From contig QPGO01000003.1 in NCBI GenBank assembly GCA_008632985.1, positions 620,001-684,000 of the forward strand: a stretch of 64,000 nucleotides of DNA, written 5' to 3'. The position numbers and the translations under genes were made by a program. The DNA is from Psammoneis japonica. Lineage: Eukaryota. Positions 1 to 64,000 of the stretch are shown here, piece by piece. How positions within the stretch are numbered: position 1 is the first letter of the stretch; every line of letters begins with the position of its first letter. The notes below the pieces were generated by a model. The model had not been told where the DNA came from. It saw only the letters and a program-made list of their open reading frames with translations, and made no database searches.

Positions 1-552
1 TCTGCCGGTGTCACGACTGGCGGACCCATTAAGAATCCAGGTCGCAAAGAGTCTCATGGCTTGACTGCAGCCTCAATGGCACCACCGACTCGTAAAAGGC
101 AACCAGTACCACCACCAGCAGCAGCCGAAGTGGCGACCAAGGAAGAAGACCCGTCGACTACCAAATCCTCCTCCCCCGACGAAGGCAGCAAGTCTCTCGA
201 GGTCCCCGCTCCTCGTGTTGTGCAAAATCCGTTTGGTGTCGAAGACATTAGCAACAAAATTATTCACGAAGGAATGCTCGGTATCAACTTGCTAACCAAA
301 CGTTACTTTGTTTTGTATGGAAGCGGTACGGTGTACTTGTACAAGAGCGAGGCACAAAAGGAAAAAAGCAGCACGGCGGAGCAACTGACGAACCGACTCT
401 TGACCATTACACCTGCAGCGCAGAAGAAAATAAAGGGACAGCATTGGGTCACCTTTCATTTTGACAATGGCTCGACGAAACATTACAAAACGTCAAGTGT
501 GGAAGATCAACAACAATGGGTTGATGCTGGCAATCGAGTCAAGGCGTCTTGA
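1..552 (+). CDS. C-terminal part of a PH-domain protein (5' partial)
   Basis: Frame is open from base 1 to the TGA at 552. PH-like motifs: IHEGMLG, KRYFVLYGSGTVYLYK and a terminal helix EDQQQWVDAG. Confidence 0.7.
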   Translation, partial: SAGVTTGGPIKNPGRKESHGLTAASMAPPTRKRQPVPPPAAAEVATKEEDPSTTKSSSPDEGSKSLEVPAPRVVQNPFGVEDISNKIIHEGMLGINLLTKRYFVLYGSGTVYLYKSEAQKEKSSTAEQLTNRLLTITPAAQKKIKGQHWVTFHFDNGSTKHYKTSSVEDQQQWVDAGNRVKAS

Positions 553-2145
553 GAGAAATGTGTGTGTGTGTGTGTAGAGACAACATATTAGTCTCGTTTT
601 TTCCCCTTTGCAACATGGTTGCGCCGCTTTTATCCCTGCAACGAATTATTGTTTTTCATTCAAACTACTCCCTAGCTTGAGTCTTTCTTTTTTCTATGCT
701 GATCCTTGAAGCAAAAATGAATTATCTTTTAGGGATCAGTGTTCACCGCCCGCCATCTACACGTTCTCAATCACACGTTCCTTTTCTTCCAAGATGGGTA
801 CGAATAATCTGGAGACGCTCATCGTTTTGCAAAGGGACAAAGTATAGATTTCTTCTCGTTTTGCGTACAAGCAAATCTTGCCGAACGTGCTCTATTGTGC
901 GATGATAAGCTCTCTGCTTTAGGCTTTAGATGCAAGCATGAGTCGAATCATATTATTTGAACGCCTCCTCAAGTCAAATTAGTACCACCTTTGCCATTGA
1001 GATCAGCGATTGTTCTGGTCACTCACACATCAAACTTCTTGAACCGGTGGATGCAAAACCTAAAGAGAATAAAAAGAAGTAAAACATTAGAAGCGAATTG
1101 CATGGCATTGATTTGAACAGGTGCGTCATACAGCCAAAACGCAATGAATGCACCGGCAGCAGAAAAATGCCTTTCGAAAAAGCACAGCCCTTATTGTCGA
1201 ATCATCGCATCCGCAAGTCCAATAAACGCTCGAATGAACCGGAGCTGACGAAACAACAATCGACAAGCATCAGCCAAGCGTCAAGCGTTGATTGTTGATT
1301 GAGCACAGCACACAACACCAGGCAGCGACCAAAGATGGCACATACCAAACACCACAAATACAGCATTTTGATACTGTACGTACAGTGCCGTACAATGGGA
1401 TGCAACAATACAGTATTACGTCCAACGTCCAGTCGATCGATTGAATTGTTGAGGATGTTTTTTTTGGGAGTGTGACATCAGAAGTCCAGATCTAGATCAC
1501 GGTGAATGCCGCGTTAAAAATCACTATGAGAGTTTGTGAGCTAGATTGTTATATTAATGTGCCAAGGAGCATACCGCGTAAGACTTCCGATACTGATGTA
1601 ATATTATTTAAGTCCCTGCCAAGTCCCTGCCAGTAGACACGCAAGGTGCGCCATACGATATTAAGAATATCAGGTCCAGTATGGAAATACTGTGGTTTCA
1701 CAATACGATTAAGTATTGCCCTCTAAAAAGTCTCACGAAATCCCCTTTACGTTTCCAGTCATTTTTATCCTGGTCGGACATCTTATGCTTTAACATTTTC
1801 CACATAATTGTTGAGTGCGTCGAAGAAAAAATTGGCAAATGTAACTTAATTTGCGATACTCATCGGTAAAAGCCATGGTACTATAGATTTATGCCGGATG
1901 AAGATGTGTCTTTTCTACGAAATATGTAGTACGGTCAGTATGAAGGAAAAAATTCTGATACCACAGAAGTCGTACTTAACGGCCCTTTAAGTGCCAATAT
2001 GTATTCTCATTTAACATTAGACATTTAGCTTTGATGCCGCCAAAATTTGGAAAACACATCATCAACAACTTTTTCTTTCGCGGAGCAGTGTTCACGAAAA
2101 AGATTCACTCTTTGTATCAAGACTGATGTATCGACGACGGACACC

Positions 2146-5100
2146 ATGCGTTTTGTCACTCTTGTACTAATCCCAGCCTTGATGGCTTGCTCTGTGTTGG
2201 GCTCTGCTCATAATAACATTATGAATCGTGGCAAAGTAGGGAGAGGAAACACGAGAAAGAAAAAGAAGCCTGCGAACCGGAGACGCCCGAAACCTGCTGT
2301 TTCCAAAGGAAGAACAGGCGGCAGAATCAAAGCCCCCCCACCGTCTAAATGGGGATGGGGCGGAAAAAACAAACCTCCTCGTCCCAATCCTTTACAAGGA
2401 AAACCAAAGGGAAAGGGAGGGAAGGGAAAGAAGAGGCGTCCCAAGAGGGGTCCTCCCAAGCGGCGTCCTCCCAAGCGGGGTCCTCCCAAGAACGCCAAAG
2501 GAAAGGGCAAAGGAAAAGGAAAGGGAAAATTCTTGCGGCCTGCTAGGCTTACCTGGAGGCCCAAACAGACGCCCTCACTACGACCTTCTACCAGACTTCC
2601 GGACCCTGGTGATCCCACCATTGGGCCGAGTTTACCTCCGTCATCTGCGCCAAACGAAGTGCCGTCTGAAGTTCCTACTGCCATGCCGACTCGACTTCTA
2701 CCCGACCCTGGTTACCCATCAGCTACTCCCTCTAGCGCACCAACTGACGAACCAACCGAAACTCCATCTGGAAAGCCTTCTGCCATGCCGACTCGACTTT
2801 TGCCTGACCCCGGTGACCCATCGGCTGCTCCCTCTGGCACACCAACTGACGAACCAACCGAAATGCCATCTGAAAAGCCTTCTGCCATGCCGACTAGACT
2901 TTTACCTGACCCCGGTGACCCATCGGCTGCTCCCTCTGGCACACCAACTGACGAAACAACCGAAACGCCATCTGAAAAGCCTTCTGCCATGCCGACTCGA
3001 CTTTTACCTGACCCTGGTGACCCATCGGCTGCTCCCTCTAGCACACCAACTGACGAACCAAGCGAAGTGCCATCTGAAAAGCCTTCTGCCACGCCGACTC
3101 GACTTCTTCCCGACCCTGGTTCCCCATCGGGTGCTCCCTCTAGCGCACCAAGTGACGAACCATCGGGTGTTCCGCACGATGTTTCCTCTGACAAACCCAG
3201 CCAGTCGCCAACATTGTCTAACCCAAGCTATGCTCCAAGCGAAGTGCCATCTGAAAAGCCTTCTGCCATGCCGACTCGTCTTCTGCCCGACCCTGGTGAC
3301 CCATCGGCTGCTCCTTCTAGCACCCCAACTGACGAACCATCGGAAGTGCCGTCCAGTCGACCAAGTGAGTCGCTCACTGATGCTCCGAGTAAGGTGCCAT
3401 CAGCAGTTCCTATCGACGTTCCCTCTCATGCCCCCAGCCAGTCACCATCCGGGATGAGTTATGCTCCGTCCAGTCAGCCAAGTGAGTCGCCAACTAGCGG
3501 TTCTAGTGCCACGCCATCAGCGGCTCCCAGTGGAACTCCTACAAGCACACCTATCGAAGCTCCATCAGACGTGCCATCGTCCACACCAAGTGGTGTCCCC
3601 TCGAATGTTTCTTCTTACGAGCCAAGCCAGACTCCGTCGCAGTCACCGAGTGCCATTATTTCGACTTTACCAAGCGACGTTCCCTCTCAAACACCGAGCC
3701 AGTCACCAACATCTCGCATGAGTAATGCTCCGTCCAGTCAACCAAGCAAGGCGCCCTCTGATGTACCAAATACCGCGCCATCAGGAGCGCCTAGCGGAAT
3801 TCCTACAAGAACGCTAAGTGACACAAAGTCGAGCTCACCCAGCGACACGCCGTCGGGCGCTCCCTCAGACGCACCGAGCCAGCCACCAACATACAACATC
3901 AGTGACGCTCCGTCCAGTCAACCAAGCGAGGCACCCTCTAATGTTCCGAGTATCGTTCTATCAGCAGCTCCAAGCGGCACACCAAGCAGCACACCGAGCA
4001 TAATTCCTTCATCCTTTCCACCCACTGCACCTAACTTGGATCAGTCTCAGACACCGAGTGCCACGCCATCGACCTCGCCAAGCGCCACTACGTCCTACGA
4101 ACCTTCCGATGCACCAAGCCAGTCACCAACATCGACCGCCAGTGATGTGCCTTCCCGTCTACCCAGTGGGGCGCCTGCTGGCACTCCATCAAGCTCGCCA
4201 AGCGACATTCCGTCGGCCCTTCCATCTGAAACACCGAGCCAGGCACCATCTTTGGTCCCCAGTGAGGCACTTTCGGGAAAACCAAGCAAGTCGCCCAGCA
4301 GTGCCCCGAGTGAGATGCCATCAGCAGTGCCCAGCGTTAATCCTACAAGCACGCCCAGTGAGGTTCCGTCAAGGGTTCCATCGATGACACCAAGTGAGGT
4401 CCTGTCGAGTGCTCCATCTGATCAGCCTAGTGAGACCCCATCGCAATCACCGAGCAACATGCCTTCGACCTCGCCAAGCAAAGTACCGACGGGAGTTCCT
4501 AGCCAGGCACCTTCTTCGGTCCCTAGTGAGGTACCATCTAGAAAACCTAGCACGTCGCCAAGTGGTGCTCCGAGTGAGATGCCATCAGCAGTGCCCAGCG
4601 TTGATCCTACAGGCATACCAAGTAATGTTCCGTCGAACGTTCCATCGATAGCACCAAGTAACGTCCCGTCGAGCTATCCGTCTAACCAGCCCAGCGAGTC
4701 ACCGAGTATTATGCCTTCGAGCTCGCCAAGCAACATACCGTCGGGAGTTCCGACTAACGCACCCAGCCAGAAGCCATCTTCGGTCCCTAGTGAGGCACCT
4801 TCCGGAAAACCTAGCATGTCGCCCAGTGGCACTCCGAGTGAGCTGCCATCAGAAGTGCCCAGTGTTGATCCTACAAGCATTCCAAGTGATGTTCCGTCGA
4901 GTGTTCCATCAAAAACACCGAGTGACGTCCCCTCGAGAGCTCCGACGGATCAGCCAAGTGAGAGTCCTTCGCAATCACCGAGTAGCATGCCATCGGGGAC
5001 TCCGTCTGAGACACCTAGTCAGGAACCATCTTCTGCACCCAGTGACATGCCTTCTGATCAGCCAAGCATGTCGCCCAGTGTTGCTCCGAGTGAAATGCCA

Positions 5101-8100
5101 TCAGCCGTTCCCAGCGATAATCCTACAAGCGTGCCAAGCAATGCTCCGTCGAGCATTCCATCGATGACACCAAGTGATGTTCCGTCGAGTGCGCCGTCTG
5201 AGCAGCCCAGCGAGACTCCATCACAATCACCAAGCAGCATGCCTTCGAGCTCGCCAAGCAACGTACCTTCGGGAGTTCCGTCTGATGAACCTAGCCAGGC
5301 ACCATCGTTTGTACCCAGTGACGCGCCTTCAAGTCAACCTAGCATGTCGCCCAGTGGTGCTCCGAGTGACATGCCATCGGCAATGCCTAGCGTTGAGCCG
5401 TCAAGCATGCCGAGTGACGTTCCGTCGATGCCACCAAGTGACGTCCCGTCGAGTGCACCGTCTGATCAGCCCAGCGACACTCCTTCGCAATCACCGAGTA
5501 GTGTGCCTTCGAGCTCGCCAAGCAGCATGCCGTCGGGAGTCCCGTCTGATGTACCTAGCCAGGCACCATCGTCTGCACCCAGTGGCGCGCCTTCAAGTCA
5601 ACCCAGCATGTCGCCCAGTGGTGCTCCGAGTGACATGCCATCGGCAATGCCTAGCGTTGAGCCGTCAAGCATGCCGAGTGACGTTCCGTCGATGACGCCA
5701 AGTAACGTCCCGTCGAGTGTTCCGTCTGATCAGCCCAGCGATACCCCTTCGCAATCACCGAGTAGTGTGCCTTCGAGCTCGCCAAGTGGCGCACCGTCGG
5801 GAGTCCCGTCTGATGCACCTAGCCAGGCACCATCGTCAGCACCCAGTGACGAGCCTTCAAGTCAACCTAGTATGTCGCCCAGCAGTGCTCCGAGTGACAT
5901 GCCATCAGCAATGCCTAGCGTTGAGCCGTCAACTATGCCGAGTGAAGTTCCGTCGATGGCGCCAAGTAACGTCCCGTCCAGTGTTCCGTCTGATCAGCCC
6001 AGTGATGCTCCTTCGCAATCACCGAGTAGTGCGCCTTCGAGCTCGCCAAGTGGCACACCGTCGGGAGTCCCGTCAGATGCACCTAGCCAGGCACCATCGT
6101 CTGTACCGAGTGACGTGCCTTCAAGTCAACCCAGCATGACGCCCAGCAGTGCTCCGAGTGACATGCCATCGGCAATGCCCAGCATTGAGCCGTCAAGCAT
6201 GCCGAGTAAAGTTCCGTCGAGCGTTCCGTCGATGCCACCAAGTGACGTCCCGTCGAGTGCGCCGTCTGATCAGCCCAGCGACACTCCTTCGCAATCACCG
6301 AGTAGTGTGCCTTCGAGCTCGCCAAGTGGCGTACCGTCGGGAGTCCCGTCTGATGCACCTAGCCAGGCACCATCGTCTGCACCGAGTGACGTGCCTTCAA
6401 GTCAACCTAGTGTGACGCCCAGCAGTGCTCCGAGTGACATGCCATCGGCAATGCCTAGCGTTCAGCCATCAAGCATGCCGAGTGACGTTCCGTCGATGAC
6501 GCCAAGTAACGTCCCGTCGAGTGTTCCGTCTGATCAGCCCAGTGATGCTCCTTCGCAATCACCGAGTAGTGCGCCTTCGAGCTCGCCAAGTGGCACACCG
6601 TCGGGAGTCCCGTCAGATGCACCTAGCCAGGCACCATCGTCTGTACCGAGTGACGTGCCTTCAAGTCAGCCTAGTGTGACGCCCAGCAGTGCTCCGAGTG
6701 ACATGCCATCGGCAATGCCTAGCGTTCAGCCATCAAGCATGCCGAGTGACGTTCCGTCGATGACGCCAAGTAACGTCCCGTCGAGTGTTCCGTCTGATCA
6801 GCCCAGCGATACCCCTTCGCAATCACCGAGCAGTGTGCCTTCGAGCTCGCCAAGTGGCACACCGTCGGGAGTCCCGTCAGATGCACCTAGCCAGGCACCA
6901 TCGTCTGTACCGAGTGACGTGCCTTCAAGTCAACCTAGTGTGACGCCCAGCAGTGCTCCGAGTGACATGCCATCGGCAATGCCTAGCGTTCAGCCATCAA
7001 GCATGCCGAGTGACGTTCCGTCGATGACGCCAAGTAACGTCCCGTCGAGTGTTCCGTCTGATCAGCCCAGTGATGCTCCTTCGCAATCACCGAGTAGTGT
7101 GCCTTCGAGCTCGCCAAGTGGCACACCGTCGGGAGTCCCGTCAGATGCACCTAGCCAGGCACCATCGTCTGTACCGAGTGACGTGCCTTCAAGTCAACCT
7201 AGTGTGACGCCCAGCAGTGCTCCGAGTGACATGCCATCGGCAATGCCTAGCGTTCGGCCATCAAGCATGCCGAGTGACATTCCGTCGATGACGCCAAGTA
7301 ACGTCCCGTCGAGTGTTCCGTCTGATCAGCCCAGCGATACCCCTTCGCAATCACCGAGCAGTGTGCCTTCAAGCTCGCCAAGCAGCGTGCCGTCGGTCGT
7401 CCCGTCTGATGCACCCAGCCAGGCACCATCGTCTGTACCGAGTGACGTGCCTTCAAGTCAACCCAGCATGACACCCAGCAGTGCTCCGAGTGACATGCCA
7501 TCGGCAATGCCCAGCATTGAGCCGTCAAGCATGCCGAGTAAAGTTCCGTCGAGCGTTCCGTCGATGCCACCAAGTGACGTCCCGTCGAGTGCGCCGTCTG
7601 ATCAGCCCAGCGACACTCCTTCGCAATCACCGAGTAGTGTGCCTTCGAGCTCGCCAAGTGGCGTACCGTCGGGAGTCCCGTCTGATGCACCTAGCCAGGC
7701 ACCATCGTCAGCACCCAGTGACGTGCCTTCAAGTCAACCCAGTGTGTCGCCCAGCAGTGCTCCGAGTGACATGCCATCAGCAATGCCTAGCGTTGAGCCG
7801 TCAAGTATGCCGAGTGAAGTTCCATCGATGACGCCAAGTGGCGTCCCGTCGAGTGTTCCGTCTGATCAGCCCAGCGATGCTCCTTCGCAATCACCGAGTA
7901 GTGTGCCTTCGAGCTCGCCAAGCAGCATGCCCTCGGGAGCCCCATCTGATGCACCTAGCCAGGCACCATCGTCTGTGCCCAGTGACGTGCCTTCAAGTCA
8001 ACCCAGTGTGTCACCCAGCAGTGCTCCGAGTGACATGCCATCAGCAATGCCTAGCGTTGAGCCGTCAAGCATGCCGAGTGACGTTCCGTCGATGCCACCA

Positions 8101-11100
8101 AGTGACGTCCCGTCGAGTGCGCCGTCTGATCAGCCCAGTGACACTCCTTCGCAATCACCGAGTAGTGTGCCTTCGAGCTCGCCAAGTGGCGTACCGTCGG
8201 GAGTCCCGTCTGATGCACCTAGCCAGGCACCATCGTCAGCACCCAGTGACGTGCCTTCAAGTCAACCCAGTGTGTCGCCAAGTAGTGCTCCGAGTGACAT
8301 GCCATCAGCAATGCCTAGCGTTGAGCCGTCAAGCATGCCGAGTGACGTTCCGTCTAGCTTTCCGTCGATGACACCAAGTGACGTCCCGTCGAGTGTTCCG
8401 TCTGATCAGCCCAGCGATACCCCTTCGCAATCACCGAGTAGTGTGCCTTCGAGCTCGCCAAGTGGCGCACCGTCGGGAGTCCCGTCTGATGCACCTAGCC
8501 AGGCACCATCGTCTGTACCGAGTGACGTGCCTTCAAGTCAACCCAGCATGACGCCCAGCAGTGCTCCGAGTGACATGCCATCGGCAATGCCTAGCGTTGA
8601 GCCGTCAAGCATGCCGAGTGACGTTCCGTCGATGCCACCAAGTGACGTCCCGTCGAGTGCGCCGTCTGATCAGCCCAGTGACACTCCTTCGCAATCACCG
8701 AGTAGTGTGCCTTCGAGCTCGCCAAGCAGCATGCCGTCGGGAGTCCCGTCTGATGCACCTAGCCAGGCACCATCGTCTGCACCCAGTGACGCGCCTTCAA
8801 GTCAACCCAGCATGTCGCCCAGTGGTGCTCCGAGTGACATGCCATCGGCAATGCCTAGCGTTGAGCCGTCAAGCATGCCGAGTGAAGTTCCATCGATGAC
8901 GCCAAGTAGCGTCCCGTCGAGTGTTCCGTCTGATCAGCCCAGCGATACCCCTTCGCAATCACCGAGCAGTGTGCCTTCGAGCTCGCCAAGTGGCGCACCG
9001 TCGGGAGTCCCGTCTGATGAACCTAGCCAGGCACCATCGTCAGCACCCAGTGACGAGCCTTCAAGTCAACCTAGTATGTCGCCCAGCAGTGCTCCGAGTG
9101 ACATGCCATCAGCAATGCCTAGCGTTGAGCCGTCAACTATGCCGAGTGAAGTTCCGTCGATGGCGCCAAGTAACGTCCCGTCCAGTGTTCCGTCTGATCA
9201 GCCCAGTGATGCTCCTTCGCAATCACCGAGTAGTGCGCCTTCGAGCTCGCCAAGTGGCGCACCGTCGGGAGTCCCGTCAGATGCACCTAGCCAGGCACCA
9301 TCGTCTGTGCCGAGTGACGTGCCTTCAAGTCAACCTAGTGTGAAGCCCAGCAGTGCTCCGAGTGACATGCCATCGGCAATGCCTAGCGTTCAGCCATCAA
9401 GCATGCCGAGTGACGTTCCGTCGATGACGCCAAGTAACGTCCCGTCGAGTGTTCCGTCTGATCAGCCCAGCGATACCCCTTCGCAATCACCGAGCAGTGT
9501 GCCTTCGAGCTCGCCAAGCAGCTTGCCGTCGGTCGTCCCGTCTGATGCACCCAGCCAGGCACCATCGTCTGTACCGAGTGATGTGCCTTCAAGTCAACCC
9601 AGCATGACGCCCAGCAGTGCTCCGAGTGACATGCCATCGGCAATGCCCAGCATTGAGCCGTCAAGCATGCCGAGTGAAGTTCCGTCGAGCGTTCCGTCGA
9701 TGCCACCAAGTGACGTCCCGTCGAGTGCGCCGTCTGATCAGCCCAGCGACACTCCTTCGCAATCACCGAGTAGTGTGCCTTCGAGCTCGCCAAGTGGCGT
9801 ACCGTCGGGAGTCCCGTCTGATGCACCTAGCCAGGCACCATCGTCTGTGCCGAGTGACGTGCCTTCAAGTCAACCCAGTGTGTCACCCAGCAGTGCTCCG
9901 AGTGACATGCCATCAGCAATGCCCAGCGTTGAGCCGTCAAGTATGCCGAGTGAAGTTCCATCGATGACGCCAAGTGGCGTCCCGTCGAGTGTTCCGTCTG
10001 ATCAGCCCAGCGATGCTCCTTCGCAATCACCAAGTAGTGTGCCTTCGAGCTCGCCAAGCAGCATGCCGTCGGGAGTCCCGTCTGATGTACCTAGCCAGGC
10101 ACCATCGTCTGCACCCAGTGACGCGCCTTCAAGTCAACCCAGCATGTCGCCCAGTGGTGCTCCGAGTGACATGCCATCGGCAATGCCTAGCGTTGAGCCG
10201 TCAAGCATGCCGAGTGACGTTCCGTCGATGACGCCAAGTAACGTCCCGTCGAGTGTTCCGTCTGATCAGCCCAGCGATACCCCTTCGCAATCACCGAGTA
10301 GTGTGCCTTCGAGCTCGCCAAGTGGCGCACCGTCGGGAGTCCCGTCTGATGCACCTAGCCAGGCACCATCGTCTGCACCGAGTGACGTGCCTTCAAGTCA
10401 ACCCAGCATGACGCCCAGCAGTGCTCCGAGTGACATGCCATCGGCAATGCCTAGCGTTGAGCCGTCAAGCATGCCGAGTGACGTTCCGTCGATGCCACCA
10501 AGTGACGTCCCGTCGAGTGCGCCTTCTGATCAGCCCAGCGACACTCCTTCGCAATCACCGAGTAGTGTGCCTTCGAGCTCGCCAAGCAGCATGCCGTCGG
10601 GAGTCCCGTCTGATGTACCTAGCCAGGCACCATCGTCTGCACCCAGTGACGCGCCTTCAAGTCAACCCAGCATGTCGCCCAGTGGTGCTCCGAGTGACAT
10701 GCCATCGGCAATGCCTAGCGTTGAGCCGTCAAGCATGCCGAGTGACGTTCCATCTAGCTTTCCGTCGATGACGCCAAGTAACGTCCCGTCGAGTGTTCCG
10801 TCTGATCAGCCCAGCGATACCCCTTCGCAATCACCGAGTAGTGTGCCTTCGAGCTCGCCAAGCAGCATGCCGTCGGGAGCCCCATCTGATACACCCAGCC
10901 AGGAACCATCGTCTGTACCCAGTGACGTGCCTTCAAGTCAACCCAGTGTGTCACCCAGCAGTGCTCCGAGTGACATGCCATCAGCAATGCCCAGCGTTGA
11001 GCCGTCAAGTGTGCCGAGTGAAGTTCCATCGATGACGCCAAGTAGCGTCCCGTCGAGTGTTCCGTCTGATCAGCCCAGCGACACTCCTTCGCAATCACCG

Positions 11101-12423
11101 AGTAGTGTGCCTTCGAGCTCGCCAAGCAGCGCGCCGTCGGGAGTTCCGTCTGATGCACCTAGCCAGGAACCGTCTTCTGCACCCAGTGAAATACCTTCCA
11201 GTGAGCCTAGCCTGTTGCCCAGTAGTGCTCCGAGTGACACGCCATCAGCAATGCCTAGTGTTGAGCCTTCAAGCATGCCGAGCGAAGTTCCGTCGAGCGT
11301 TCCATCGACGACTCCAAGTAATGTCCCGTCGAGTGCTCCATCTATTGTCCCCAGCCAGACTCCGTCGCAGTCGCCTAGTACAATTCCTTCGAGCTCACCG
11401 AGCAACGTACCTTCGGGGGTTCCGTCTGATGCACCTAGCCTGGCACCATCTTCTGCACCCAGTGACGTGCCATCTAGCCCACCAAGCAGCATCCCGTCAA
11501 GTGCTCCATCCAATGCACCAAGCAACACACCGTCGCAGTCACCGAGTGACGTTCCGTCGGGAGTTCCGTCCGATTCACCAAGTAACGTCCCGTCTAGTGC
11601 TCCTTCTAGCATGCCCAGCCAAAGTCCGTCGCAGTCACTTTTTCCATCGAGCATGCCAAGCTCCTCTCCAACAACATGCGCCACGACATTTGATGCCGAC
11701 GGCTTGCTCGTAACGTGCAGCCAAGACAGTGACTGCGGCGGACGCCCGAGTGACGGTGCGGGAGCAACTTGCGACCCAAGCTCCTGCAATTGTATCTGCG
11801 ATTCAGACTTTTGCTTGTCCAAAAAGAACAACCAAGGCGAAGGTTGCATCTTTGCCTGCGACTGCTCGGGTGCGTGCAATACAACTACTGCAAATTGTGA
11901 CAACGCCTGCGACTCGTGTGTCGTCGACTCTGATTGTAATGCCAGTGAAGATTGTATCCAAGGTGAATGTCAGGCTAACGGACTATGCACTGAAAAGAAA
12001 AAGACTCTGTGCGATACAGTGTATGCGGTTGTCAGTGCCAGAACCAATAAGCGAGGCAAATGCTGTCCTGAAACCAGTGGATGTGTCAAGGTCTCACTTG
12101 GAGCGATCGAAACTTCGACATGCGGTACCAAATGCGGGACAAGCTGCCTTGAAGCGGACCAAAACACCCCACCGCACCCATCAACGTATTGCGCCTTTGG
12201 AGACAATGTTGAGAATCTGCCATTTTGTCCCGTTGTTGCAAATACCACGGTTGGTGGCATTTACACTTGCGACTCAATGGGTGACGACTTTTGTTGCACC
12301 GGCACGGCGGGCGGTGGCACTTTCAATTGCAGTTCTACTAACTATGGACCAACGTCCGCCCCTGTTTGTGTCAATCCTCCCAGAAGCCCTTCTAACAGCG
12401 GTTTGGTACCGAACTGTTCCTAA
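2146..12423 (+). CDS. Giant secreted Pro/Ser-rich (mucin-like) repeat protein with a basic K/R/G/P N-terminal domain and Cys-rich C-terminus; probable extracellular matrix, cell-wall or adhesion protein
   Basis: Single ORF. The ATG at 2146 begins a signal peptide (MRFVTLVLIPALMACSVLG), followed by a KGKG/RRPPK-rich segment, about 9 kb of PSxxPS repeats and about 250 aa of Cys-rich sequence. Confidence 0.85.
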   Translation: MRFVTLVLIPALMACSVLGSAHNNIMNRGKVGRGNTRKKKKPANRRRPKPAVSKGRTGGRIKAPPPSKWGWGGKNKPPRPNPLQGKPKGKGGKGKKRRPKRGPPKRRPPKRGPPKNAKGKGKGKGKGKFLRPARLTWRPKQTPSLRPSTRLPDPGDPTIGPSLPPSSAPNEVPSEVPTAMPTRLLPDPGYPSATPSSAPTDEPTETPSGKPSAMPTRLLPDPGDPSAAPSGTPTDEPTEMPSEKPSAMPTRLLPDPGDPSAAPSGTPTDETTETPSEKPSAMPTRLLPDPGDPSAAPSSTPTDEPSEVPSEKPSATPTRLLPDPGSPSGAPSSAPSDEPSGVPHDVSSDKPSQSPTLSNPSYAPSEVPSEKPSAMPTRLLPDPGDPSAAPSSTPTDEPSEVPSSRPSESLTDAPSKVPSAVPIDVPSHAPSQSPSGMSYAPSSQPSESPTSGSSATPSAAPSGTPTSTPIEAPSDVPSSTPSGVPSNVSSYEPSQTPSQSPSAIISTLPSDVPSQTPSQSPTSRMSNAPSSQPSKAPSDVPNTAPSGAPSGIPTRTLSDTKSSSPSDTPSGAPSDAPSQPPTYNISDAPSSQPSEAPSNVPSIVLSAAPSGTPSSTPSIIPSSFPPTAPNLDQSQTPSATPSTSPSATTSYEPSDAPSQSPTSTASDVPSRLPSGAPAGTPSSSPSDIPSALPSETPSQAPSLVPSEALSGKPSKSPSSAPSEMPSAVPSVNPTSTPSEVPSRVPSMTPSEVLSSAPSDQPSETPSQSPSNMPSTSPSKVPTGVPSQAPSSVPSEVPSRKPSTSPSGAPSEMPSAVPSVDPTGIPSNVPSNVPSIAPSNVPSSYPSNQPSESPSIMPSSSPSNIPSGVPTNAPSQKPSSVPSEAPSGKPSMSPSGTPSELPSEVPSVDPTSIPSDVPSSVPSKTPSDVPSRAPTDQPSESPSQSPSSMPSGTPSETPSQEPSSAPSDMPSDQPSMSPSVAPSEMPSAVPSDNPTSVPSNAPSSIPSMTPSDVPSSAPSEQPSETPSQSPSSMPSSSPSNVPSGVPSDEPSQAPSFVPSDAPSSQPSMSPSGAPSDMPSAMPSVEPSSMPSDVPSMPPSDVPSSAPSDQPSDTPSQSPSSVPSSSPSSMPSGVPSDVPSQAPSSAPSGAPSSQPSMSPSGAPSDMPSAMPSVEPSSMPSDVPSMTPSNVPSSVPSDQPSDTPSQSPSSVPSSSPSGAPSGVPSDAPSQAPSSAPSDEPSSQPSMSPSSAPSDMPSAMPSVEPSTMPSEVPSMAPSNVPSSVPSDQPSDAPSQSPSSAPSSSPSGTPSGVPSDAPSQAPSSVPSDVPSSQPSMTPSSAPSDMPSAMPSIEPSSMPSKVPSSVPSMPPSDVPSSAPSDQPSDTPSQSPSSVPSSSPSGVPSGVPSDAPSQAPSSAPSDVPSSQPSVTPSSAPSDMPSAMPSVQPSSMPSDVPSMTPSNVPSSVPSDQPSDAPSQSPSSAPSSSPSGTPSGVPSDAPSQAPSSVPSDVPSSQPSVTPSSAPSDMPSAMPSVQPSSMPSDVPSMTPSNVPSSVPSDQPSDTPSQSPSSVPSSSPSGTPSGVPSDAPSQAPSSVPSDVPSSQPSVTPSSAPSDMPSAMPSVQPSSMPSDVPSMTPSNVPSSVPSDQPSDAPSQSPSSVPSSSPSGTPSGVPSDAPSQAPSSVPSDVPSSQPSVTPSSAPSDMPSAMPSVRPSSMPSDIPSMTPSNVPSSVPSDQPSDTPSQSPSSVPSSSPSSVPSVVPSDAPSQAPSSVPSDVPSSQPSMTPSSAPSDMPSAMPSIEPSSMPSKVPSSVPSMPPSDVPSSAPSDQPSDTPSQSPSSVPSSSPSGVPSGVPSDAPSQAPSSAPSDVPSSQPSVSPSSAPSDMPSAMPSVEPSSMPSEVPSMTPSGVPSSVPSDQPSDAPSQSPSSVPSSSPSSMPSGAPSDAPSQAPSSVPSDVPSSQPSVSPSSAPSDMPSAMPSVEPSSMPSDVPSMPPSDVPSSAPSDQPSDTPSQSPSSVPSSSPSGVPSGVPSDAPSQAPSSAPSDVPSSQPSVSPSSAPSDMPSAMPSVEPSSMPSDVPSSFPSMTPSDVPSSVPSDQPSDTPSQSPSSVPSSSPSGAPSGVPSDAPSQAPSSVPSDVPSSQPSMTPSSAPSDMPSAMPSVEPSSMPSDVPSMPPSDVPSSAPSDQPSDTPSQSPSSVPSSSPSSMPSGVPSDAPSQAPSSAPSDAPSSQPSMSPSGAPSDMPSAMPSVEPSSMPSEVPSMTPSSVPSSVPSDQPSDTPSQSPSSVPSSSPSGAPSGVPSDEPSQAPSSAPSDEPSSQPSMSPSSAPSDMPSAMPSVEPSTMPSEVPSMAPSNVPSSVPSDQPSDAPSQSPSSAPSSSPSGAPSGVPSDAPSQAPSSVPSDVPSSQPSVKPSSAPSDMPSAMPSVQPSSMPSDVPSMTPSNVPSSVPSDQPSDTPSQSPSSVPSSSPSSLPSVVPSDAPSQAPSSVPSDVPSSQPSMTPSSAPSDMPSAMPSIEPSSMPSEVPSSVPSMPPSDVPSSAPSDQPSDTPSQSPSSVPSSSPSGVPSGVPSDAPSQAPSSVPSDVPSSQPSVSPSSAPSDMPSAMPSVEPSSMPSEVPSMTPSGVPSSVPSDQPSDAPSQSPSSVPSSSPSSMPSGVPSDVPSQAPSSAPSDAPSSQPSMSPSGAPSDMPSAMPSVEPSSMPSDVPSMTPSNVPSSVPSDQPSDTPSQSPSSVPSSSPSGAPSGVPSDAPSQAPSSAPSDVPSSQPSMTPSSAPSDMPSAMPSVEPSSMPSDVPSMPPSDVPSSAPSDQPSDTPSQSPSSVPSSSPSSMPSGVPSDVPSQAPSSAPSDAPSSQPSMSPSGAPSDMPSAMPSVEPSSMPSDVPSSFPSMTPSNVPSSVPSDQPSDTPSQSPSSVPSSSPSSMPSGAPSDTPSQEPSSVPSDVPSSQPSVSPSSAPSDMPSAMPSVEPSSVPSEVPSMTPSSVPSSVPSDQPSDTPSQSPSSVPSSSPSSAPSGVPSDAPSQEPSSAPSEIPSSEPSLLPSSAPSDTPSAMPSVEPSSMPSEVPSSVPSTTPSNVPSSAPSIVPSQTPSQSPSTIPSSSPSNVPSGVPSDAPSLAPSSAPSDVPSSPPSSIPSSAPSNAPSNTPSQSPSDVPSGVPSDSPSNVPSSAPSSMPSQSPSQSLFPSSMPSSSPTTCATTFDADGLLVTCSQDSDCGGRPSDGAGATCDPSSCNCICDSDFCLSKKNNQGEGCIFACDCSGACNTTTANCDNACDSCVVDSDCNASEDCIQGECQANGLCTEKKKTLCDTVYAVVSARTNKRGKCCPETSGCVKVSLGAIETSTCGTKCGTSCLEADQNTPPHPSTYCAFGDNVENLPFCPVVANTTVGGIYTCDSMGDDFCCTGTAGGGTFNCSSTNYGPTSAPVCVNPPRSPSNSGLVPNCS
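2680..3345 (+). repeat. Coding tandem repeat, 102-nt (34-aa) unit PTRLLPDPGDPSAAPS..., about 6 copies
   Basis: The anchor gccatgccgact recurs at about 2680, 2782, 2884 and 2986, as a variant at 3088, and again at 3265. Confidence 0.9.
5197..11340 (+). repeat. Coding higher-order tandem repeat: 264-nt (88-aa) unit with 276-nt variants, built from 12-nt PSxx subunits
   Basis: The anchor tctgatcagccc occurs at 5461, 5725, 5989, 6265, 6529 ... 10801, 11065 (22 copies), always spaced 264 or 276 nt. Confidence 0.95.
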
Positions 12424-14909
12424 CCAGCGCCGTCGGAAGCCCCCTCAACCACTCCAACGACACAACCGACGACTTGAAAGCTGCAAGAATAATGTTTTGA
12501 TTCTTGTTTACAAAACAAGTGCAACGGCTCCGTACACGTTCCCTCCATACCTGCATCATAGACCAACTCCCTTTGAATGCAAAAAATGCAATCTCGGCTG
12601 CATCAAGAAATGCCGTAAAAAATCGCCAACGCCATCCTTCCAATGTCGAAATGACCAATGATGCTGGTTCAGCAAAAAATGTCTTGGTGTCACTTCATTG
12701 CTTGTGGTTGTTGGGAGAAGGTGCCAACCATGTTTGCTTCAAAATCACCTGAGATGTGAAAATCATGAAGGACATGGTTGCACAGTCCACAAGCACCCAT
12801 TTAGCACCACCACAACGCATGTTTGTGGCTCAAGTGTTGTTCTCTTGAGTTGCGATTAAAAAAATTCTAAATTGCGCCTAAGATGAACATTGAGACATTC
12901 AATTAAGTTTCGAATGAGCACTTTCTGAAATGTGCCTAGCATAGACATTTGTAGTCACACATGTAAAGAAGAAATGGAAAACAACAAATAATGCTAATCA
13001 TTTTGCTTGAGAGAAATTTTTGTGGCAATAGACTGGAAAGATTTTGAGGTGGTCCTGACTTTCAAACATTTTCGAAATAGAATGGAACAACACTTTTCAG
13101 AAAGACTTCTGCGGCTCATGGGATGCTGCCATATTTCTCTCCTACCTAAGGGTTGTCGGTCGCTACTCTTGCTACCTCAAATTCAGCCAAGTAGCACACA
13201 ATTTTCATTTTTCTTCAGATTTTTGCCGTGGTGAAAATAATACGGTGAGTCATCAAACACATGTCAGATCCCTAAGAGTCCAATCAATAATAGTTGTGCT
13301 TGATCCATCTTGGCACAACAGCAGATGGAAATCAGAGACAAAAGCAACGTAAGGAAACAGCAATTTTGTGATCATAGAATTCCAGCTCTCAAGACGGAGT
13401 TAGCGCAACATTCTTTCTTCTCCTATTTGTTATGGACACTGCCATTTTGTTGCAATAAGTTGCGTACCGGTCCGAACGTGTTTTTCTTATTCAATAGGAG
13501 TAGAAATTCAAAGGTGAAATCACGTGAGAAAATTTTGGTCTTACTACCGATACTATCTTTTTTTGGCGCGAACTAGCGATAGAAAGACCAAAACATACGG
13601 AGCTTTACCCTACGTAAAGGATAAATTTTAGTGTTGACTTTTCCTTTACAAATGACTACATTTTCAAAGATATGTTTCTTAAAAGAACAATTTCGTATTG
13701 AAGCATGTCCAAATTAAATACGAAACGATAGTGCTCATGCCACTAGTGTCGAACAGAAGTTAAAAAGGGGCAAAGCATCGCTAATAATCGCCAGTTTCTA
13801 CGTAGATCTCCGAATATGTTTGTCTGTCTATCGCCAGTTTGCGCCAGCATTTAGGGGAATGAACGTGTAGGCTAATAAAGTCTGAATCCTAAGTGATCAA
13901 TCATCTGAGATGAAGCAACAATGTCTACTCCATTTGTAGAGCAACAAGAGACAACAACCAAGCACATAACAGCTTGTAGACACAGTCATTGAAGAGACGG
14001 ACTAATTGAATAGGAGATTAACGCGTATATAAAAACATAATTTTCTTATGTGATTTTAGATCTTCATTTCCATTGAATACAAAAAACACGTTCGGGAGGA
14101 AACTGTAAATCATTGTCAGAGTTGGTGTCTTCCATGCTGTACCCCAGTCTGTCTTCCATGCTGTACCCCAGTCTGTCAATGGTTGAGAAGTTTTTTTTAA
14201 GGATGACCTCGCAGACCCCATAACCCATATATCGATCGAAAGCTCGTGACGAGCTGAATAAGGTCCAACGCATGTTGTATCGGTCGGGGTGACTGGAAAG
14301 CGAATATTTTTCGTTGAAAACTTGTGAGTTACTTTTAAGAAAAAATAACTGTTATGTTCGATTATCCTTAATTAACTTTTTATGTTTATATTACATTATT
14401 AATTGTATAATAAATATGACATTTAATCCGGAGTTCGGAAAGGTCATACAGATTTGGATACTATATAGATTACTTAGGGACAGCTTGTTTCTAGACTTTG
14501 CTATTGTTCTGGAGCCTCCACAATGGCCGATTTTCGATAAGTGTTTCAGTATCGAGATTTTTGAAGAGCAAAAAAAGTTCGCTCCCATTGACAGACCATC
14601 GGTAGCCATAGGCTGTTCCTTAGGGCCAGAGTCTCTACCCAAAATGTCTAACATAGGCATAGATTCTGTATGAACCATCGAGGAGAGGCCTTTAAAGGCT
14701 TACTTTAATGACAATAACGGATAAAAGTAACAAGCATAGCTATTGCTCCTTGAAAGGCTGTCCATCAAGGACCGTGGGGCAACACCAGAAGCCAATCACA
14801 TTATTTAAATTACTTTCGTTTGGGGAGGTATCTACTGTAGAGAGCTACCTTACCCACTTGCATACCTCGATTCAGATTTCCAATATTTGCTATGTGTTTA
14901 CAGAGATTC

Positions 14910-15420
14910 TCATTTTTCATGTTGTGCCGCAGCCATTCTTCATCAAAAACCAAAGGCAGCTTTTCCTTCTTTTTTTGCGAAACGTCTAACTTAGGCACAT
15001 TTTCAGTAAATAACCATATCATCATTTTTTGCCTCGTAGTGCCCTTCTCTTTTTTAGATGTGAGGGCGTAAGTGTAAAGCTCAGTACCATCTTTCTTCGA
15101 AAGATTTTTAGGCGTCAAAAGATTTTGGCTTCTCCTTCTTTTCTGCGACATGTCTAACTTAGGCATATTTTCAGTGAATAGCTTATCATCATTATTTTGC
15201 CTCGTGTTGCCCTTCTCTTTTTAGCTGTGAGGGTGTCAGTGTAAAGCTCTTTTTTCGAAAGAGTTCAATTTAAAAAGTGTTTTTGATTTCCTTCTCTTTT
15301 ATGTGAAATGTCTGACTTAAGGCACGTTGTCAGTAAATCATGTCATCATCATTTTTTGCAGTACCTCCTGCTGCCCTTTTCTTTTCTAGCTGAGAGGGTT
15401 AAAGTGTGCTGCTCTTGCAG
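14910..15420. repeat. Degenerate tandem repeat of about 160-175 bp (about 3 units), with further copies at 16925-16980 and 17345-17600
   Basis: The motifs gtctaacttaggca and gctgtgagggt recur, and catgttgtg-cgcagccattctt-aaaggcagctttt is shared between 14918 and 16932. Confidence 0.75.
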
Positions 15421-17660
15421 CAACAAGTGGTATAGGATTATGTTATGGACGAGAGAACTGGTACCTTTTTATTCCAGTAAATTTTCTGAACAAGTTCGCT
15501 TCCAGAACAACTCATGGGTTCGGGAGTGCGATGAGGATAGCACAGGGTCCACGATGCCTCCGTTCTGACGATATCTGTTTTTACTCCAGTGACCTTTCCC
15601 GATCAAGATGACTTCCGGAACAAATCGTGGGTACGGAGTGCGATAAAAAGCCTGTGATAGTGTTAGGACTTTAACTCTGTACTTAGTTTAATTGTGAGCT
15701 TCTGTTGATTTATCACTACAAACATGTCAGAAGAAAAACTGACTTGATCCAGGCATGGATCGCTTTGAGACCCGTCGCAGTCGTGGAAATTAGGGTGTAA
15801 TTCGGGATGTAATTTGGGGGTGTAAAAACGCGCATCGCGCAAATTTACACCCCAAAGTTACACCCGATTTTCGCACGAGTACGAGAGGGTGAAATTCGAT
15901 GTCTGTAATTCTGCGAGAAATGATGAGTTCATTGAATATATACTCCTGAAAAAATGTTGATAACTAAACAGGAATAACTCTATATCTCTAATGTTAATCA
16001 ACTTACAATGGCGTTCGGCGGCTCCGTTGCGACCTAAAGCATGCCAAATCATTGTTCTGACAAGTCTAGTCCATTAACAGTAACGTGAATAACATTATAT
16101 GTTACTATTGTATCCATAGGCAAGGTATCAACTACCATATGACGTGTTTTTCTTCTGAAATGGCATGAACTTGCCTTCTCATCGTTTTTCTTTTCGTAAG
16201 TGCCCGTAATTTTTCATACGAAAACAGACTCATCATCGTCCATGACGGCAAGATGTTTGTTGCCGTCATGGACGATGAGTTACAGGCAAAAATTAAACAC
16301 GACTGCGATGGGTCTGAATCTGTGACAAGCTGCCTCTGTATTCAGGATTTGAGTTCACCGGAACAGGACTGGGAGATGTAGGCACGGCTTGCTTCAGAAA
16401 GAGGTCGAGCGTCGGCCTGTCAAACGTGTTGCTCTTGTTTGAGCAAATAATCAACACCAGCTTGTTGCGGTCTGTGTGGACATGTCAGCAAAGCCATGCC
16501 AAACAGAATAGGTGGTAACAGCACCGTTTCGAACACGTCTCACTTTCCAAGGAAGTCGTCCACTTCGTTCGTTTGCAATCAACAGAATATGCATACCTTA
16601 GCGCAGGTCTTGTCATACGTCAGAGCTTCTTGAACTGGTTGAAGCACATTGTCTGCCATGAATACCAGGTTCATCCGAATCAAGGACGCATTGGAAATCT
16701 CAATGTGGGGCTACTTGATCATCGACTATCCCGCTGTCGCAGAAACAAAATGAATCTTTTCTAGTTGATCCCTGGCTCCTGGGGTCCCGCCCAATCAAAA
16801 TGAATCTTTTCTATTTGATCTCTGGCTACTGGGGTCCTGCCCATGTCAAATGCTACCATGTCATCGTAGACCGTAGCATCTTCCACTGAAAACATGTAAG
16901 CGTGTCACAATTTTTAGAGTTTCTTTTATTTCATGTTGTGACGCAGCCATTCTTCGTCAAAAAGCCAAAGGCAGCTTTTGCAAGCTTACAAATGCTCGTC
17001 TTGGTGACTCCTCTCGACGAAATGTTCCACAGATGTCAATAAAGAGTTGCGCAACGTGCCGATTCTCATTGCCGCAACGGGTATTTTCTGGCATTTTTCC
17101 AAACAACTGAAGGAGACGATGACAAACACTTTTTCTTTGGAACCAAGATTTATGGGAGTAACACCAACATGAGTTTGCTGGATGAGTTTGCCAGCAATGG
17201 GAGGAAACAGCCCGCATCTCCACAGTGTGCACTTCAGAGACCTTTCTCAAACAAGATGGCTTCCAGAACGACTCATGGGCATCGGAGAGCAATGAGTAGA
17301 GCCCATGGTGGCAGGGCGCAGTTTCAGGTGTGACAATGGAAACAGCAGCACCTTTTTTCAAAAGATTTTAGACGTCAAAAGTGTTTTTGGCTTTCCTTCT
17401 CTTTTTTTGTGAAAAATGTCTAACTTAGGCGCATTTTCACTTAAATGAGCTTGTCATCTTTTTTTTTTGCAGCACCTCGCTCTGCCCTCTTCATTTTCAG
17501 CTGTGAGGGTTGAAGTGTGCTGCTCTTTTTTCGCATGATTTTTACGCGTCGAAAGTGTTTTTGGCTTTCCTTCTTTTTTGCAAAATGTCCAACTTTAAAA
17601 AAATCATAGAGGTGGAACAGAAGTGAGATAGTGAGACCGAAGACTGGTTTGGCACATTTT

Positions 17661-17978
17661 CAGCAAATGATCTCATCATTGTCATTTTTTGCAGTGCTGT
17701 TGCAAACAATGAGTCAGAGTTCCACAAAATGTTGGACAAGCCCGACAACAAGAACAAACCTTTGTCTCCAGCAGTCTGACATCAATTTTGCTGTGTCTTG
17801 TTGGAGGGAGACATTGACTCAGCAAATGATCTCATCATTGTCATTTTTTGCAGTGTTGTTGCAAACAATGAGTCAGAGTTCCACAAAATGTTGAACAAGC
17901 CCGACAACAAGAACAAACCTTTGTCTCCAGCAGTCTGACATCACTTTTGCCGTGTCTTGCAGGAGGGAGACATTGACT
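17661..17978. repeat. Tandem duplication, 159 bp x2
   Basis: cagcaaatgatctcatcattg...gagggagacattgact at 17661-17819 and 17820-17978. Confidence 0.9.
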
Positions 17979-18596
17979 GCTTTCTCATGGGTCTTTTCAA
18001 TGGAGAGGCTTTCTGACGTTTAAGTTGCTGTCAACACACAAAAAACAAAAGAAAAACCTTGCTTCCAAGGGAGTCTTGCACGAAAGACTGGCTGGTTTCA
18101 TGTTTGCATGTGCCGGAACAAAAACAAACCATTTGCCACTCACAGCAGCAAGGTGGGCAGGCCAGCAGGGAAAAGAGGGGGGGGGGGGTGTTCACTCAGC
18201 AGGACTTGCAGGTGTGAAACAGGGAGCCTGGATGACATGACAAGAAGGACGTGGAAAGAAGTGTCGTTTTCATGCAAAATTGACACCGAATCTTGCATGG
18301 AAGTGCCAATCTGAGCAGCAAATGGAGGTCAAGTGAAGGTGATGGTTTGTCCAAATGAACACTCGCAAGCACCACAGCAGGGGCAGAACTTTCACCACAT
18401 GAGGTGAAGGACTTGAGCAGCCAGTGTGGGAGAAAAATGGCGATGGTTTGTCCAAATGAACACTCGCAAGCACCACAGCAGAGGGGCAGAACTTTCACCA
18501 CATGAGGTGAAGAATTTGAGCAGCCAGTGTGGGAGAAAAAGAAACAGTTGTGGGCTGACGGGCATGGATGGAAGTTGTTGGCTTCGAAGACGTTGT

Positions 18597-19666
18597 GATC
18601 ATCGGCGGGTGTTTCTTGAGTGCGCAGAATTTGCGCCAAATTCCTGTGCACTGCAGAAAATGCACCAAATGTGCAAAAAATCACCGAATGAGACAACAAG
18701 CGTGTGAGCCATGAGGCGTCGACGCCAGTCGTTTTCCACTGAATTTTGTTGTCCACAATGCTGAAAAAGGGTGCACCAGTGGGGCAGAAGTGGCCAAAAG
18801 GGTGTTGGGGGGGGGCCAGCAAAATGCTGTCTGAAAAGGGCGACATTGGGTGAGAGCACGCACAGAAACACACGCAGGGGCTGCAGGTGGGTGGCTGACA
18901 TCAGGAAGCAAGTTGCTGCCAACACAACAGTGGCCAGAGAGGATGCTTCACATGATGGCATCTGTTGGATGAGGAGAACGGCTTTGCCAATGATTCTTCC
19001 TCTGTTCATTTGAACAGGGAGGACACACCAACCGCAACCAACTTCAAAGCCCAGGAGTCAAAGTCATCTTCCCAGCGGATCTCACGGCACCTTGGAAAAA
19101 AGAGTTGAGCCAGCATTGGATGAGTCTGCCAAAGATCATCGGTGGGTGCTTCTGAAGTGTGCAGAATTTGCGCCAGATCCTGTGCAGAAAATGCACCGAA
19201 GCTGCAAAAAAATCACCGAGTGAGACAACAAGCATGCGAGCCATGAGGTGTCCATGACCAGCAGTTTTCCGCTGAAAGTTGTTGTGCGTCATGCTGAAAC
19301 AAGGGTGCACCAATGGCAGAAGTGGCCAAAAGGGTGTCGGGGGACTGGGGGACCCAGTGAAATGCCATCTGAAAAGGGCGACATGAGCAGGAGAGCACGC
19401 ACAGAAACACAGGCAGGAACTGCTGGTGGGTGGCTGACGTCGGGAAGCAAGTTGCTGCCAACACAGCAGTGGCCAGAGAGGATGCTTCATGTCTGTTGGA
19501 TGAGGACAATGGCTTTGCCAAAGACTCTTCCTCTGTTCATTTGAGCAGGGAGGACATGCCAGCCGCAACCAACTTCAAAGCCCAGGAGTCAAAGTCATCT
19601 TCCCAGCGGATCTCCTGGCACCCATTGGAAAAAAGAGTTGAACTGGCAGTGGATGAGTCTGCCAAA
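18597..19666. repeat. Diverged tandem duplication of about 535 bp x2 in a TpA-depleted block
   Basis: gatcatcgg...ggatgagtctgccaaag at 18597-19133 and 19134-19666. A 97-bp tandem pair lies just upstream at about 18340-18540. Confidence 0.85.
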
Positions 19667-22600
19667 GCAGAGGATGCAACGATGTTGGCTGTGGAGCCTG
19701 CTGCTGCTGGGGATGAAATGTTGATCTTGGATGAGCCCACTTCAATGTCTTTGTCCAGCTTGTGTTTGAACTGCATGTGGTTGTTGTGCAGTGCTGTGCT
19801 TCAATGGAAATGGGGCTCATCCAAGTCATCTTCCCAGTGAAGATTTCATCCTTGACAAAGCAGAAAATGCAATGATGGCAGCTGTGGAGCCTGCTGCTGC
19901 TGGGAACAAAGTGGTGCTCTTCGACGAGACCACTTCAATGTCTTCGTCCAACTTGTGTTTGAGCTGCACGTGTTTGTTGTGTGGTGCTGTGCTTCAATGG
20001 AAACGGGGCTCCAAGTCATCTTCCAAGTGGGGATTTCATCCTTGACAACTCGTTTCCGATGAAAGATGCCAGTTTTTGCCAGCTTCATTCAGAAGCCCAA
20101 CAAAAACTGGAGGGAAAATGCAACCCATGTTCTTCAAGAGCAGTGACCAGTGCTGAAAAAAATTTCAGTTTTGACTCTGTTCCAGTTCAAGCATCACACA
20201 TGGATCAATGAAGGGAGCTCTGACATGCAAGTGCTTTGCCTCTGGAGTGAATGAACCTGCAAAATGTTTGTGGATGCTGTGTTTCACCTGCTTTCTTTGA
20301 CAATTCATTTCAGCATTCCCACACAGTCAGCTCCTGAAACATTTTTTTCCGGCTTTCATTGTCACAACAATTTCACAGCACTGCTTTTTCATCGCAATTT
20401 TGCAAGAAGCAAACAGATGCTCATCGAGTGCAAAGGGACACATGTGGGCAACCCTGACGCCATTGACAATTCTTGAATCAAAGCCTTTGTTTCTTTTTGA
20501 AGATGCACAAAAGCAAGCTTTGATGACAAACAAAATTGGAGCCAGATGAGTGTCTTTGCAATGCAGAAAATGTTCAGATTGCATTGTGTTCTTCAGTGTT
20601 GGCATTGTGGGATGAGGTGCAGGATGCACCCCAGTGGGCGCATCTGCAGTGACAGCTGTGGAGCCTGCTGGTGCTGCTGGAGAATGTCTTGGTGTCGTGG
20701 AAGAAAGAGATGAACTAGCGCACTGGATGAGTCTTCTGAAGTAGAGGACACAACAATGGCTGCTGCATGAGAGTGTGCTCATTGCTTTGAAAGCAATCCA
20801 GAGAGTGCAGCAGCAACCTTTGGCAGCACAGCAAACAGCTTCACTGGCTCAGCATTGGCACAGCCTGTTGTTGCTGTTTTCAGCAGTTGCCAGTGCAATG
20901 GGTGCTGTGGCACAAAACTTCATGATTGGTTGCAGGGTTGTGCTGATGCCCCCAACAAGAAAATGTGCAGTGCAATGGAATCGGCACCTTCTGCAATGAA
21001 AGCTCCGCTGGCTTTGGTGGCAAAACTGGCACTTGATGCAACGAAACAGCAACACCAGCCTTCTGCTGGTGTCAACCCAAAACCTCTTGACCTGATTTTG
21101 GTTGAAAATGAAAGGCAACTGGTTTTGAGCATCGCTGCATCCATGCTCAAGTCTTAGATGTGTGCTGTCCAAGCTGTGTGAGGTGTTTTGCAGGTGAAGA
21201 CATTGTTTTGTGCACCAGATGAATTGTGGCAATTGTGCATGAATCTTTTGCGATCAACCACAACAACACAGCTGACGGCCAAAAGTGCACGACATGTCTG
21301 ATGGGCACAAGTGCAGCCATGTGGAGGGAGAGAGTGATGCGTGTCAGATGGATGGAGGTCTTGTGAATTTTTGCAAACATGCATCACACCTCAAGGCAAA
21401 GAGTCATGACACAAAGACTTTCAGCGTGTGCACATCATCACATGTGGATGCTGCAATGGGCACATGCATCACCAAGTCAGGTTTGTTAACATTGTGTCTG
21501 TTTTTTTTAAGTGTGCATTGATGATTGAGAAATTGCACTTCAGCACGTGTCATGTTTGCTCTGTGGAAGTTGTTGTTTGCAAGAACCCATTGACCACCAC
21601 AGAATGCTGTGTCAAGAAAGCTCCGAGCTGCTTCACCAGCAAGACTGCAGTGAGCTTTGGGTGTCATTCCCTCTGTTTCAACTGTTTTCATCAGGCATCT
21701 CCCAAGGTGCTGGTGTTGCTGGGCAATGGTGCAACAGCACTTCAAATTGGTTTTTTTTTTTTTGTTGAATGAAAGGCAATTGGCCTCTCCTTGCCTGTGA
21801 TGGAGGTGCCATGAGTGATGTTTGCAGAAAGGGTTGTGCCTTAAGACTGATTGCTGATTGCTTGGGACTCAATTCCCACTGCACTCAATGACACACAAAT
21901 CATCCTCATCCCGCACCTTTTGTTGCTGAAGCAGAGATCCACCCTCATCAACATGTCAGCCAGGAGCAAGATTGCTTTCTGTTCCAATCACTTTTGGAGA
22001 AGCAACCAGACAACTGAGCAGCAACATGGTCACCATTGCAAAGAAAATGAGCTCTCCTCACACGCAATCAACTGCAAAATTGTGTGACAAAAACATCACT
22101 GCATGTGGTTTTAGACCAAATGAGAAAGTTCTGGCACTTGGGTTTGCAAACATTTTGCATGTTGACAATGACAAGTCATGCAAAAAGGACTTGGGAGAGA
22201 TGGTGGATGAGAGCACAAAGAGGGTCCATTTCCAACAAAACTGCTGCAGCATCCTTCATTTTGCTCACCTGTGACATGCAGTCATTAGCTCTTGTGGAAA
22301 AAAGAGAGTGATTGCATGGCTCAACATTGTTTCTCAATGGGTGGATCATTGGAAATGGCTGGGCCACTTTCTCATGGAACAATGCACCATTTTCAACATT
22401 TGGGACACTGCATTTTCCCACGGAACTTGTCTTGCTTTGTTGTGCTCCCCAGATGGTGAGATTCTTTGCAGGAATCATGATGATTTGTTCATGTTGTTTG
22501 CACAGAGAAGCAACTTTTTCACCCTTTTCTGTCCATCCTGAAAAGTTGGGTGAATCGGGGGGGGGGGGGGGGTCATTGTCATCTTCTTGTCAATCAGGCA

Positions 22601-23799
22601 CGGAGGCAACCACTGCAGTGGGAAAAATGGATGAATTTGCAGCCAGAGCAACAGCTGGCAAGTGGGGAGCAGCCAACAAAAAAAATGAACCCATTTTGCA
22701 TGCCATTGGATGAAGCAGGTGTTGCTGTGCACCAAAAGCCAGACACACCAGTCAAGGAGAAGGCACTGTGTTCAAGAGTTGCACCCAAAGCATTTGATTT
22801 GGAGCAATCATTTCCACCAGAAATGTGGTGACATGAATGCAGAAAATCTTCTTGAAGATCTCCAATGAGTCCTTGGAGTTGTCACAATCACAAACAACAG
22901 ATTTGAAATGGTCAGCCCAGCTCCATTGATGTCACACAAATCACCAAGAGAACAGCTTCACTTGTCACCCATGCATCTGAAATGTTCTTAGATTTCTCAT
23001 TCAATGCAATGTACCTGCCTCTGTTGTGATGCAGCAGATGTTGGAGCATTTGAAAGTGGCTCTCCAAGCATGGACGTTTGGTGTTGAAGTGTCGCATTGT
23101 GCTGAGAAGCCAGTTGCAAGATGTGCCATTTGCAGCATGATGTCATTGATGACTGATGGACAATTCTTTGACCTCCACTTTTGAAATGATCCTTGGGTTT
23201 CTGTTGTGACAAAAGGAAGCATCATCACCAAGTTTTGGGTGTGGACTGCCGACTTTGATGCAGTGGTTCATGACCCGACTCTGTCACACACAGCATTTTT
23301 TGGAGTCTGCATGGACCTCGCCAATTTGGGGAGATGTTGAATGCACACAACAATGAGATTCACCCAAGACAATGAAGTGCTTGTTTTCACCCATGGAGGA
23401 AGCAGAATCCAATGTAGTGCAGCCCAACATGTCGTCAGAAGTGATCATGAACAAATGGCTGCATTCAGTTTTTTCACAAATGGAAAAGAAGCTCCCACAC
23501 AAGAAGTGAAGGGAGGTTTTGGAGTGGTGTGTTTCAAGTTGTGCAAGAGTGCTTTAGATGCAAGATTGAACAAGTTTGTGCCAACATCCTCATTGATGAA
23601 GGTGAAGACATGACACTCATCTGGGAGCTCCCAGGCATTGCAGCCTTTGTTTTCAAAATGTTGCCAGAGATTGCAATCCAAGAGACAGTTGGATGGGATT
23701 TGAAAATGTGCCAAGAGAAGATTTTGAACTTTGCGTTGGAAGGCTGACTGTTTTCACAGCTGCCATGGAAGAACAAGGAAGATTGTCCACAAAGTGTTG

Positions 23800-24220
23800 C
23801 TCACTGGTAGACAGCTGGAGCCAGTGGGACATGGAATGAACCATCTGCACAAGGACACATGTGCCGGATTTCACAAGTGGTTAAACTGCTGCACCAAGCT
23901 GCATGGGATGCACAGATTCAGCGCAAACTGCTGAAACAGTTTAGGAGTGGTAAAGAGACTCTCAAAAACATCAGCAAAATCAACGAAAGAGCAGCCAGGC
24001 ATGGTCAACAGCTTCCAGAAAACACCAAATGTGCAACCATGTGCAAAGACAGAGACTCTGTCAACATGGCTTTGTTTGAAGAGAGAGCTGGGAAGTTGCA
24101 CTGGAGGGATGGAGGAATCTTGGACTCTGACTTTGGAGTGAGTGTTGCTCAGTTGGCAGACAACAAGTTGAAGCTGAAAGCTGACAAGCTTTGTGAGGTG
24201 TGCAAAGCAAGGGCTCTGGA
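23800..24220 (+). pseudogene. Decayed PIF1-family helicase fragment (Helitron-like relic)
   Basis: Across a frameshift it reads G-RQLEPVG...WLNCCTKLHGMHRF...LLKQFRSG...INER...KCATMCKDRDSVNMALFEE, resembling PIF1 motifs III-IV. Expected Tyr positions read His or Cys. Confidence 0.55.
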
Positions 24221-24869
24221 GCTGCAAAGAGCAACAGCTGCCAGCACACCCTGCAAAGAAGGGCTGCTGGGGTTGTGGTTGCTTGTGCCCAACAATCTTT
24301 CAAGCCATGCCATTGAAGTTTCTGGTCTTGCACCAATGACTGTGCTGACCATGCAACTGGCCTTCTTCTGCATCCCAACCAAGGAAGGCTTGGGAGGGCA
24401 CATTTAAGGATGAGCCAATCGAGACAAAAGGAGGTTGCACCTGTGTCTTGATGATGACAAAAATCTCACGCTTGTTTGAAGTGGCAAAGTTGCTGGCAAA
24501 AATGCACAACTTCATGGTGCAAAATGCCAAGCATGCTGAAGGAGCAAAAAGGCAAAGAGCCAGGCCAGCAAAGGACCTTGGCTGCTCAAATTTCTGCTGC
24601 TTGCTGGGGGAACAAGGGATTGTTTGGGGGTTTGCAGCTGTGCAGCACACCCACACTTTCAAGAACTGGTGGGACAGACAAATCCATGCTGCTGTTTGGA
24701 TCAAGGATTTTCCTGTTGGGAGCAGGGCAAAGCTGCAGACAGCTTGAGGGGGTGGGCAGTGCACATGAGAGAGGGTCTCTCATGACCCTGATTTCATGGA
24801 GAAGCAGCCGTGCATGGAGGAGCACTCATGTGAGCTCATGCATGACCTGCTCATTCCTTCTTGTTGCAA

Positions 24870-25285
24870 TTTTCCCTGAGTCCTGGGTTCAAGACACTGC
24901 CACAATTCTTTGGGGCAAAATGGCAAGAAATCTGGGGTGCACGGGGGGCGAGATGGGCAACATGGTGACATGAAAGTGCGGCGCACAAGTTTTTGGTGGG
25001 TCGCTGTGTTTCCCAGAGTCCTGGGTTCAAGACGCTGCTGTGGGCAATCTTCAGGGCAAAAAAGCAAGAAATGTGGGGCACATCAGGTGTGTCAGGGAGC
25101 AAGATGGGCAACCTGGTGATGCAAAAGTGCAGCGCCAGTCTTCCGCGGGGGCACTGTGTTCCCCAAAGCCCCGGGTTTGAGGTTTGAGGCACTGCTCCTG
25201 TGGACAATCTTTGGGGCAAAAGAGCAAGAAATGTGGGGTCCATCGGGGGTGAGATGGGCAGCACAGTGGTGCAAAAGTGCAGCTC
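24870..25285. repeat. Tandem repeat of about 140-150 bp x3
   Basis: The motifs gagtcctgggttcaagac, gggcaaaa..gcaagaaat and agatgggca recur three times. Confidence 0.8.
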
Positions 25286-25741
25286 GAGCTGTGCAGCTCG
25301 AGTTTTCCACAGGCTGCTGCAGCATCATGCAGCAGCACAGGACAGCAGTCAGCAGCAGCGACACAGAGCCCAGTGGCTGTTGCTCTGGGCTGGAGCTTCA
25401 TCGCACTGGCTCTGCCAGATTCTCCCCTGTGGAAAACACACTCATGATCACTTTCACAATGGAATGAAATGGCATGAAAAGTCATTGTGATCACATCATG
25501 CTGTGTCAACTGGTGTGACGACAGACGAGTCGATGTGGTCGGTTCATTCATTTCATTCATTCATTCACGTCACAGAACTAAAAGGTGTGGAACTTTTTTA
25601 TTTTTGAGATTGCGTCGCGTCCCGCGTTCATCCATTCTTGCTTCAAGTCCATGGCAACCGCAAACTCACACTCGTGCTCGCATCGTGCTGCTTGTGACTG
25701 TTTGTCAACACATCTTTCTTGTTGTAGAACTGCTTTCCCCC

Positions 25742-28312
25742 ATGATGAAGCGGTCCAGCGACGACGATGTTGACATGTGCGACAGGCGTGGTGTTCGCGG
25801 CCGTGCCAGCAGGAGCGGCAATTTGAAGGACGATGAAACGGAGAAGCAGTTTCAAGAAATTGAAGCTACAATTCCTGCGGTAGAAACGACTGCCGCTTCT
25901 TCTCATACGAAAAAGAAGAAGCGACAAACTGCCCATCACCACCGTCACGAGCAACAACAAGCAGAAGAAGACTTGGCGGTTGAAGAACAAAAAGAAGAAG
26001 AAGAAGAACTGCTCGTTGAGTCGGATGATGCTGATGCCTCAAACTCCACATCCGATGATGCAGGTGCGGGTACTGCTGGCGCGTTCGCCATTGGTCAAGG
26101 AGGACGAGAGGTGCGAAGAGGAGGAAGGGACGCTGCTGACAATGTTTCGCTTTTGTCAGAACTCGAAACGATACGCTCCAGTAGTTCAACGCCTCCTCCT
26201 CCAGAGGAGGCTGCTCGCACTGACAATGATGGTGATGCTCCACTCGTTGTAGCTGAATTGGCAGATCAAGCGGGACATGTTGCAGCAGAGGATTTCATAG
26301 CGCTTCAGGAACAAGTTGCTAGTCTCCAAGCAGGAATTTACCAGGCACAGGCTGTACAGGCGATTCCTGCTTCTGTTGATAGCGGACAGAATGAGCAATC
26401 AAACGAAACAGCACGAGTTGACCAAGATGGTGAGAATACTGAAGAGGAGCTTCATCGCAAGCACCTTCGCAAACGATTCATTGTTGTGGGCGTTGTAGTA
26501 TTGGCCATTGCAGCGATTGTCGGTATTGCTGTTGGCGTATCTTCTGGTGGTGGCGGTGACGACAGTAGCGGCCAGCCAAGCGCCACTACGTCCACTAAAG
26601 ACACTTCTGGGCTGGCAATGAATTGCATTGGCATCAGTACCGAGTTTGATCAAGACGACTCTCAATTGTGGGCCACCGCAACCAAGGCATTTGTTGAGGA
26701 CTATTACAATACTCGTCGTCGTGGCCTAGTCGGTCTCTCGCTCCGGAATTTACAAGTCTCAAGTGTACAAGACGTCGAGACCACGCTGCAAGTTACTAAT
26801 ACTATTGTGGTTCAAGATGGTAATGGTGGAGAACCCTCTCTTCAAATCATTTACAACCAAGCCATCACGTATACTCTTGATAGCAGCAGCAACGATGATA
26901 TTTCCATGGAAGTAATGGCAACCGAGCCATTCAAGACATCAGCAAGGAGGTTGGCCTATGTGAATGACCTCCAGGCTGCGGGTACTAATGCCGGAAGCGA
27001 TGTTTTCGACAATTTGATTGGCACTAGCGAAGTATCAACCAATGCAGGTACACTTGCTCCCGCCACTCCAGCTCCATCGCCTTCTCCTGTCATTGTGCTT
27101 CCAAATGGGACGTGGAATCCTGTTGGCCAAGTCTTGCACGGCAAAGCTTCAAATGATCATTTTGGCGAATCCGTCTCCTTGTCTCGTGATGGTAGTGTCA
27201 TGGCGATTGGAGCGAATCAAGACGGTTCTTCTTCCAATCCCGGCTATGTTGTTGTCCATCGATACAATCCAAGTACCCAACAATGGACGCAAATTGGCCA
27301 AGAATTGATTGGACAAGCCGGCGGCGATGATTTTGGAGAGTCTGTTTCATTAAATGGCGACGGCACGATTCTTGCATTTGGAGCGGATGAAAATGACAGT
27401 GGTGGAACGGACGCCGGCCACGTTCGGGTGTTTGAATACAACTCAGCATCGGATCGTTGGGTCCAACTTGGTGGCGATATTCTTGGACAAGACGCTGGTG
27501 ATTTATTTGGTTTTTCCGTGTCGCTCTCGGACGCGGGAGACAATCTTGCTGTGGGAGCTCCTTGGGATAACACGGAAAATGGCTCCGATTCTGGATCGGT
27601 TCAATTGTTTCAATACGACCGCGGCTCCTCATCCTGGAACCAACTCGGAGAAATGCTCATTGGCCAAGCCGCTGGTGATGAATTTGGTATTTCTGTTTCC
27701 TTGAATGCGCAGGGAACCATTGTCGGTGTCGGAGCTTATCTGAATGATTCGGGTGGAAACAATGTGGGTCAAATGTCGGTGTATGAACACAATTCCGCCT
27801 CGTCAAAATGGAACCAGTTGGGTAACCCAATCAATGGACAAGTCGTTGATGGTTGGTTTGGACGTTCTGTTTCTCTTGACGACAGCGGTTTGATCGTGGC
27901 CGCGGGTGCATATGGAAGCAACGAAAGGGTTTTGGTTTATTCGTATGACAGCTCAACTTTGACATGGAAGCAACGTGGCCAAACTCTCTTGACGCAACAG
28001 CCTGGTAATGATTTTGGTTGGTCAGTGTCATTGAGTGGCAATGGAAACGTCTTGGCGGTCGGAAGTCGTTTGCATGATGTCAATGGATCGAGCCGGGTGG
28101 GTCAAGTTCGAATCTTTCAGCACGACAACAATGCAGACGAATGGAAGCAAGTTGGGGATCCTTTAAATGGCGAGGCTGCAGGTGATCGTTTTGGATGGTC
28201 CGTGTCCTTGTCGGCGGACGGAAGCATCGTTGGAGTTGGTGCTTGGCTGGCTGCTGATGTCAAGGGCGCGGATTCCGGATCCACGTACGCATTCACAGTA
28301 AATGACAATTAG
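25742..28312 (+). CDS. Type II membrane protein with an acidic disordered N-terminus, one TM helix and C-terminal FG-GAP-like (integrin-alpha type) beta-propeller repeats
   Basis: TM segment FIVVGVVVLAIAAIVGIAVGV and seven repeats of FGxSVSLxxDGxxxAxGA. The likely start is the ATG at 25742. Confidence 0.85.
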   Translation: MMKRSSDDDVDMCDRRGVRGRASRSGNLKDDETEKQFQEIEATIPAVETTAASSHTKKKKRQTAHHHRHEQQQAEEDLAVEEQKEEEEELLVESDDADASNSTSDDAGAGTAGAFAIGQGGREVRRGGRDAADNVSLLSELETIRSSSSTPPPPEEAARTDNDGDAPLVVAELADQAGHVAAEDFIALQEQVASLQAGIYQAQAVQAIPASVDSGQNEQSNETARVDQDGENTEEELHRKHLRKRFIVVGVVVLAIAAIVGIAVGVSSGGGGDDSSGQPSATTSTKDTSGLAMNCIGISTEFDQDDSQLWATATKAFVEDYYNTRRRGLVGLSLRNLQVSSVQDVETTLQVTNTIVVQDGNGGEPSLQIIYNQAITYTLDSSSNDDISMEVMATEPFKTSARRLAYVNDLQAAGTNAGSDVFDNLIGTSEVSTNAGTLAPATPAPSPSPVIVLPNGTWNPVGQVLHGKASNDHFGESVSLSRDGSVMAIGANQDGSSSNPGYVVVHRYNPSTQQWTQIGQELIGQAGGDDFGESVSLNGDGTILAFGADENDSGGTDAGHVRVFEYNSASDRWVQLGGDILGQDAGDLFGFSVSLSDAGDNLAVGAPWDNTENGSDSGSVQLFQYDRGSSSWNQLGEMLIGQAAGDEFGISVSLNAQGTIVGVGAYLNDSGGNNVGQMSVYEHNSASSKWNQLGNPINGQVVDGWFGRSVSLDDSGLIVAAGAYGSNERVLVYSYDSSTLTWKQRGQTLLTQQPGNDFGWSVSLSGNGNVLAVGSRLHDVNGSSRVGQVRIFQHDNNADEWKQVGDPLNGEAAGDRFGWSVSLSADGSIVGVGAWLAADVKGADSGSTYAFTVNDN

Positions 28313-31300
28313 AAATGTATTTTGCATTCCATCCTCTTGCATCAATCACACTGTATTTTTTGTAGTTCATTTCTTTTGAAGACCGTTCATCGTGTCATGG
28401 TGTGTTTTTCGCTTTCGTCCAAAAAAAAAAGTCTGTCTGTCTCTCCGTTTTTGAGTCGTTCAATTCCAATCACGAATCGTCGCGGCTCGCTCTGCTCCGC
28501 TGAAACTCGTCCACTGGTAGAGAGATTATCCGCCTCGTGAGTGTAATGTGTCATTGGTGTGCGTTGTCATGGACATGATGTGGTTGATTTTTTATGTTGA
28601 TGCATGGGTTGAATGCCGACTGATTGTGAAAATCCTCATTGACATTGCTGCTGCAGCCACAGGCACTGTTGTTGTTGTTGTTGTTGTTGTTGTTGCATGG
28701 CTGTTGTTGTTGCGTGGCTGTTGTTGTTGTGCTGCACACTTTGTGCCAATGGTGCTGGAGGTGCAAATGCCAGTTCATCCTGTGTGAAATTGGAAGCATG
28801 ACTTGCCAAACTCAACAATGGCAAGGGACAGCCACAGGCTGCTTCCAGGATGTCTCTTTGTTGTTCACCGCTGGTGTGAGAAGCTGCAATGTTTTGGGAG
28901 ATGCAAACACAGGAAGGGGGTCCTTTGGCGATGCTTGCATGGTGGAACACAAAGATTTTAAAAATGCAACAAGAAAACAAATGCTCAAGATGGCAGTGGA
29001 GCAATGCATGAGTTTGCAACACACCAGGCAGACAACAGGTCAGCCAAGTTTTCCTGTGTTGTTGATTTTGCATCAAAAAGACAGAAACAGTGACAAAAAT
29101 TGATGCAAGTGATGCACACCAGACTGTGGTCATGGCCAGCACCAATTCTCCATTGCATGCTGGATGCATGTTGCAACTGGCTTGTTTCCATTAAGCTTTC
29201 CTTTGCCACCTTGCTCCCCATGTGGTGTGCCATGCAATCTCATCCTCCACTGCCACAAAACAATGAGACACCCACTCATTTTGCCATGCACAGACTGTTT
29301 CCAAGCTGAGCTTGCTTGCTTTGATGGAGCTTTGCAAAGCACACACACAGCATGATGGCAGGCTTGTTCCAGATGCCATGCACAGACTGTTTCCAGGCTC
29401 AGAAAGGTGTAAGACAAGCTGAACTTGCCTGCTTTGATGGAGTTCTGCAGGGCACACACACACAGTGTGATGGCAGGCTTGCTCCAGATGCAGGTGGGTG
29501 GGAACCCATGTGACATGGGGCACACAGAATTCTGCATGCGAGCTCCACTTTGAAGTTCTTGTCAGGCAATGCACACATCAATTGCAGCCAACAGAAACAG
29601 AAGAAATTTTGTGAGAGTGCACAAACTCACCTGGGTTTGAAGTGCACCAATTTTTGTTTGCCCTGGTAGCAGGTTCTTTGGCCACTGAAGAATGTTCCTG
29701 GTGCATCATTTTTCTTGCAAATGTGCTGAGAGGGGTTTTTCCCTCATTTGTCCCAAAATTGCTGTTGCACTTGAATGAGGACATTTGCAAATGCAGCCAT
29801 TTTGAGCACAAAAATTGCTCCAATTTGCAACATGTTGCACACAAAAATGAGGACATCAGGCACCACAATCAAAGCACAATGATGACATCAGTTGTCAATC
29901 TTTCTCAAAAACAGTTTTAAAATGCAACACATGCTCAACAAATGTCCACACATGTTTTGGCAACACATTTCAACATTTGGCAATTCTCCTCCAGTCGCAA
30001 CGGCGACAACATTTCTGCATCAGAGACAAGACAAACAGAGCCAGATGTCCAGAGACTAGTGCAAAACCAGTTGTCCAAGAAAAGACAAATGGAAATCTGC
30101 TTCAGCTCCAGGTGGGACCTTGCACTGCTGTGCTGTGATCTTCTGCAAAATTGTGGCAATTTTTTCATGTTCGTGGCCGGTTAAAGGAAAAGAGAAAAAA
30201 AGAGGGGAATCAACCGTTGAACACACACACACAATTGACCATGCAACCATGGCCAGAGTTGCACTGGCTTCTTTTGATCCAGGGTGGTTGCTGCAGGTGC
30301 AAAGAGTGGGGCACATTGCAGTTGCAGGAGGGTGACAATGTGGCACTGAGTGTGTGCCACCAGGCTGAGCAGCCCAGCTTGGGTGTCAGCCAAGCCCTGC
30401 CAGGCCAGCTGCCCTGGCTCCAGCTGCTCTTCCCAGTGTGCGTGAGTTGTTGAAGGAGCACCACATTGACTCAAAGGCTGTGTTTTAAGTGGGGCAGAGA
30501 GAAAAAACTGTTGTCTTGGCTGGTGCTTGCTTCAGACCCTGCATCATGAGCGCAAGCTCCTCTTGAGAAATGAGCGAGAACAGCCATTTTTGGCGCCTCT
30601 CTTTGGTTGCGCACTTGGCATTGCCAACAAATCTTGAACCAAACTTCACTCACAGTTTCTTCACTCTTCAACCACAAAACCAGGTTCAACTTTTTGTTGG
30701 CTTCTTTGTGGCTGGGGTCGCTGTTGCAGGCACAAATGGTGGGCACATGCCATGTGGCTGCTTGGCAACAAGAATGTGATGCCAAGCATGTGCTGCACAC
30801 CAAGGAGCCAAGCAGCCCAGCCCAGCTTTGAATGGAGCCCCAGGACAGCAGCCAACTCTGGGTGATCTCAGCATGGTGTGCTTGTTTGGGCTGTGCTGCA
30901 CTCACCCCACAGTGCTCTGTGTTGTGGTGGCTTGTTGTGCAAGCCGTGTGGCTGAAGAGCCAGCAGCCAGCCAGGGCCCATCTTGCAAAGGCCACACATG
31001 TTGACCCTGTGCAAAGCTGTGTGAGGGGGCAGGCACAGGGATTTGCAATGATGGCTTCACAGCCATTGGCCCCAAGTTGGCATTTGATTGGGAGCCAGTG
31101 CTGAGGGGCTGTGAAGTGTGGGGTTGGGAGCCCAGCCAGCTCGCACTCTCTTTGTTGTCACAAAGTGCTGCCACAGCTGTCTTTGCATTGCAACCAGCCA
31201 GGTGCGGTTGACCCCAAGTTGGCACTTGATTTGGAGTGACTGCCAAGGAGCTGTGAAGTGTGGGGTTGGGCAGTCCAGCCAGCTCACACTCTTTGCTGAC

Positions 31301-34300
31301 AGCAGAAAGCGCTGTCGCAGCTGTCCTTGCGCACACATGGCCAGAGCAGCCTTGGCACATCCTGCTGACAAAACTGACAAAGACAGCGACTCTTGTGGTT
31401 GAGCCACTCAGCACGCAGGAGATCTGGGCACACTCCTGGGAAGTCAAACAGGAAGGAGGGCTGAGCATTGCCGCCAGTGCCAGGCACAAATGTCAGCTTG
31501 TCTTGAGAGAGATTCGAGCCCACACAGCCCCGCGTTGGGCATCTTTGCTGGCAAAATGGAAAGCATTCTTGAGCACATTCTGGCATGTGGGCAGCACTGT
31601 CACCAAGAGGGCTGCTCTGCAGAGGAAGAGGGAAACAGGCAACAACATTTTGCAAGAACTGTTTTGTGTCAATGGTCGGGTGGGATGTGGCAGCATCTGG
31701 ACTTTGATGGAGCATTTGGCGGACAAAGCTTGAGCACAGAGAGTTGTCCACCCAAGCTCCACAAGTGGCACTTTCCAAAGGTGACACCACACATGGGCCA
31801 TGTGTTCATGCATCAACATGCCTCAAGCTGCAAGTCACACAAAAAAACCACCACCAACCTTTCAGCCAACCACCATCATGGACAGAACAGGTCAAGAGGT
31901 TCAAAACAAGAGCGATTCATTGACTCTCTTCTGGTTCCATGCATTCAAGAGCTTCTTGTCCTTCTCAAATGTTTGTTGTGCATTGTTGTCTCTTTTAATT
32001 CAAGTGCAAAGAGGAGTCACTTTTCTTGTTTCCATCTCTTGAGATGTTGTTGGTTGTTGAGTGATGCAACTTTTGTTGTCACATTTTTGGAAATGTTGGC
32101 AAACCCGATCACTGCTTGATTGTCAACCCATTTGCTGTTTTAAGTCTCCATGGCATAAAATGCCATAATTCCAGAGCCCTCAATTGTTTCATCAAACGCA
32201 GTGCTTTGAAACACGTCCAACATCAACTCGACTCAGTTGAAATCCCAGTTTGTGGGCGATGAAAAATCACGAATGTCAAACAAATGGCTACTTTCGACAT
32301 CAAGATCCCCGAGTTCAATCCAAATGTGACGGTACGCCTCACAGCTTATGGCCATGACACATACAAGCATGCCTCATTGTCATCGCGTCGAGCACTCGTA
32401 TCGAAAATGCCGATAGATCAAAGTTCAGGAAAAGGATGGAATACAAATTCATTTGTGTATTCATTAGTGGCATTGGCGTAATGATATTTACGGCAGAAGC
32501 AATCTAAAATCCTTATTCATCATTGACATTTCTGTATTGCTCAGATTTTGAAATCTGACCACTACCGTTAAGCATTTAGCTGTCTTTGTATGGAAGTGGA
32601 AATGACACTTAACGATTTACACTAACCATTTAGCTTTCTTTGTGTCGAAGTGGAAATGACACTTAACGATTTACACTAACCATTTAGCTTACTTTGGCTC
32701 GAAGTCAGACAAAGAGATTGGGCTATGGGCTTGTCGTTAACCAGCCACGAGCATGAAATCTTTACCAAAATTGTTCCACACTCCCTGTTTCGCAAAGCCA
32801 AATCTTTCCATTTTTTGCATGATTTGTGCAAATTTGTGAGAATGAAATGCAGCTGGGTGTGTTCTCAAATGTGTGAAGAATGCACCCATGCAAACTGCAA
32901 GCAATGTGCTTCAAGTGTGGAGGAGGAGATGAATTCACAAAATTGCCTCTTTTTCTGTTGGTGATCATTCGCACATTCTTCATTGATGATTTTGCTGTCA
33001 AACTCACATGCAAAATTCTGCAGGCCCAATGTCACACACAGTTGGCTCCATTTTCAAACACCCAATGCCATGAACAATGTGTGCCTGTTCCACTCTTGCA
33101 AAGCATTGTTTTGAAGAGTGGGAGAGACTGACAATGCTTGTGTCTTGTGCACGTTGTGTGGCTCCAGAACAGGGTTCAAAGTCTGGAGTTGTTTTTTGTC
33201 AATGACTCAAAGCATGTGGTTTTGGTTTCATTTAGAGTCATGACTCATTCAGTTGAACAGGCCAGCAGCTGTTCCTGACTTGCATCTGTGCACATGGCTC
33301 ATTTGCAACACACCACTTTGCAATCCAACACATGATGATGGTTTTGGTGTTGCAGCTCATCGTGGGAGCATTCACTGTCTCACAGTTTGTGAAAAAAAAA
33401 ACTGAACATGTTGTGTGTTGGCTGCATCATTTGCTGATTTGCAGCATTGTAAAAAGGATGTGGGTTGGCTTCAGTCAATCCAGAGTCTTGTTGTTGAGCA
33501 AACTGCTCATCTCTTCCTCCCACATTTGGTCATTGCGAACAGCTGATGCTGGCACCTCCAAGAAGGGAACACCGCACATGCCACAGAATCTGGCAGCTCT
33601 GCAGCTCACAAAAGAGTTTGTCCATTCCTGCTCTTCTCATCTCTGGAGCCTTGCCACTCTCTGTTCTGGCCAGAGCAGAGAGAGAGAGAGAGAGGACACA
33701 TGTCATGCACAGAGTGGCTCCTGGTGCGATTGAATGTGCAGCTTGCATTTTGTGTTTGAAAGCTGCTGCCACTGCTCCACTCCTTGCACTGGTGACTCCA
33801 CAGACAGTGGGAGTGTGGAGAGAGAGGCTGTGGGGGGCACAACAATGCCAGAGCTCAGTGGCTGAGAGAGAGCTGCACCACAGACGCACAACAATTGCCG
33901 ACAATTGATGATTCGCTCGGTTCGAAATCGGGTGCTGAGCTTGTTGCGGACAACTGACAATGCATGTCAGACACTGGTGTTAAGAGGCAGACTCTAGCTG
34001 CTGAATTGAAAAAATTTTGACATTGAAAAATTTGCGACAGATTCCGAATCCCTGCACAATCGCCGGACGGTGAGTCGCAACACCGCGGCACACGACCTTG
34101 TCACACTCTCCATCCAAGGTCATCTTTGTGGCATGGGCAACATCCTCTGGTGCAATTTAAGGTGCAGGCATTCTTTTTAGTTTGGTCAAGAAAAGACATG
34201 ATGCACAAGAAATGACAAGAAATCATTGTTTTCAAAGGAAGTTGCCTTCTCGTGATGGCAGCACATGCCGGCCTCAGCAAAAATGACCTTTTTGGATGAT

Positions 34301-34758
34301 TGCGCTGCCTTTCCTCATAAACAAAATGTCACGCAGCTCTTTACAATGACAATTGTCTGATTGGCATGTTGTTTCATGTCACTCACAGACCTGCAGTTTT
34401 TGAAACAGTGGCATTTGCTCATTTGAAGCGAAAAATGAAGTGCTCAGAGACCTCGCACGTGCTTTCATCGTGAAAAAATTCGAGCTATTTGTCTTTATAA
34501 ATTAATTTACGACTCGCGAATTTGCGTCTGTTATCAGAGGTCGGAGGTTACGAGAGATATTACGTAGAAATATACTACCTACTCATTACGTAGATTTCTA
34601 CGTAATATAAAATTATCCTCATGTATGAAAGCCTCTATACATAGTACACGTACACCCCACCTTCGAACCTCACTCATTCACTCATTGCTGCAAGCTGGCT
34701 GTTTCTTTTCGGGAATTAGGGTAGACTATTACATGTGTGCATTTTATGAAGACTTATC

Positions 34759-35616
34759 ATGAAGTGTCGAGACAGAGCAACTACAGGTCTTTTCGTTGTG
34801 TTGTTCGCCTTGGCGTTCGGTGCGTTTGGGTTTACAACAACAAAGCATTCTCCAGGTCGTCCATCATTGAAATCGAGAAAAGGCCAACAAAAAAGTACCA
34901 TTTATTCTTCTCAAGATCCAGACAACGGTGAATCGTCGCAGTATAGCGAACAGGATGCTCTTTTTGTTGCAGACGAGACAACAAATAAAGAACCAAGCCT
35001 ATTGTTCAAGGATGAAACGACAGAAAGAGACGATTCTGTATTTTTGCAACAAGCCGTCTCGATAGATTCCAATCCAGAAATTCAAGCTCAGCAGGGTCGC
35101 AACATCAAAGTGGCTATAGCATCAGTCCTTCTTGCCATTTTGAGTTATGCGTGGCAATATACGCATCCGGTATCCGCCATTTCACTCTTGTCCGAAATGC
35201 AAGCGAAATCAACTCCACTCGTTGAAATTGGCCGCAACGGAAAGCCCTCCGTGGTTGATTTCTGGGCACCGTGGTGTGAAAATTGCAAATTAGCCGCGCC
35301 GACGCTGAGTCAAATTGAAAAAGAATACAAGGACAAGGTGAATTTCTGCATGGTCAATGGCGATTTGGGATCCTCGTGGGGTCTGATTGAACGGTTTGGC
35401 GTGGATGCAATACCTCATTTGGCTCTTGTAAGTGCAGACGGAAGCGTCGAAACAGCATTGATTGGGCCAATTCCAAAGTCCGTGTTAAAGGCAGATCTCA
35501 ACGTGTTGATCGAGAATAGCAAAGAGAGTAGTCAAGATGAGCAACAACCTCTCCCATATGTTATGCTGGATGTGTTTGCGCAACATCCTGAAGACCGAAA
35601 GGTGCGATTCGACTAA
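34759..35616 (+). CDS. HCF164/TxlA-like membrane-anchored plastid thioredoxin
   Basis: Signal peptide ending AFG-F followed by a transit-like region, one TM segment, and the thioredoxin motif VVDFWAPWCENC with cis-Pro in DAIPH. Confidence 0.8.
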   Translation: MKCRDRATTGLFVVLFALAFGAFGFTTTKHSPGRPSLKSRKGQQKSTIYSSQDPDNGESSQYSEQDALFVADETTNKEPSLLFKDETTERDDSVFLQQAVSIDSNPEIQAQQGRNIKVAIASVLLAILSYAWQYTHPVSAISLLSEMQAKSTPLVEIGRNGKPSVVDFWAPWCENCKLAAPTLSQIEKEYKDKVNFCMVNGDLGSSWGLIERFGVDAIPHLALVSADGSVETALIGPIPKSVLKADLNVLIENSKESSQDEQQPLPYVMLDVFAQHPEDRKVRFD

Positions 35617-35733
35617 TTCATAATGTTTTGAGTAGCTAAAAGTATTGATACGACAGTACAGGACTCTTCTACCTGTTACAACTGACTTTACCAACTTTGA
35701 AGCATCCTAGAGGCATCCCCCAACCCCAGCGTT

Positions 35734-36472
35734 CTAGCGCTTGGCCTTTTTCTTCTTCTTTACACAGGAATCGACATAGTCGACAAGTTCGCTAAAGAGC
35801 GGGTTCTGAATGGCATCAATATTGACCTCCATTTCATCCTCACTAGAGTTCTTGGTAAGCGCCGAAGGGCATTTGAGATCCAACTCCACCAAGACCTTGC
35901 CCAGCTCTTCCTTTGAAATCTTGTGCAGTGACTTGGCAAAGGCACGACGCTCCTCGGCAGAAACCACGGTAGCAGAGCCCTGCGTCGACGGACCGCCCGA
36001 CGTCAATCTCAAATCTTTCAATACCTTGGCATACTTTTCTTCCCAGCGCTTGCTCAGAGATTGAGCCAGTACATAAAATTCGGATCCGTCCGCATTGTAC
36101 GTCATGCAGTTTTTCCATACCAATCGCACATCGTTGGCTGCGTCTTCCAAACTCGTGTACTTTTTACTGCTAATGTTCTTCTTGACCAGACCCAAATCCA
36201 TGGGATTCTTGATAATGACGGGATAGTCACTCAATCCCATTTCCTTCCAAGGGACCGCATTACGAAAGGGCTCTGTAGTACAGTAGTATTGTTGGGTATT
36301 CACGTGAAAGAGCGCGGATAAATCAAGTAGTGTCAGAGCATTGTCGAAAAAGATGCATACATTATTTTCAGACAGTTACAGCATAATACAAATGAGTACC
36401 TGCATCAGGTCTTGCAGCAAACTGTGTTACTGCTTTGGACATTGCCGTCCATTGCTCCGGTGTAGCCTCCAT
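35734..36472 (-). CDS. Bromodomain plus ET (NET) domain protein, GTE/BET-like; exons 36472-36400 and 36272-35734
   Basis: The GT..AG intron at 36399-36273 joins ...RPDA to EPFRNAV. Bromodomain motifs DYPVIIKNPMDL and VWKNCMTYN; ET motifs EERRAFAKSL and EMEVNID. Confidence 0.9.
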
Positions 36473-38533
36473 GGTCGACTGCTGAAGTCTTGTCGCTAAA
36501 GTAGCTACTGTCAAAAACTCCAAGACTGCGGTGTTGCGTGCTAGTAACGCGAGCGTAGACGTCTCGTATGATTCTACGTGAAATCAAATGTTTTATATCT
36601 TTTCGTTCATGAATACGATCATCCACATCCGTTGCTGCTCTTCACTCCAGCTGACAAACTTGTCGCGCACTGCCTGATGGATGGTGTTGACAATGGTGCT
36701 TGCAAATGCTGCAAGTGATCCACCCACCACAAGAGGTTTTGTTGTGAGACAAGAACAGGATGCACAGTGAAAGACCAACAAGGTGAAAGCACAAAACCAA
36801 CCTCTTTGATTTGGGGTGACCCAAGTGTGATTCATTGCACCCTGGCAACACTTGCGGATTTTTGCCAAATTTTCAATGTTGCCATTTTGCTCCCATGTTG
36901 TCTCTGTGTGTTTTCTGCATGCACAATTGTTTGTGTCAACTCAGCCAGGGGATCCCTTTTGCTGCAACATGCACCTGACAACTGCACTGCTTCTTTGTGA
37001 ACGTTGGGTGAGGCAGCAAAGCCGCTTCGAACAACACAATGTGTGCACCGGTGCATGCAAGTGTTCTTGTTGAGCTGCAATGCCTTGCAAGGAATGGATT
37101 GAAGGCCCTGAGGAACTGGTCAAGCTTGCATGTGCAGTCAACCTGAATCCTGTCCTTGATGAGAAGAAAAGGGAAGACCAGCAATTGTTGAGAAAGTTGT
37201 GAAAGATGTGGTGGGAAGGTCAAAAGCAGCATGGAAGCAATTGACAGCAACTGGATTGAAGCTTTGTGCAAAAAACCATTTGCCTGCAAGACAAATTGAG
37301 CAGGCACCACTCCTTTCATGCCAGCCATGCACAAACAGAGCTGCTCAAACAGACACACTCTGCGGCCAGGCATCATTCGCTTGGCCACCCCCCAAGGTGC
37401 AGCATCCGCAGCAACTGCTCTTGCACTTGAGCCACAGAGAGTTGGGTCTTTTAGCCATTTCCAAATGATTGCCAGACACGCTGCAAAATCCAGAGTGAGT
37501 GGGCTGCATTCTTGTCCAGCACCTGATGAAGCCCTTGACAACAGTTTTGCCACACCCAACAAGATGAGAAGGTGTGTGCTGTGCAACATTGAGAAAAACA
37601 GTGTTGACATGCCAGCTGCACCCCACCCATTGCACCAGAATGCAACATCAGTGCTGCTGGTGTCAACACAGCCAAGAAAATGATCAACCTTGTCTCTGTG
37701 GCAGACATTTGGAAATTCTTTGGCTGTTTTGCTTTTGTCTGCTGCTTGGGGGTGCAGAAACATTTTGCAATGCCAGCAGCATCATGGCGGGGCAGCTCAA
37801 AATTTTGTGAACAAGCTGACAGCTTGGGGTCACAGGGCTCAGGCAGATGTGGAAGAGGTGGAGTGCACAAAAGAGCAAAATTGTCAAGATCAGCTGGAGC
37901 AAAGTCAAGGCAGAGCCAACCTGCGCTTCCTTGAGATTCACCACTGGCAGATGTTCCATCCTTTTATTTTCCAAAGCTTGGATTTTTTGGCGAGCTTTTC
38001 CTTCTCTCTCAAGCTTCAGTTTTGCAGTCTCAGCTGCCTTGTCATCCAAGGCTGTGCTGTCAGGGGTGCCATCATCCTTGGCAGCAGCTTTGCTTCCCAT
38101 CTTGGGTGCTGAAGTGAAGACCATTGTGTGCAAACAAGCCTGCCCCCAGTGGCACTTGCAGCTGCACATGCAGCATTGCAAGGCATTTTGCTCACCCAGA
38201 AGCTCCTCTTTCAGCTGAGCAATCATCCTGCACAAAGTTGACACTTTGAAGTTGGGTGCAAAGATGCAGCCCAACTGACCATCCTTGACAGGCTGAATCA
38301 GCGACTCACGCAAGGCACAATTGTCAGAGCAAATGATGCCACAGTTGGGGCCAGGGTTGTGGGACATGGAGAGCTCATCTGCCAAACACAGAGCAATGGC
38401 AGCAGCCAACAAAGCAACAGCAGCATGTGAGAGCATGTGGTGCACTGCAATGATCAACTGCCAGCGCACTCATTCTGAGCACAGTGCCTTGGCAACATTC
38501 ACTTTTGAGCAAAAGCAAAAAATGTTCTTCATG

Positions 38534-38980
38534 TGCAGCATGCATGCAGACAAAAGGTTGTTTTTGTCACGCCCTTTGTGACATTTAAAGGCTGCAACAC
38601 GTCGCCGTGACACATTGGCTCTCATTGGCAGCTGTGTGTTGCACTCCTCCCCATGTGTCACGCGTCCATGCGGCTCTTTACTGACGTGTGCTGACACTGC
38701 ACGGTTTTGGCGGAACAGTGTGGGCACGTGCGAAGGAACGTGCAGAACTGCACAGAGTTTTGCGCGTTCGACAGTGATCAACGTTGCTGCAAACAACTCC
38801 CACTCAGGGTTTCGAACCCCTGGCCTCCTGCCTGATGGTTACGATGAACCACTCCGCTGTGAATTCACAACGCAGCATGCATGCAGACAAAAGGTTGTTT
38901 TTGTCACGCCCTTTGTGACATTCAAAGGCTGCAACACGTCGCCGTGATGCGTTGACTCTCATTGGCAGCTGTGTGTTGCA
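38534..38980 (-). mobile_element. TRIM (miniature non-autonomous LTR element): 110-bp LTRs at 38534-38643 and 38871-38980, 4-bp TSD CATG
   Basis: Direct repeats with 6 mismatches and TG...CA ends on one copy. The PPT catggggaggag on the minus strand abuts the 3' LTR. CATG flanks at 38530-38533 and 38981-38984. Confidence 0.85.
38795..38866 (-). ncRNA. tRNA-like (Pol III A/B box) cassette inside the TRIM
   Basis: Minus strand reads cagcggagtgg (A box, TAGC>CAGC) and ggttcgaaacc (B box) at tRNA spacing. The cloverleaf is imperfect. Confidence 0.55.
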
Positions 38981-40566
38981 CATGAACTGGGGATGTTGGC
39001 AAAGTGGTTGAAAGGGTTGGCTTGTGATCATGCCAAGTGTGCCAACAAATGTGCAACCCTTGAATCTCTGCTCACACAAGTGGAAGAATCGCTGCATCAC
39101 ATGCAATGATCAAGAGCTGCACAAGACATGTGGTGCCATGAAAAAGTTTTGCAAGAAGAGGCTCATGCACATGACCAGAACATGGCAAAAGGCAAGTGAC
39201 CTGCTGGCATGAATGCTGCAACACTTGTCTCTGGGCACAAGTTTGCTCATTTGCTGTGCGTTGGAAAACAAACATTTGAGCAACAAGCTGCTGCATTGCA
39301 GTGCCTGTTTAACCTTGCCATGTGTGCAGACAATCTTTTGGAATTTTGGTGCAGCTTGCAGCTTGCAGCTTGCATTTTGCATCTTGTCAGATCATTGCCA
39401 TGCCAACAGCTGGCTTGCACCATGAGCCAGCAAGACAAGCATTGCCAGCACATGCAATGTGATCATCCCAAAGGAGATTTTCAACCAAGCTCATTTGAGC
39501 AACAAGAGCTGAGTGCTGCTGAAGCTGGCATGATTGAAAAATGGTGCAGCAACAGAAAAACAAAAATGCTGTTTCCACCACACCCAGAGTGAACAGATGT
39601 CATCTTTGCCTGCTGATCTGAGCAAATGCATCAGCTCTCATCTCATGAGGAAGAGGGCAGCAGAACACAAGATGACAGTGACAACAACTGAAGGCTGATG
39701 AGAACAATTGCAAAAGAACCCAGAGTGACAGACCTGAACAATAAAAGTGCTCTTGCTTGCAAACAAACAAGAAATGAGCTGCATTGTTTGGAAGCAGCGA
39801 ATGGACAAGCAATCTTTTTTTGACAAATTTTTCTTCTTGCTCCACTTGCACAGTTCTGTGTGACCCATGCTGCTGAAAGCAGGGATGATCGTGCCATCAA
39901 ACAACCATTTGCACTCCTCAAGCCCACTCACCCAACCCATCATCTTGACCCCACCATCATCTTCACCATCACATGTTGTGCTGGGAGGACAGTGCCTGGA
40001 TTGCTCCATTCCCTGCAAGGGAAGACTTTCTTGCCAAGTGCCAGGAGAAGTGAGTGGTGACAGAGCTCGTGAGACTTGGACAGGGAAACCAAAGTGTGCG
40101 TTTCAAATCATGACCTGCGTTGGGACAATGACTGCACTGCTCCAAGGCAGCATTCAAGTGATCAAACTCATCGACGTGCTGCTGCCACTCTGCCCTGCTG
40201 GCAATGGCTCTAGAGAGAGGATGCACTGTGTTGAGGTCAATTGGATCAAGGCAACGCTTGCCTTGCCACATTTCTTTTCTGGTGGTTGGCCTGTGAGCAT
40301 TCATTGCTCTCCAGAGGGTGCTCCATCCAAAGCAAACAGAGGAGTTGAGAATGCGTCTCGGCTGCAGCAGAGGAGGTTTTACAGTGGCACGCCCTGATGT
40401 CAGCTTTCAAGAAGGAAAATCGAGAAGCCATCCGAACGTCATGCGGACAACAATGTTTGGTTTTTGACATTCTTTCGAAACAAAAACATGCAATGGAACT
40501 GTTGCCAGCAGGACAGTGTCAATCACTTGATCATCAATCGTTCAAAATGAACACAAAAAATGAGAG

Positions 40567-41266
40567 CTACACTGCGCCCAGTTTGTTCACTTTTTCCATC
40601 ATCTCGGCTGCCGCTTTGGGTGCGGACTGTGCAAAAATGTCGGGAGCCGCAGACGATCCGCAAACCTCTTGATTGATGGAATCGGCACCATGAATGCTGG
40701 ATGTGGAAGGAGCCGCCCCAACAATGGGCATGTCGGAAAAGCAACAACAAAGCAACGACGACAGCCCCTTGTCACCAATGGAACCACCGACCGAACCGGC
40801 CTGCAGACCACCACACTTGCCGATGGAAAATCCCGCATCCATGCCAACCTGCATTTTTCTAGTGCCTTCTGTCATTTGCAAGAGCGCTGCTTCATTCAAG
40901 GCAATGACAACCTGCTTGTGCTTGCATCCAATCACACCAATCTGAAAGGACGTCATTTCGCAAAACATGGGAGCAGACCAAGAGCCGTCCTCTTGATTTT
41001 GCTTGACAATGACGCCTCTGCCGCCTGCGAGAGAAACAGATCAAAGATGTGATGACAGTGCGTTTTAAACAATCAGCAAGAGTCTCCCACATTGCTGTGC
41101 AATTGCGTTCAAAACAAAACACACTGCACTCACCACTCCCAGTGAGAACAAGGCCAATGTCTGTCACAGCAATGAGGGCAACTCCAGCGCACTTTTGAAA
41201 CACGGACGGGTCAATCTTGTCACACCGATCCACCGCACTGATGGCATTCTCAATGTGCGACTCCAT
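40567..41266 (-). pseudogene. SYLF/Ysc84 (DUF500) domain gene, exons 41266-41134 and 41024-40567; frame intact but TpA-stripped
   Basis: The spliced product reads IDPSVFQKCAGVALI...LTGSGGRGVIVKQ..DGSWSAP...INQEVCG. Intron GTGAGT..GCAG at 41133-41025. No Tyr in about 196 aa. Confidence 0.65.
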
Positions 41267-43918
41267 CGTTGCTTGTTGTTGTCATTGTTGTCATCGTGGG
41301 CTGGATTTTTGCTCGCGTGTGAAGCACATTGTTGTTGCTTTTATTTTGAATTTTGTGTCGCAAAATGTTCCCGGAAATTTCGAAACGCGTGAAGAATCGG
41401 ACGGATTCGACAGACAGGCAGACAGACACTTTGTCTGCATCTGTCTAATCTTCTTGCTGGACGACGCAACATGTCCCAAATCAAATCTGATTTTCAATTT
41501 GGGCAGATCACTGGTGTGCCGCAAAAGCACCATCGTTCTTGTTGGCTTGTTTTCATGCTTGCACGCTGCTTGACTGCGATGACAAGAGCATTTTTGCCTT
41601 CACAATGAGTGCTGCTGCTGCTGCTTTTGCAAAGAAAAGAGAGCCCTGTTGCAGAGACAAATTGTGAGTGCTTCTTCTTCTTCTTCTTCTTCCAATTGGT
41701 GTTGCACACTCCACTCATGCATTCTTGTGTTCTGTCAGAGTTGCAAACTTGACACTTGCCATGGCCGCTGCAGCTGTCTTGCCAAGAAAGGAAATTCACA
41801 CAGTGGCTCTGACAGCTGCAGAGCCGCTTGTTCTTCAAAGGTTGCAGCAGCTTGGTGTCACCATGATGACAGTCATGGGGAAAATTGAGTGCACATGACA
41901 AGGGAAAGGTCATCAACAATGTGCAAGCTGTTGCTCAATGTGGCGCACAGACCAAAATCTTTGTCCCTGCAAAGTTCTTTCAAAAGGATTTCTTCTTGAC
42001 AAATTTGCAAAGGGGCTGCAGAACAAACACACACAGGTGTCCATGATGTCATGCAAATGTTTGCAGGCTGCCTCTTGACATTGGTGTTTCTAAATAAAAA
42101 CACATGAAGTTGGGCAAGATTTCAGCAACCAGCCAAAAACAATCAGGAGTTGGCAGATGAGATGGGCTTGCAGTGCGGCATGCACAAAATTCTTGACTGC
42201 AGCAAAGGAAGCCTGAGCCCAGCAAAGAAAGATGCTTGTGAGTGCTTTCTCAGGAGCAATGGCCAAACATGCATCCTGTTGAGATGCCAATCTCAAGGAA
42301 CCAGCTGCAAAGCCATTGCCACCAAAGTCCATTCTCAGAAATGAGCCTCAAGAGATGCCTTTCCTTTTCATCTAACTTGGCAACAACAACAGTGCCTGGA
42401 TGCCACATGCATCCACATTTGTTTGAGACGCTGTTGTGGTGCTGAAATTGAGTCAGGAATGGACACCTGAGGTGTTGGACAGAATGACTGATGGCAGGTG
42501 TAACAATGCTCTAGAAAATGTGGGTCATGAGGCACTCAGCAATGATGCTGACCCCACAAACCATGGGGGTGATTGTTGAACAGAGAAGGTCTTTTTGTGT
42601 GCAGCATTTCACCACTCTCAGTGCAAATGCTTGTTTGAGCACTGCATTGCTCACATGTTTTTCTGTTCACAAGTGTGTGCTCAATTGTTTTCTTTCATGA
42701 GCACTGTTTTTGCATGTGTTTTTGGTGGACCTCAAGAATTGCACATTTGACACAAAAGTCCACATTCAACAAGCCCATCTGCAGTGCATTTTTCCTGTGG
42801 CTGAAATGTTGTCAGGCACACAAGCCAGCCACAACAAGAATGGTGCTTCATGTTGCACCAGCAACAAAGCCCTCTTGTGATCAAATCAGTTGCTGCAATT
42901 GTGCCAATGTTTTTCTTGTTGCCACAAGGTGACAAAAATTGTTGAGCCATCATGGGCACTTGACATTTCATGGTGCACGTGGGATGAAAAAACAATGCAC
43001 AACTCTCGTCCCCCACTCTCACCCTTTCCAGCTCTGACAAAGATCAAGATTTGGTGCCCAGAAGGGCAGCTAAAAAGCCCACGCATGTGTTTGTTGCATT
43101 CTGAGTGGCTCAATGCTGTCGCATCCGTTGCTCTTTGACACAGCTGACACTTGGCATGCCACATGATGGGCCTCTCTGCAAGTCCACGTTGTGCAATTCT
43201 AAAACACACGCGTGGCACCTGGCATCACGTCCAGCACGTGCTGAATGTGTTTTGGGCCCATTTTTCATTGGCTCGACTTGACAACAGAGCCATGTGGTCT
43301 GATCCCACCATGGCATCCCTGATGTGCAGCTTGCAAATGTTGGACAAGTGATGAACAAACTTCTCCTGACTCTTTTGATGGAAACCTTTCTACCACCCAT
43401 GGTGCCCACCTGTTGTTTGGCACAGTGCAGCATGCCTCGCTGCTGGACAACACGGCGAGACCGTGCATGAGCCTCTTGTGCGTGGCAACGCAGCATTGTC
43501 AACACGTGCCTGGGAAGCACGACCACAGGAGGGCGTGGCTCCAGGTCTCAGGCAATTCCAGAAGGATGCTAAGAGAGCATCCGTGTGAAGCACACTGGCC
43601 CGTCGTCTGGCCCACGATGGTGGCGTGATTCCACACGATGACATCACTCGTGCATGGCACGTGATGGCTTGATTCGCACGATCCACAATGCGAACGCACG
43701 ATCAATTTGGTGCGATCCAAATGCGAACGAACAGGGATTTGGCAAGATCCCCCATTTGCACGATCCCATTTTCTCTGCTCTAAACTAGCTCACAATTTTC
43801 ACAACGACAAAGTCGCAACACATCTTCTTTTTCAGCGCCTGGCACATGCACAGGGCACAGCAATGTTGCTCCCGCATGTTGTGCGAGGCAACAAAATCTG
43901 CAGAAACGAAACTACGAA

Positions 43919-44995
43919 ATGTTGGCAGGACCGACAAATCTTAAAACGACCATGAAGAAGCGGGTTGAGCCACCGATTCTGTTCGCACGGCCAGAGAAGA
44001 AAGAGCTGCAGCAGGGCGAGCACCAGACGTTCAAGCCACGTAACAACCCTGCTGATCCGGACAGTCCAACGCACAAGATGGGCATCCCGCACCTTTCTGC
44101 GGCTGCATGTGAGACACTCCCAATCTTTCTGCGCAACGTGGATCGCGTGCACGAAGGACAAAACATCACGACCGGGCCAGCGAAATTTGCCCTCATGCGT
44201 GACCTGCTGCAGGGTGATGCTCTGACGTCATTTGATGATGCCGCTGACAAGCAGGCATCCCAAACCAACGCTGCGTGCGCAGCATGCGTCGCGAAGCTAA
44301 AGGAAAGCATCTTCCCACATGGGGCGGCACCACTGCAGAAGCGCCATCTGCGGCGCTTCATGCGCAAGCCCGCAGAGGTTTCTGCTCGTGACTGCGCCGC
44401 GAGGGCTGTTGAAATTAACGGCCACATCTCTCAGTTTCCACCCGTGACGGAGGATGGAGAAACACCGGCGCCACTGCCCAATGACGAACCATGCGACATG
44501 TTTGAGTGCGGTGTGCCGAACGCATGGCAGAAGTTCATGACGCTACAGAATTTTGACCCATTGGTGCATGCTGTCGCCGAATTTGCACAGTTCTGCGAGC
44601 GCATCGAGCAGGTCGAGCTCGCCGAAGGTAACCAGGACCAACATGCCAAGGTTCCACACAAGCGGGGACGTAGAACGGACAATCCTGAGTCGTTGATCAC
44701 GACCCAACGGAACACCCAGAAGTCGTGCATGCTGCACGGGATTGACTGTGGACATCATGCGGAGGATTGTCGTCAGCTCAAGCACCACGTGAAACATGCC
44801 AAGACTGGACATTCCAATGACGGAGGCGGCAAGCCTGGTGCAAAACCTTGGAATGAGGAAGACATCAATGCTCTCATCGGATCGAAGGTCGAGGAGTTCT
44901 TTGCCAATGCTCAGAAAAAGCGCAAGGCCCGCGAGGAGGAGCTCAATCACTTCCGCGACCTCAACTTAAGTGATTCCGAAGATTCGGATGCCTGA
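43919..44995 (+). CDS. gag: Retrotransposon Gag-like protein (hypermutated)
   Basis: ORF directly after the 5' LTR with LQKRHLRRFMRKP and a zinc knuckle CMLHG..CGHHAEDC. No Tyr in 358 aa. Confidence 0.8.
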   Translation: MLAGPTNLKTTMKKRVEPPILFARPEKKELQQGEHQTFKPRNNPADPDSPTHKMGIPHLSAAACETLPIFLRNVDRVHEGQNITTGPAKFALMRDLLQGDALTSFDDAADKQASQTNAACAACVAKLKESIFPHGAAPLQKRHLRRFMRKPAEVSARDCAARAVEINGHISQFPPVTEDGETPAPLPNDEPCDMFECGVPNAWQKFMTLQNFDPLVHAVAEFAQFCERIEQVELAEGNQDQHAKVPHKRGRRTDNPESLITTQRNTQKSCMLHGIDCGHHAEDCRQLKHHVKHAKTGHSNDGGGKPGAKPWNEEDINALIGSKVEEFFANAQKKRKAREEELNHFRDLNLSDSEDSDA

Positions 44996-45099
44996 GAAGG
45001 GGGCCGACACGATGCAGGCAGTTTCAATGCATTGGATGAATGTGTGAATGAACAACTGAATTGCCATCGTACACGTGTTGCAGGCCAATCCCGCAAATG

Positions 45100-45625
45100 A
45101 GTTAAAAAGACTCATCTCACTCCAATCTTGTTTGTGGCTGTGAACACTGAACATGGCAAGGGCAAGACTCAAACCATTGAGGCACTGCCAGACAGTGGCG
45201 CCAGCAGCACTCTGCTCGACAGTCGACACTGCAAACGTCTGTGAAGCCATTCAACGGCTGAGACAAACTGGGCTGCGGCAGCAGGCTCGTTTGGCACATC
45301 TGACGACTGCACCGTTAAATTTCGGTTGCCAGAATTGTCCGAAACTGCAGAACTCAAGCATGCCGTCCACGCACACAACGGAAAGTTGGGCAAGTGCGAT
45401 GTGATTGTTGGACGTGACATTCTGGAGACACAAGGCATTGACGCTGTCTTCTCTGAACAGATGACAGAGTGGCCATTGGTCAATGGAGAAGCACCAATGA
45501 GGCACGCAGATGCCACGGTGGAAACCTCCTTCTATCTTCAAGATCCAGAAGCCTTGTCTTTGGAAACCGACCGGATTTCGCGCATTTTAGACGCCAAGCA
45601 CGCGCCGGCCTGCCTCGAAGACAAA
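45100..45625 (+). pseudogene. Retrotransposon aspartic protease remnant
   Basis: ALPDSGAS at about 45182 (from the LLDSGAS motif) and CDVIVGRDILETQGI. Ends near ILDAKH. Confidence 0.75.
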
Positions 45626-46420
45626 ACGCCGAACGCAGCGTTGTGGGAAGCTCCTCCCAAAAAGGCATCGACGAACCTGCGTCACGTGCGTTAAGTGATC
45701 CTGACGTTGTCAGTTGGGTTTGTCAACTGCTTCAGTTTGAACAATTTACTTCTCCTCACATTTGCTCTTCAGCATGTGTGGTCCATTAAAAACTGTTCAG
45801 CAGCCATCATTCGAATTCTCAATGACTGGCATTTGGTCAAAAATTTGAATTTTCGGTCGCCTCAATGGTGCACACAACCATCACACCAGCACAATGTTGT
45901 TTTGCGACGACGTTTTTCATGCCGCCGATGAAGCTGCCGAACCCCGCAAGTGTCGCTGTGTGGCATTTTTTCACCTGTCAAGCCATCTTCCCTGCACCGC
46001 GCGAACCCCAACCCTGGGCACAGCAAGGAAGGGGGGCATTCCCTGACCGAACCCTGCCCTGCACCATGTGAACCCTAACCCTGGGCAGTGCACCCTGGCT
46101 GGAACCCCAGCAGTTGGGAACAGGTGGCCCTGTCCCACCCAGGGAAGGGCGCGGCAGCGACGCCTTCGGTTGGGCAAACACTGGAAAGCTCTGAGCAAAA
46201 CACTTAGAACACGTGCAAAGCCATGGCAACCCCCAAGGGAGCAGAGGTGCTGATCACACCTTGAAGCCGCGAACCCAATGTAGAAGGCGACGTTCATGGT
46301 CCCGCGTCTGCAAGCACACCTGCTCGAGCCCGCGTGCGGCAGGACAGGACCTCTGGGCGCTGGCAAACCACCAGCACTCAGAATAAATTAGATGCTCTGA
46401 TTGGTCCCCAACGTGTCAGT

Positions 46421-46493
46421 GAAAAGGTGAGCTCAGTGGTGGAGCTTCGCCGATCGTAGGACGAGGCCGGGGGTTCGAGTCCCTCCCTTTTTC
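46421..46493 (+). ncRNA. tRNA-like (Pol III A/B box) cassette within the LTR element
   Basis: Acceptor-like stem GAAAAGG/CCTTTTT, D arm GCTC-AGTGGTG-GAGC and T arm GGGGG-TTCGAGT-CCCTC. The anticodon arm is irregular. Confidence 0.65.
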
Positions 46494-46579
46494 CGTGCAC
46501 ACGTGCTTGAACCGGCAACCCGGAAACGGGTTGAGGTCACTTGCTTGACGAAGTCGCCCCACCTACATTCGATAACCCC

Positions 46580-47384
46580 GATAAACATCGCAGAGATAAT
46601 TCCATGGGAGACTCTATGCATAGATGTGATGGGGCCATATAAAATTCAAAGACGCGGAAAGGACACCTTGCAATTATGGGCAGTCACAATGATTGACCCA
46701 GCAACCGGGTGGTTCGAGATTAAAGAAGTGTCTACGAAACGCGCAGACGTCGTAGCAAACGTCGTGGAACAAACGTGGCTATGCAGATATCCGTGGCCAA
46801 CCCAGGTAGTTTATGACCGTGGGACAGAATTTATGGCAGAATTTAGCCAGATGATTAAAAATGACTATGGGATTTTGAAGAAACCCATAAGTAAACGGAA
46901 TCCACAGGCAAATGCCATAGTGGAACGTGTACACCAGACACTTGGTAACATGGTACGTTCCTTTTCAGTACAGGATATGGAACTGGACGAAGATGACCCA
47001 TGGAGTGGCATCCTCTCCGCAGTAGCCTTCGCTATTAGAGCTACGGTACACACGACCACGCGTGCAAGTCCCATGCAATTGGTCTTCGGACGCGATGCGG
47101 TTTTATCTATTGCCTATCGTGCTAAGTGGAAGCACATAGAAACCAGAAAGCAGAAGCTTATCTACTTAAACAACAAGCGTGAAAATCAGAAACGCAAGGA
47201 GTGTCAATATACCGTAGGGCAATTGGTACTTATCAAACAGGAACAATCCTCTAAATACGGTTCTGACAGCTGTGCAGGACCCGCCAGAGTTGTCCGTGTA
47301 TATGACAACGGCACGTTGCGTGTCCAGAACGGAGCGCTGATAGATACGTACAATCTACGGCAGATTGTACCCTATCACCAGTAA
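46580..47384 (+). CDS. Retroviral-type (rve) integrase core and C-terminus, N-terminally truncated
   Basis: PWETLCIDVMGPY, VYDRGTEF and NPQANAIVERVH (DDE triad). The frame is open to a TAA just before the PPT. Confidence 0.9.
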
Positions 47385-48119
47385 GACATCCTGTCACTTA
47401 ACGGCCCTGATCATGGGGGAGTGTGCAGTATGCCTCGCTACTGGACAACACGGCGAGACCGTGCATAAGCCTCTTGTACGTGGCAACGTAGTATTGTTAA
47501 CACGTACCTGGGAAGCACGACCACAGGAGGGCGTGGCTCTAGGTCTTAGGCAATTCCAGAAGGATGCTAAGAGAGCATCCGTGTGAAGCACACTAGCCCG
47601 TCGTCTGGCCCACGATGGTGGCGTGATTCCACACGATGACATCACTCGTGAATGGCGCGTGATGGCTTGATTCGCACGATCCACAATGCGAACGCACGAT
47701 CGATTTAATACGATCCAAATGCGAACGAATAGGGATTTGGCAAGATCCCCTATTCGCACGATCCCATTTTCTCTACTCTAAACTAGCTCATAATTTTCAC
47801 AACGACAAAGTCGTAACACATCTTCTTTTTCAGCGCCCAGCACACACATGGGGCAACAGAGTTGCACCAAGACTGCCACGCGATTGAGCAAGTGCAATTG
47901 TGCCACCAAGGTGAATCGCAAGTGGTTGTGCAATTTGTCCCATTGTCCATTCTGGCACACAAACAGCACACTCGTGAAGCATCAAAAGGTGTGTTGCTCT
48001 TGTCTGGCAGAATGAAGCATGTGAGACCAGACATGAGCATGTGAAAGGCATGCTTGCAATGCACTCCAGCTCAATGACAACGAGATGAGCATCGACATGA
48101 CACAACAAGGAAATTCGTC

Positions 48120-48629
48120 ATGACCAAACACAGTCTCGTGGTGAGCCGCACTGCAGTGGGCACGGTTGTGGGACGCCGCGTCGCCCCGCTCTTCTTCCGC
48201 CATGTGCATGCTGTGTGCATCAAAAGTGCCGTTTTCAAACAACCAAAGACATGGTCTCCTTCCAAATTTGTTGAGTTGACTCCCAAGATGAAACACCTTA
48301 CAAAGTTGGAGAGCTTGATGCTGTGTGGATGCAGGAAGTTGGCATCAATTCCAAATGAAGTTCTTGAGCTGCCAAGTCTTCATTTTCTCTGCTTGCTTGA
48401 TTGCAAGTTGCTTGCAACCACAGCCAAGGACATTGGAAAAGCATCTTACTCTGTCAAAGATGTGTGGATGCCAGCGAAGACTCAAAGGCACAAAAGGAAG
48501 TGGATTGCTGCACAAAAACAAACAAAGCAGGAAGACATTTGCTGTGTCGCCATGACTCACCTGCAGCTCTTTGGCCACATGTCTTGGCAGGTCCGCACAG
48601 TGATGAGAATTTCATTTCATGTGTCTTGA
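48120..48629 (+). pseudogene. Leucine-rich-repeat gene fragment, TpA-depleted
   Basis: LTKLESLMLCGCRKLASIPNEVLELPSLHFLCLLDCKLL fits the LRR consensus. Confidence 0.55.
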
Positions 48630-48799
48630 CAAAAAATCCGGACTCAGTCAAAAGACAGGTGAAAACAAGGAATGAGATCATCCCACTGTCTCACCAGCAG
48701 CATGAGGCAGCTCTCAGGTGAGTGCAACTTGGCAGCTCTCAGGCAAATGTGCAAGTGTCAGGTCGCTGTCTGATTGTTGTCTGTCATTGGTCCTTGCTG

Positions 48800-51350
48800 C
48801 TAGATTGGATCCCATTGAGATTAGAGTGGAGCAATTCTGGTGCAACCGTGAAGACTGGCAAGCCACACATGAGTGAGGTAGAATCCAGTGATGCAATGAG
48901 CAAGGCAAGGAAGGAGAGATGCAACTGTGGCAACTGGCAAATGAACTCCATCACAAATGATGGAGAGCATGCTTGAAGATGACAAGACAATGGATGTTGC
49001 ACGCTGGTTGACTTGATGCTCTTTTGTTCCACCCAAACCAGATTGACCACCAACATCTGTGGGCAATGAACCACCACCACAAGCTGAAAAAGCAAGTCAA
49101 AGATCCAAGACAAGCAAACTTTTGAACAAGGTGTGCAGATCGAACAGAAGCCACTGGCACGATGGCCAAACATGAAGAAAAGATTGTTGGCCACTGCTGC
49201 AAACAGAGTTGAGCACACAGAAGAACAAAGCAGAGCAAGACCTGCTCTGCAATCAGTGGCTGCTCCAGGACCCTCAGGACAGGACCAAATGTTTTGAACA
49301 AAAAGAAGAATGAAAAAAGCTTTTGGCCAAGAGGGCATGTCCTGGCATGGTCAGATGTTTGAGGAAGGATCCAATGTTCCCTTCATGCAAGAACCACTTC
49401 TGTCTAACTTTGGCCACTTGGCAAACACCTCAGCAACAAACGCTGTGCCAGACAGCACCTGCCATTTGCCAGAGAGAGCAGATGAGCATGTGGAGAAATT
49501 TCCCCAACAGCTCCAATGGCCTGACCCCCCACACTGGAACTTCATTTAGATTGCACTGCAGAGGAACACATTGATGACTGGAGGAAAATGCAAGAATGTG
49601 CCTCAAGCAGCCCCTTTGGACCATCTTTTGCAGACTGCAAAGCTGGCTCAAAAAACTTGACAATGGCAGAATTTGACAAGACTCCTGCATGGTTGCAATG
49701 CCGGCAAAGCACAGATGTGCTCCAAAGCATTGGACAAAGATGATTGATGTTGTGACACCCAAGAAGACTGACTTGACACATGCGCCAAGAAGCTTCAGAC
49801 AACAGCCTGTTTGATGCAATGTTCAACCAGATGAACAAGCACTGTGAACAAGCACTGACAAATCAAGCTGAAATCTACAAGGCAACACCATGGGAGGTGT
49901 GCAAAAGCCACAAATGACACTGAGCAACACACTGCATCTTAAACAAGGTGTTAACCAGGGGGACATGTTTTGCCAGCTGCACAGACCAGGAGCAACCAAT
50001 GGTGCAGAGACTCAAGGTCATGCTGCAACAGAATTTTGCATGAGATTCTGCAGAGCAGCAGGGGAGGACATGGTCTTCATGATGACTGGAGCTCTTCAGA
50101 TGCAGGTTCAACATTGCATTTGAACAGCTCACAGAGAATCTGAAGACACATGCATGGCCATCAAGATTCCACCACACAAGGCATTTTTCAAGGTCACAGA
50201 GCAGCACCAGCATCTGGCTGCTTGTCAGCTCCCACACAACAAAATGCCTTGAGCTGAGAGACATGGCATTTGTGCAGAAATCTCTGTCTTACAAAAGGCC
50301 TTTCACTGCATGTGCCAGATTTTTGTTGATGACACAAATCTCCCATTCTTGTCTCAAGACAAGGCTGCAACCTGCAAAACAGTTGTGTCAAGTCCAGGCA
50401 AATGGTGGAAAGGACCCGCCTCCCCACACAGGCTTTTTCAGAATCTGATGACTGTGTGCACAAGTTGACAGGACAAGAATGAGTGCACTGCTCAAGACTG
50501 CCCTGCCAATGAAGCAAATGGAAGAAGTTCTGCCAACTGATGACCAGACAAGGCTGTTCTGGCAGAAGGAATCCGAGTGTGCAGCTGTCAGCATCATGGA
50601 TGGATCTTTCAAAGAACACATGGTGACAGCAGCACCAATGATGTTGGCACCATTGGAGGGACACTCTCACAGGTGCCAAGGTGTGAGTCAGACTCCAGGC
50701 TGACAACAAGACCAAAGTGCACACTGAGGTGAACTGGGGGGCATGAAGTTGCATTGGCAGCTGCTGCCAACAGGCCACTTTTGCTCAAAAGCATGGCTGA
50801 TGCTGGGAACCAGAGTGCTTTTTGTGGCCAAACAGATGACTTGTTGCTTGTGAAGTGCCAAACTAAACTCAACATGAGAAGCAAAGTGTTTTGTTGGCTT
50901 CTCCCAAGTGGACTTTGAAAATGACAATGTTGTCACCTCCAAGAGCACAAGCATGGGTCAACCAGCCATGTCAACAAGCTGAGTGGACCACAATTTCACA
51001 ATGCTGGACCATTTTCAATCAAAATTGGTTTTGTCATGGATCTCTGCATTTGGCCTCATTTTCCACTTCATGTGTGGCTTGGGATTTGTTTTCTGTGTGC
51101 TCTTTTTGAAGCAGCATTGGCTGTGATCCAAGCACCCATTGTGGTGAGTCCAAGTGTTTGTGTCACCATTGAATGGCTCCTTTCCAAGAGCAGCCTCAAG
51201 TGCATCTGTTGATTTTTCCCTGGTGCTGCTGCAGGGCACAAAATGTTTGTTTTGCAACAAGGTTGTTTGGGGCCCAAAAGGCACTTGAGCAGATGACAAA
51301 AAACAGGAACAAAACTTTCCTTCATTTTTGAGACCACACAACATGGTCTC
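48800..51350 (+). mobile_element. Heavily decayed non-LTR retrotransposon (LINE with RNase H) relic
   Basis: PFMQEPLLSNFGHLANT at about 49379, RNase H-like DGSFKEH..TAA at 50599 and DQSAH*GELGG at 50710. Many stops and frameshifts; boundaries are approximate. Confidence 0.6.
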
Positions 51351-51717
51351 TGTCTCTGACTGGAGCTAAAAACCAGTGCAGGGCTCCACCCAGCACCTCC
51401 TGCCCTTTTCCAGATGCTCTGGCACAACAAAGATCAAGAAGGTGCTTGGCACCCCCACCAGAAGGGCGCAGCTGAAACATGCGTGCATGTGTGCACAAAG
51501 AGACACAGATCTGTGGCATGCATTTTTTTGTATTCTGAGTGGCCCAATGCCATCGCATCCGTCGCTCTTTGACAAACAGCTGACACAGAGCCCATGATGG
51601 GATTGGGGCACGGCGGGATGGACCCGCCCGCCCTGCTGCTGGCACAGCATCGTCCGTCTGGCCATCTGCGAGAGCTGCTGCGCGATGCGCAACGCGCTCA
51701 CGGAGGCTCTCAAGCGC

Positions 51718-54700
51718 AATGGAGACCAGGACATTAAAAAAAACGGGTGACAGCGCGCACGCGCAAAGAAATCCACAAAATTCCGATTCAAAACACAACC
51801 AACCGTCACCTCCATGACCGTCAGTTTGTTGCGTCCGTCTCATCCCGTAGTCTGCATTGTTGCTGTATAACACATCATAACTCCACTTCATCCGCTATGG
51901 AGATAAAAGGCTGCTGATTACTGGCTTATCACTTTCTCCATAAAGATGGAATGTCGTTTGATGACTTATGCACCATTTTTCGGCACGGAGCGACAGTGCG
52001 TGGCAGGTAGAGACGACTCGTTTATTGCACGTTGACACCAACTGGCTTGTCTCGGAAATGTAGCAATCATATCAATGGACTTATCATTGGGAAGAGGCAG
52101 CAGTGTAAGTGGCAACCGTGTGCCTTGTTGCGTGCCAGCAGTTGTGTGTGTCTGCACTTGATCAATTGATCAACCAGCAATTGATTTGCCTGTTGCTTTG
52201 GATACACTTCTTTATTATCCCACGTAAGACATATGGAGTGGGCTTTGTTAAGAATTCAGACGTTGCCATGGATCAGAAGACTGTGTTTCTAAAGAATCTT
52301 CCGTGTCAATGATGGCGCACTACTTGTTGCAGACAATGGTTTCATGGATGGCACACGTGACGTTGCAATTCCGGATGGCATATACGGGTGGCATATTTCT
52401 TGGTTCAAAGCATGAGCATGGAGCAGACAGCGGCTCTTTACTTGGAACCACACTTGGCCGTTCCAACAGCATTGATGATGGCGCACTGCTCGGTGCAGAC
52501 AATGGATTCATGGATGGCGCACGTGATGGTACATCACTTGGCATTGCGGATGGCATAGGTGATGGTACATTACTTGGCACGGAAGATGAAATTGATGATG
52601 GTGTAGCACTTTGACTTCAAATGGGAGAGGAGTGTTGATAGAACCGCTGACCGTTTTATGGATGGCACCTCACTAGGTTTAAATGGTGTTGGACGTGTTG
52701 CACTAGCAGATGGTGGCATTGGGCATGGTGTAGCCGGTGTTGGGTGTGTTGGACGTGTTGTACCAGTGCATGGCAGTGATCAAGATGATATCCTTGGACT
52801 GGACATTGAATGTATGAGTCGAAGACTTTCGGGTCCAGAACAACGTTCGAAGCGTAGCTCTGGATGGACCGAGTATTTAAAACGGGGCGGAACACTAGAC
52901 GACGTCATGTTTGGACCAACGAAGATCCAAATGACACCGTCTACCACATTGGATTCCTATTTTCTATCGCGCTGTGGTAAGCAATCACCGTGTCAATATC
53001 CCCACAGCAATGGCGTGGTACAAGAGGCGTTTCCTATAAGCCATGCTGCGAATGAATCTTCCAAGACAACGTACGTGGTGGACATTGAAACGTCAAGGAT
53101 GGATTTTGCAATTTCCATTATTACAGAATTGGATGCTTTTCGGGATCCATGTGGTTAAATGAAGGAAGATCGATCTTGGTTCTGGGACTGTTGTGGCTTT
53201 GGCAAGGCGCCGGAAAACTCGACGAAGTACGAAGGCAAGGGAATTGACTCGGGCCAACAAGTCGGTGCAGTAGAGAGTAGATAAGACTCGGATGATCCTA
53301 GTGACAGAATGTTAACAAGTGACAAACACACATGCTAAAGATGGATAGGTTTACTGTCCATGTCTCGGAGCTGTCGGGACATGTTTAACGTGGCATCAAG
53401 GTCAACTCGATAGTGCCATGCCGTTGAACAATCGTGTGACACATGGCTTTCCAGGCTAATTTTATGCCCAAGCCTACACCATAAATGTGCATTGTTAATA
53501 ACTGCTTCTTTTTACTGACAATAAGAGAGTTGTTTTGATCTCATTGTATCTAACAACCTTGTCACCTGCCATTCTCGTAACCGCTTGATGTTATGGAGGC
53601 TTTTGACATTTCGGATCTTTCAATCACGTGTTCAATTCGGTACACACTCGACAATTCCAGGGGCATTAAGTTGTTGCGTTTCCTCGCCCGCTCCAATAAA
53701 TTCGCCTCGTGCAAGACACAATCAAAACAAGAATATGAAGCCACCAGCAGCCCACGCTCCCACCGGTGCAATCATGGATTCAATTCCGTACACACTCGAC
53801 AATTCCAGGGCGTCGAGTTGTTGCATTTCCTCGCCCGCTCCAACACATTTGCCTCATGCAAGACGCAACCGAAACAAGAATATGAAGTTGCTAGCAGCCC
53901 ACGCTCCCCATCTACGCCGTGCCCATTGCCACCCACGCCACCATCTGCCAGTGCAACACATCCAACGCCGACTAGTGCGCCGCACCCAATGCCAAATACA
54001 CCACCATCTGCTAGTGCAACACGTCTAACACCGCCTTGATTGCTGGCAGTGCACACGCTCCAACCGCCTCGACCAGCGCTAGCAGCCACACAGGCTCCCA
54101 CCGCCACCAGTGCTAGCAGAGTAACCAGGCTACCACTGCCACCAGTGCCAGCAGCATGCAGCACAAGAGCAGGCACCGCAAGAAGATAGAAGGATCCAAC
54201 CACCTCGATTGCTGGTAGTGCACACGCTCCAACCGCCTCGACCAGTGCTAGCAGCCACACAGGCTCCCACCTCCACTGGTGCTAGCAGCAACCAGGCTCC
54301 CACTGCCACCAGTGATGCCGTCCACAAATCCATCAGCTGCACCGACTGCGCACAACCTCCCAGTCCAACGGTGTGGGTCCACTGACAAGATTGCTTTATT
54401 TCCGAGACAAGCCAATTGGCGTCATCCATCATCTGAAACAAGCAACACACCAGCAACTACGTGACTCCATCATCTGTTCCGAGTAGGGCGCTATCGTCGA
54501 CACTGTCGGAACCACCAGGTGTGGTCCCAAGTCCATGCTCATACTTTGAACCAAGCAATGTGCCATCGGTTTCTCACAAAATCATAAGTGTCGACACAGA
54601 AGATTCTTTAGAAACGTAGACTTCCGACCCAAGGTAACAAATGAATTCTTAACAAAGCCCGCTCCATACGTCATACGTGGGACACTTGTGTTAGAAGCAA

Positions 54701-55123
54701 AAGACAAAACAGGTGATGGTTGCCACTTACGCCACTGCCTCTTCCTGATGGCATGGGTCCACTTACACGATTCATATATTTCCGAGATATGCCAGTTGGT
54801 GTCAACATGCAATAAACGAGTCGTCTCTACCACATACCACAACATGCACCGTCGCTCTGTGCCGCAAAGTGGTGCATAAGTCATCAACCGATATTCCTTC
54901 TTTCTCGAGAACGTGACACACCAGTAATCGGCAGCCTTTTATTCCCATAGCATATGAAATGGGGTTCTGATGTGTCAAACAGCAACAATACAGACCACCG
55001 GGATGAAACGGACGCAACTAACTGACAGTCATGGTGACGGTTGGTGTTTTTGAATCGGGAATTTTTGGGATTTCTGTGCGCGTGCGCGCTGTCACCCGTT
55101 TTTTAAATGTCCTGGTCTCCATT
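51718..55123. repeat. Diverged inverted duplication: arms 51718-52307 and 54593-55123, enclosing two divergent decayed Pro/Ser-rich gene fragments
   Basis: aatggagaccaggacatt...aaagaatctt matches the reverse complement of the right arm. The peptides PCSCFEP/PCSYFEP and PPSASAT occur on opposite strands. Confidence 0.85.
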
Positions 55124-55280
55124 TGACAATGAGCAATGAGTGTGAGATTTGGTATCGTATGAGGATTCAGGATGGATGATGCAATAAAGATCAAAAGGAA
55201 TGAGAAATAGAGTAAAAATTGCTGGACTTCCAATGATACGAAATACGCAGAGTCGTCAATTCTCTTTCTTTTCATTCCAT

Positions 55281-57128
55281 ATGACGGCCATACTGATGGT
55301 TTTGTTGTCCAAGCCGCCCCGCAGCTTCTGTGCACTGGGTGGTTTCCTTAGCCGATCCTTTTCTCCTCGTCCAGCATGCAGTACATGCTTCTGTTGGTCT
55401 CCAACAATTTACAGTTTTCGATTCGGAACTGAAAAGTTTCAGTGTGCTGGCGTAAGAATACCTGGATCAATGGAGAAATCAATCTGGAACACATATCTGA
55501 TGCCCAAATCACCACTCCACTCGAGAGCTCGTACTCCTAGGTTCTTTTCGGTGGCATCAGGAGGGAGGTATCCAGAAACGGCAGACGAAGAAGAAGAAGA
55601 TACCATTTATGCCTTATCGTCCGGATCCTTAGTTGGGCCTACTGCTGTAGCAGTGATTCGAATCACTGGCTCCAAGAGCCACGACGTATTACAATCTTTG
55701 ATTACACCGAGACAACGCTTACCACCAATTCGAAAAGCCGTAGTTCGAACCCTCTACAGTCCCGTGGATGGCACAACCTTGGATCAAGCACTGGTATTAC
55801 TCTTTTCAGCACCACAGTCGTTCACGGGCCAAGATGTGGTGGAACTACACTGTCACGGATCTCGTGCGGTTGTGCAGGGTGTACTGCAGGCACTCGAGAG
55901 TCAGATTCGCATGGCGGAGCGAGGAGAATTCACGCAACGGGCCTTTGTCAATGGAAAAGTAGACTTGCTAGGAGTTGAAGCGCTCGCCGATTTGCTTGCT
56001 GCGGATACGCAGAAGCAGCGACAGCTAGCACTGAACCAGCTGGAAGGAAACTTGTCCGATCTTTACAACAAATGGAGAGATTCGTTAGTTTCCGGTTTAG
56101 CTCACGCTGAAGCTGTTATTGATTTTGGAGACGATGAAGCGTTGTCGGAAGAAGAATGTAATGATTATGACCAAGGGCAAGAGTCGGTATGGTCGGGGGT
56201 AGAAGCAAAAATGGCATCGCTACGAAAAGAAATGAGGTTGCATCTAAAGGATGCTCATCGTGGTCAACTTGTGCGAGACGGCATTCGAATTGCCATTGTT
56301 GGTCCACCCAATGCTGGCAAGTCTTCTCTATTTAACCTTTTGGCTCAGCGAGAAGCTGCAATCGTATCACCAATAGCTGGGACAACACGAGATGTCTTGG
56401 AGTTAAACCTAGATTTGGGTGGAATCAAATGTACCCTCAGTGACACTGCCGGAGTAAGAGACGAAAGTACGAAAGATGTGATTGAAGTTGAGGGAATGAA
56501 ACGCGCACGAAAAGTGGCAGAGCAGGCTCACATTACAGTAGCCATGGTGGATGCTACGGATGCGCAAAGAGGAATGGCGGTTGTGAAAGAAATGCTGCAA
56601 AGTGATAGCAATAACGTAGAGCAACAAGAGCATGAACGGCAGGATACGACCGATCAGAACAATAAGAATACTATGCTGGTCCTCAACAAGCTTGATTTAT
56701 GGAGCGCTGGAGAAGAGCAGCAAGACAATGGGACAGTCCCTACCGCGTTGTTTGATACTCTTGACAACGAGTCGGTTAATGTCGGGGATGCTTTTGAGAT
56801 TAGCTGCGAGACAAATCAAGGCGTGGATGGTTTCTTGGAGGCCCTTACACAACGGGTTCTCGATCTAGTATCATTGGGCGCAACTGCTGAAAACTCTTTA
56901 TCTGTAGAGGGTGCTCTTATAACAAGGGAGAGACATCGTCGGCATGTGCAAGATGCAGCAGCGGCACTGGAACGATTTGAATCTCTCGCCAAGCAAGGGT
57001 ACATAGCAGTTGACATGGCTGCGGAAGAGCTCAGAGTGGCAGCATCAGAATTGGGTCGAATCACCGGTGCTGTCGACGTGGAAGATGTTCTCGATGTACT
57101 TTTTGCGGATTTCTGTATTGGAAAGTAA
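55281..57128 (+). CDS. mnmE: tRNA modification GTPase MnmE/TrmE (GTPBP3/MSS1), organellar; start uncertain
   Basis: DTIYALSSG, SFTGQDVVELHCHG, GPPNAGKSS, GTTRD, DTAG, NKLD and C-terminal FCIGK. Confidence 0.95.
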   Translation: MTAILMVLLSKPPRSFCALGGFLSRSFSPRPACSTCFCWSPTIYSFRFGTEKFQCAGVRIPGSMEKSIWNTYLMPKSPLHSRARTPRFFSVASGGRYPETADEEEEDTIYALSSGSLVGPTAVAVIRITGSKSHDVLQSLITPRQRLPPIRKAVVRTLYSPVDGTTLDQALVLLFSAPQSFTGQDVVELHCHGSRAVVQGVLQALESQIRMAERGEFTQRAFVNGKVDLLGVEALADLLAADTQKQRQLALNQLEGNLSDLYNKWRDSLVSGLAHAEAVIDFGDDEALSEEECNDYDQGQESVWSGVEAKMASLRKEMRLHLKDAHRGQLVRDGIRIAIVGPPNAGKSSLFNLLAQREAAIVSPIAGTTRDVLELNLDLGGIKCTLSDTAGVRDESTKDVIEVEGMKRARKVAEQAHITVAMVDATDAQRGMAVVKEMLQSDSNNVEQQEHERQDTTDQNNKNTMLVLNKLDLWSAGEEQQDNGTVPTALFDTLDNESVNVGDAFEISCETNQGVDGFLEALTQRVLDLVSLGATAENSLSVEGALITRERHRRHVQDAAAALERFESLAKQGYIAVDMAAEELRVAASELGRITGAVDVEDVLDVLFADFCIGK

Positions 57129-57692
57129 TCTCCTACAAGTCTAGAGAAATTGTACTCGTAGAAAGGTCCAAACCACGAACCCCTCCATCGTAAGCAGGGT
57201 CTCTTTGTAGAAAGCCAGTATAAAAAATGACAGTTGCATTATAGGTATTTATTGGGATTGTCACTGGAGCATTTACAAACACACAGGCGTAGAGATTTTC
57301 GTGCCACAAAATTAAGCGAAAAGGCTACCAACAATACATTCCTAGCAATGCTTAAGACTCGTCGACGAAAAGAACGTCAGTTTTCAATTGCGGCACCAGA
57401 TTGATTTCATTCGATCTACAGAGAAGGACGATTACCGTGACAAGAAATCGACAGCGTGTAGGCAGGCACTACATCCAGAGGACTACTACCGCAACAAGAA
57501 ATCGACAGCGATACGTACGAAGAAAGCATACACTATTATATACCAATGCATTCAACAAGAGAGTCAACATCTGGACCATGCTCTTGTTGATGTGACCAAA
57601 CGTTTCGAAACCTTCGCATTACAGAAACGTCGTCATTTGTCACGTCTAAGATAGCTGCCACTCAGAGCTTGGGGTCTGAAAAGTACTGTGGC

Positions 57693-60472
57693 TCAACCTT
57701 CTTTCTCTTCGGCCTTGAAAGAATCAGTTTGAACGTTGTCAGCTACATTTCCTGCTGACTCTGGTTTCTGGGCGGGAGCGGGTGGAACTGTGATTTCACA
57801 GGACAACGCAGGTGCCGGCTTTGACTGGTCTTCGTCTGCTTCTGATGCACATAGAGCAGTTGCATCATGGAGTGCGGACGCTTCGGCCTCCAGTTTCACC
57901 ACTGGCTCTTGTGCCGCCGAAAATGGAGCGCTCGACGGCTTCAATGTTTCTTGTTCCAAATCTTGGACTTGAGAAGATTCGAACTCTTTGACCGGAGCTG
58001 CCGCCGGTTTCGACGGTTCTTCTTCTGAAGCATCTGGGGCTCTGGGTGATGCGACCGCCGGTTTTGACGGCTCTTCTGCCGCCAGTTTCACTGACTCTTG
58101 TGCTGCCACAAACGGAGCACCGTCCGGTTTCAACAGTTCTTTTTCCGAATCTTGGGCTTGAGAAGATTCCGTCTCTTTCGCCGACACTGACGGAGCTGCC
58201 GCCGGTTTTGGCGTTTCTTCTTCTGAAGCATCTGGGACTCCTCTTGGAGGCACAGCCGCCGGTTTTGACGGCTCCTCCCAGGCAAACTCGTAGTCGTACC
58301 CTGGATATGTCGTCGATGCGAACAGTTTCGTTAGAGGTTTCAAAAGCGCTTCCATAACTGGGACGGAAAAAGCCTGTGGATGCGACAACAGCAGGGAAAA
58401 GCATTGGCAACATCATTGGCAGTATTTGGGGAGAAATCACAGCAGAACTCACATTTCCAATCAAGTGCTTGGCATAATCATCTGCGTGGAACCAAACAAC
58501 GTTGGTTTCGCCCTTTACGGGTGGTGCCAACTTCAGTGTGACAAAGGGCCACTCTGGGATGAGGTCGTATCTGTGACAATCGACGACATCGAGGTTGTGA
58601 TAGTTTCCTTTGAAAGTATGGTACTTTTCATCCAAAGCGTCCCTCCACTGGGGGCTCCGTCGGTCTGATATACAAGTGCTTTGTCCCGGAGGATGCCAAA
58701 CAAATCTTTGACTGAATTGTGTTGAAAGATTCAATTTTTCAAATAAGTCTCAAATAAGATGGCATGGTGTCGTCAAACCAGCTAAAAGAACTCACCTGGC
58801 CTTTCAACATAGTTTTCTGGGAAACCCATGAACTTCTCTCGCTCGGCCACAGTTAGCGGCCTTCCATGGTATCGTCCCTTTTTGTCTTTCTCCTTTTTGA
58901 AAACGTACATCCGAAGGGTATTTGGATCATCAATTCGTGTGCGAGACGCCATTATGCAATTGCATTTGACAAGAGTGTCCTGGCACACGATCTGCGCAGG
59001 CAAGTAGAACTTGCCTTCCAGACAGCACTCGGGATCCTGGAGCGGAAAAAGAAGCGGAACAACGGTTTGTGAGTGTGCTGAAAGCAACGCAAACGAAAGC
59101 GAAAGCACGAGATAGTCCCAACTCTTTTGCTCACCACTTCACTTGCTGCAGACGTATAGTGGAGATTCTCACATGGGATGTTTGTCCAAAAGTTCCGATT
59201 TCTCCTAGCAGGAGACACGTACATGGAATCGAACTTGACTGGATCAAATTCTGTAAACCCAAAGGCTTGGTTTACTGCTCCAAGGTCATCCCCAGTAATG
59301 ACAACATTTTCAGCCAAAAAGTACAATGGGTGTGGTTTCTGAATTGCTTCAATAATCCGAATGGCGTTGCCAAAATCCACAAGATAGCTGCCTTGCTTTC
59401 CTTCTGCGCCTCTACGATATGCATTTACCATGGAATAATCAACACACGGCGGGCCACCGATGACAATGTCGATTGGCCCGTGGTTTGCACACATGCAGGC
59501 AATGCTGTCTTGTCTGAAGCTGGAGCTTGGGTCTTCATCCTCACCAACCAGATCCTCCCATTTTTGGTACTCATAGACATGTTCGATTCCATCCGGCTCC
59601 AGGCCTTTGTCGCTGTACGACGCGTCATGGTTGGTTCGATAGACATGCGTTGCAACCTTGTCGTGCTCAATGTGAATAACTTTCTTGATACGAATTCCCA
59701 GACGCTTCAACGCCACAATTCCTGTTCCAACACCAGCAAAAGCTTCCAGAACAACTACACCTTGACGTTCTTCTGGGTTTTGCTCGCTTGTCTCTTTATG
59801 CTTGTCATAAGGTCTCTGCACACCTTCCACGAACTCAGAACTCGTCAAGAGCCTGTCATGTTCCCCTTCACACTCGTCTTCATTGTAAAATTGTGATTCT
59901 TGCTTTTTTGCGTTACAATATGCCTCGATAATTTGCTCTCCCTCTACCCATTCCATGGGCCGGGAAAATTCAGGCAAAAGCTCACCATCGCACATTTTTT
60001 CAAGGGCTTCATTGACAGCTGTCGTGAATGGATCACACCACTCGCTTTGACACTCCTCAATTTCTTCTGCTGTCTGTCCTGCTTTCGGAAGGACCCCATG
60101 ACAGCACTTAAGGTGGTAAAGGTGCCGTTCAGCGGGTGATTCAGCGGGTGAGATCCAATAGTCCACCTTTCCTTCGGCTGGAGCGTGGGCTTCGAGAGCA
60201 TGCAGCCTTTCCGGGTGCTTGTCACTACAATCACACCCAGAACAGCAGAATGGAACTTGCTTTTGAAGCGTCGCTTCATCTCCCTCTTCCGTACCACCAA
60301 ATCCCTTCTCCATGCGTTTGACTTGGTTCCGGGCTTTGCGACGAAGCGGCTCATGGAGCTCGTTGCGGCTGGGGTCTTCTTCTGTCGGCAATCCATCACT
60401 CTCTTTGTTGGTTGCTGCTGCAACTTGAGCCGGCTTCTCAACGCGAGGGGCCTTGCTACGACGGCGACCCAT
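57693..60472 (-). CDS. DNMT3-like C5-cytosine DNA methyltransferase; exons 60472-59135, 59036-58796, 58711 (or 58664)-58453 and 58373-57693
   Basis: Motif I LEAFAGVG, motif IV IVIGGPPC, motif VI FLAENVV, motif VIII ARRNRNFWTNIP, motif IX EREKFMGFPENY and spliced motif X LIGN/AFSVPVMEALLKPL. GT-AG introns. Confidence 0.88.
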
Positions 60473-60921
60473 GATAAATGAGAAGGATAGTGATAAAGAA
60501 TCAGTGTCGGTGTGTTTAAGGACAGAGTTTAAGTGTTTTAGGGCGTTTGCGGCTAAATCATGACACCGTACTCGTACCTTGTACCGTACCGGTAGTGCCT
60601 ACCACACACGTGCGTCACTCGTTGACAGAAGATTTGCGCGGGAAATAAATAACATGACTGAGCGAGTTCGTCCTATCCCAAATTCCAAAATAGCTACCGG
60701 TAGGGCCCAGAATGGGAAACTGCGATACCGTACGAGTGTACGGTAACCACATGAATGAAAGAAACCACTCAGCACATCATGAGAACAGCGTATCTTGGTT
60801 CTATTTTAAGTATGCATACCTGAGATGATTCAAGGTGGACCGGAAGTTAGTGCTTCCTTCGTTTCTTCCTTTTTTATGATGCCACAGGCTACGGTAGAAA
60901 TCATTTCACACTCACATTCTT

Positions 60922-61454
60922 CTAGCTCGGTCTTTGAGGTTTTGCTTCCTGCAATAGCGTAATTGCATCCCCCTTTAGCAAAATTCGACCCACTTCAGTT
61001 CGTTTCCCCGACTTTGTATCCAGCTCGACCGCGTCGTCCAACGTCATGTTCATGTACTCGTCAAAGCCGATAATCTGTCCCTCTATTTGCATCCGTGTGT
61101 CCTCAAACAACCAAATTATAACTCTTGTCTTTTTCTGTTTACGAAACAGAAAAGAAGGTGATGAGGGAATTGAATTTGTGAAAAGTGTATGGCCCTAGTA
61201 GCATGAATCAAACAGAACGACGCGTGATGCAAATAGCCGAGAACTAGAAATCACGGTCGAAACTACATACCGCCGCGCAAAATTCCGCTCTTACGAGCAT
61301 CCCGGTAGTACTCGACGTAGAAATAGGAATCCATTTACTCACACGCAGTTGGAGCTGAGCTGAACCAAACACAAATATGACGACTTACCTGAAGGTGCGA
61401 GAAAATGACATTGATTGGCAATGTCATCACCTTTTTCACTCGTTTCGGCGGCAT
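60922..61454 (-). CDS. SmE: Small nuclear ribonucleoprotein Sm E; exons 61454-61389 and 61134-60922
   Basis: MPPKRVKKVMTLPINVIFSHLQ joined to KKTRVIIWLFEDTRMQIEGQIIGFDEYMN...GRILLKGDAITL. Intron GTAAGT..CAG. Confidence 0.95.
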
Positions 61455-62388
61455 GATTGATGTGGTTTCTGATTGGAAAGCGTGGCGACGAAGGGTGAAA
61501 GCTCTGCAAGTAAGAAGAGCGACGGGGGCGTGGGGTGTGATCTTTCAAAAGCTTGTGCGGTTGATTGCGTTTGGTGGCGTCGCGCCGCCGCGCGGGAGTT
61601 CCCCACATAAGTAGACGGGCAGACATTTTCCCATGCGGGTACCTATGCTACATACCGGTACCTCTACTCTAGAGGTACCGCCCGCCAGTAAAAGTACTTA
61701 CCGTACTCTCTGTACTCTACTAACTCTACTCTCTAGGTAGCTACTCTAGAGCTAGCTACTAGTAGAGAGAGAGTAGTAGCTAGCTGGATTAGTAGAGTAG
61801 AGAGTACAACCTACTGTACGTCGTCTCTCTACTTCTATGGGAGTACTTTTAGAGTAGAGTAGCACTGTAGCTACTAGCTATTAAAATGACTATTACTCAA
61901 GCTACTTTGTTTCCTATCCACGGAGGCCGAGAAACTAGAGACTTGACTCTACTAGCTTTGTGTATGGGCCTGGTTTTCAATCCTTGCAAATGTACTGTAT
62001 TCAGTATGATGTGTGCGTGGTGGCGGAGACTATGAACCTCTAGGGCTATCCCTCTGTAGAAAACTAGTAGAGAGTAGCTATACCCACAGAGCTTTACCCT
62101 GCTTCAGCTGTTCCTTAACATAGACAAGGCATTGCAGGCAGATGCGCCCTCTAGAAAGCATTGTATTGCGAACTTGGCATGCGCACATGTTTCTAAAAAG
62201 AGTTGGTTCCGATAGCAGTTTTCCGAATCAACGCTTCTTTGTCGCCGCCACGGAGACTCATGAGCTTACAGACTGGGCTATCAGCGAATACGATATCACC
62301 TTCAGGACTGAGAATAATCGCGCGATCCAACCAGCCATCCGCCTGATTGCATATTAGACAAATCAAACTCTATGAAGTCCTTCCTCTT

Positions 62389-64000
62389 CTAGTCTGCTTT
62401 TGCTTGACGAAACAAGACGATTCTCATTACGGTCCCCCCAAGAGCTGCCATGTCATGATTTTCTCGTGCGACAAGCTCCAAAACCCCACCCATGCTTGTC
62501 ACGAGAGAACGCGCAATCTGAAGTCCCAATCCCGTACCCGAGACGGAACTTGTGGCCTTGCTCCGATAGCCGCGCTCAAACACAGCTTCATAGTCCGCGG
62601 GTGGGATGCCTGGACCATTATCTTCCATCACTATTGTCACTCCCGGTGGAACGGGGGATTGGTTGGCGACAAGTCGAACGATTACACGGGGGTTCCGTGT
62701 CGTTTCACCCTCTTTGGAGATCGTTACATACTTGAAGGCATTATCAAGCACATTTGAAACCGCTTCTTGCAATGACTTTTGGCACACCAAAACACCGGGA
62801 AGCTCGTCATTCTCAGCGCCAATTACTTGGAAATCAATTCCACGTTCAGCGGCAAGCACGGTAAAGGTGGAAAAGATTGGCTCAAGAATGTCGGAAACAA
62901 AAGCCATTTCTACCTCAACTTTGGACTTTTGTTTGGTCTTCTGTTTACGAACAGACAAACGGGTCTCGTCGTCCACTCGTTTCTTTTCCGTTTGAACCAT
63001 GTCAATGACGCTCGTATGATTCATCACAACATTGGTTCCAAGCTTTGATTCAGAAGTATCGTTTCTCCAGGGCGTTGGTTTCTTCTGATATTCTGCCAAG
63101 GCCGATGTGCCATCTAGATAAAACGGTGGCGACGACAAGGACGATGAGTCGCTGAGTGATGATACCAACGAGTCCATGGGTAAAAGCATGTCTGCCACGC
63201 GATCACTCTGAATCATCAAGTGCTGTGCCAATTCCATCAGTTCCGGCACATTAGTGCCTCCGGCACCCGTATCGACCGCATCGTCGTCTGTATCCGCAAC
63301 GCGTTGTTGCAATAATTTTCCAAACGTACGAAGCGCTTGCAAGGGGTTCTTTACCTGATGGACACTATCGGACAAGGAAAGACGAGCATTGTCAAGTCTG
63401 GTTTCGGCATCTGCCCGCTCCATATCCATGGAGAGTGCCAAGGACAAGCTTTGAGCCGCTCTGGATATTTGATCACGGTCCTCTTGTGTCCACGAAGCAT
63501 TGCTTTCCGTATCGCGTTGTTCGAGTTGGGGCGATGGCCAAACGAGTAGGACACCCACGGTTTGAGCTCCTAGAAAGAGTGGTACCGACAAGGCCGCTGG
63601 ACCACCCTTGGAACGGGTATCGCACAAGACTTCTTCCACGACACCCACACCAGCATCGCCCGAAGATGAAACCATGGGATATCCTGGTATAAGAGAAGAC
63701 GCATGAGCAAATCCTGGTAGTTTGGTGAGTGTTTTGGGTAGTGTCGGCGCAACTCCCGATTTGGCATGCGATGCAATAAAGACTCGTTCCGAAGAAGGGT
63801 GTGGGTATAAAACGGCCGGAACAAAATTCTAATTGTCCCGTTTCCATGTTTTCTTGTGGCAAATAAAGAGCAATGGATCCGATTTTGCGCCGCCCTTGTA
63901 GGGCATGGGCCAAGAGTTCCAGTTGGTTTTGTGCCAAATTGACAAACAGGGGGGACGGCATGGCTGGAATGGGACTCGGTAGCTGCTCCTGCTGAGCATC
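62389..64000 (-). CDS. CSK: Chloroplast sensor kinase (CSK/Hik2-like GAF-HisKA-HATPase), 5' partial, with an apparent 1-nt frameshift near 63825
   Basis: H box HQVKNPLQALRTFGKLL, N box NVLDNAFKY, G1 EDNGPGI, F box VFERGYR and G2 GTGLGL. Confidence 0.8.

Follow-up and report, generated by a model that had tools for sequence, protein, structure and literature searches.

In a 64,000-nt stretch of the Psammoneis japonica genome (GCA_008632985.1 QPGO01000003.1:620001-684000; hereafter the window) we found five blocks nearly devoid of TpA dinucleotides, and these deserts probably represent DNA after the near-complete run of a locally confined, context-specific mutational process. In this process, A:T to G:C transitions at TpA would give TG or CA according to the strand whose A is affected, and a slower CpG to TpG/CpA decay would accompany the TpA loss. 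Over 26.3 kb in total, the five deserts (Table 1) contain 93 TpA, compared with ~1,136 predicted from the TpA frequency of the flanking islands. In sliding-window and block statistics the observed/expected (o/e) ratio of TpA was 0.03-0.06 in the deserts (0.15 in 43001-46350) vs. 0.38-0.88 in the gene islands, that of CpG was 0.15-0.33 (0.82 in 43001-46350) vs. 0.81-1.03, and that of CpA and TpG was 1.7-2.0 (∼1.8) vs. 1.1-1.45. The TpA deserts rich in CA/TG that a preliminary description had reported are therefore real and extreme, and their TpA o/e of 0.03-0.15 does not resemble that of the gene islands. The longest TA-free runs were 2,695 bp (18021-20716), 1,510 bp, and 1,174 bp; if TA occurred at 0.0433 per position, as in the islands, the chance of the first would be ∼1e-52. 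The GC content of the deserts (0.47-0.54) was not below that of the islands. Six-frame translation gave 0.06% Tyr in the deserts vs. 2.32% in the islands, 6.6% vs. 3.8% Cys, and 5.2% vs. 3.6% His, and the stop triplets in the desert translation comprised 65 TAA, 37 TAG, and 1,085 TGA, in agreement with the earlier attribution of the Cys/His-rich, Tyr-poor ORFs to missing TAA, TAG, and TAY.

The block limits of the preliminary description were confirmed for D1, D2, D3, D4, and D5, except that 33981-34486 has an intermediate TA density and is not desert. Its sharp borders, with normal composition regained within roughly 100-200 bp, proved sharper still. The borders can be placed within tens of bases: at 36614 and 32763 one TA per 10-30 bp gives way to zero TA over 838 and 470 bp, respectively. 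They are step-like and independent of element edges; one retrotransposon is cut through, and element edges therefore do not set the borders. The FG-GAP repeat protein gene has normal TpA from 163 bp before its ATG to 281 bp past its stop codon. On the right side of D3, CpG is back from ∼33885 and TpA only from ∼34158, and several borders show a CpG recovery that precedes that of TpA by 100-300 bp, so that the two footprints are not exactly coextensive. Nor are the deserts simply all non-gene DNA, since 12.6-17.6k and 51.7-55.1k keep normal TpA despite having no recognised coding sequence. Among 215 ORFs of at least 78 aa across 17.4-52.0k, a set without the gene at 25.4-28.4k, the search for repeat or transposable element (TE) domains found none except the integrase in an island. 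A family match was looked for and not found for the small island between D2 and D3 or for the ORF in gag position.

Table 1. Deserts, islands and other features of the window
Feature	Position	Strand	Remarks
Desert D1	17630-25579		18 TA in 7,950 bp; TpA o/e 0.03; CpG o/e 0.24; CpA/TpG o/e 1.86/1.72
Island gene, 856-aa FG-GAP repeat protein	25742-28312	+	Single ORF
Desert D2	28593-31996		9 TA in 3,404 bp; CpG o/e 0.15
Small unmutated island	31997-32762		TpA o/e 0.48; 65-codon ATG ORF 32284-32481; 54-bp tandem repeat
Desert D3	32763-∼34000		5 TA in 1,238 bp
Two-gene island	34759-36375		Thioredoxin-domain ORF 34759-35616 (+); bromodomain/BET ORF 35737-36375 (-)
Desert D4	36614-46350		D4a = 36614-43000, 20 TA in 6,387 bp
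Repeat-family copy in D4a	38001-39334		Covered by many similar contigs
Ysc84/DUF500-type gene relic, cellular-type	40570-41040	-	Inside D4a
5' LTR of Ty3/gypsy element	43425-43886	+	Mutated; 3 TA vs. 21 in 3' LTR
Mutated internal part of element	43784-45637	+	403-codon gag-position ORF, then N-terminal Pol (protease) region 45002-45637
Rearranged stretch, 939 bp	45649-46587		No Pol homology where RT/RNase H would be; tRNA-like piece ∼46425-46497
Unmutated island within element	46351-47813	+	TpA o/e 0.88; integrase ORF 46431-47381; most of 3' LTR (47423-47883)
Desert D5	47814-51735		15 TA in 3,922 bp; starts ∼70 bp inside 3' LTR
C5 cytosine DNA methyltransferase ORF (PF00145)	58952-60472	-	506 aa; DNMT3-like by features; context only

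A Ty3/gypsy element (43425-47883) spans the end of D4, an island whose borders both fall within this one LTR element, and the start of D5. Its LTR pair (43425-43872 vs. 47423-47868) differs at 32 of 446 aligned positions, and 18 of the 32 differences are TA in the island copy vs. CA (10) or TG (8) in the desert copy. The desert LTR has thus lost 18 of 21 TA; CpG went from 32 to 29, a loss of 3/32, and differences outside the mutator type occupy 14 of the 446 positions. The rate at TpA is far above the CpG rate and the background rate. Both strands were used equally and strand-coordinated runs are absent (9 strand runs in the 18 events by hand count, ∼10 expected). Over its final 60-70 bp the 3' LTR has acquired mutations separately from the 5' LTR: the two agree in purine/pyrimidine identity and show CA|TG alternations. 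The right island border is therefore within the LTR and does not coincide with the edge of an insertion. RT/RNase H, which corresponds to homologue residues ∼216-720, is missing from the element, and a single read contig links 45648 directly to 46588 without the 939-bp stretch.

ADAR and APOBEC enzymes resemble the process in being deaminases that hypermutate mobile or viral nucleic acid. APOBEC, however, converts C to T and not A to G. Editing by either enzyme on retroelement RNA or cDNA marks one strand, whereas the two strands are equal here; non-retroelement DNA is affected too, and a single inserted element is mutated only in part. ADAR-type editing fixed by reverse transcription does not fit on these three grounds. 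ADAR is also quoted as favouring U 5' of the edited A (10.64898/2026.01.13.699255).

Comparison with homologues and other copies gave the direction of change. On the desert side of Pol, 58 columns are conserved across 40 Ty3/gypsy homologues. Mismatches occur at 15 of them, and eight of the 15 are reverted by one CA/TG to TA change. The figure for the island side is 4/46. Conserved Tyr residues now read Cys or His, for example Cys (TGC) where 39/40 homologues have Tyr and His (CAC) where 40/40 have it. None of the 157 codons of the Ysc84-like relic encodes Tyr, and Cys (TGY) occupies all three columns that are rich in Tyr among its homologues. Other copies of the repeat in D4a have TA against local TG/CA at 7 of 8 listed differences, and TA was further found in other genomic copies where the desert has TG/CA at 38670-38762, 44819, and 44837; in the non-desert stretch 53411-55019 it is the window that has TA and other contigs that have TG/CA (11/11 listed). 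Because the LTR pair, the Tyr codons in two gene relics, and other repeat copies all show TA replaced, these sequence comparisons indicate that TA was changed to CA/TG by mutation on both strands and that the deserts do not reflect native composition. Judged from the outgroups, the specificity is TpA to CpA/TpG, plus a slower CpG to TpG/CpA.

The view that foreign or repeat DNA was always poor in TA and CG is accordingly very improbable. It can draw on the fact that most desert DNA had no recognisable relative in the 215-ORF domain search and on a GpC enrichment beyond that predicted by conversion (see below), but it is contradicted wherever an outgroup exists, namely by the two LTRs, by the codon tests on Pol and Ysc84, and by genomic copies that carry TA. 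Local duplicates also speak against it: the copies of the tandem duplications in D1 are distinguished by CA|TG alternations, and three pairs of desert paralogues show 8, 6, and 14 CA|TG double differences as well as CG|TG and CG|CA differences. Depletion through the native composition of one repeat family, the caveat entered in the preliminary description, is likewise contradicted by 78 public relatives of the element with TpA o/e of 0.56-1.18, although these metagenome relatives were retrieved with Tyr-containing peptides and mutated relatives would have been missed. For most desert DNA, which lacks an outgroup, the case for mutation consists of composition, simulation, and the way in which local duplicates alternate between CA and TG.

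The LTR pair by itself gives no direction, and one could suppose that a RIP-like CpA to TpA change raised the TpA of the islands and left the deserts in the unmutated state. We regard this as almost certainly wrong. It is contradicted by the Cys and His codons at conserved homologue Tyr positions in the desert copies and by the island integrase, which is open over 317 codons with 58-69% identity to relatives. Genes also have ordinary TpA, and the deserts have lost nearly all TA (18/21 in the LTR); under the reverse model, by contrast, the changes would have touched no more than a minority of CA/TG.

The survival of TA in the deserts depended on its flanks (chi-square p ∼1e-19). Per bp and relative to the islands, survival was 0.013 for RTAY, 0.049 for RTAR, 0.058 for YTAY, 0.267 for YTAR, and 0.395 for TTAA. 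Loss was thus most complete at RTAY, whereas most of the remaining TAs are YTAR, with TTAA the best survivor; the comparison is between survivors and islands whose ancestral context may have differed. Among the 18 events seen directly in the LTR there is a modest excess of pyrimidine at +1 (11/18). In silico conversion of TA and CG in the window's islands produced CpA/TpG o/e of 1.81-1.84, vs. 1.83 in the deserts, and lowered the profile rms from 0.35 to 0.10. The converted islands had too little GpC (1.07-1.14 vs. 1.33 in the deserts) and too much ApT and GpA; some contribution therefore comes from the ancestral composition or from another process.

Contigs built from the reads of one DNA sample (run X1) matched 36000-38556, 38956-41238, and 41224-43452 with 0, 1, and 0 differences, respectively. 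Systematic misreading of a modified base at TpA, or misassembly, would be a very improbable source of the deserts when independent contigs reproduce 7 kb of desert in this way, when an ancestral TA is fixed as CA in one place and TG in another, unlike a systematic miscall, and when the footprints in proteins fit real substitutions. D5 offers such an artefact some room: window and read contigs differ there by 13 substitutions and several small indels, with TA vs. CA/TG sites among them.

The desert contigs of run X1 had a word depth of 65-73, compared with 57 for the contig over the MnmE gene, and the long ones had no 90%-similar partner. This bears on fungal RIP, which changes CpA to TpA and lowers GC. 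RIP and the process seen here have similar outcomes: dense transitions in a specific context ruin mobile DNA for good, and blocks of skewed dinucleotide composition are left beside normal genes. RIP is triggered by duplication, whereas a dependence on repeats is not evident here, given the gene-like depth and the lack of similar partners, and a search of the window in purine/pyrimidine space revealed no hidden repeats. The chemistry also runs the opposite way, TpA being destroyed and CpA/TpG made; the direction found in the LTR, Pol, and Ysc84 tests, together with the desert GC, does not fit RIP.

The targets comprise the LTR retrotransposon, another repeat family, one cellular-type gene relic, and DNA of gene-like word depth; apart from the element, the other repeat family, and the Ysc84 relic, the affected DNA yielded no viral or TE domain. 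The preliminary description had proposed a mutator that works on whole chromatin domains rather than single elements. Its mutator was upheld by the outgroup comparisons, and the sequence evidence favours regions over single elements, because one contiguous desert holds gene-like-depth DNA (X1), copies of two repeat families, and the gene relic, because borders lie inside the LTR element, and because family copies are mutated or intact according to location. The mosaic may instead reflect age and copy exchange. Particular foreign or mobile insertions would then have been hit soon after arrival, and patches such as 46351-47813 would be younger DNA or tracts that gene conversion by unmutated members of an abundant family had restored. 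We consider this unlikely. The left edge of the element island lies in or beside the rearranged stretch, the element without RT/RNase H is not a simple intact insertion, the many similar contigs are possible donors, the LTRs differ at 14/446 positions besides the mutator-type changes, and the named targets in Bigelowiella natans are integrated viruses (10.64898/2026.01.13.699255). Rather than protection, the island could record gene conversion or recombination between copies of different age, one old and one young. Against this reading, the right border is inside the 3' LTR and is not an insertion edge, and the deserts include the cellular-type relic and gene-depth stretches between different repeat families.

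For the regional process, the agent may be an enzyme brought to silenced chromatin, and the lead candidate, already put forward for B. natans (10.64898/2026.01.13.699255), would be a deaminase that acts on adenine in DNA and comes from the ADAT/TadA lineage of tRNA-A34 enzymes. Genes and a few other patches would be spared since they are not in the silent state, and foreign or mobile DNA would be irreversibly inactivated because Tyr codons and TAA/TAG stops are erased. CpG could be lost by deamination of 5-methylcytosine (5mC) in the same silent regions. The low CpG o/e, the CG|TG and CG|CA paralogue differences, and the C5 methyltransferase ORF, a predicted capacity for 5mC that would explain the CpG decay, all resemble 5mC deamination, which cannot account for the TpA loss and is far slower here (3/32 CpG vs. 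18/21 TpA in the LTR).

A different chemistry, improbable in our judgement, would dispense with the adenine deaminase: a TET/JBP-type dioxygenase would oxidise the TpA thymine to 5-hydroxymethyl- or 5-formyluracil, or the adenine would be modified (e.g., to 6mA), and mispairing would then give T to C or A to G. 5-formyluracil mispairs with G, and thymine hypermodification favours TpA in dinoflagellates and in kinetoplastid telomeres. TpA is self-reverse-complementary like CpG, and equal strand use (10 CA vs. 8 TG in the LTR; 2,955 CA vs. 2,898 TG summed over the deserts and near-equal in each) fits a mark on double-stranded DNA. T to C on one strand and A to G on the other are indistinguishable here, and a deaminase is preferred, on candidate-gene grounds alone, in the one study that has addressed the process.

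That study concerns B. natans, in which TpA to TpG/CpA mutations arise de novo at ∼6e-7 per site per generation (Mettrop et al., 2026, 10.64898/2026.01.13.699255). According to this preprint, de novo mutations there occur at ∼1e-7 to 1e-6 per site per generation, episodically between lines, and localised TpA hypermutation affects integrated viral DNA. A TpA-erasing signature has otherwise been reported only this once, in an unrelated alga: the nearest named homologues here belong to diatoms (Stramenopiles), whereas B. natans is a chlorarachniophyte (Rhizaria). The two cases share near-exclusive A to G and T to C changes at TpA that give TpG/CpA on the two strands, confinement to particular regions, clusters of 1-kb windows depleted in TpA and enriched in CpA+TpG, and affected ORFs that mostly defy annotation; in B. 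natans, TpA-poor coding sequences are enriched in TE domains, and an LTR element is affected here. By the preprint's 1-kb thresholds, 26 of 64 windows pass, in clusters of 8, 6, 7, and 4 plus one single window. The cases differ in degree, TpA o/e being 0.45 in the hypermutable giant-virus region of B. natans and saturated here (0.03-0.06). Ongoing activity was measured in B. natans, whereas our evidence is a footprint in sequence. CpG co-depletion, flank preference, and borders placed within tens of bases inside a retrotransposon are absent from the preprint's main text as far as consulted.

The window thus extends a process of the B. natans type by its saturation, the accompanying depletion of CpG, a preference for certain flanks, and targets that include a retrotransposon and a gene of cellular type. 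We tentatively suggest, as a possibility short of even likelihood, that a natural, chromatin-guided DNA editor of A:T to G:C is common to diatoms and chlorarachniophytes, as an ancient SAR genome-defence pathway that erases TpA, with T-A-pyrimidine preferred, in silenced DNA alongside cytosine methylation. If true, such an editor would mirror fungal RIP and be nature's counterpart to the adenine base editors used in the laboratory.

We calculated dinucleotide observed/expected (o/e) ratios in 1-kb sliding windows. In five stretches (17.6-25.6k, 28.6-32.0k, 32.8-34.0k, 36.6-43.0k, and 47.8-51.7k) TpA o/e is 0.00-0.09, CpG o/e 0.03-0.5, and CpA/TpG o/e 1.7-2.0; a variant composition is found at 43.0-46.35k (TpA o/e 0.13-0.22, CpG o/e 0.7-1.0). 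The five desert blocks, 26,251 bp in total, contain 93 TA vs. ~1,136 expected at the rate of the islands (the stretches of ordinary TpA between and beside them), and TA is missing for as long as 2,695 bp at a stretch (probability ~1e-52). The multi-kb TpA deserts with CA/TG enrichment reported in the preliminary description are therefore more extreme than first described, and their TpA o/e is not similar to that of gene islands. Six-frame translation gave 0.06% Tyr in deserts vs. 2.32% in islands, with Cys and His increased and TAA/TAG almost missing, in agreement with the Cys/His-rich, Tyr-poor reading frames noted earlier. The borders are sharper than had been claimed: TA spacing changes in a step from 10-30 bp to 838 bp at position 36614, and from 10-30 bp to 470 bp at 32763. 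At several borders the recovery of CpG precedes that of TpA by 100-300 bp. Two borders fall inside a Ty3/gypsy LTR retrotransposon: the left border of the fifth desert (47814-51735) lies ~70 bp within its 3' LTR, and the other edge of the island at 46351-47813 is in or adjoining a 939-bp rearranged stretch. The regions 12.6-17.6k and 51.7-55.1k have normal TpA though they carry no recognised coding sequence, so the desert state does not extend to all non-genic DNA.

Genes and elements in and between the TpA deserts
Feature	Coordinates	Strand	Location	Remarks
Repeat ORF	2146-12423	+	left of deserts	single ORF of 3,425 codons
FG-GAP protein	25742-28312		island	intron-free ORF
Small ORF	32284-32481	+	766-bp unmutated island between two deserts	65-codon ATG ORF; 54-bp tandem repeat follows
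Thioredoxin-domain protein and bromodomain/BET protein	34.8-36.4k		island	intron-free ORFs
Ysc84-like ORF	40570-41040	-	inside desert	real homologues, E 2e-13
LTR pair	43425-43886 and 47423-47883			flanks Ty3/gypsy remnant
Integrase			in island 46351-47813	Pfam search of ORFs
MnmE and GAF/HATPase protein			right of deserts	intron-free ORFs
C5 DNA methyltransferase	58952-60472	-	right of deserts, ~7 kb from the last one	intron-free ORF, 506 aa; PF00145, E 1e-11

The desert sequence was compared with contigs built from the reads of sequencing run X1. Contigs covering 36000-38556, 38956-41238, and 41224-43452 showed 0, 1, and 0 differences from the window, respectively, and the word depth of desert contigs (65-73) is similar to that of the contig over MnmE (57). 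Summed contig depths were taken as a sign of many similar contigs, never as copy numbers. Within the fifth desert (49180-51364) full-depth read contigs disagree with the window in several small indels and in 13 substitutions, seven of which pair TA or CG on one side with CA or TG on the other. Such differences may have arisen as strains or haplotypes diverged while exposed to the same mutator, or through errors of assembly. One read contig joins 45648 to 46588 with 15 other letters between them, so the same sample also contains a version of the element that lacks the 939-bp stretch and has its protease almost abutting the integrase. A tRNA-like stretch with D-arm and T-arm motifs lies at ~46425-46497 (+) in this 939-bp non-Pol filler; neither ARAGORN nor Rfam called a tRNA there in the window.

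A repeat family that is natively TpA-free could in principle produce such blocks, and this explanation fails in comparisons of LTRs, codons, repeat copies, duplicates, and public relatives. The 5' LTR of the element lies in a desert and most of the 3' LTR in an island. The two match across 433 bp in purine/pyrimidine space. Alignment over 446 positions shows 32 differences, and at 18 of these the island LTR has TA where the desert LTR has CA (10) or TG (8); the desert LTR has 3 TA and 29 CpG, vs. 21 and 32 in the island LTR. For the Pol region, 40 full-length homologues (of at least 120 listed) were mapped to 45002-45637 and 46356-47381; the element lacks RT and RNase H. On the desert side, 15 mismatches were found in conserved columns, eight of which are reversed by a single CA/TG to TA change, and two near-invariant Tyr are now Cys (TGC) and His (CAC); the island side gives a figure of four of 46. 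The Ysc84-like relic has no Tyr in 157 codons, and three columns that are Tyr-rich among 24 homologues are all Cys (TGY). Other repeat copies among the read-built contigs have TA where the desert copies show TG/CA (38670-38762, 44819, and 44837). At 53411-55019, outside the deserts, it is the window that has TA vs. TG/CA in other contigs, at all 11 listed sites. Three pairs of tandem duplicates within deserts carry 8, 6, and 14 CA|TG double differences, together with CG|TG and CG|CA differences, as predicted if ancestral TA and CG were resolved independently. The 78 public metagenome relatives of the element are all TA-normal (TpA o/e 0.56-1.18) in a scan biased to unmutated copies: both scan peptides ([SA]LDLNMGY and TDH[KQ]NLTY) include Tyr, so this set is no evidence against mutated relatives elsewhere. 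At the right edge of the fifth desert, an inverted repeat pair (51718-52117 and 54718-55123, 83-87% alike) surrounds 2.6 kb; both arms (17 TA) are unmutated in the window, and mutated copies of the right arm exist elsewhere in the genome.

The data show region-limited TpA to CpA/TpG transitions with slower CpG decay. Both strands are hit equally, the 18 LTR events forming nine strand runs vs. ~10 expected, i.e., no runs. Retroelement editing of the ADAR/APOBEC type fits neither this strand symmetry nor the partial-element pattern. The desert LTR has lost 18 of 21 TA and 3 of 32 CpG, and another 11 changes lie in the 446 bp. CpG loss and background change are far slower than TpA loss, and for this reason 43.0-46.35k and 40-41.5k are TA-poor yet CpG-rich. 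Survival of TA per bp relative to islands is 0.013 for RTAY, 0.049 for RTAR, 0.058 for YTAY, 0.267 for YTAR, and 0.395 for TTAA, and ATAT and ATAG have zero survivors in deserts (flank-context bias, p ~1e-19). The contexts of the survivors point to a preference for T-A-pyrimidine, with which the LTR events agree weakly (C or T at +1 in 11 of 18). In silico conversion of TA and CG in the window's islands reproduces the CpA/TpG level of the deserts; the two-process simulation falls short on the GpC excess, ApT, and GpA. A 439-bp TA-free stretch at 57852-58291, beyond the range first described, includes a 200-bp duplication (76% alike) and sits in minus-strand ORFs without a family match; coding bias may explain it, or the TpA-erasing process may have acted on a small patch here.

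Pfam was run on 215 stop-to-stop ORFs of at least 78 aa from 17.4-52.0k, minus those within the gene at 25.4-28.4k, and found no viral or TE families in the deserts; desert matches to IZUMO, T7SS_signal, and LRR were rejected as sub-threshold and chance-level. In the unmutated flanks outside genes, Pfam recognised only PT repeats in another 44 ORFs, and self-comparison of the window in purine/pyrimidine space (34-mers) revealed no repeats beyond those from blastn. MnmE has at least 120 relatives at 47-64% identity, and diatoms account for all nine whose organism is named, with two checked by taxid. From this one gene, the host is most likely a diatom that lacks close annotated relatives. For the methyltransferase, relatives reach no more than 45% identity; language-model features score it with high confidence as DNMT3-like, which serves as a lead only. 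The small ORF in the 766-bp island may be a small gene escaping the mutator. The Pro/Ser/Thr-rich repeat ORF, for which Pfam gives PT disordered repeats only, consists of 102-bp repeats and a 264-bp unit repeated ~24 times in tandem (copies 89% alike), and its GC content (0.58-0.60) is far higher than that of the remaining window. Just beyond it, 12001-13500 carries a partial signature (TpA o/e 0.42-0.43, CpA/TpG 1.44-1.49, CpG 0.61-0.79).

Fungal RIP is a functional analogue of the desert process, but its direction is opposite. Our literature search for a TpA-erasing signature found only a preprint on Bigelowiella natans and nothing for diatoms. According to its main text, mutation-accumulation lines show ~6e-7 mutations/site/generation in integrated giant virus and virophage DNA, almost all A to G or T to C and all of those at TpA; windows poor in TpA and rich in CpA+TpG form 124 clusters in the genome; and the proposed agent is a DNA adenine deaminase resembling ADAT2 (Mettrop et al., 2026, bioRxiv 10.64898/2026.01.13.699255). 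The window reaches the cluster thresholds given there. That main text makes no mention of CpG, methylation, flanking bases, or retrotransposon LTRs, and the supplements may have flank or CpG data.

The responsible enzyme would act on silenced chromatin, and the unit that it targets may be a chromatin domain. Adenine deamination is the favored candidate chemistry, with thymine oxidation as a live alternative. Adenine deamination would fit the T-A requirement, since tRNA adenosine deaminases are known to act in an invariant U33-A34 context. The CpG component would arise via 5mC deamination, as suggested by the DNMT gene in the window.

The feature is real and striking, and a single, very recent preprint is the sole source for its kind; the example described here apparently belongs to another major lineage than B. 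natans. New anatomical detail comes from the saturation, the co-depletion of CpG, the preferred flanks, the places where the borders lie, and the targets, which include a retrotransposon and a gene of cellular type. For annotation, deserts yield long spurious Cys/His-rich ORFs and mask transposons in similarity searches, and the masked transposons are recoverable via purine/pyrimidine space or comparison of Tyr vs. Cys/His columns. The enzyme question becomes testable. Biotechnology would have a direct interest in a natural A:T to G:C enzyme for double-stranded chromosomal DNA, because current adenine base editors depend on laboratory-evolved TadA. If the host is a diatom, the process of one rhizarian alga extends to a major, genetically tractable phytoplankton group, and in that group it reaches saturation over tens of kb.

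Follow-up and report, generated by a model that had tools for sequence, protein, structure and literature searches.

Evidence from paired LTRs and TpA-free tracts for probable TpA-specific hypermutation around a retrotransposon of Psammoneis japonica

We analyzed a window of 64,000 nucleotides from contig QPGO01000003.1 of Psammoneis japonica (positions 620,001 to 684,000, assembly GCA_008632985.1). The window contains an LTR retrotransposon on the forward strand, with its 5' LTR at 43426..43857 and its 3' LTR at 47424..47855. The 4-bp sequence ACAG, read directly from the letters, precedes the 5' LTR (43422..43425) and follows directly after the 3' LTR (47856..47859), and this target-site duplication fits a single insertion event. 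The retrotransposon family is very high-copy in sequencing run X1, and no other copy was found within the 64-kb window.

Between the LTRs lie a gag reading frame (43919..44995, plus strand, 358 aa), a putative protease region with an open frame (45245..45694, plus strand), a low-copy insert (45701..46540), and the integrase core and C-terminus (46551..47384, plus strand). The protease-region frame begins just past an in-frame TGA, with a D-S-G motif upstream that was noticed by eye; Pfam gave no match for this region or for the gag frame. The insert stands in the expected place of the reverse transcriptase and RNase H. Its depth in run X1 is 155–600 versus about 15000, and other family copies in that run join position ~45648 directly to ~46588, with 15 letters between. 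A tRNA-like sequence within the insert (46421..46493, plus strand; Rfam RF00005, 34 bits, gathering score 29) was detected only in a small-region Rfam scan, and it is absent from the ARAGORN and whole-window Rfam calls.

The TpA content divides the element sharply. The 5' LTR is in a hypermutated state, with 3 TpA (rho(TpA) = 0.14), and the gag frame (rho = 0.16), the protease region and the insert (rho = 0.19) are likewise TpA-poor. The integrase is in a TpA-rich, native state (rho = 0.98) and the 3' LTR is largely unmutated, with 21 TpA (rho = 0.81). An unmutated island of 1.2 kb (~46590–47815) thus lies inside an otherwise TpA-poor element; possibly it escaped mutation, and possibly it is the product of conversion by an unmutated copy.

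Reverse transcription produces identical LTRs in one insertion. The two 432-bp LTRs, which were recovered by repeat finding and MAFFT and compared without gaps, differ at 29 positions, so these changes arose after insertion. Ten differences are CA in the 5' LTR and TA in the 3' LTR, and eight are TG and TA. The TA state is therefore in the 3' LTR at all 18 single differences of this kind (two-sided sign test, p = 7.6e-6). Three CA/TG swaps between the LTRs, at 43840, 43847 and 43851, account for six more positions; all three fall in the last ~16 bp of the 3' LTR, and they could have originated from CpG instead of TpA. Three differences are of the CpG type, with CG in the 3' LTR and CA or TG in the 5' LTR, so that CpG was lost three times in the 5' LTR and never in the 3' LTR. 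The remaining two are of other types. One difference, at 43710, is an A/G change of the A:T>G:C type at ApA, outside TpA. The changes are almost exclusively A:T>G:C (18 polarised singles and 3 swaps among the 29 differences). Per base, TpA changes at an indirectly estimated rate about 450 times that of the two other differences, a ratio based on a single LTR pair and just two background differences. The original prediction had given the same count for every class, together with the 21 and 3 TpA of the 3' and 5' LTRs, and our comparison reproduced these figures exactly.

Family variants were taken from run X1, and among the best-supported 40 of 388 variable places none coincides with the 29 LTR sites. 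One family polymorphism, at 44838, is an A/G change outside TpA. The gag frame carries five private CpG losses.

The loss of TpA is not limited to the element. TpA-free tracts were found at 17501..25500, with zero TpA in 18501–20500, at 28501..32000, over a short stretch at 33001..34000, at 37001..46540, and in the right flank of the element at 47856..51500. The first tract is also CpG-poor and stops where an FG-GAP frame starts (25478), and the second, again CpG-poor, starts past the end of that frame (28312). The fourth tract extends into the element, over its 5' 3.1 kb, and still keeps CpG in the sub-blocks 38501–39000, 40001–41500 and 43001–46500. The right flank is CpG-poor as well (rho(TpA) = 0.07 and rho(CpG) = 0.24 over 47856–50000), and an element-free paralog of it in run X1 has TA or CG where the flank has CA or TG. 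In total, 100 TpA occur in 25,685 bp of tracts versus 1122 in 25,726 bp elsewhere in the window, which is an 11-fold depletion. The edges of the tracts are sharp, within tens of bases.

In the tracts, CA is about as frequent as TG. Our correlation analysis over the window showed that rho(TpA) was negatively correlated with rho(CA+TG) (Spearman's correlation, −0.85) and positively correlated with rho(CpG) (Spearman's correlation, +0.70). The survival of TpA depends on the neighboring bases, and TTAA and CTAA sites survive. Under the cut-offs of a preprint on Bigelowiella natans (bioRxiv 10.64898/2026.01.13.699255), 26 of the 64 1-kb bins are included, in runs of three or more. Old tandem repeats in the tracts have mixed spectra, with 12 swaps, 25 CpG-type changes, 49 other transitions and 35 transversions, and give modest support. 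We also weighed GC-biased gene conversion but rejected it, since ApT is undepleted (rho 0.83–0.85 in the flanks).

Pfam was searched with 70 frames of at least 110 aa from the TpA-free tracts. Two gave weak matches, to Ysc84 and LRR (E = 0.004), and 68 gave none, so the tracts cannot be assigned to known transposon proteins. In a collection of 5.8 billion proteins, the closest matches to three tested frames had 74%, 43% and 33% identity, and none exceeded 74%, which is weak evidence against the annotated B. natans reference; the best match of the FG-GAP frame had 33% identity. An Atlas search with MnmE returned a mixture of eukaryotic taxa. The LTR retrotransposon is selfish DNA, yet one tract match is cellular: a SYLF/Ysc84-like coding fragment of 157 aa (40570..41040, minus strand) within a TpA-free block. 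A PDB sequence search with this fragment gave no match.

The outgroup tests establish the direction from TA to CA or TG, opposite to that of repeat-induced point mutation (RIP). Under a RIP-like C>T change at CpA, the integrase and the 3' LTR would be the mutated part and the CA/TG-rich 5' half would be original. Some family copies indeed have CA where the integrase has TA (loose-end consensus at 45652), and many have CA or TG at polymorphic sites. However, homologs conserve tyrosine, which only TA-containing codons encode, and gag lacks it altogether (0 in 358 aa); gag contains 5.0% His and 2.8% Cys versus 1.8% and 1.2% in the homologs. At the nine columns with Tyr in at least 30% of 14 homologs, gag has His six times, Cys once, and Phe and Ser at the other two. 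The His codons are CAY and the Cys codon is TGC, and CAC stands at the column where all 14 homologs have Tyr. Changing CA or TG back to TA recovers the majority residue of the homologs at 13 of the 82 mismatch columns, among them three His-to-Tyr and two Pro-to-Leu changes; over the same 82 columns the CpG class does so at 8 and a sham class at 1. The SYLF-like fragment, on the other strand, is an independent block for the Tyr test. It has no Tyr in 157 aa, and TGC, TGT and TGC (all Cys) stand at its three homolog Tyr columns.

The TpA-rich half speaks against a RIP-like origin too. The integrase has no stop although 25 CAA, CAG or TGG codons were at risk (P ~2.4e-4 under a RIP model), and it agrees at 43 of 43 invariant columns of a 41-sequence alignment that includes the window's own sequence. 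Three of its Tyr columns carry probable mutations (46566 CAT, 47133 CAC and 47271 TGT). Among 79 environmental relatives, rho(TpA) is 0.56–1.02 in every one, which resembles the 3' half, and none has a 1-kb window with rho(TpA) <=0.2 and rho(CA+TG) >=1.5. The element flanks, with rho(TpA) of 0.06–0.07, are produced by no RIP model. The usual hallmarks of RIP are thus missing, since the mutated half has lost TpA and the TpA-rich half is without stops, and we regard this explanation as scarcely credible. The direction claimed in the original prediction, as well as the stop-free integrase on which it partly relied, was borne out by these comparisons. That prediction would have taken a family consensus with CA or TG as contrary evidence, but such a consensus would not be decisive, since a targeted family would consist mainly of mutated copies. 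Of 120 integrase homologs, only P0068 and P0084 have several non-Tyr residues at conserved Tyr columns, which is no clear sign of the same process elsewhere.

Two further explanations place the change outside the integrated DNA. One is an assembly or base-calling artefact, in which TA is present in the cell but a base modified at TpA, within silenced chromatin, is called as G or C. A symmetric modification on the palindromic TpA could yield TG calls on one strand and CA calls on the other, and in this way the symmetry, the tracts and even the replacement of Tyr by His or Cys could be imitated; neither the assembly nor run X1 has a sequencing platform on record. However, the X1 contigs (up to 315 kb) and the single-copy word depth (~57–75) point to accurate reads. 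These contigs match the window letters at 12 tested places in the TpA-poor right flank, with ~74–111 of 131–168 summed depth; run X1 is one sample and possibly the assembly's own data, and so is not independent support. TA is readable at the same sites in the X1 family copies, at 14–71% of depth, and the same spectrum appeared as new mutations in Illumina-sequenced B. natans lines, as far as the preprint describes them (bioRxiv 10.64898/2026.01.13.699255). An artefact is therefore improbable.

The other is ADAR-like A-to-I hyperediting of the element transcript before reverse transcription, which would give the same A>G change with the same 5' U/T neighbor; the discussion of the B. natans preprint mentions that ADAR favors an upstream U. 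But the LTRs of one insertion with a common target-site duplication differ at 29 positions, and the same signature is found in flanks that do not belong to the element and in the cellular gene fragment. The location of the three swaps, in the terminal part of the 3' LTR, also suggests mutation after insertion across the border of element and flank. RNA hyperediting is contradicted for this copy and very improbable as the general explanation, though it could contribute to family diversity should new insertions carry identical, edited LTRs.

It is very probable that a DNA-level process acting after integration converts TpA to CpA or TpG (A:T>G:C at 5'-TA, on either strand) in kilobase tracts. 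Such a process would act with sharp edges over the transposon, repeats and other non-genic DNA and would spare the neighboring genes; within the element it appears to have run almost to completion from the 5' LTR through gag and the protease region to the insert, and to have left the integrase and the greater part of the 3' LTR nearly untouched. The data show the direction of change, its dinucleotide specificity, the symmetric products, the tracts and the timing after insertion, and the enzymology is inferred from them. Most likely, adenine would be deaminated to inosine in the 5'-TA context and become G at the next replication. Thymine modification is an alternative route: 5-hydroxymethyluracil and 5-formyluracil, into which T may be oxidised, are mutagenic, and they could mispair with G. 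T>C cannot be distinguished from A>G on the opposite strand at the palindromic TpA, so the sequence data fit both routes, and no simple rule for the mutated base emerged from three Tyr-to-Cys and six Tyr-to-His changes. The authors of the B. natans preprint favor adenine deamination, with an ADAT2-like candidate (bioRxiv 10.64898/2026.01.13.699255), and we consider an attack on thymine unlikely, though well within consideration. The original prediction had called the process one of double-stranded DNA and both strands; this does not follow, because TpA is its own complement and a single-strand enzyme would leave the same symmetry.

CpG is lost in the same tracts, presumably by the decay of 5-methylcytosine, and so the loss of TpA and of CpG is probably tied to one silenced chromatin state. 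The process may be guided by chromatin and may serve in defence. We further suggest, as a possible but tentative reading, that in an organism other than B. natans TpA hypermutation is the chief mutational means of defence against transposons, is guided by the silent chromatin that also carries cytosine methylation, forms sharply bounded tracts that cross element borders, and comes near saturation within ~0.5% background divergence. Its extended site preference would be such that ATAT, ATAC/GTAT and GTAC are erased and TTAA and CTAA/TTAG survive.

This mirror image of RIP was first reported in 2026, in one alga and, according to the preprint, mainly on integrated giant-virus DNA. The original prediction, which knew of no description, was thus wrong on this point. 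The window provides an independent, cleanly polarised retrotransposon case with controls built in, namely the LTR pair, the contrast of a mutated with an unmutated half, and the outgroup proteins, and it indicates that whole intergenic tracts can be cleared. Perhaps it represents a second organism for TpA hypermutation. New here, possibly, are LTR-retrotransposon and intergenic targets near saturation, sharp edges, the coupling to CpG decay and the survival of TTAA and CTAA. The process would distort LTR-based dating and composition-based repeat detection, as well as gene prediction, because frames deprived of TAA and TAG stay open over long stretches. It points to a natural activity that edits A:T to G:C in DNA. 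If the tentative reading given above is true, reverse RIP would be a recurrent eukaryotic genome defence and not a curiosity of a single alga, and its sequence signature could be used to find the enzyme.

A genome defence by regional, dinucleotide-specific hypermutation has essentially been known only from fungi, in the form of RIP. RIP is similar in being dinucleotide-specific, transition-only, regional and seen on both strands, and in destroying the coding capacity of repeated or foreign DNA. However, it changes CpA to TpA, raises TpA/ApT and makes stop codons (PMC7884421 deals with ordinary RIP indices), whereas in our tracts TpA/ApT is 0.08–0.15, (CpA+TpG)/(ApC+GpT) reaches 1.5–2.0, and the removal of TAA and TAG leaves long open frames. 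ADAR and APOBEC in animals also produce deaminase-driven clustered transitions in retroelements, and ADAR shares the A>G change and the 5' U preference. Their substrates are RNA or the intermediates of reverse transcription, prior to integration, whereas the process here acts after it, as the differing LTRs and the affected flanks show. The decay of 5-methylcytosine at CpG gives CpA and TpG products in the same tracts (rho(CpG) 0.14–0.4), but it concerns another dinucleotide and appears slower, and TpA-cleared blocks still keep CpG.

The closest system is that of Mettrop et al., who reported TpA-only A:T>G:C hypermutation of integrated viruses in B. natans (bioRxiv 10.64898/2026.01.13.699255); our literature search found no further description of a TpA-destroying hypermutation. 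According to the preprint, mutation accumulation gave 231 mutations in two viral regions, which with a single exception were A:T>G:C changes, each of these lying on TpA, the rate in viral regions was about 1000 times the background, and TpA-poor coding sequences were enriched in reverse transcriptase and DDE domains. The two cases agree in that the change is regional, converts TpA to TpG or CpA by strand, and leaves clusters depleted of TpA and enriched in CpA+TpG. They differ in their targets, which here comprise an LTR retrotransposon, repeats between genes and a fragment of a cellular gene, and in degree, since the NCLDV region described for B. natans has a rho of 0.45 whereas the depletion here is nearly complete (rho 0.01–0.1). 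The words CpG, LTR and retrotransposon do not occur in the main text of the preprint, and three features of our window go without mention in its Results and Discussion: the loss of TpA is coupled to that of CpG, the edges lie within tens of bases, and the survival of TpA depends on its neighbors.

Repeat finding and MAFFT alignment identified two direct repeats as the LTRs of a 4.4-kb retrotransposon (43426-47855). Because ACAG flanks both ends of the element, the two LTRs stem from a single insertion and started out identical. An ungapped comparison of 43426-43857 with 47424-47855 reproduced the 29 differences of the original prediction and the sizes of their classes. At ten sites CA in the 5' LTR faces TA in the 3' LTR, and at eight sites TG faces TA; there are also three adjacent CA/TG swaps, three CG kept in the 3' LTR only, and two other changes. 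All 18 polarised sites point in the same direction (18/18, p = 7.6 × 10−6). The 5' LTR has 3 TpA and the 3' LTR 21, and of up to 24 ancestral TpA, 21 are gone from the 5' LTR. Since only two of the 29 differences are neither TpA-type nor CpG-type, the insertion is young. A rough estimate from these small numbers puts the per-base rate at TpA at about 450 times the background.

Four independent tests all point to TA as the ancestral state, changed later to CA or TG as had been predicted. Every Tyr codon includes TA. The gag frame (43919-44995, plus strand; open from 43784) was compared with 14 homologs of 29-43% identity, and it has no Tyr among its 358 residues. Nine columns have Tyr in at least 30% of the 14 homologs; there the window's gag has His (CAC or CAT) six times and Cys (TGC), Phe and Ser once each, which bears out the predicted loss of conserved Tyr codons in the TpA-poor part. 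The column with Tyr in all 14 homologs has CAC at 44072. The frame contains 5.0% His and 2.8% Cys, and the homologs contain 1.8% and 1.2%. We then considered the 82 gag columns where at least 50% of the homologs share a residue that the window lacks. Changing one CA/TG to TA restores the majority residue in 13 of them, including three His-to-Tyr and two Pro-to-Leu cases; a CA/TG-to-CG change does so in eight, and a sham AC/GT-to-AT change in one.

The integrase (46551-47384, plus strand, rve domain) was aligned with 40 homologs (56-74% identity) out of 1895 found. It agrees with all 43 columns that are invariant over the 41 sequences, retains Tyr at 7 of 11 Tyr columns and, as predicted, is free of stop codons, so that by sequence it looks native. 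Three changes in it are probably products of the TpA process (CAT at 46566, CAC at 47133 and TGT at 47271). Among 79 relatives from environmental DNA, rho(TpA), a ratio of the observed/expected type, ranges from 0.56 to 1.02 (median 0.79), and none of them contains a 1-kb interval with rho(TpA) ≤0.2 and rho(CA+TG) ≥1.5. Taken together, the four tests mean that the TpA-rich 3' half of the element is native and the 5' half is mutated. A SYLF/Ysc84-like fragment outside the element (40570-41040, minus strand) is, judged from its homologs, a second polarisation of the change. It has no Tyr in 157 aa, and Cys (TGC, TGT, TGC) stands at three columns where 7/22, 15/22 and 20/20 homologs have Tyr.

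TpA composition divides the element into two parts, poor up to an insert of low copy number and rich from the integrase on. The rho(TpA) is 0.14 in the 5' LTR, 0.16 in gag, 0.15 in a protease-like region (to 45694, plus strand; D-S-G motif recognised by eye, without a Pfam match) and 0.19 in the insert (45701-46540, delimited by depth in run X1, a read-derived contig set), and rises to 0.98 in the integrase and 0.81 in the 3' LTR. At about 46590-47815 an unmutated island is left, which the process may have spared or which may be a copy of sequence from an unmutated family member. With 4215 contig pieces in run X1, the family is very abundant, and 368 of its 385 variable places are transitions. 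The element has no reverse transcriptase, and in other copies from run X1 about 45648 is joined directly to about 46588, with about 15 other letters between. As a whole, the family seems to be without reverse transcriptase and RNase H, and would be a non-autonomous gag-protease-integrase element. The insert contains a tRNA-like sequence (46421-46493, plus strand; Rfam tRNA, 34 bits vs a gathering score of 29), which was missed by ARAGORN and by the whole-window Rfam scan. Its D-loop reads UGGUG where the model consensus is UGGUA, which would fit a TA-to-TG change.

A map drawn in 500-bp steps showed nearly TpA-free tracts across the window, at 17501-25500 (with zero TpA in 18501-20500), 28501-32000, 33001-34000, 37001-46540 and 47856-51500. 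Pooled, the 25,685 bp of tracts have 100 TpA, and 25,726 bp of other window DNA have 1122. CA and TG occur in the tracts in almost the same number, with rho(CA+TG) of 1.7-1.9, and the tract edges lie near gene ends, for example those of an FG-GAP frame (25478-28312). The most completely TpA-free stretch holds tandem repeats of about 535 bp and about 195 bp (18597-20048, 85% identity), with eight CA/TG swaps among the differences of their copies. Where the last tract ends on the right, just upstream of an MnmE frame, there is an inverted repeat (51718-52117 and 54718-55123; about 400 bp, 83% identity).

The surviving TpA of the tracts have distinct neighbour bases. TTAA accounts for 26 of the 100 survivors and CTAA/TTAG for 25, and the last three TpA of the 5' LTR are CTAA, CTAA and CTAG. 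ATAT and ATAC/GTAT are absent from the 100 survivors and GTAC occurs twice, against 6%, 14% and 9% of TpA elsewhere. Because some survivors may be later C>T products, these contexts describe a steady state rather than a preference alone.

TpA and CpG depletion were positively correlated over 1-kb bins (Spearman's correlation, 0.70, p = 8 × 10−11). Three CpG were lost in the 5' LTR and none in the 3' LTR, and gag has T or A at five sites where at least 93% of the family depth in run X1 has CpG. CpG is still present in the TpA-free blocks 38501-39000, 40001-41500 and 43001-46500; TpA therefore appears to be lost faster than CpG. A cytosine-5 DNA methyltransferase gene (PF00145; 58785-60598, minus strand) occurs in at least two pieces, with domain positions 62-111 in frame 58955-60598 and 236-294 in frame 58785-59138. 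The nearest tract that is free of TpA and poor in CpG is 7 kb away. From this gene it follows only that the organism may methylate its DNA.

Between the tracts lie ordinary cellular genes with rho(TpA) of about 0.5-0.6, namely a thioredoxin gene (34750-35613, plus strand), a bromodomain/BET gene (35737-36375, minus strand), a full-length MnmE/TrmE in one unbroken frame (55188-57125, plus strand) and a HATPase_c protein gene (62392-63828, minus strand). Among 5.8 billion proteins, the best identities were 74% for the integrase, 43% for gag and 33% for the FG-GAP frame, which speaks weakly against a source organism whose annotated proteome is public. One 3462-aa open frame of tandem units of about 264 bp occupies 2035-12423 (plus strand; self-matches of 73-88% identity), with a Pfam PT disordered repeat (E = 6.7 × 10−183), GC of 58-60% and ordinary TpA (rho 0.49). 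Two TpA-rich spots, 61501-62000 (57 TpA) and 1501-2000 (47 TpA), exceed the ordinary 10-30 per 500 bp.

The process acts after integration and at the DNA level, it is specific to A:T>G:C change at TpA with symmetric products, and it is tract-like in non-genic DNA. The observation behind the original prediction is confirmed and its interpretation supported; a double-stranded substrate does not follow from the symmetric products, because TpA is its own complement. If TpA had instead arisen by RIP from TpA-poor sequence, the 56 TpA of the integrase would have required change at about 28% of CA/TG sites, with 25 CAA/CAG/TGG codons open to stops; the probability of no stop is then about 2.4 × 10−4, and we rejected this model. 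The main doubt left is a base-modification artefact that mimics TA loss; it is unlikely, as contigs of the accurate-read run X1 agree with the window, though X1 is possibly the assembly's own data.

Three CA/TG swaps occupy the last 16 bp of the LTRs, adjoining the TpA-free flank. Should the swaps descend from TA, the tract of the flank would reach a few tens of bases inside the 3' LTR and would have acted later than the insertion, so that tracts would ignore element borders; CpG could also have been the ancestor of these swaps. In contigs of run X1 and a second such set, X2, the flanks at 43374 and 47858 are joined without the element, with 44 letters between. These contigs represent either a paralog that has diverged or an allele of the flanking repeat with an empty site. 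They differ from the right flank at 12 tested places within 47890-47968, all transitions, and at several of these the X1 contigs have CG or TA and the window CA or TG. As to the chemistry, adenine in a 5'-TA context would most likely be deaminated and then read as G, and a route through thymine modification fits the sequence equally well. The process may be guided by a silent, methylated chromatin state, and might serve in defence.

The original prediction knew of no earlier description of the process. However, Mettrop et al. have reported hypermutation confined to TpA in Bigelowiella natans (bioRxiv 10.64898/2026.01.13.699255), so the process is real yet already described. Our full-text searches gave no other description of a TpA-erasing process. 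According to that preprint, 231 of 302 nuclear mutations in mutation-accumulation lines fell in two viral regions, an integrated NCLDV and a virophage region; with one exception these 231 were A>G or T>C, all of those on TpA, at a rate of about 6 × 10−7 per site per generation (about 1000 times the background). The authors also reported 124 clusters depleted in TpA and enriched in CpA+TpG, found RT and DDE domains to be over-represented among TpA-poor coding sequences, and proposed an ADAT2-like adenine deaminase. CpG, LTR and retrotransposon are not mentioned in the main text as far as it was available. With this window, a process so far known from a single recent preprint gains a new, clean instance, to which the retrotransposon target, the near saturation, the tract edges, the CpG coupling and the neighbour effect may be new additions.

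Follow-up and report, generated by a model that had tools for sequence, protein, structure and literature searches.

How a retroelement can keep a long open Gag frame that contains no tyrosine is the question raised by a locus in the diatom Psammoneis japonica (GenBank assembly GCA_008632985.1, contig QPGO01000003.1, positions 620,001 to 684,000), analysed here as a single window of 64,000 nucleotides. The flagged span (43919..45625; all positions are those of the window) is very probably the Gag-protease half of a non-autonomous diatom Ty3/gypsy-type element, in which TpA has been converted into CpA or TpG at the DNA level after integration. The features of the locus are as follows.

36751..43425, no strand: upstream TpA-poor, CpG-poor domain holding the element's insertion (per-kb composition, segmentation)
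40570..41040, minus strand: Ysc84-like gene relic of 157 aa with 0 Tyr, in TpA-poor DNA (Pfam Ysc84, E 8e-5)
43422..43425, plus strand: candidate 4-bp target-site duplication, left copy (ACAG), read by eye; a 4-bp match may be chance
43426..43857, plus strand: 5′ LTR, 432 bp, TG...CA ends, TpA-depleted with 3 TpA left (direct repeat with 47424-47855)
43919..44995, plus strand: Gag frame, 358 aa, 0 Tyr, closed by the family's native in-frame TGA at 44993-44995 (14 homologues)
45098..45100, plus strand: premature in-frame TGA in the Pol frame, CGA-derived (C at 45098 in the entire contig depth of the other copies)
45116..45625, plus strand: aspartic protease domain, DSGA retained at 45191-45202, second premature TGA at 45242-45244 (Pol profile, 12-relative alignment)
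45652..46568, plus strand: TpA-poor segment of ~0.9 kb unrelated to Pol, in place of RT, RNase H and the integrase zinc finger (no Pol profile match)
46421..46493, plus strand: tRNA-like sequence within the Pol-unrelated segment, ~75 nt left of the TpA boundary (Rfam RF00005)
46564..47815, no strand: TpA-intact island, 79 TpA in 1.25 kb (TpA positions and counts)
46569..47384, plus strand: integrase core with intact frame and normal TpA content (Pol profile 768-1038, E 1e-126; Pfam rve)
47424..47855, plus strand: 3′ LTR, 432 bp, TpA-intact save for the last 18 bp, with a purine tract before it (LTR comparison)
47856..47859, plus strand: candidate target-site duplication, right copy (ACAG); the identical four bases lie directly outside both LTRs
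47860..51750, no strand: downstream TpA-poor, CpG-poor domain (composition, segmentation)

The order LTR, Gag, aspartic protease, integrase core and LTR is that of Ty3/gypsy (Metaviridae) elements, to which the TG...CA ends of the LTRs and the succession of Gag, in-frame TGA and Pol also correspond, and the proposal of a diatom gypsy-type element in the first-pass annotation is supported in both lineage and class. Ty3/gypsy relatives carry protease, RT, RNase H, an H2C2 zinc finger and an integrase core, whereas the window copy is without the middle three, so that the RT and RNase H found between protease and integrase in the relatives are missing here. Judged by its sequence, the window element is a deletion derivative of its family. 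This loss of ~600 aa of Pol, on which the first-pass annotation was silent, is the largest lesion of the element; positions 168-767 of the Pol profile were unmatched in 45652..46568 in any frame, by profile search and by tblastn. The other copies of the element, represented by assembled contigs of one sample (run X1), depart from the window sequence at 45651/45652 and rejoin it near 46588, and their summed contig depth is 200-800 in 45652..46568 versus 13,000-45,000 elsewhere. Most copies in run X1 are apparently also without RT, RNase H and zinc finger, and a family in this state must be mobilised by other elements. The tRNA-like sequence of the segment matches Rfam RF00005 over the full model length (34.0 bits, gathering 29, E 6e-6), and ARAGORN called no tRNA in 45000-47000. 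An origin of the element by crossover with a second insertion is disfavoured, as ACAG adjoins both LTRs. A search of all six frames of the window with the family Gag and Pol profiles revealed no second copy.

Tyrosine loss in the Gag and protease frames

The Gag frame at 43919-44992 is open over 358 aa and contains 0 Tyr, as had been stated earlier, versus 6-11 Tyr in each of 14 homologues (E 8e-79 to 7e-37, 33-42% identity). With the homologues' mean Tyr content of 2.2%, about 7.9 Tyr are expected in the window Gag, and the Poisson probability of finding none is ~4e-4. The integrase of the same element has 11 Tyr in the 317 aa of the ORF at 46431-47381, and its core keeps Tyr at six of the eight columns in which Tyr is found in five or more of 8 relatives. 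The codons GTA, ATA, TAT and TAC are absent from Gag versus 11, 8, 8 and 3 occurrences, respectively, in integrase. At the ten Gag columns with Tyr in at least four homologues, the window reads His at six, Cys at two and Tyr at none, and columns with Tyr in all 14 homologues are Tyr-less as well. The contents of His, Cys, Ala and Pro in Gag are each higher than those of any homologue. All four motifs pointed out earlier are present where they had been placed; KRHLRR (44339-44356) and INGHI (44414-44428) have His at columns with Tyr in 7/14 and 10/14 homologues, respectively.

The protease region, which aligns with positions 1-167 of a profile made from the Pol of 8 relatives and shows a weak match to Pfam Asp_protease_2, has changed in the same manner. 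ALPDSGAS (45182-45205) carries Pro, encoded by CCA, versus L, I, V or C in 12/12 relatives, and DAKH (45590-45601) carries His versus Tyr in 12/12 relatives; in the alignment with these relatives, two near-invariant protease Tyr read Cys and His. The suggestion that TpA loss caused the Tyr>His/Cys and Leu>Pro changes agrees with the spectrum of the LTR pair, of the Gag columns and of the protease.

In the proposed mechanism, each TpA would be converted into CpA or TpG after integration by an A→G change on either strand of the palindromic TA step, and the process would work on regional domains and on both strands equally. Tyr codons (TAY) would become His (CAY) or Cys (TGY) codons, CTA would become CCA, GTA and ATA would be lost, and TAA and TAG would be destroyed, which would leave a frame that is open yet heavily missense. 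Such a mutator cannot create a stop, because TGA could arise from it only out of TAA. Three in-frame TGAs are nevertheless present in the Gag-PR frame, at 44993, 45098 and 45242, and a single one between Gag and Pol is found in 10/10 relatives examined. Thus, the earlier statement that Gag and protease were inactivated by recoding rather than by stops was right about the recoding but not about the stops, the protease having two extra in-frame TGA. All other copies compared have CGA at 45098, so that the TGA there could be attributed to CpG decay.

The LTR pair as a clock and the extent of TpA loss

The spectrum and direction of the TpA loss, its post-integration timing and its regional extent were established at this locus. 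Both LTRs are 432 bp long, and the counts by site class were obtained from a 415-nt ungapped comparison. The pair differs at 18/21 TpA sites, 3/32 CpG sites and 2/309 other positions, and every change of this comparison sits on the 5′ LTR, where ten TpA sites became CA and eight became TG. Transitions account for 28 of the 29 differing positions and TpA-type positions for 24, and 18 of the 19 A/T→G/C changes in the ungapped comparison lie at TpA, the exception being A→G at 43710. Of the TpA sites, 86% have changed, versus 0.65% of other positions, which corresponds to a ~300-fold difference in rate, and the TpA process is ~20 times faster per site than CpG decay; the view that TpA loss had outrun CpG deamination was therefore well founded. 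The CA and TG outcomes follow each other in random order along the LTR (9 runs versus 9.9 expected). In the 3′ LTR, the three TpA sites to the right of the island are mutated, with outcomes unlike those of the 5′ LTR, and the 106 nt to the left of the island are free of TpA.

Over the flagged span, TpA is depleted (o/e 0.15) and CpG is largely kept (o/e 0.91), in line with the first-pass annotation, and TpA o/e is 0.94 in integrase and 0.86 in the 3′ LTR. The flanks of the element are poorer still in TpA; per kb, the upstream domain (36751..43425) shows TpA o/e of 0.03-0.14 and CpG o/e of 0.06-0.72. By segmentation, TpA-poor DNA totals 28 of the 64 kb of the window (44%), with sharp domain edges. 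TpA and CpG depletion coincide (Spearman 0.74, 103 half-kb windows), and the TpA sites that survive show an extended context bias, TTAA and CTAA being resistant. The balance of CA and TG per kb (|skew| ≤0.14), together with the random order of outcomes along the LTR, led us to drop a single-strand, one-event (kataegis-like) origin. Paired CA↔TG changes distinguish internal duplicates within TpA-poor DNA.

TpA loss affects an LTR retrotransposon and also one cellular-type gene relic, and outside the element the other 24 kb of TpA-poor DNA are without a transposon domain; a Pfam scan of the 81 window ORFs of at least 120 aa found no transposon domain in the TpA-poor blocks and no deaminase domain in any of these ORFs. 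The relic, which is Ysc84-like, had no match in a search of longer proteins, has 31 relatives in an exhaustive search (best E 2e-13) and reads Cys at a near-invariant Tyr of their alignment.

The other copies place the changes in Gag in a wider frame. Transitions make up 367 of the 384 places that vary between the window and these copies. The copies have TA where the window has CA or TG in 16 of the best 40 of 387 compared entries by support, and at Gag sites among the same best 40 the TA-compatible letter makes up 0-71% of depth. This suggests that many other copies share the CA/TG alleles of the window copy in Gag, and some of the Gag-PR changes may already have been present in the source copy, having been passed on to this insertion instead of arising within it. 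In 49 related metagenome loci, TpA o/e is mostly 0.55-0.93.

Alternative origins of the pattern

A sharp island of 79 intact TpA (46564-47815) lies within an otherwise saturated domain, and a simple regional mutator does not account for it. It is quite possible, although we lean slightly against it, that the whole element was mutated first and that the sequence of an unmutated copy afterwards replaced the block of integrase core and 3′ LTR, through gene conversion or, at worst, through an assembly or polishing artefact in this very high-copy family; as an alternative, a chromatin-type boundary could have shielded the block in place. Both island edges lie close to those of the family-homologous block, a few tens of bases away at most, the left one where the block meets the unrelated segment (46564 versus a profile start at 46569) and the right one 18-40 bp inside the LTR end, as overwriting predicts. 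The 3′ LTR must once have been exposed to the mutator, because its last three TpA sites are mutated with outcomes that differ from those of the 5′ LTR, and CpG loss in the island is likewise nil. However, the intact TpA at 46564, 46573 and 46582 lie to the left of ~46588, where the commonest copies rejoin the window sequence, and are therefore not accounted for by a donor of that type. Moreover, TG at 43621-2/47619-20 is common to both LTRs, whereas 97% of the other contig depth has CA at this place. Letters of the integrase-core and 3′ LTR block at 47163 and 47651 occur in no other contig, which counts weakly against overwriting since contigs drop rare variants. As for an assembly artefact, the equally repeated Gag-PR part should have been affected too.

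The remaining readings deny either the direction, the level or the existence of the TpA process. ADAR-like A→I hyper-editing of the element RNA before integration, fixed by reverse transcription, would suit a retroelement target, and a preprint (bioRxiv 10.64898/2026.01.13.699255) describes A→G changes that favour a 5′ U as the ADAR pattern. The LTRs of a new insertion, however, start identical, being made from one template, yet 18 TpA sites differ here; the non-element flanks and the cellular-type gene relic show the same TpA loss, and the CA and TG outcomes are interleaved along the LTR without strand coordination. ADARs are not known from outside animals. This editing is already contradicted as the source of the LTR differences and very unlikely as the general explanation, although it may have contributed to the inherited Gag-PR changes. 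The reverse direction, in which RIP-like C→T changes at CpA/TpG would have made the TpA of integrase and 3′ LTR in otherwise normally TpA-poor DNA, draws on the RIP-type defences known from fungi, on the RID-related DNMT4 genes present in diatoms according to PMC9998398, and on an island TpA o/e (0.86-0.94) above that of the window's genes (~0.5-0.8). It is extremely unlikely and already contradicted: C→T at CAA, CAG and TGG yields stops, yet integrase is open for 317 codons and has Tyr at columns where relatives also carry it, intact relatives have TpA o/e of 0.85-0.93, and Gag is without Tyr where 14/14 homologues have it. That no mutator acted, and that chance or compositional selection made the Gag of this lineage Tyr-poor, could appeal to the poor conservation of Gag proteins and to one Tyr column at which 2 homologues also have Cys. 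The chance of this is practically negligible in view of the Tyr counts of all 14 homologues and the His, Cys, Ala and Pro contents beyond their maxima, and the LTR comparison already contradicts it, the TpA loss being shared by non-coding LTR and flanking DNA.

Comparison with known mutators and consequences

The TpA process is most similar to one in the chlorarachniophyte Bigelowiella natans, a rhizarian, whereas the host of the window is a diatom, that is, a stramenopile. Mettrop et al. (2026; bioRxiv 10.64898/2026.01.13.699255) report that, among the 231 mutations seen in two viral insertions of mutation-accumulation lines, 230 are A→G or T→C, and all of these lie at TpA; the mutations are new ones in present-day cultures and occur in some lines only, an ADAT2-like DNA adenine deaminase is a candidate, and TpA-poor predicted genes are enriched in reverse transcriptase and DDE domains. 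Both systems have nearly exclusively A→G/T→C changes at TpA that yield CpA and TpG, a regional rate far above background (~1000-fold there, ~300-fold here by the LTR clock) and many TpA-poor frames without annotation. In contrast to the new mutations of those laboratory lines, the present case is a fossil record in one window, and TpA o/e is 0.00-0.10 over kilobases, near saturation, versus 0.45 in the giant-virus region described there. Here, moreover, TpA loss coincides with CpG loss and the surviving sites are context-biased. We infer that the same kind of process acted in both, and it would serve as a defence against mobile DNA; as to the agent, a DNA adenine deaminase is a guess only. A literature search for TpA hypermutation in diatoms found no report.

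Like RIP of Neurospora and other fungi, the process is a dinucleotide-specific transition mutator that acts on DNA, ruins mobile elements and leaves behind blocks of unusual composition. It is opposite in its effect, because RIP turns CpA into TpA and makes many stops, whereas here TpA is erased and no stop is possible; C→T at CpA, an excess of TpA and many new stops were not found. With APOBEC3 (G→A, cDNA) and ADAR (A→G, RNA) of animals it shares transition clusters that disable retroelements, and the 5′ U preference of ADAR fits TpA. Those systems act before integration and on one strand, while the changes in the window postdate integration, affect both strands and extend beyond the element, and neither the same edits in both LTRs nor strand coordination was observed. 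Methylation-driven CpG decay is also at work here (3/32 CpG in the 5′ LTR, CGA→TGA at 45098, CpG o/e of 0.03-0.4 in the old flanks); it differs from the TpA process in being ~20 times slower per site in the element and in creating stops.

The expectation that the mutator removes stops and leaves long ORFs was partly borne out. TAA and TAG together fall from 36.5 to 6.5 per kb in TpA-poor DNA, and frames open for 100 aa or more rise from 1.9 to 3.8 per kb, an inflation that is only about two-fold because TGA is commoner there (46 versus 38 per kb). If the process is real and widespread in diatoms, gene prediction would over-call in such DNA, with its 5-6 times fewer TAA/TAG and twice as many long open frames, and Tyr-free, His/Cys-rich gene models could be used as a simple flag for false calls. 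On the same condition, a mutational defence opposite to RIP would exist in a second, ecologically dominant lineage, an old shared mechanism would become plausible, and diatoms would be a tractable group for the enzyme hunt.

A still wider proposal is put forward tentatively and is rather unlikely to hold in all its parts. A TpA-specific, domain-targeted DNA mutator, presumably an adenine deaminase, would defend the genomes of SAR lineages as distant as diatoms and chlorarachniophytes. In diatoms it would act on those silenced domains in which CpG is lost as well, with RTAY preferred over YTAR, saturate much of the genome and, as it never creates a stop codon, fill assemblies with long false ORFs; the domain edge within the element, ~75 nt from the tRNA-like sequence, would be epigenetic in nature and not a scar left by repair.

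If the TpA process is real and widespread in diatoms, LTR divergence would give grossly wrong insertion dates as long as TpA and CpG sites were left unmasked. LTR pairs could in turn be used as an internal clock for the relative rate of the process, with no experiment required.

Element structure and recoding of Gag and protease

The span from 43919 to 45625 belongs to an LTR retrotransposon, of which it forms the front half; the parts of the element are as follows.

Parts of the element (window coordinates)
43426-43857, 5′ LTR, 432 bp with TG..CA ends, direct repeat with the 3′ LTR
43919-44992, Gag, 14 homologues (E 8e-79 to 7e-37)
45116-45625, protease, Pol profile positions 1-167
46421-46493, + strand, tRNA-like sequence inside the ~0.9-kb non-Pol segment (Rfam tRNA, full length, 34 bits versus gathering 29)
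46569-47376, integrase core, Pol profile positions 768-1038
47424-47855, 3′ LTR, 432 bp with TG..CA ends, purine tract on the 5′ side

ACAG directly flanks both LTRs on the outer side, which fits a single insertion. No Pfam family was assigned to the 14 Gag homologues. Pol lies in the Gag frame after a TGA at 44993 (44993-44995), and a single TGA also parts same-frame Gag and Pol in all ten related metagenome loci examined (L002, L005, L008, L010, L012, L013, L014, L017, L032, and L045), indicating that the TGA at 44993 is native. The sequences point to stop-codon readthrough as the putative route of the family to Pol expression. In relatives, Pol has the Ty3/gypsy order of protease, RVT_1, RNase H, H2C2 zinc finger, and rve. 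When a Pol profile made from eight relatives was matched to the window, the matches were limited to positions 1-167 and 768-1038; approximately 600 aa of Pol are missing from this copy, and the ~0.9 kb standing in for them shows no similarity to Pol. The tRNA-like sequence sits within this deletion junction, and the border between TpA-depleted and TpA-intact DNA follows ~75 nt to its right. In the D-loop it carries TG where the tRNA consensus has TA, and ARAGORN makes no tRNA call there.

The observed/expected (o/e) ratio of TpA is 0.12 in the 5′ LTR, 0.17 in both Gag and protease, and 0.19 in the middle, non-Pol segment (45652-46568); for the integrase and the 3′ LTR, the values are 0.94 and 0.86, respectively. 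The first-pass annotation had read Gag as an open, Tyr-free frame beside a Tyr-bearing integrase, and this was borne out, with 0 Tyr in 358 aa of Gag versus 11 in 317 aa of the integrase ORF and 6-11 per Gag homologue (n = 14). The replacement of Tyr and Leu by His, Cys, and Pro, also proposed there, was confirmed by alignment to homologous Gag and protease proteins and by codon counts. At ten Gag columns with Tyr in at least four homologues, the window copy has His six times, Cys twice, Phe and Ser once each, and Tyr never, and its Gag contents of His (5.0%), Cys (2.8%), Ala (10.9%), and Pro (7.3%) each lie above the homologue maximum (n = 14). GTA, ATA, TAT, and TAC codons are absent from Gag and number 11, 8, 8, and 3, respectively, in the integrase. 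In the protease alignment, which took in 12 relatives, the Pro of ALPDSGAS stands at a column with L, I, V, or C in 12/12, and at two columns with Tyr in 12/12 the window copy has Cys (in GKCDVI) and His (in DAKH).

The further claim that the protease was recoded rather than stopped did not hold as worded, because its frame contains TGA at 45098 and 45242. All other copies compared have C (CGA) at 45098, showing that the TGA there came from CpG decay, which is the sole stop-creating pathway here. It follows straight from the codon table that a change of TpA to CpA or TpG makes TGA only from TAA, already a stop; therefore, no frame gains a stop, and TAA and TAG are removed. TAA and TAG together occur 6.5 times per kb in TpA-poor DNA versus 36.5 elsewhere, and TGA 46 versus 38 times. 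The expectation that the mutator strips stops and leaves long open frames was right in kind, but the effect is only about two-fold, with 3.8 frames of at least 100 aa per kb in TpA-poor DNA versus 1.9 elsewhere.

Direction, timing, and context of the TpA loss

The cause of the recoding was identified as a DNA-level process that converts TpA to CpA or TpG after integration. The LTRs of one insertion are identical at the start, and their differences are a record of post-integration change. The comparison covered 415 ungapped positions. Of the 21 TpA sites in the 3′ LTR, 18 stand as CA (10) or TG (8) in the 5′ LTR; of the 32 CpG sites, 3 stand as CA or TG; and the remaining 309 positions show 2 differences. 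There is no change in the opposite direction, as every TpA and CpG present in the 5′ LTR is also present in the 3′ LTR. Per site, TpA changed ~300-fold faster than other positions and ~20-fold faster than CpG, figures that are rough because there are only two background differences. TpA loss has thus run ahead of CpG loss, as had been proposed, and CpG o/e in Gag is still 0.98. TA rather than CA or TG is the older state, since the integrase frame, rich in TpA, is uninterrupted and retains Tyr at six of the eight columns where at least 5/8 relatives have it. TpA o/e is 0.55-0.93 in most of the 49 related metagenome loci. The CA and TG outcomes are interleaved along the LTR (9 runs versus 9.9 expected, counted by hand) and balanced per kb, indicating that both strands are affected equally.

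The TpA sites that survive show a context bias. In TpA-poor blocks, TTAA and CTAA/TTAG among survivors reach 5.2 and 3.2 times their share elsewhere, and ATAC/GTAT falls to 0.13 times; ATAT accounts for 0/115 there versus 71/1395 elsewhere, and GTAC is absent among surviving sites. Within the element, 14 of 26 survivors (43425-46560) are TTAA or CTAA/TTAG versus 13 of the 79 TpA of the intact island at 46564-47815 (Fisher p = 5e-4), and the three kept in the 5′ LTR are CTAA, CTAA, and CTAG. This bias suggests a mutator with an extended context preference, which seems to favour RTAY and spare YTAR. Three of the closest metagenome relatives (L001, L007, and L044) are also partly depleted, with TpA o/e of 0.23-0.38 in the Gag part, and the 352-aa Gag of L001 contains a single Tyr. 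All three may be copies that were mutated in part, in related organisms. These values are the lowest for Gag among the metagenome relatives, and the contigs belong to one naming series.

The intact island and other copies of the family

The island holds 79 TpA within a saturated domain. Its left edge is the junction of the non-Pol segment and the integrase core, with 106 nt to the left free of TpA, and its right edge falls 18-40 bp short of the right end of the 3′ LTR. Two explanations have roughly even odds. A once-mutated block could have been overwritten from an unmutated copy, by gene conversion or, less likely, through an assembly effect; this is favoured by the closeness of the edges to the integrase junction and to the right end of the 3′ LTR, and by the three final TpA sites of that LTR, which are mutated with outcomes that differ from those in the 5′ LTR. 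However, the commonest copies of the family rejoin only at ~46588, leaving three intact TpA sites on the left, and a rare variant is common to both LTRs, which speaks against overwriting. Alternatively, the island may have been shielded in place by a chromatin boundary; 75 nt to its left, the tRNA-like sequence would be a possible barrier, by analogy with yeasts, where tRNA genes act as barriers to heterochromatin.

Copies of the family are very numerous: 4214 contigs of sequencing run X1 match window positions 43300-47900. In most of these copies, protease position 45651 is joined almost directly to the integrase at ~46588, indicating that the abundant form is an RT-less deletion derivative; judged by its sequence, it must be mobilised by other elements. 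Transitions make up 367 of the 384 variable places between the window and the other copies. Among the best 40 of 387 rows, other-copy contigs have TA at CA/TG sites of the window in 16, which also speaks for TA as the older state, and these rows suggest, as a lead, that the Gag CA/TG alleles are common to many other copies. If these alleles are widely common, mutated non-autonomous copies may have gone on multiplying.

The TpA-poor domain and published parallels

TpA o/e is below 0.25 over 28 of the 64 kb (500-bp measure), and some kilobases hold 0-2 TpA in all.

TpA-poor blocks (approximate) and a gene relic within TpA-poor DNA
17.3-26.0 kb, TpA-poor block
28.5-32.3 kb, TpA-poor block
32.8-34.3 kb, TpA-poor block
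36.8-46.3 kb, TpA-poor block
48.0-51.8 kb, TpA-poor block
40570-41040, − strand, Ysc84-like relic (31 relatives, best E 2e-13)

Between the blocks lie ordinary genes (FG-GAP, thioredoxin, bromodomain, and MnmE). The blocks themselves contain neither a recognisable transposon domain nor, like the rest of the 64-kb window, a second copy of the element's family. The Ysc84-like relic has no Tyr and carries Cys at the family's near-invariant Tyr, indicating that a cellular-type gene was recoded by the process too. The blocks are also CpG-poor; across 103 half-kb windows, the Spearman coefficient of TpA o/e is 0.74 with CpG o/e and −0.83 with CA+TG. Local duplicates within the blocks differ by paired CA↔TG changes, as expected of a single TA resolved two ways. 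The element is a young, CpG-rich insertion in an old domain depleted of both dinucleotides. Tandem duplications occur in TpA-free DNA at 18597-19667 (536 bp, 85%; four paired CA↔TG differences) and 17660-17978 (160 bp, 96%). A 944-aa FG-GAP/Kelch-like ORF (25478-28309, + strand), apparently a real gene, begins in a TpA-free run and has a TpA o/e of 0.19-0.31 in its later part; it may be partly affected.

The best named matches of the window MnmE gene are all diatoms (Fistulifera, Cylindrotheca, Nitzschia, Seminavis, and others; best identity 64%), and the window genes are long single ORFs. A 2026 preprint on mutation-accumulation lines of the chlorarachniophyte Bigelowiella natans counted 231 mutations in two viral insertions, 230 of them A→G or T→C, and every such change fell at TpA, at ~1000 times background. 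Predicted genes poor in TpA were enriched there for RT and DDE domains, and the preprint puts forward, as a hypothesis, a DNA adenine deaminase of ADAT2-like type (bioRxiv 10.64898/2026.01.13.699255). The element and the TpA-poor blocks carry the same mutational signature. Full-text literature searches turned up no report of a TpA→CpA/TpG process in diatoms, and the accessible passages of a diatom DNA methyltransferase paper name RIP only via the RID-related DNMT4 family (PMC9998398). This kind of hypermutation, of which there is one earlier and very recent description, from an unrelated alga, is here newly recorded in a diatom.

Three other features were observed in the window. A 548-aa ORF at 58955-60598 (− strand), in normal-TpA DNA ~7 kb from the nearest depleted block, has a C5 cytosine methyltransferase domain, with DNMT3A/3B as the closest solved structures (E 3e-16). 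A single 3462-aa open frame at 2035-12420 (+ strand; GC 57-60%) is built from disordered PT repeats (Pfam PT, E 7e-183). An inverted repeat of ~400 bp with 83% identity (51718-52117 and 54718-55123) lies immediately to the right of the last TpA-poor block; it surrounds ~2.6 kb and may represent DNA transposon ends.
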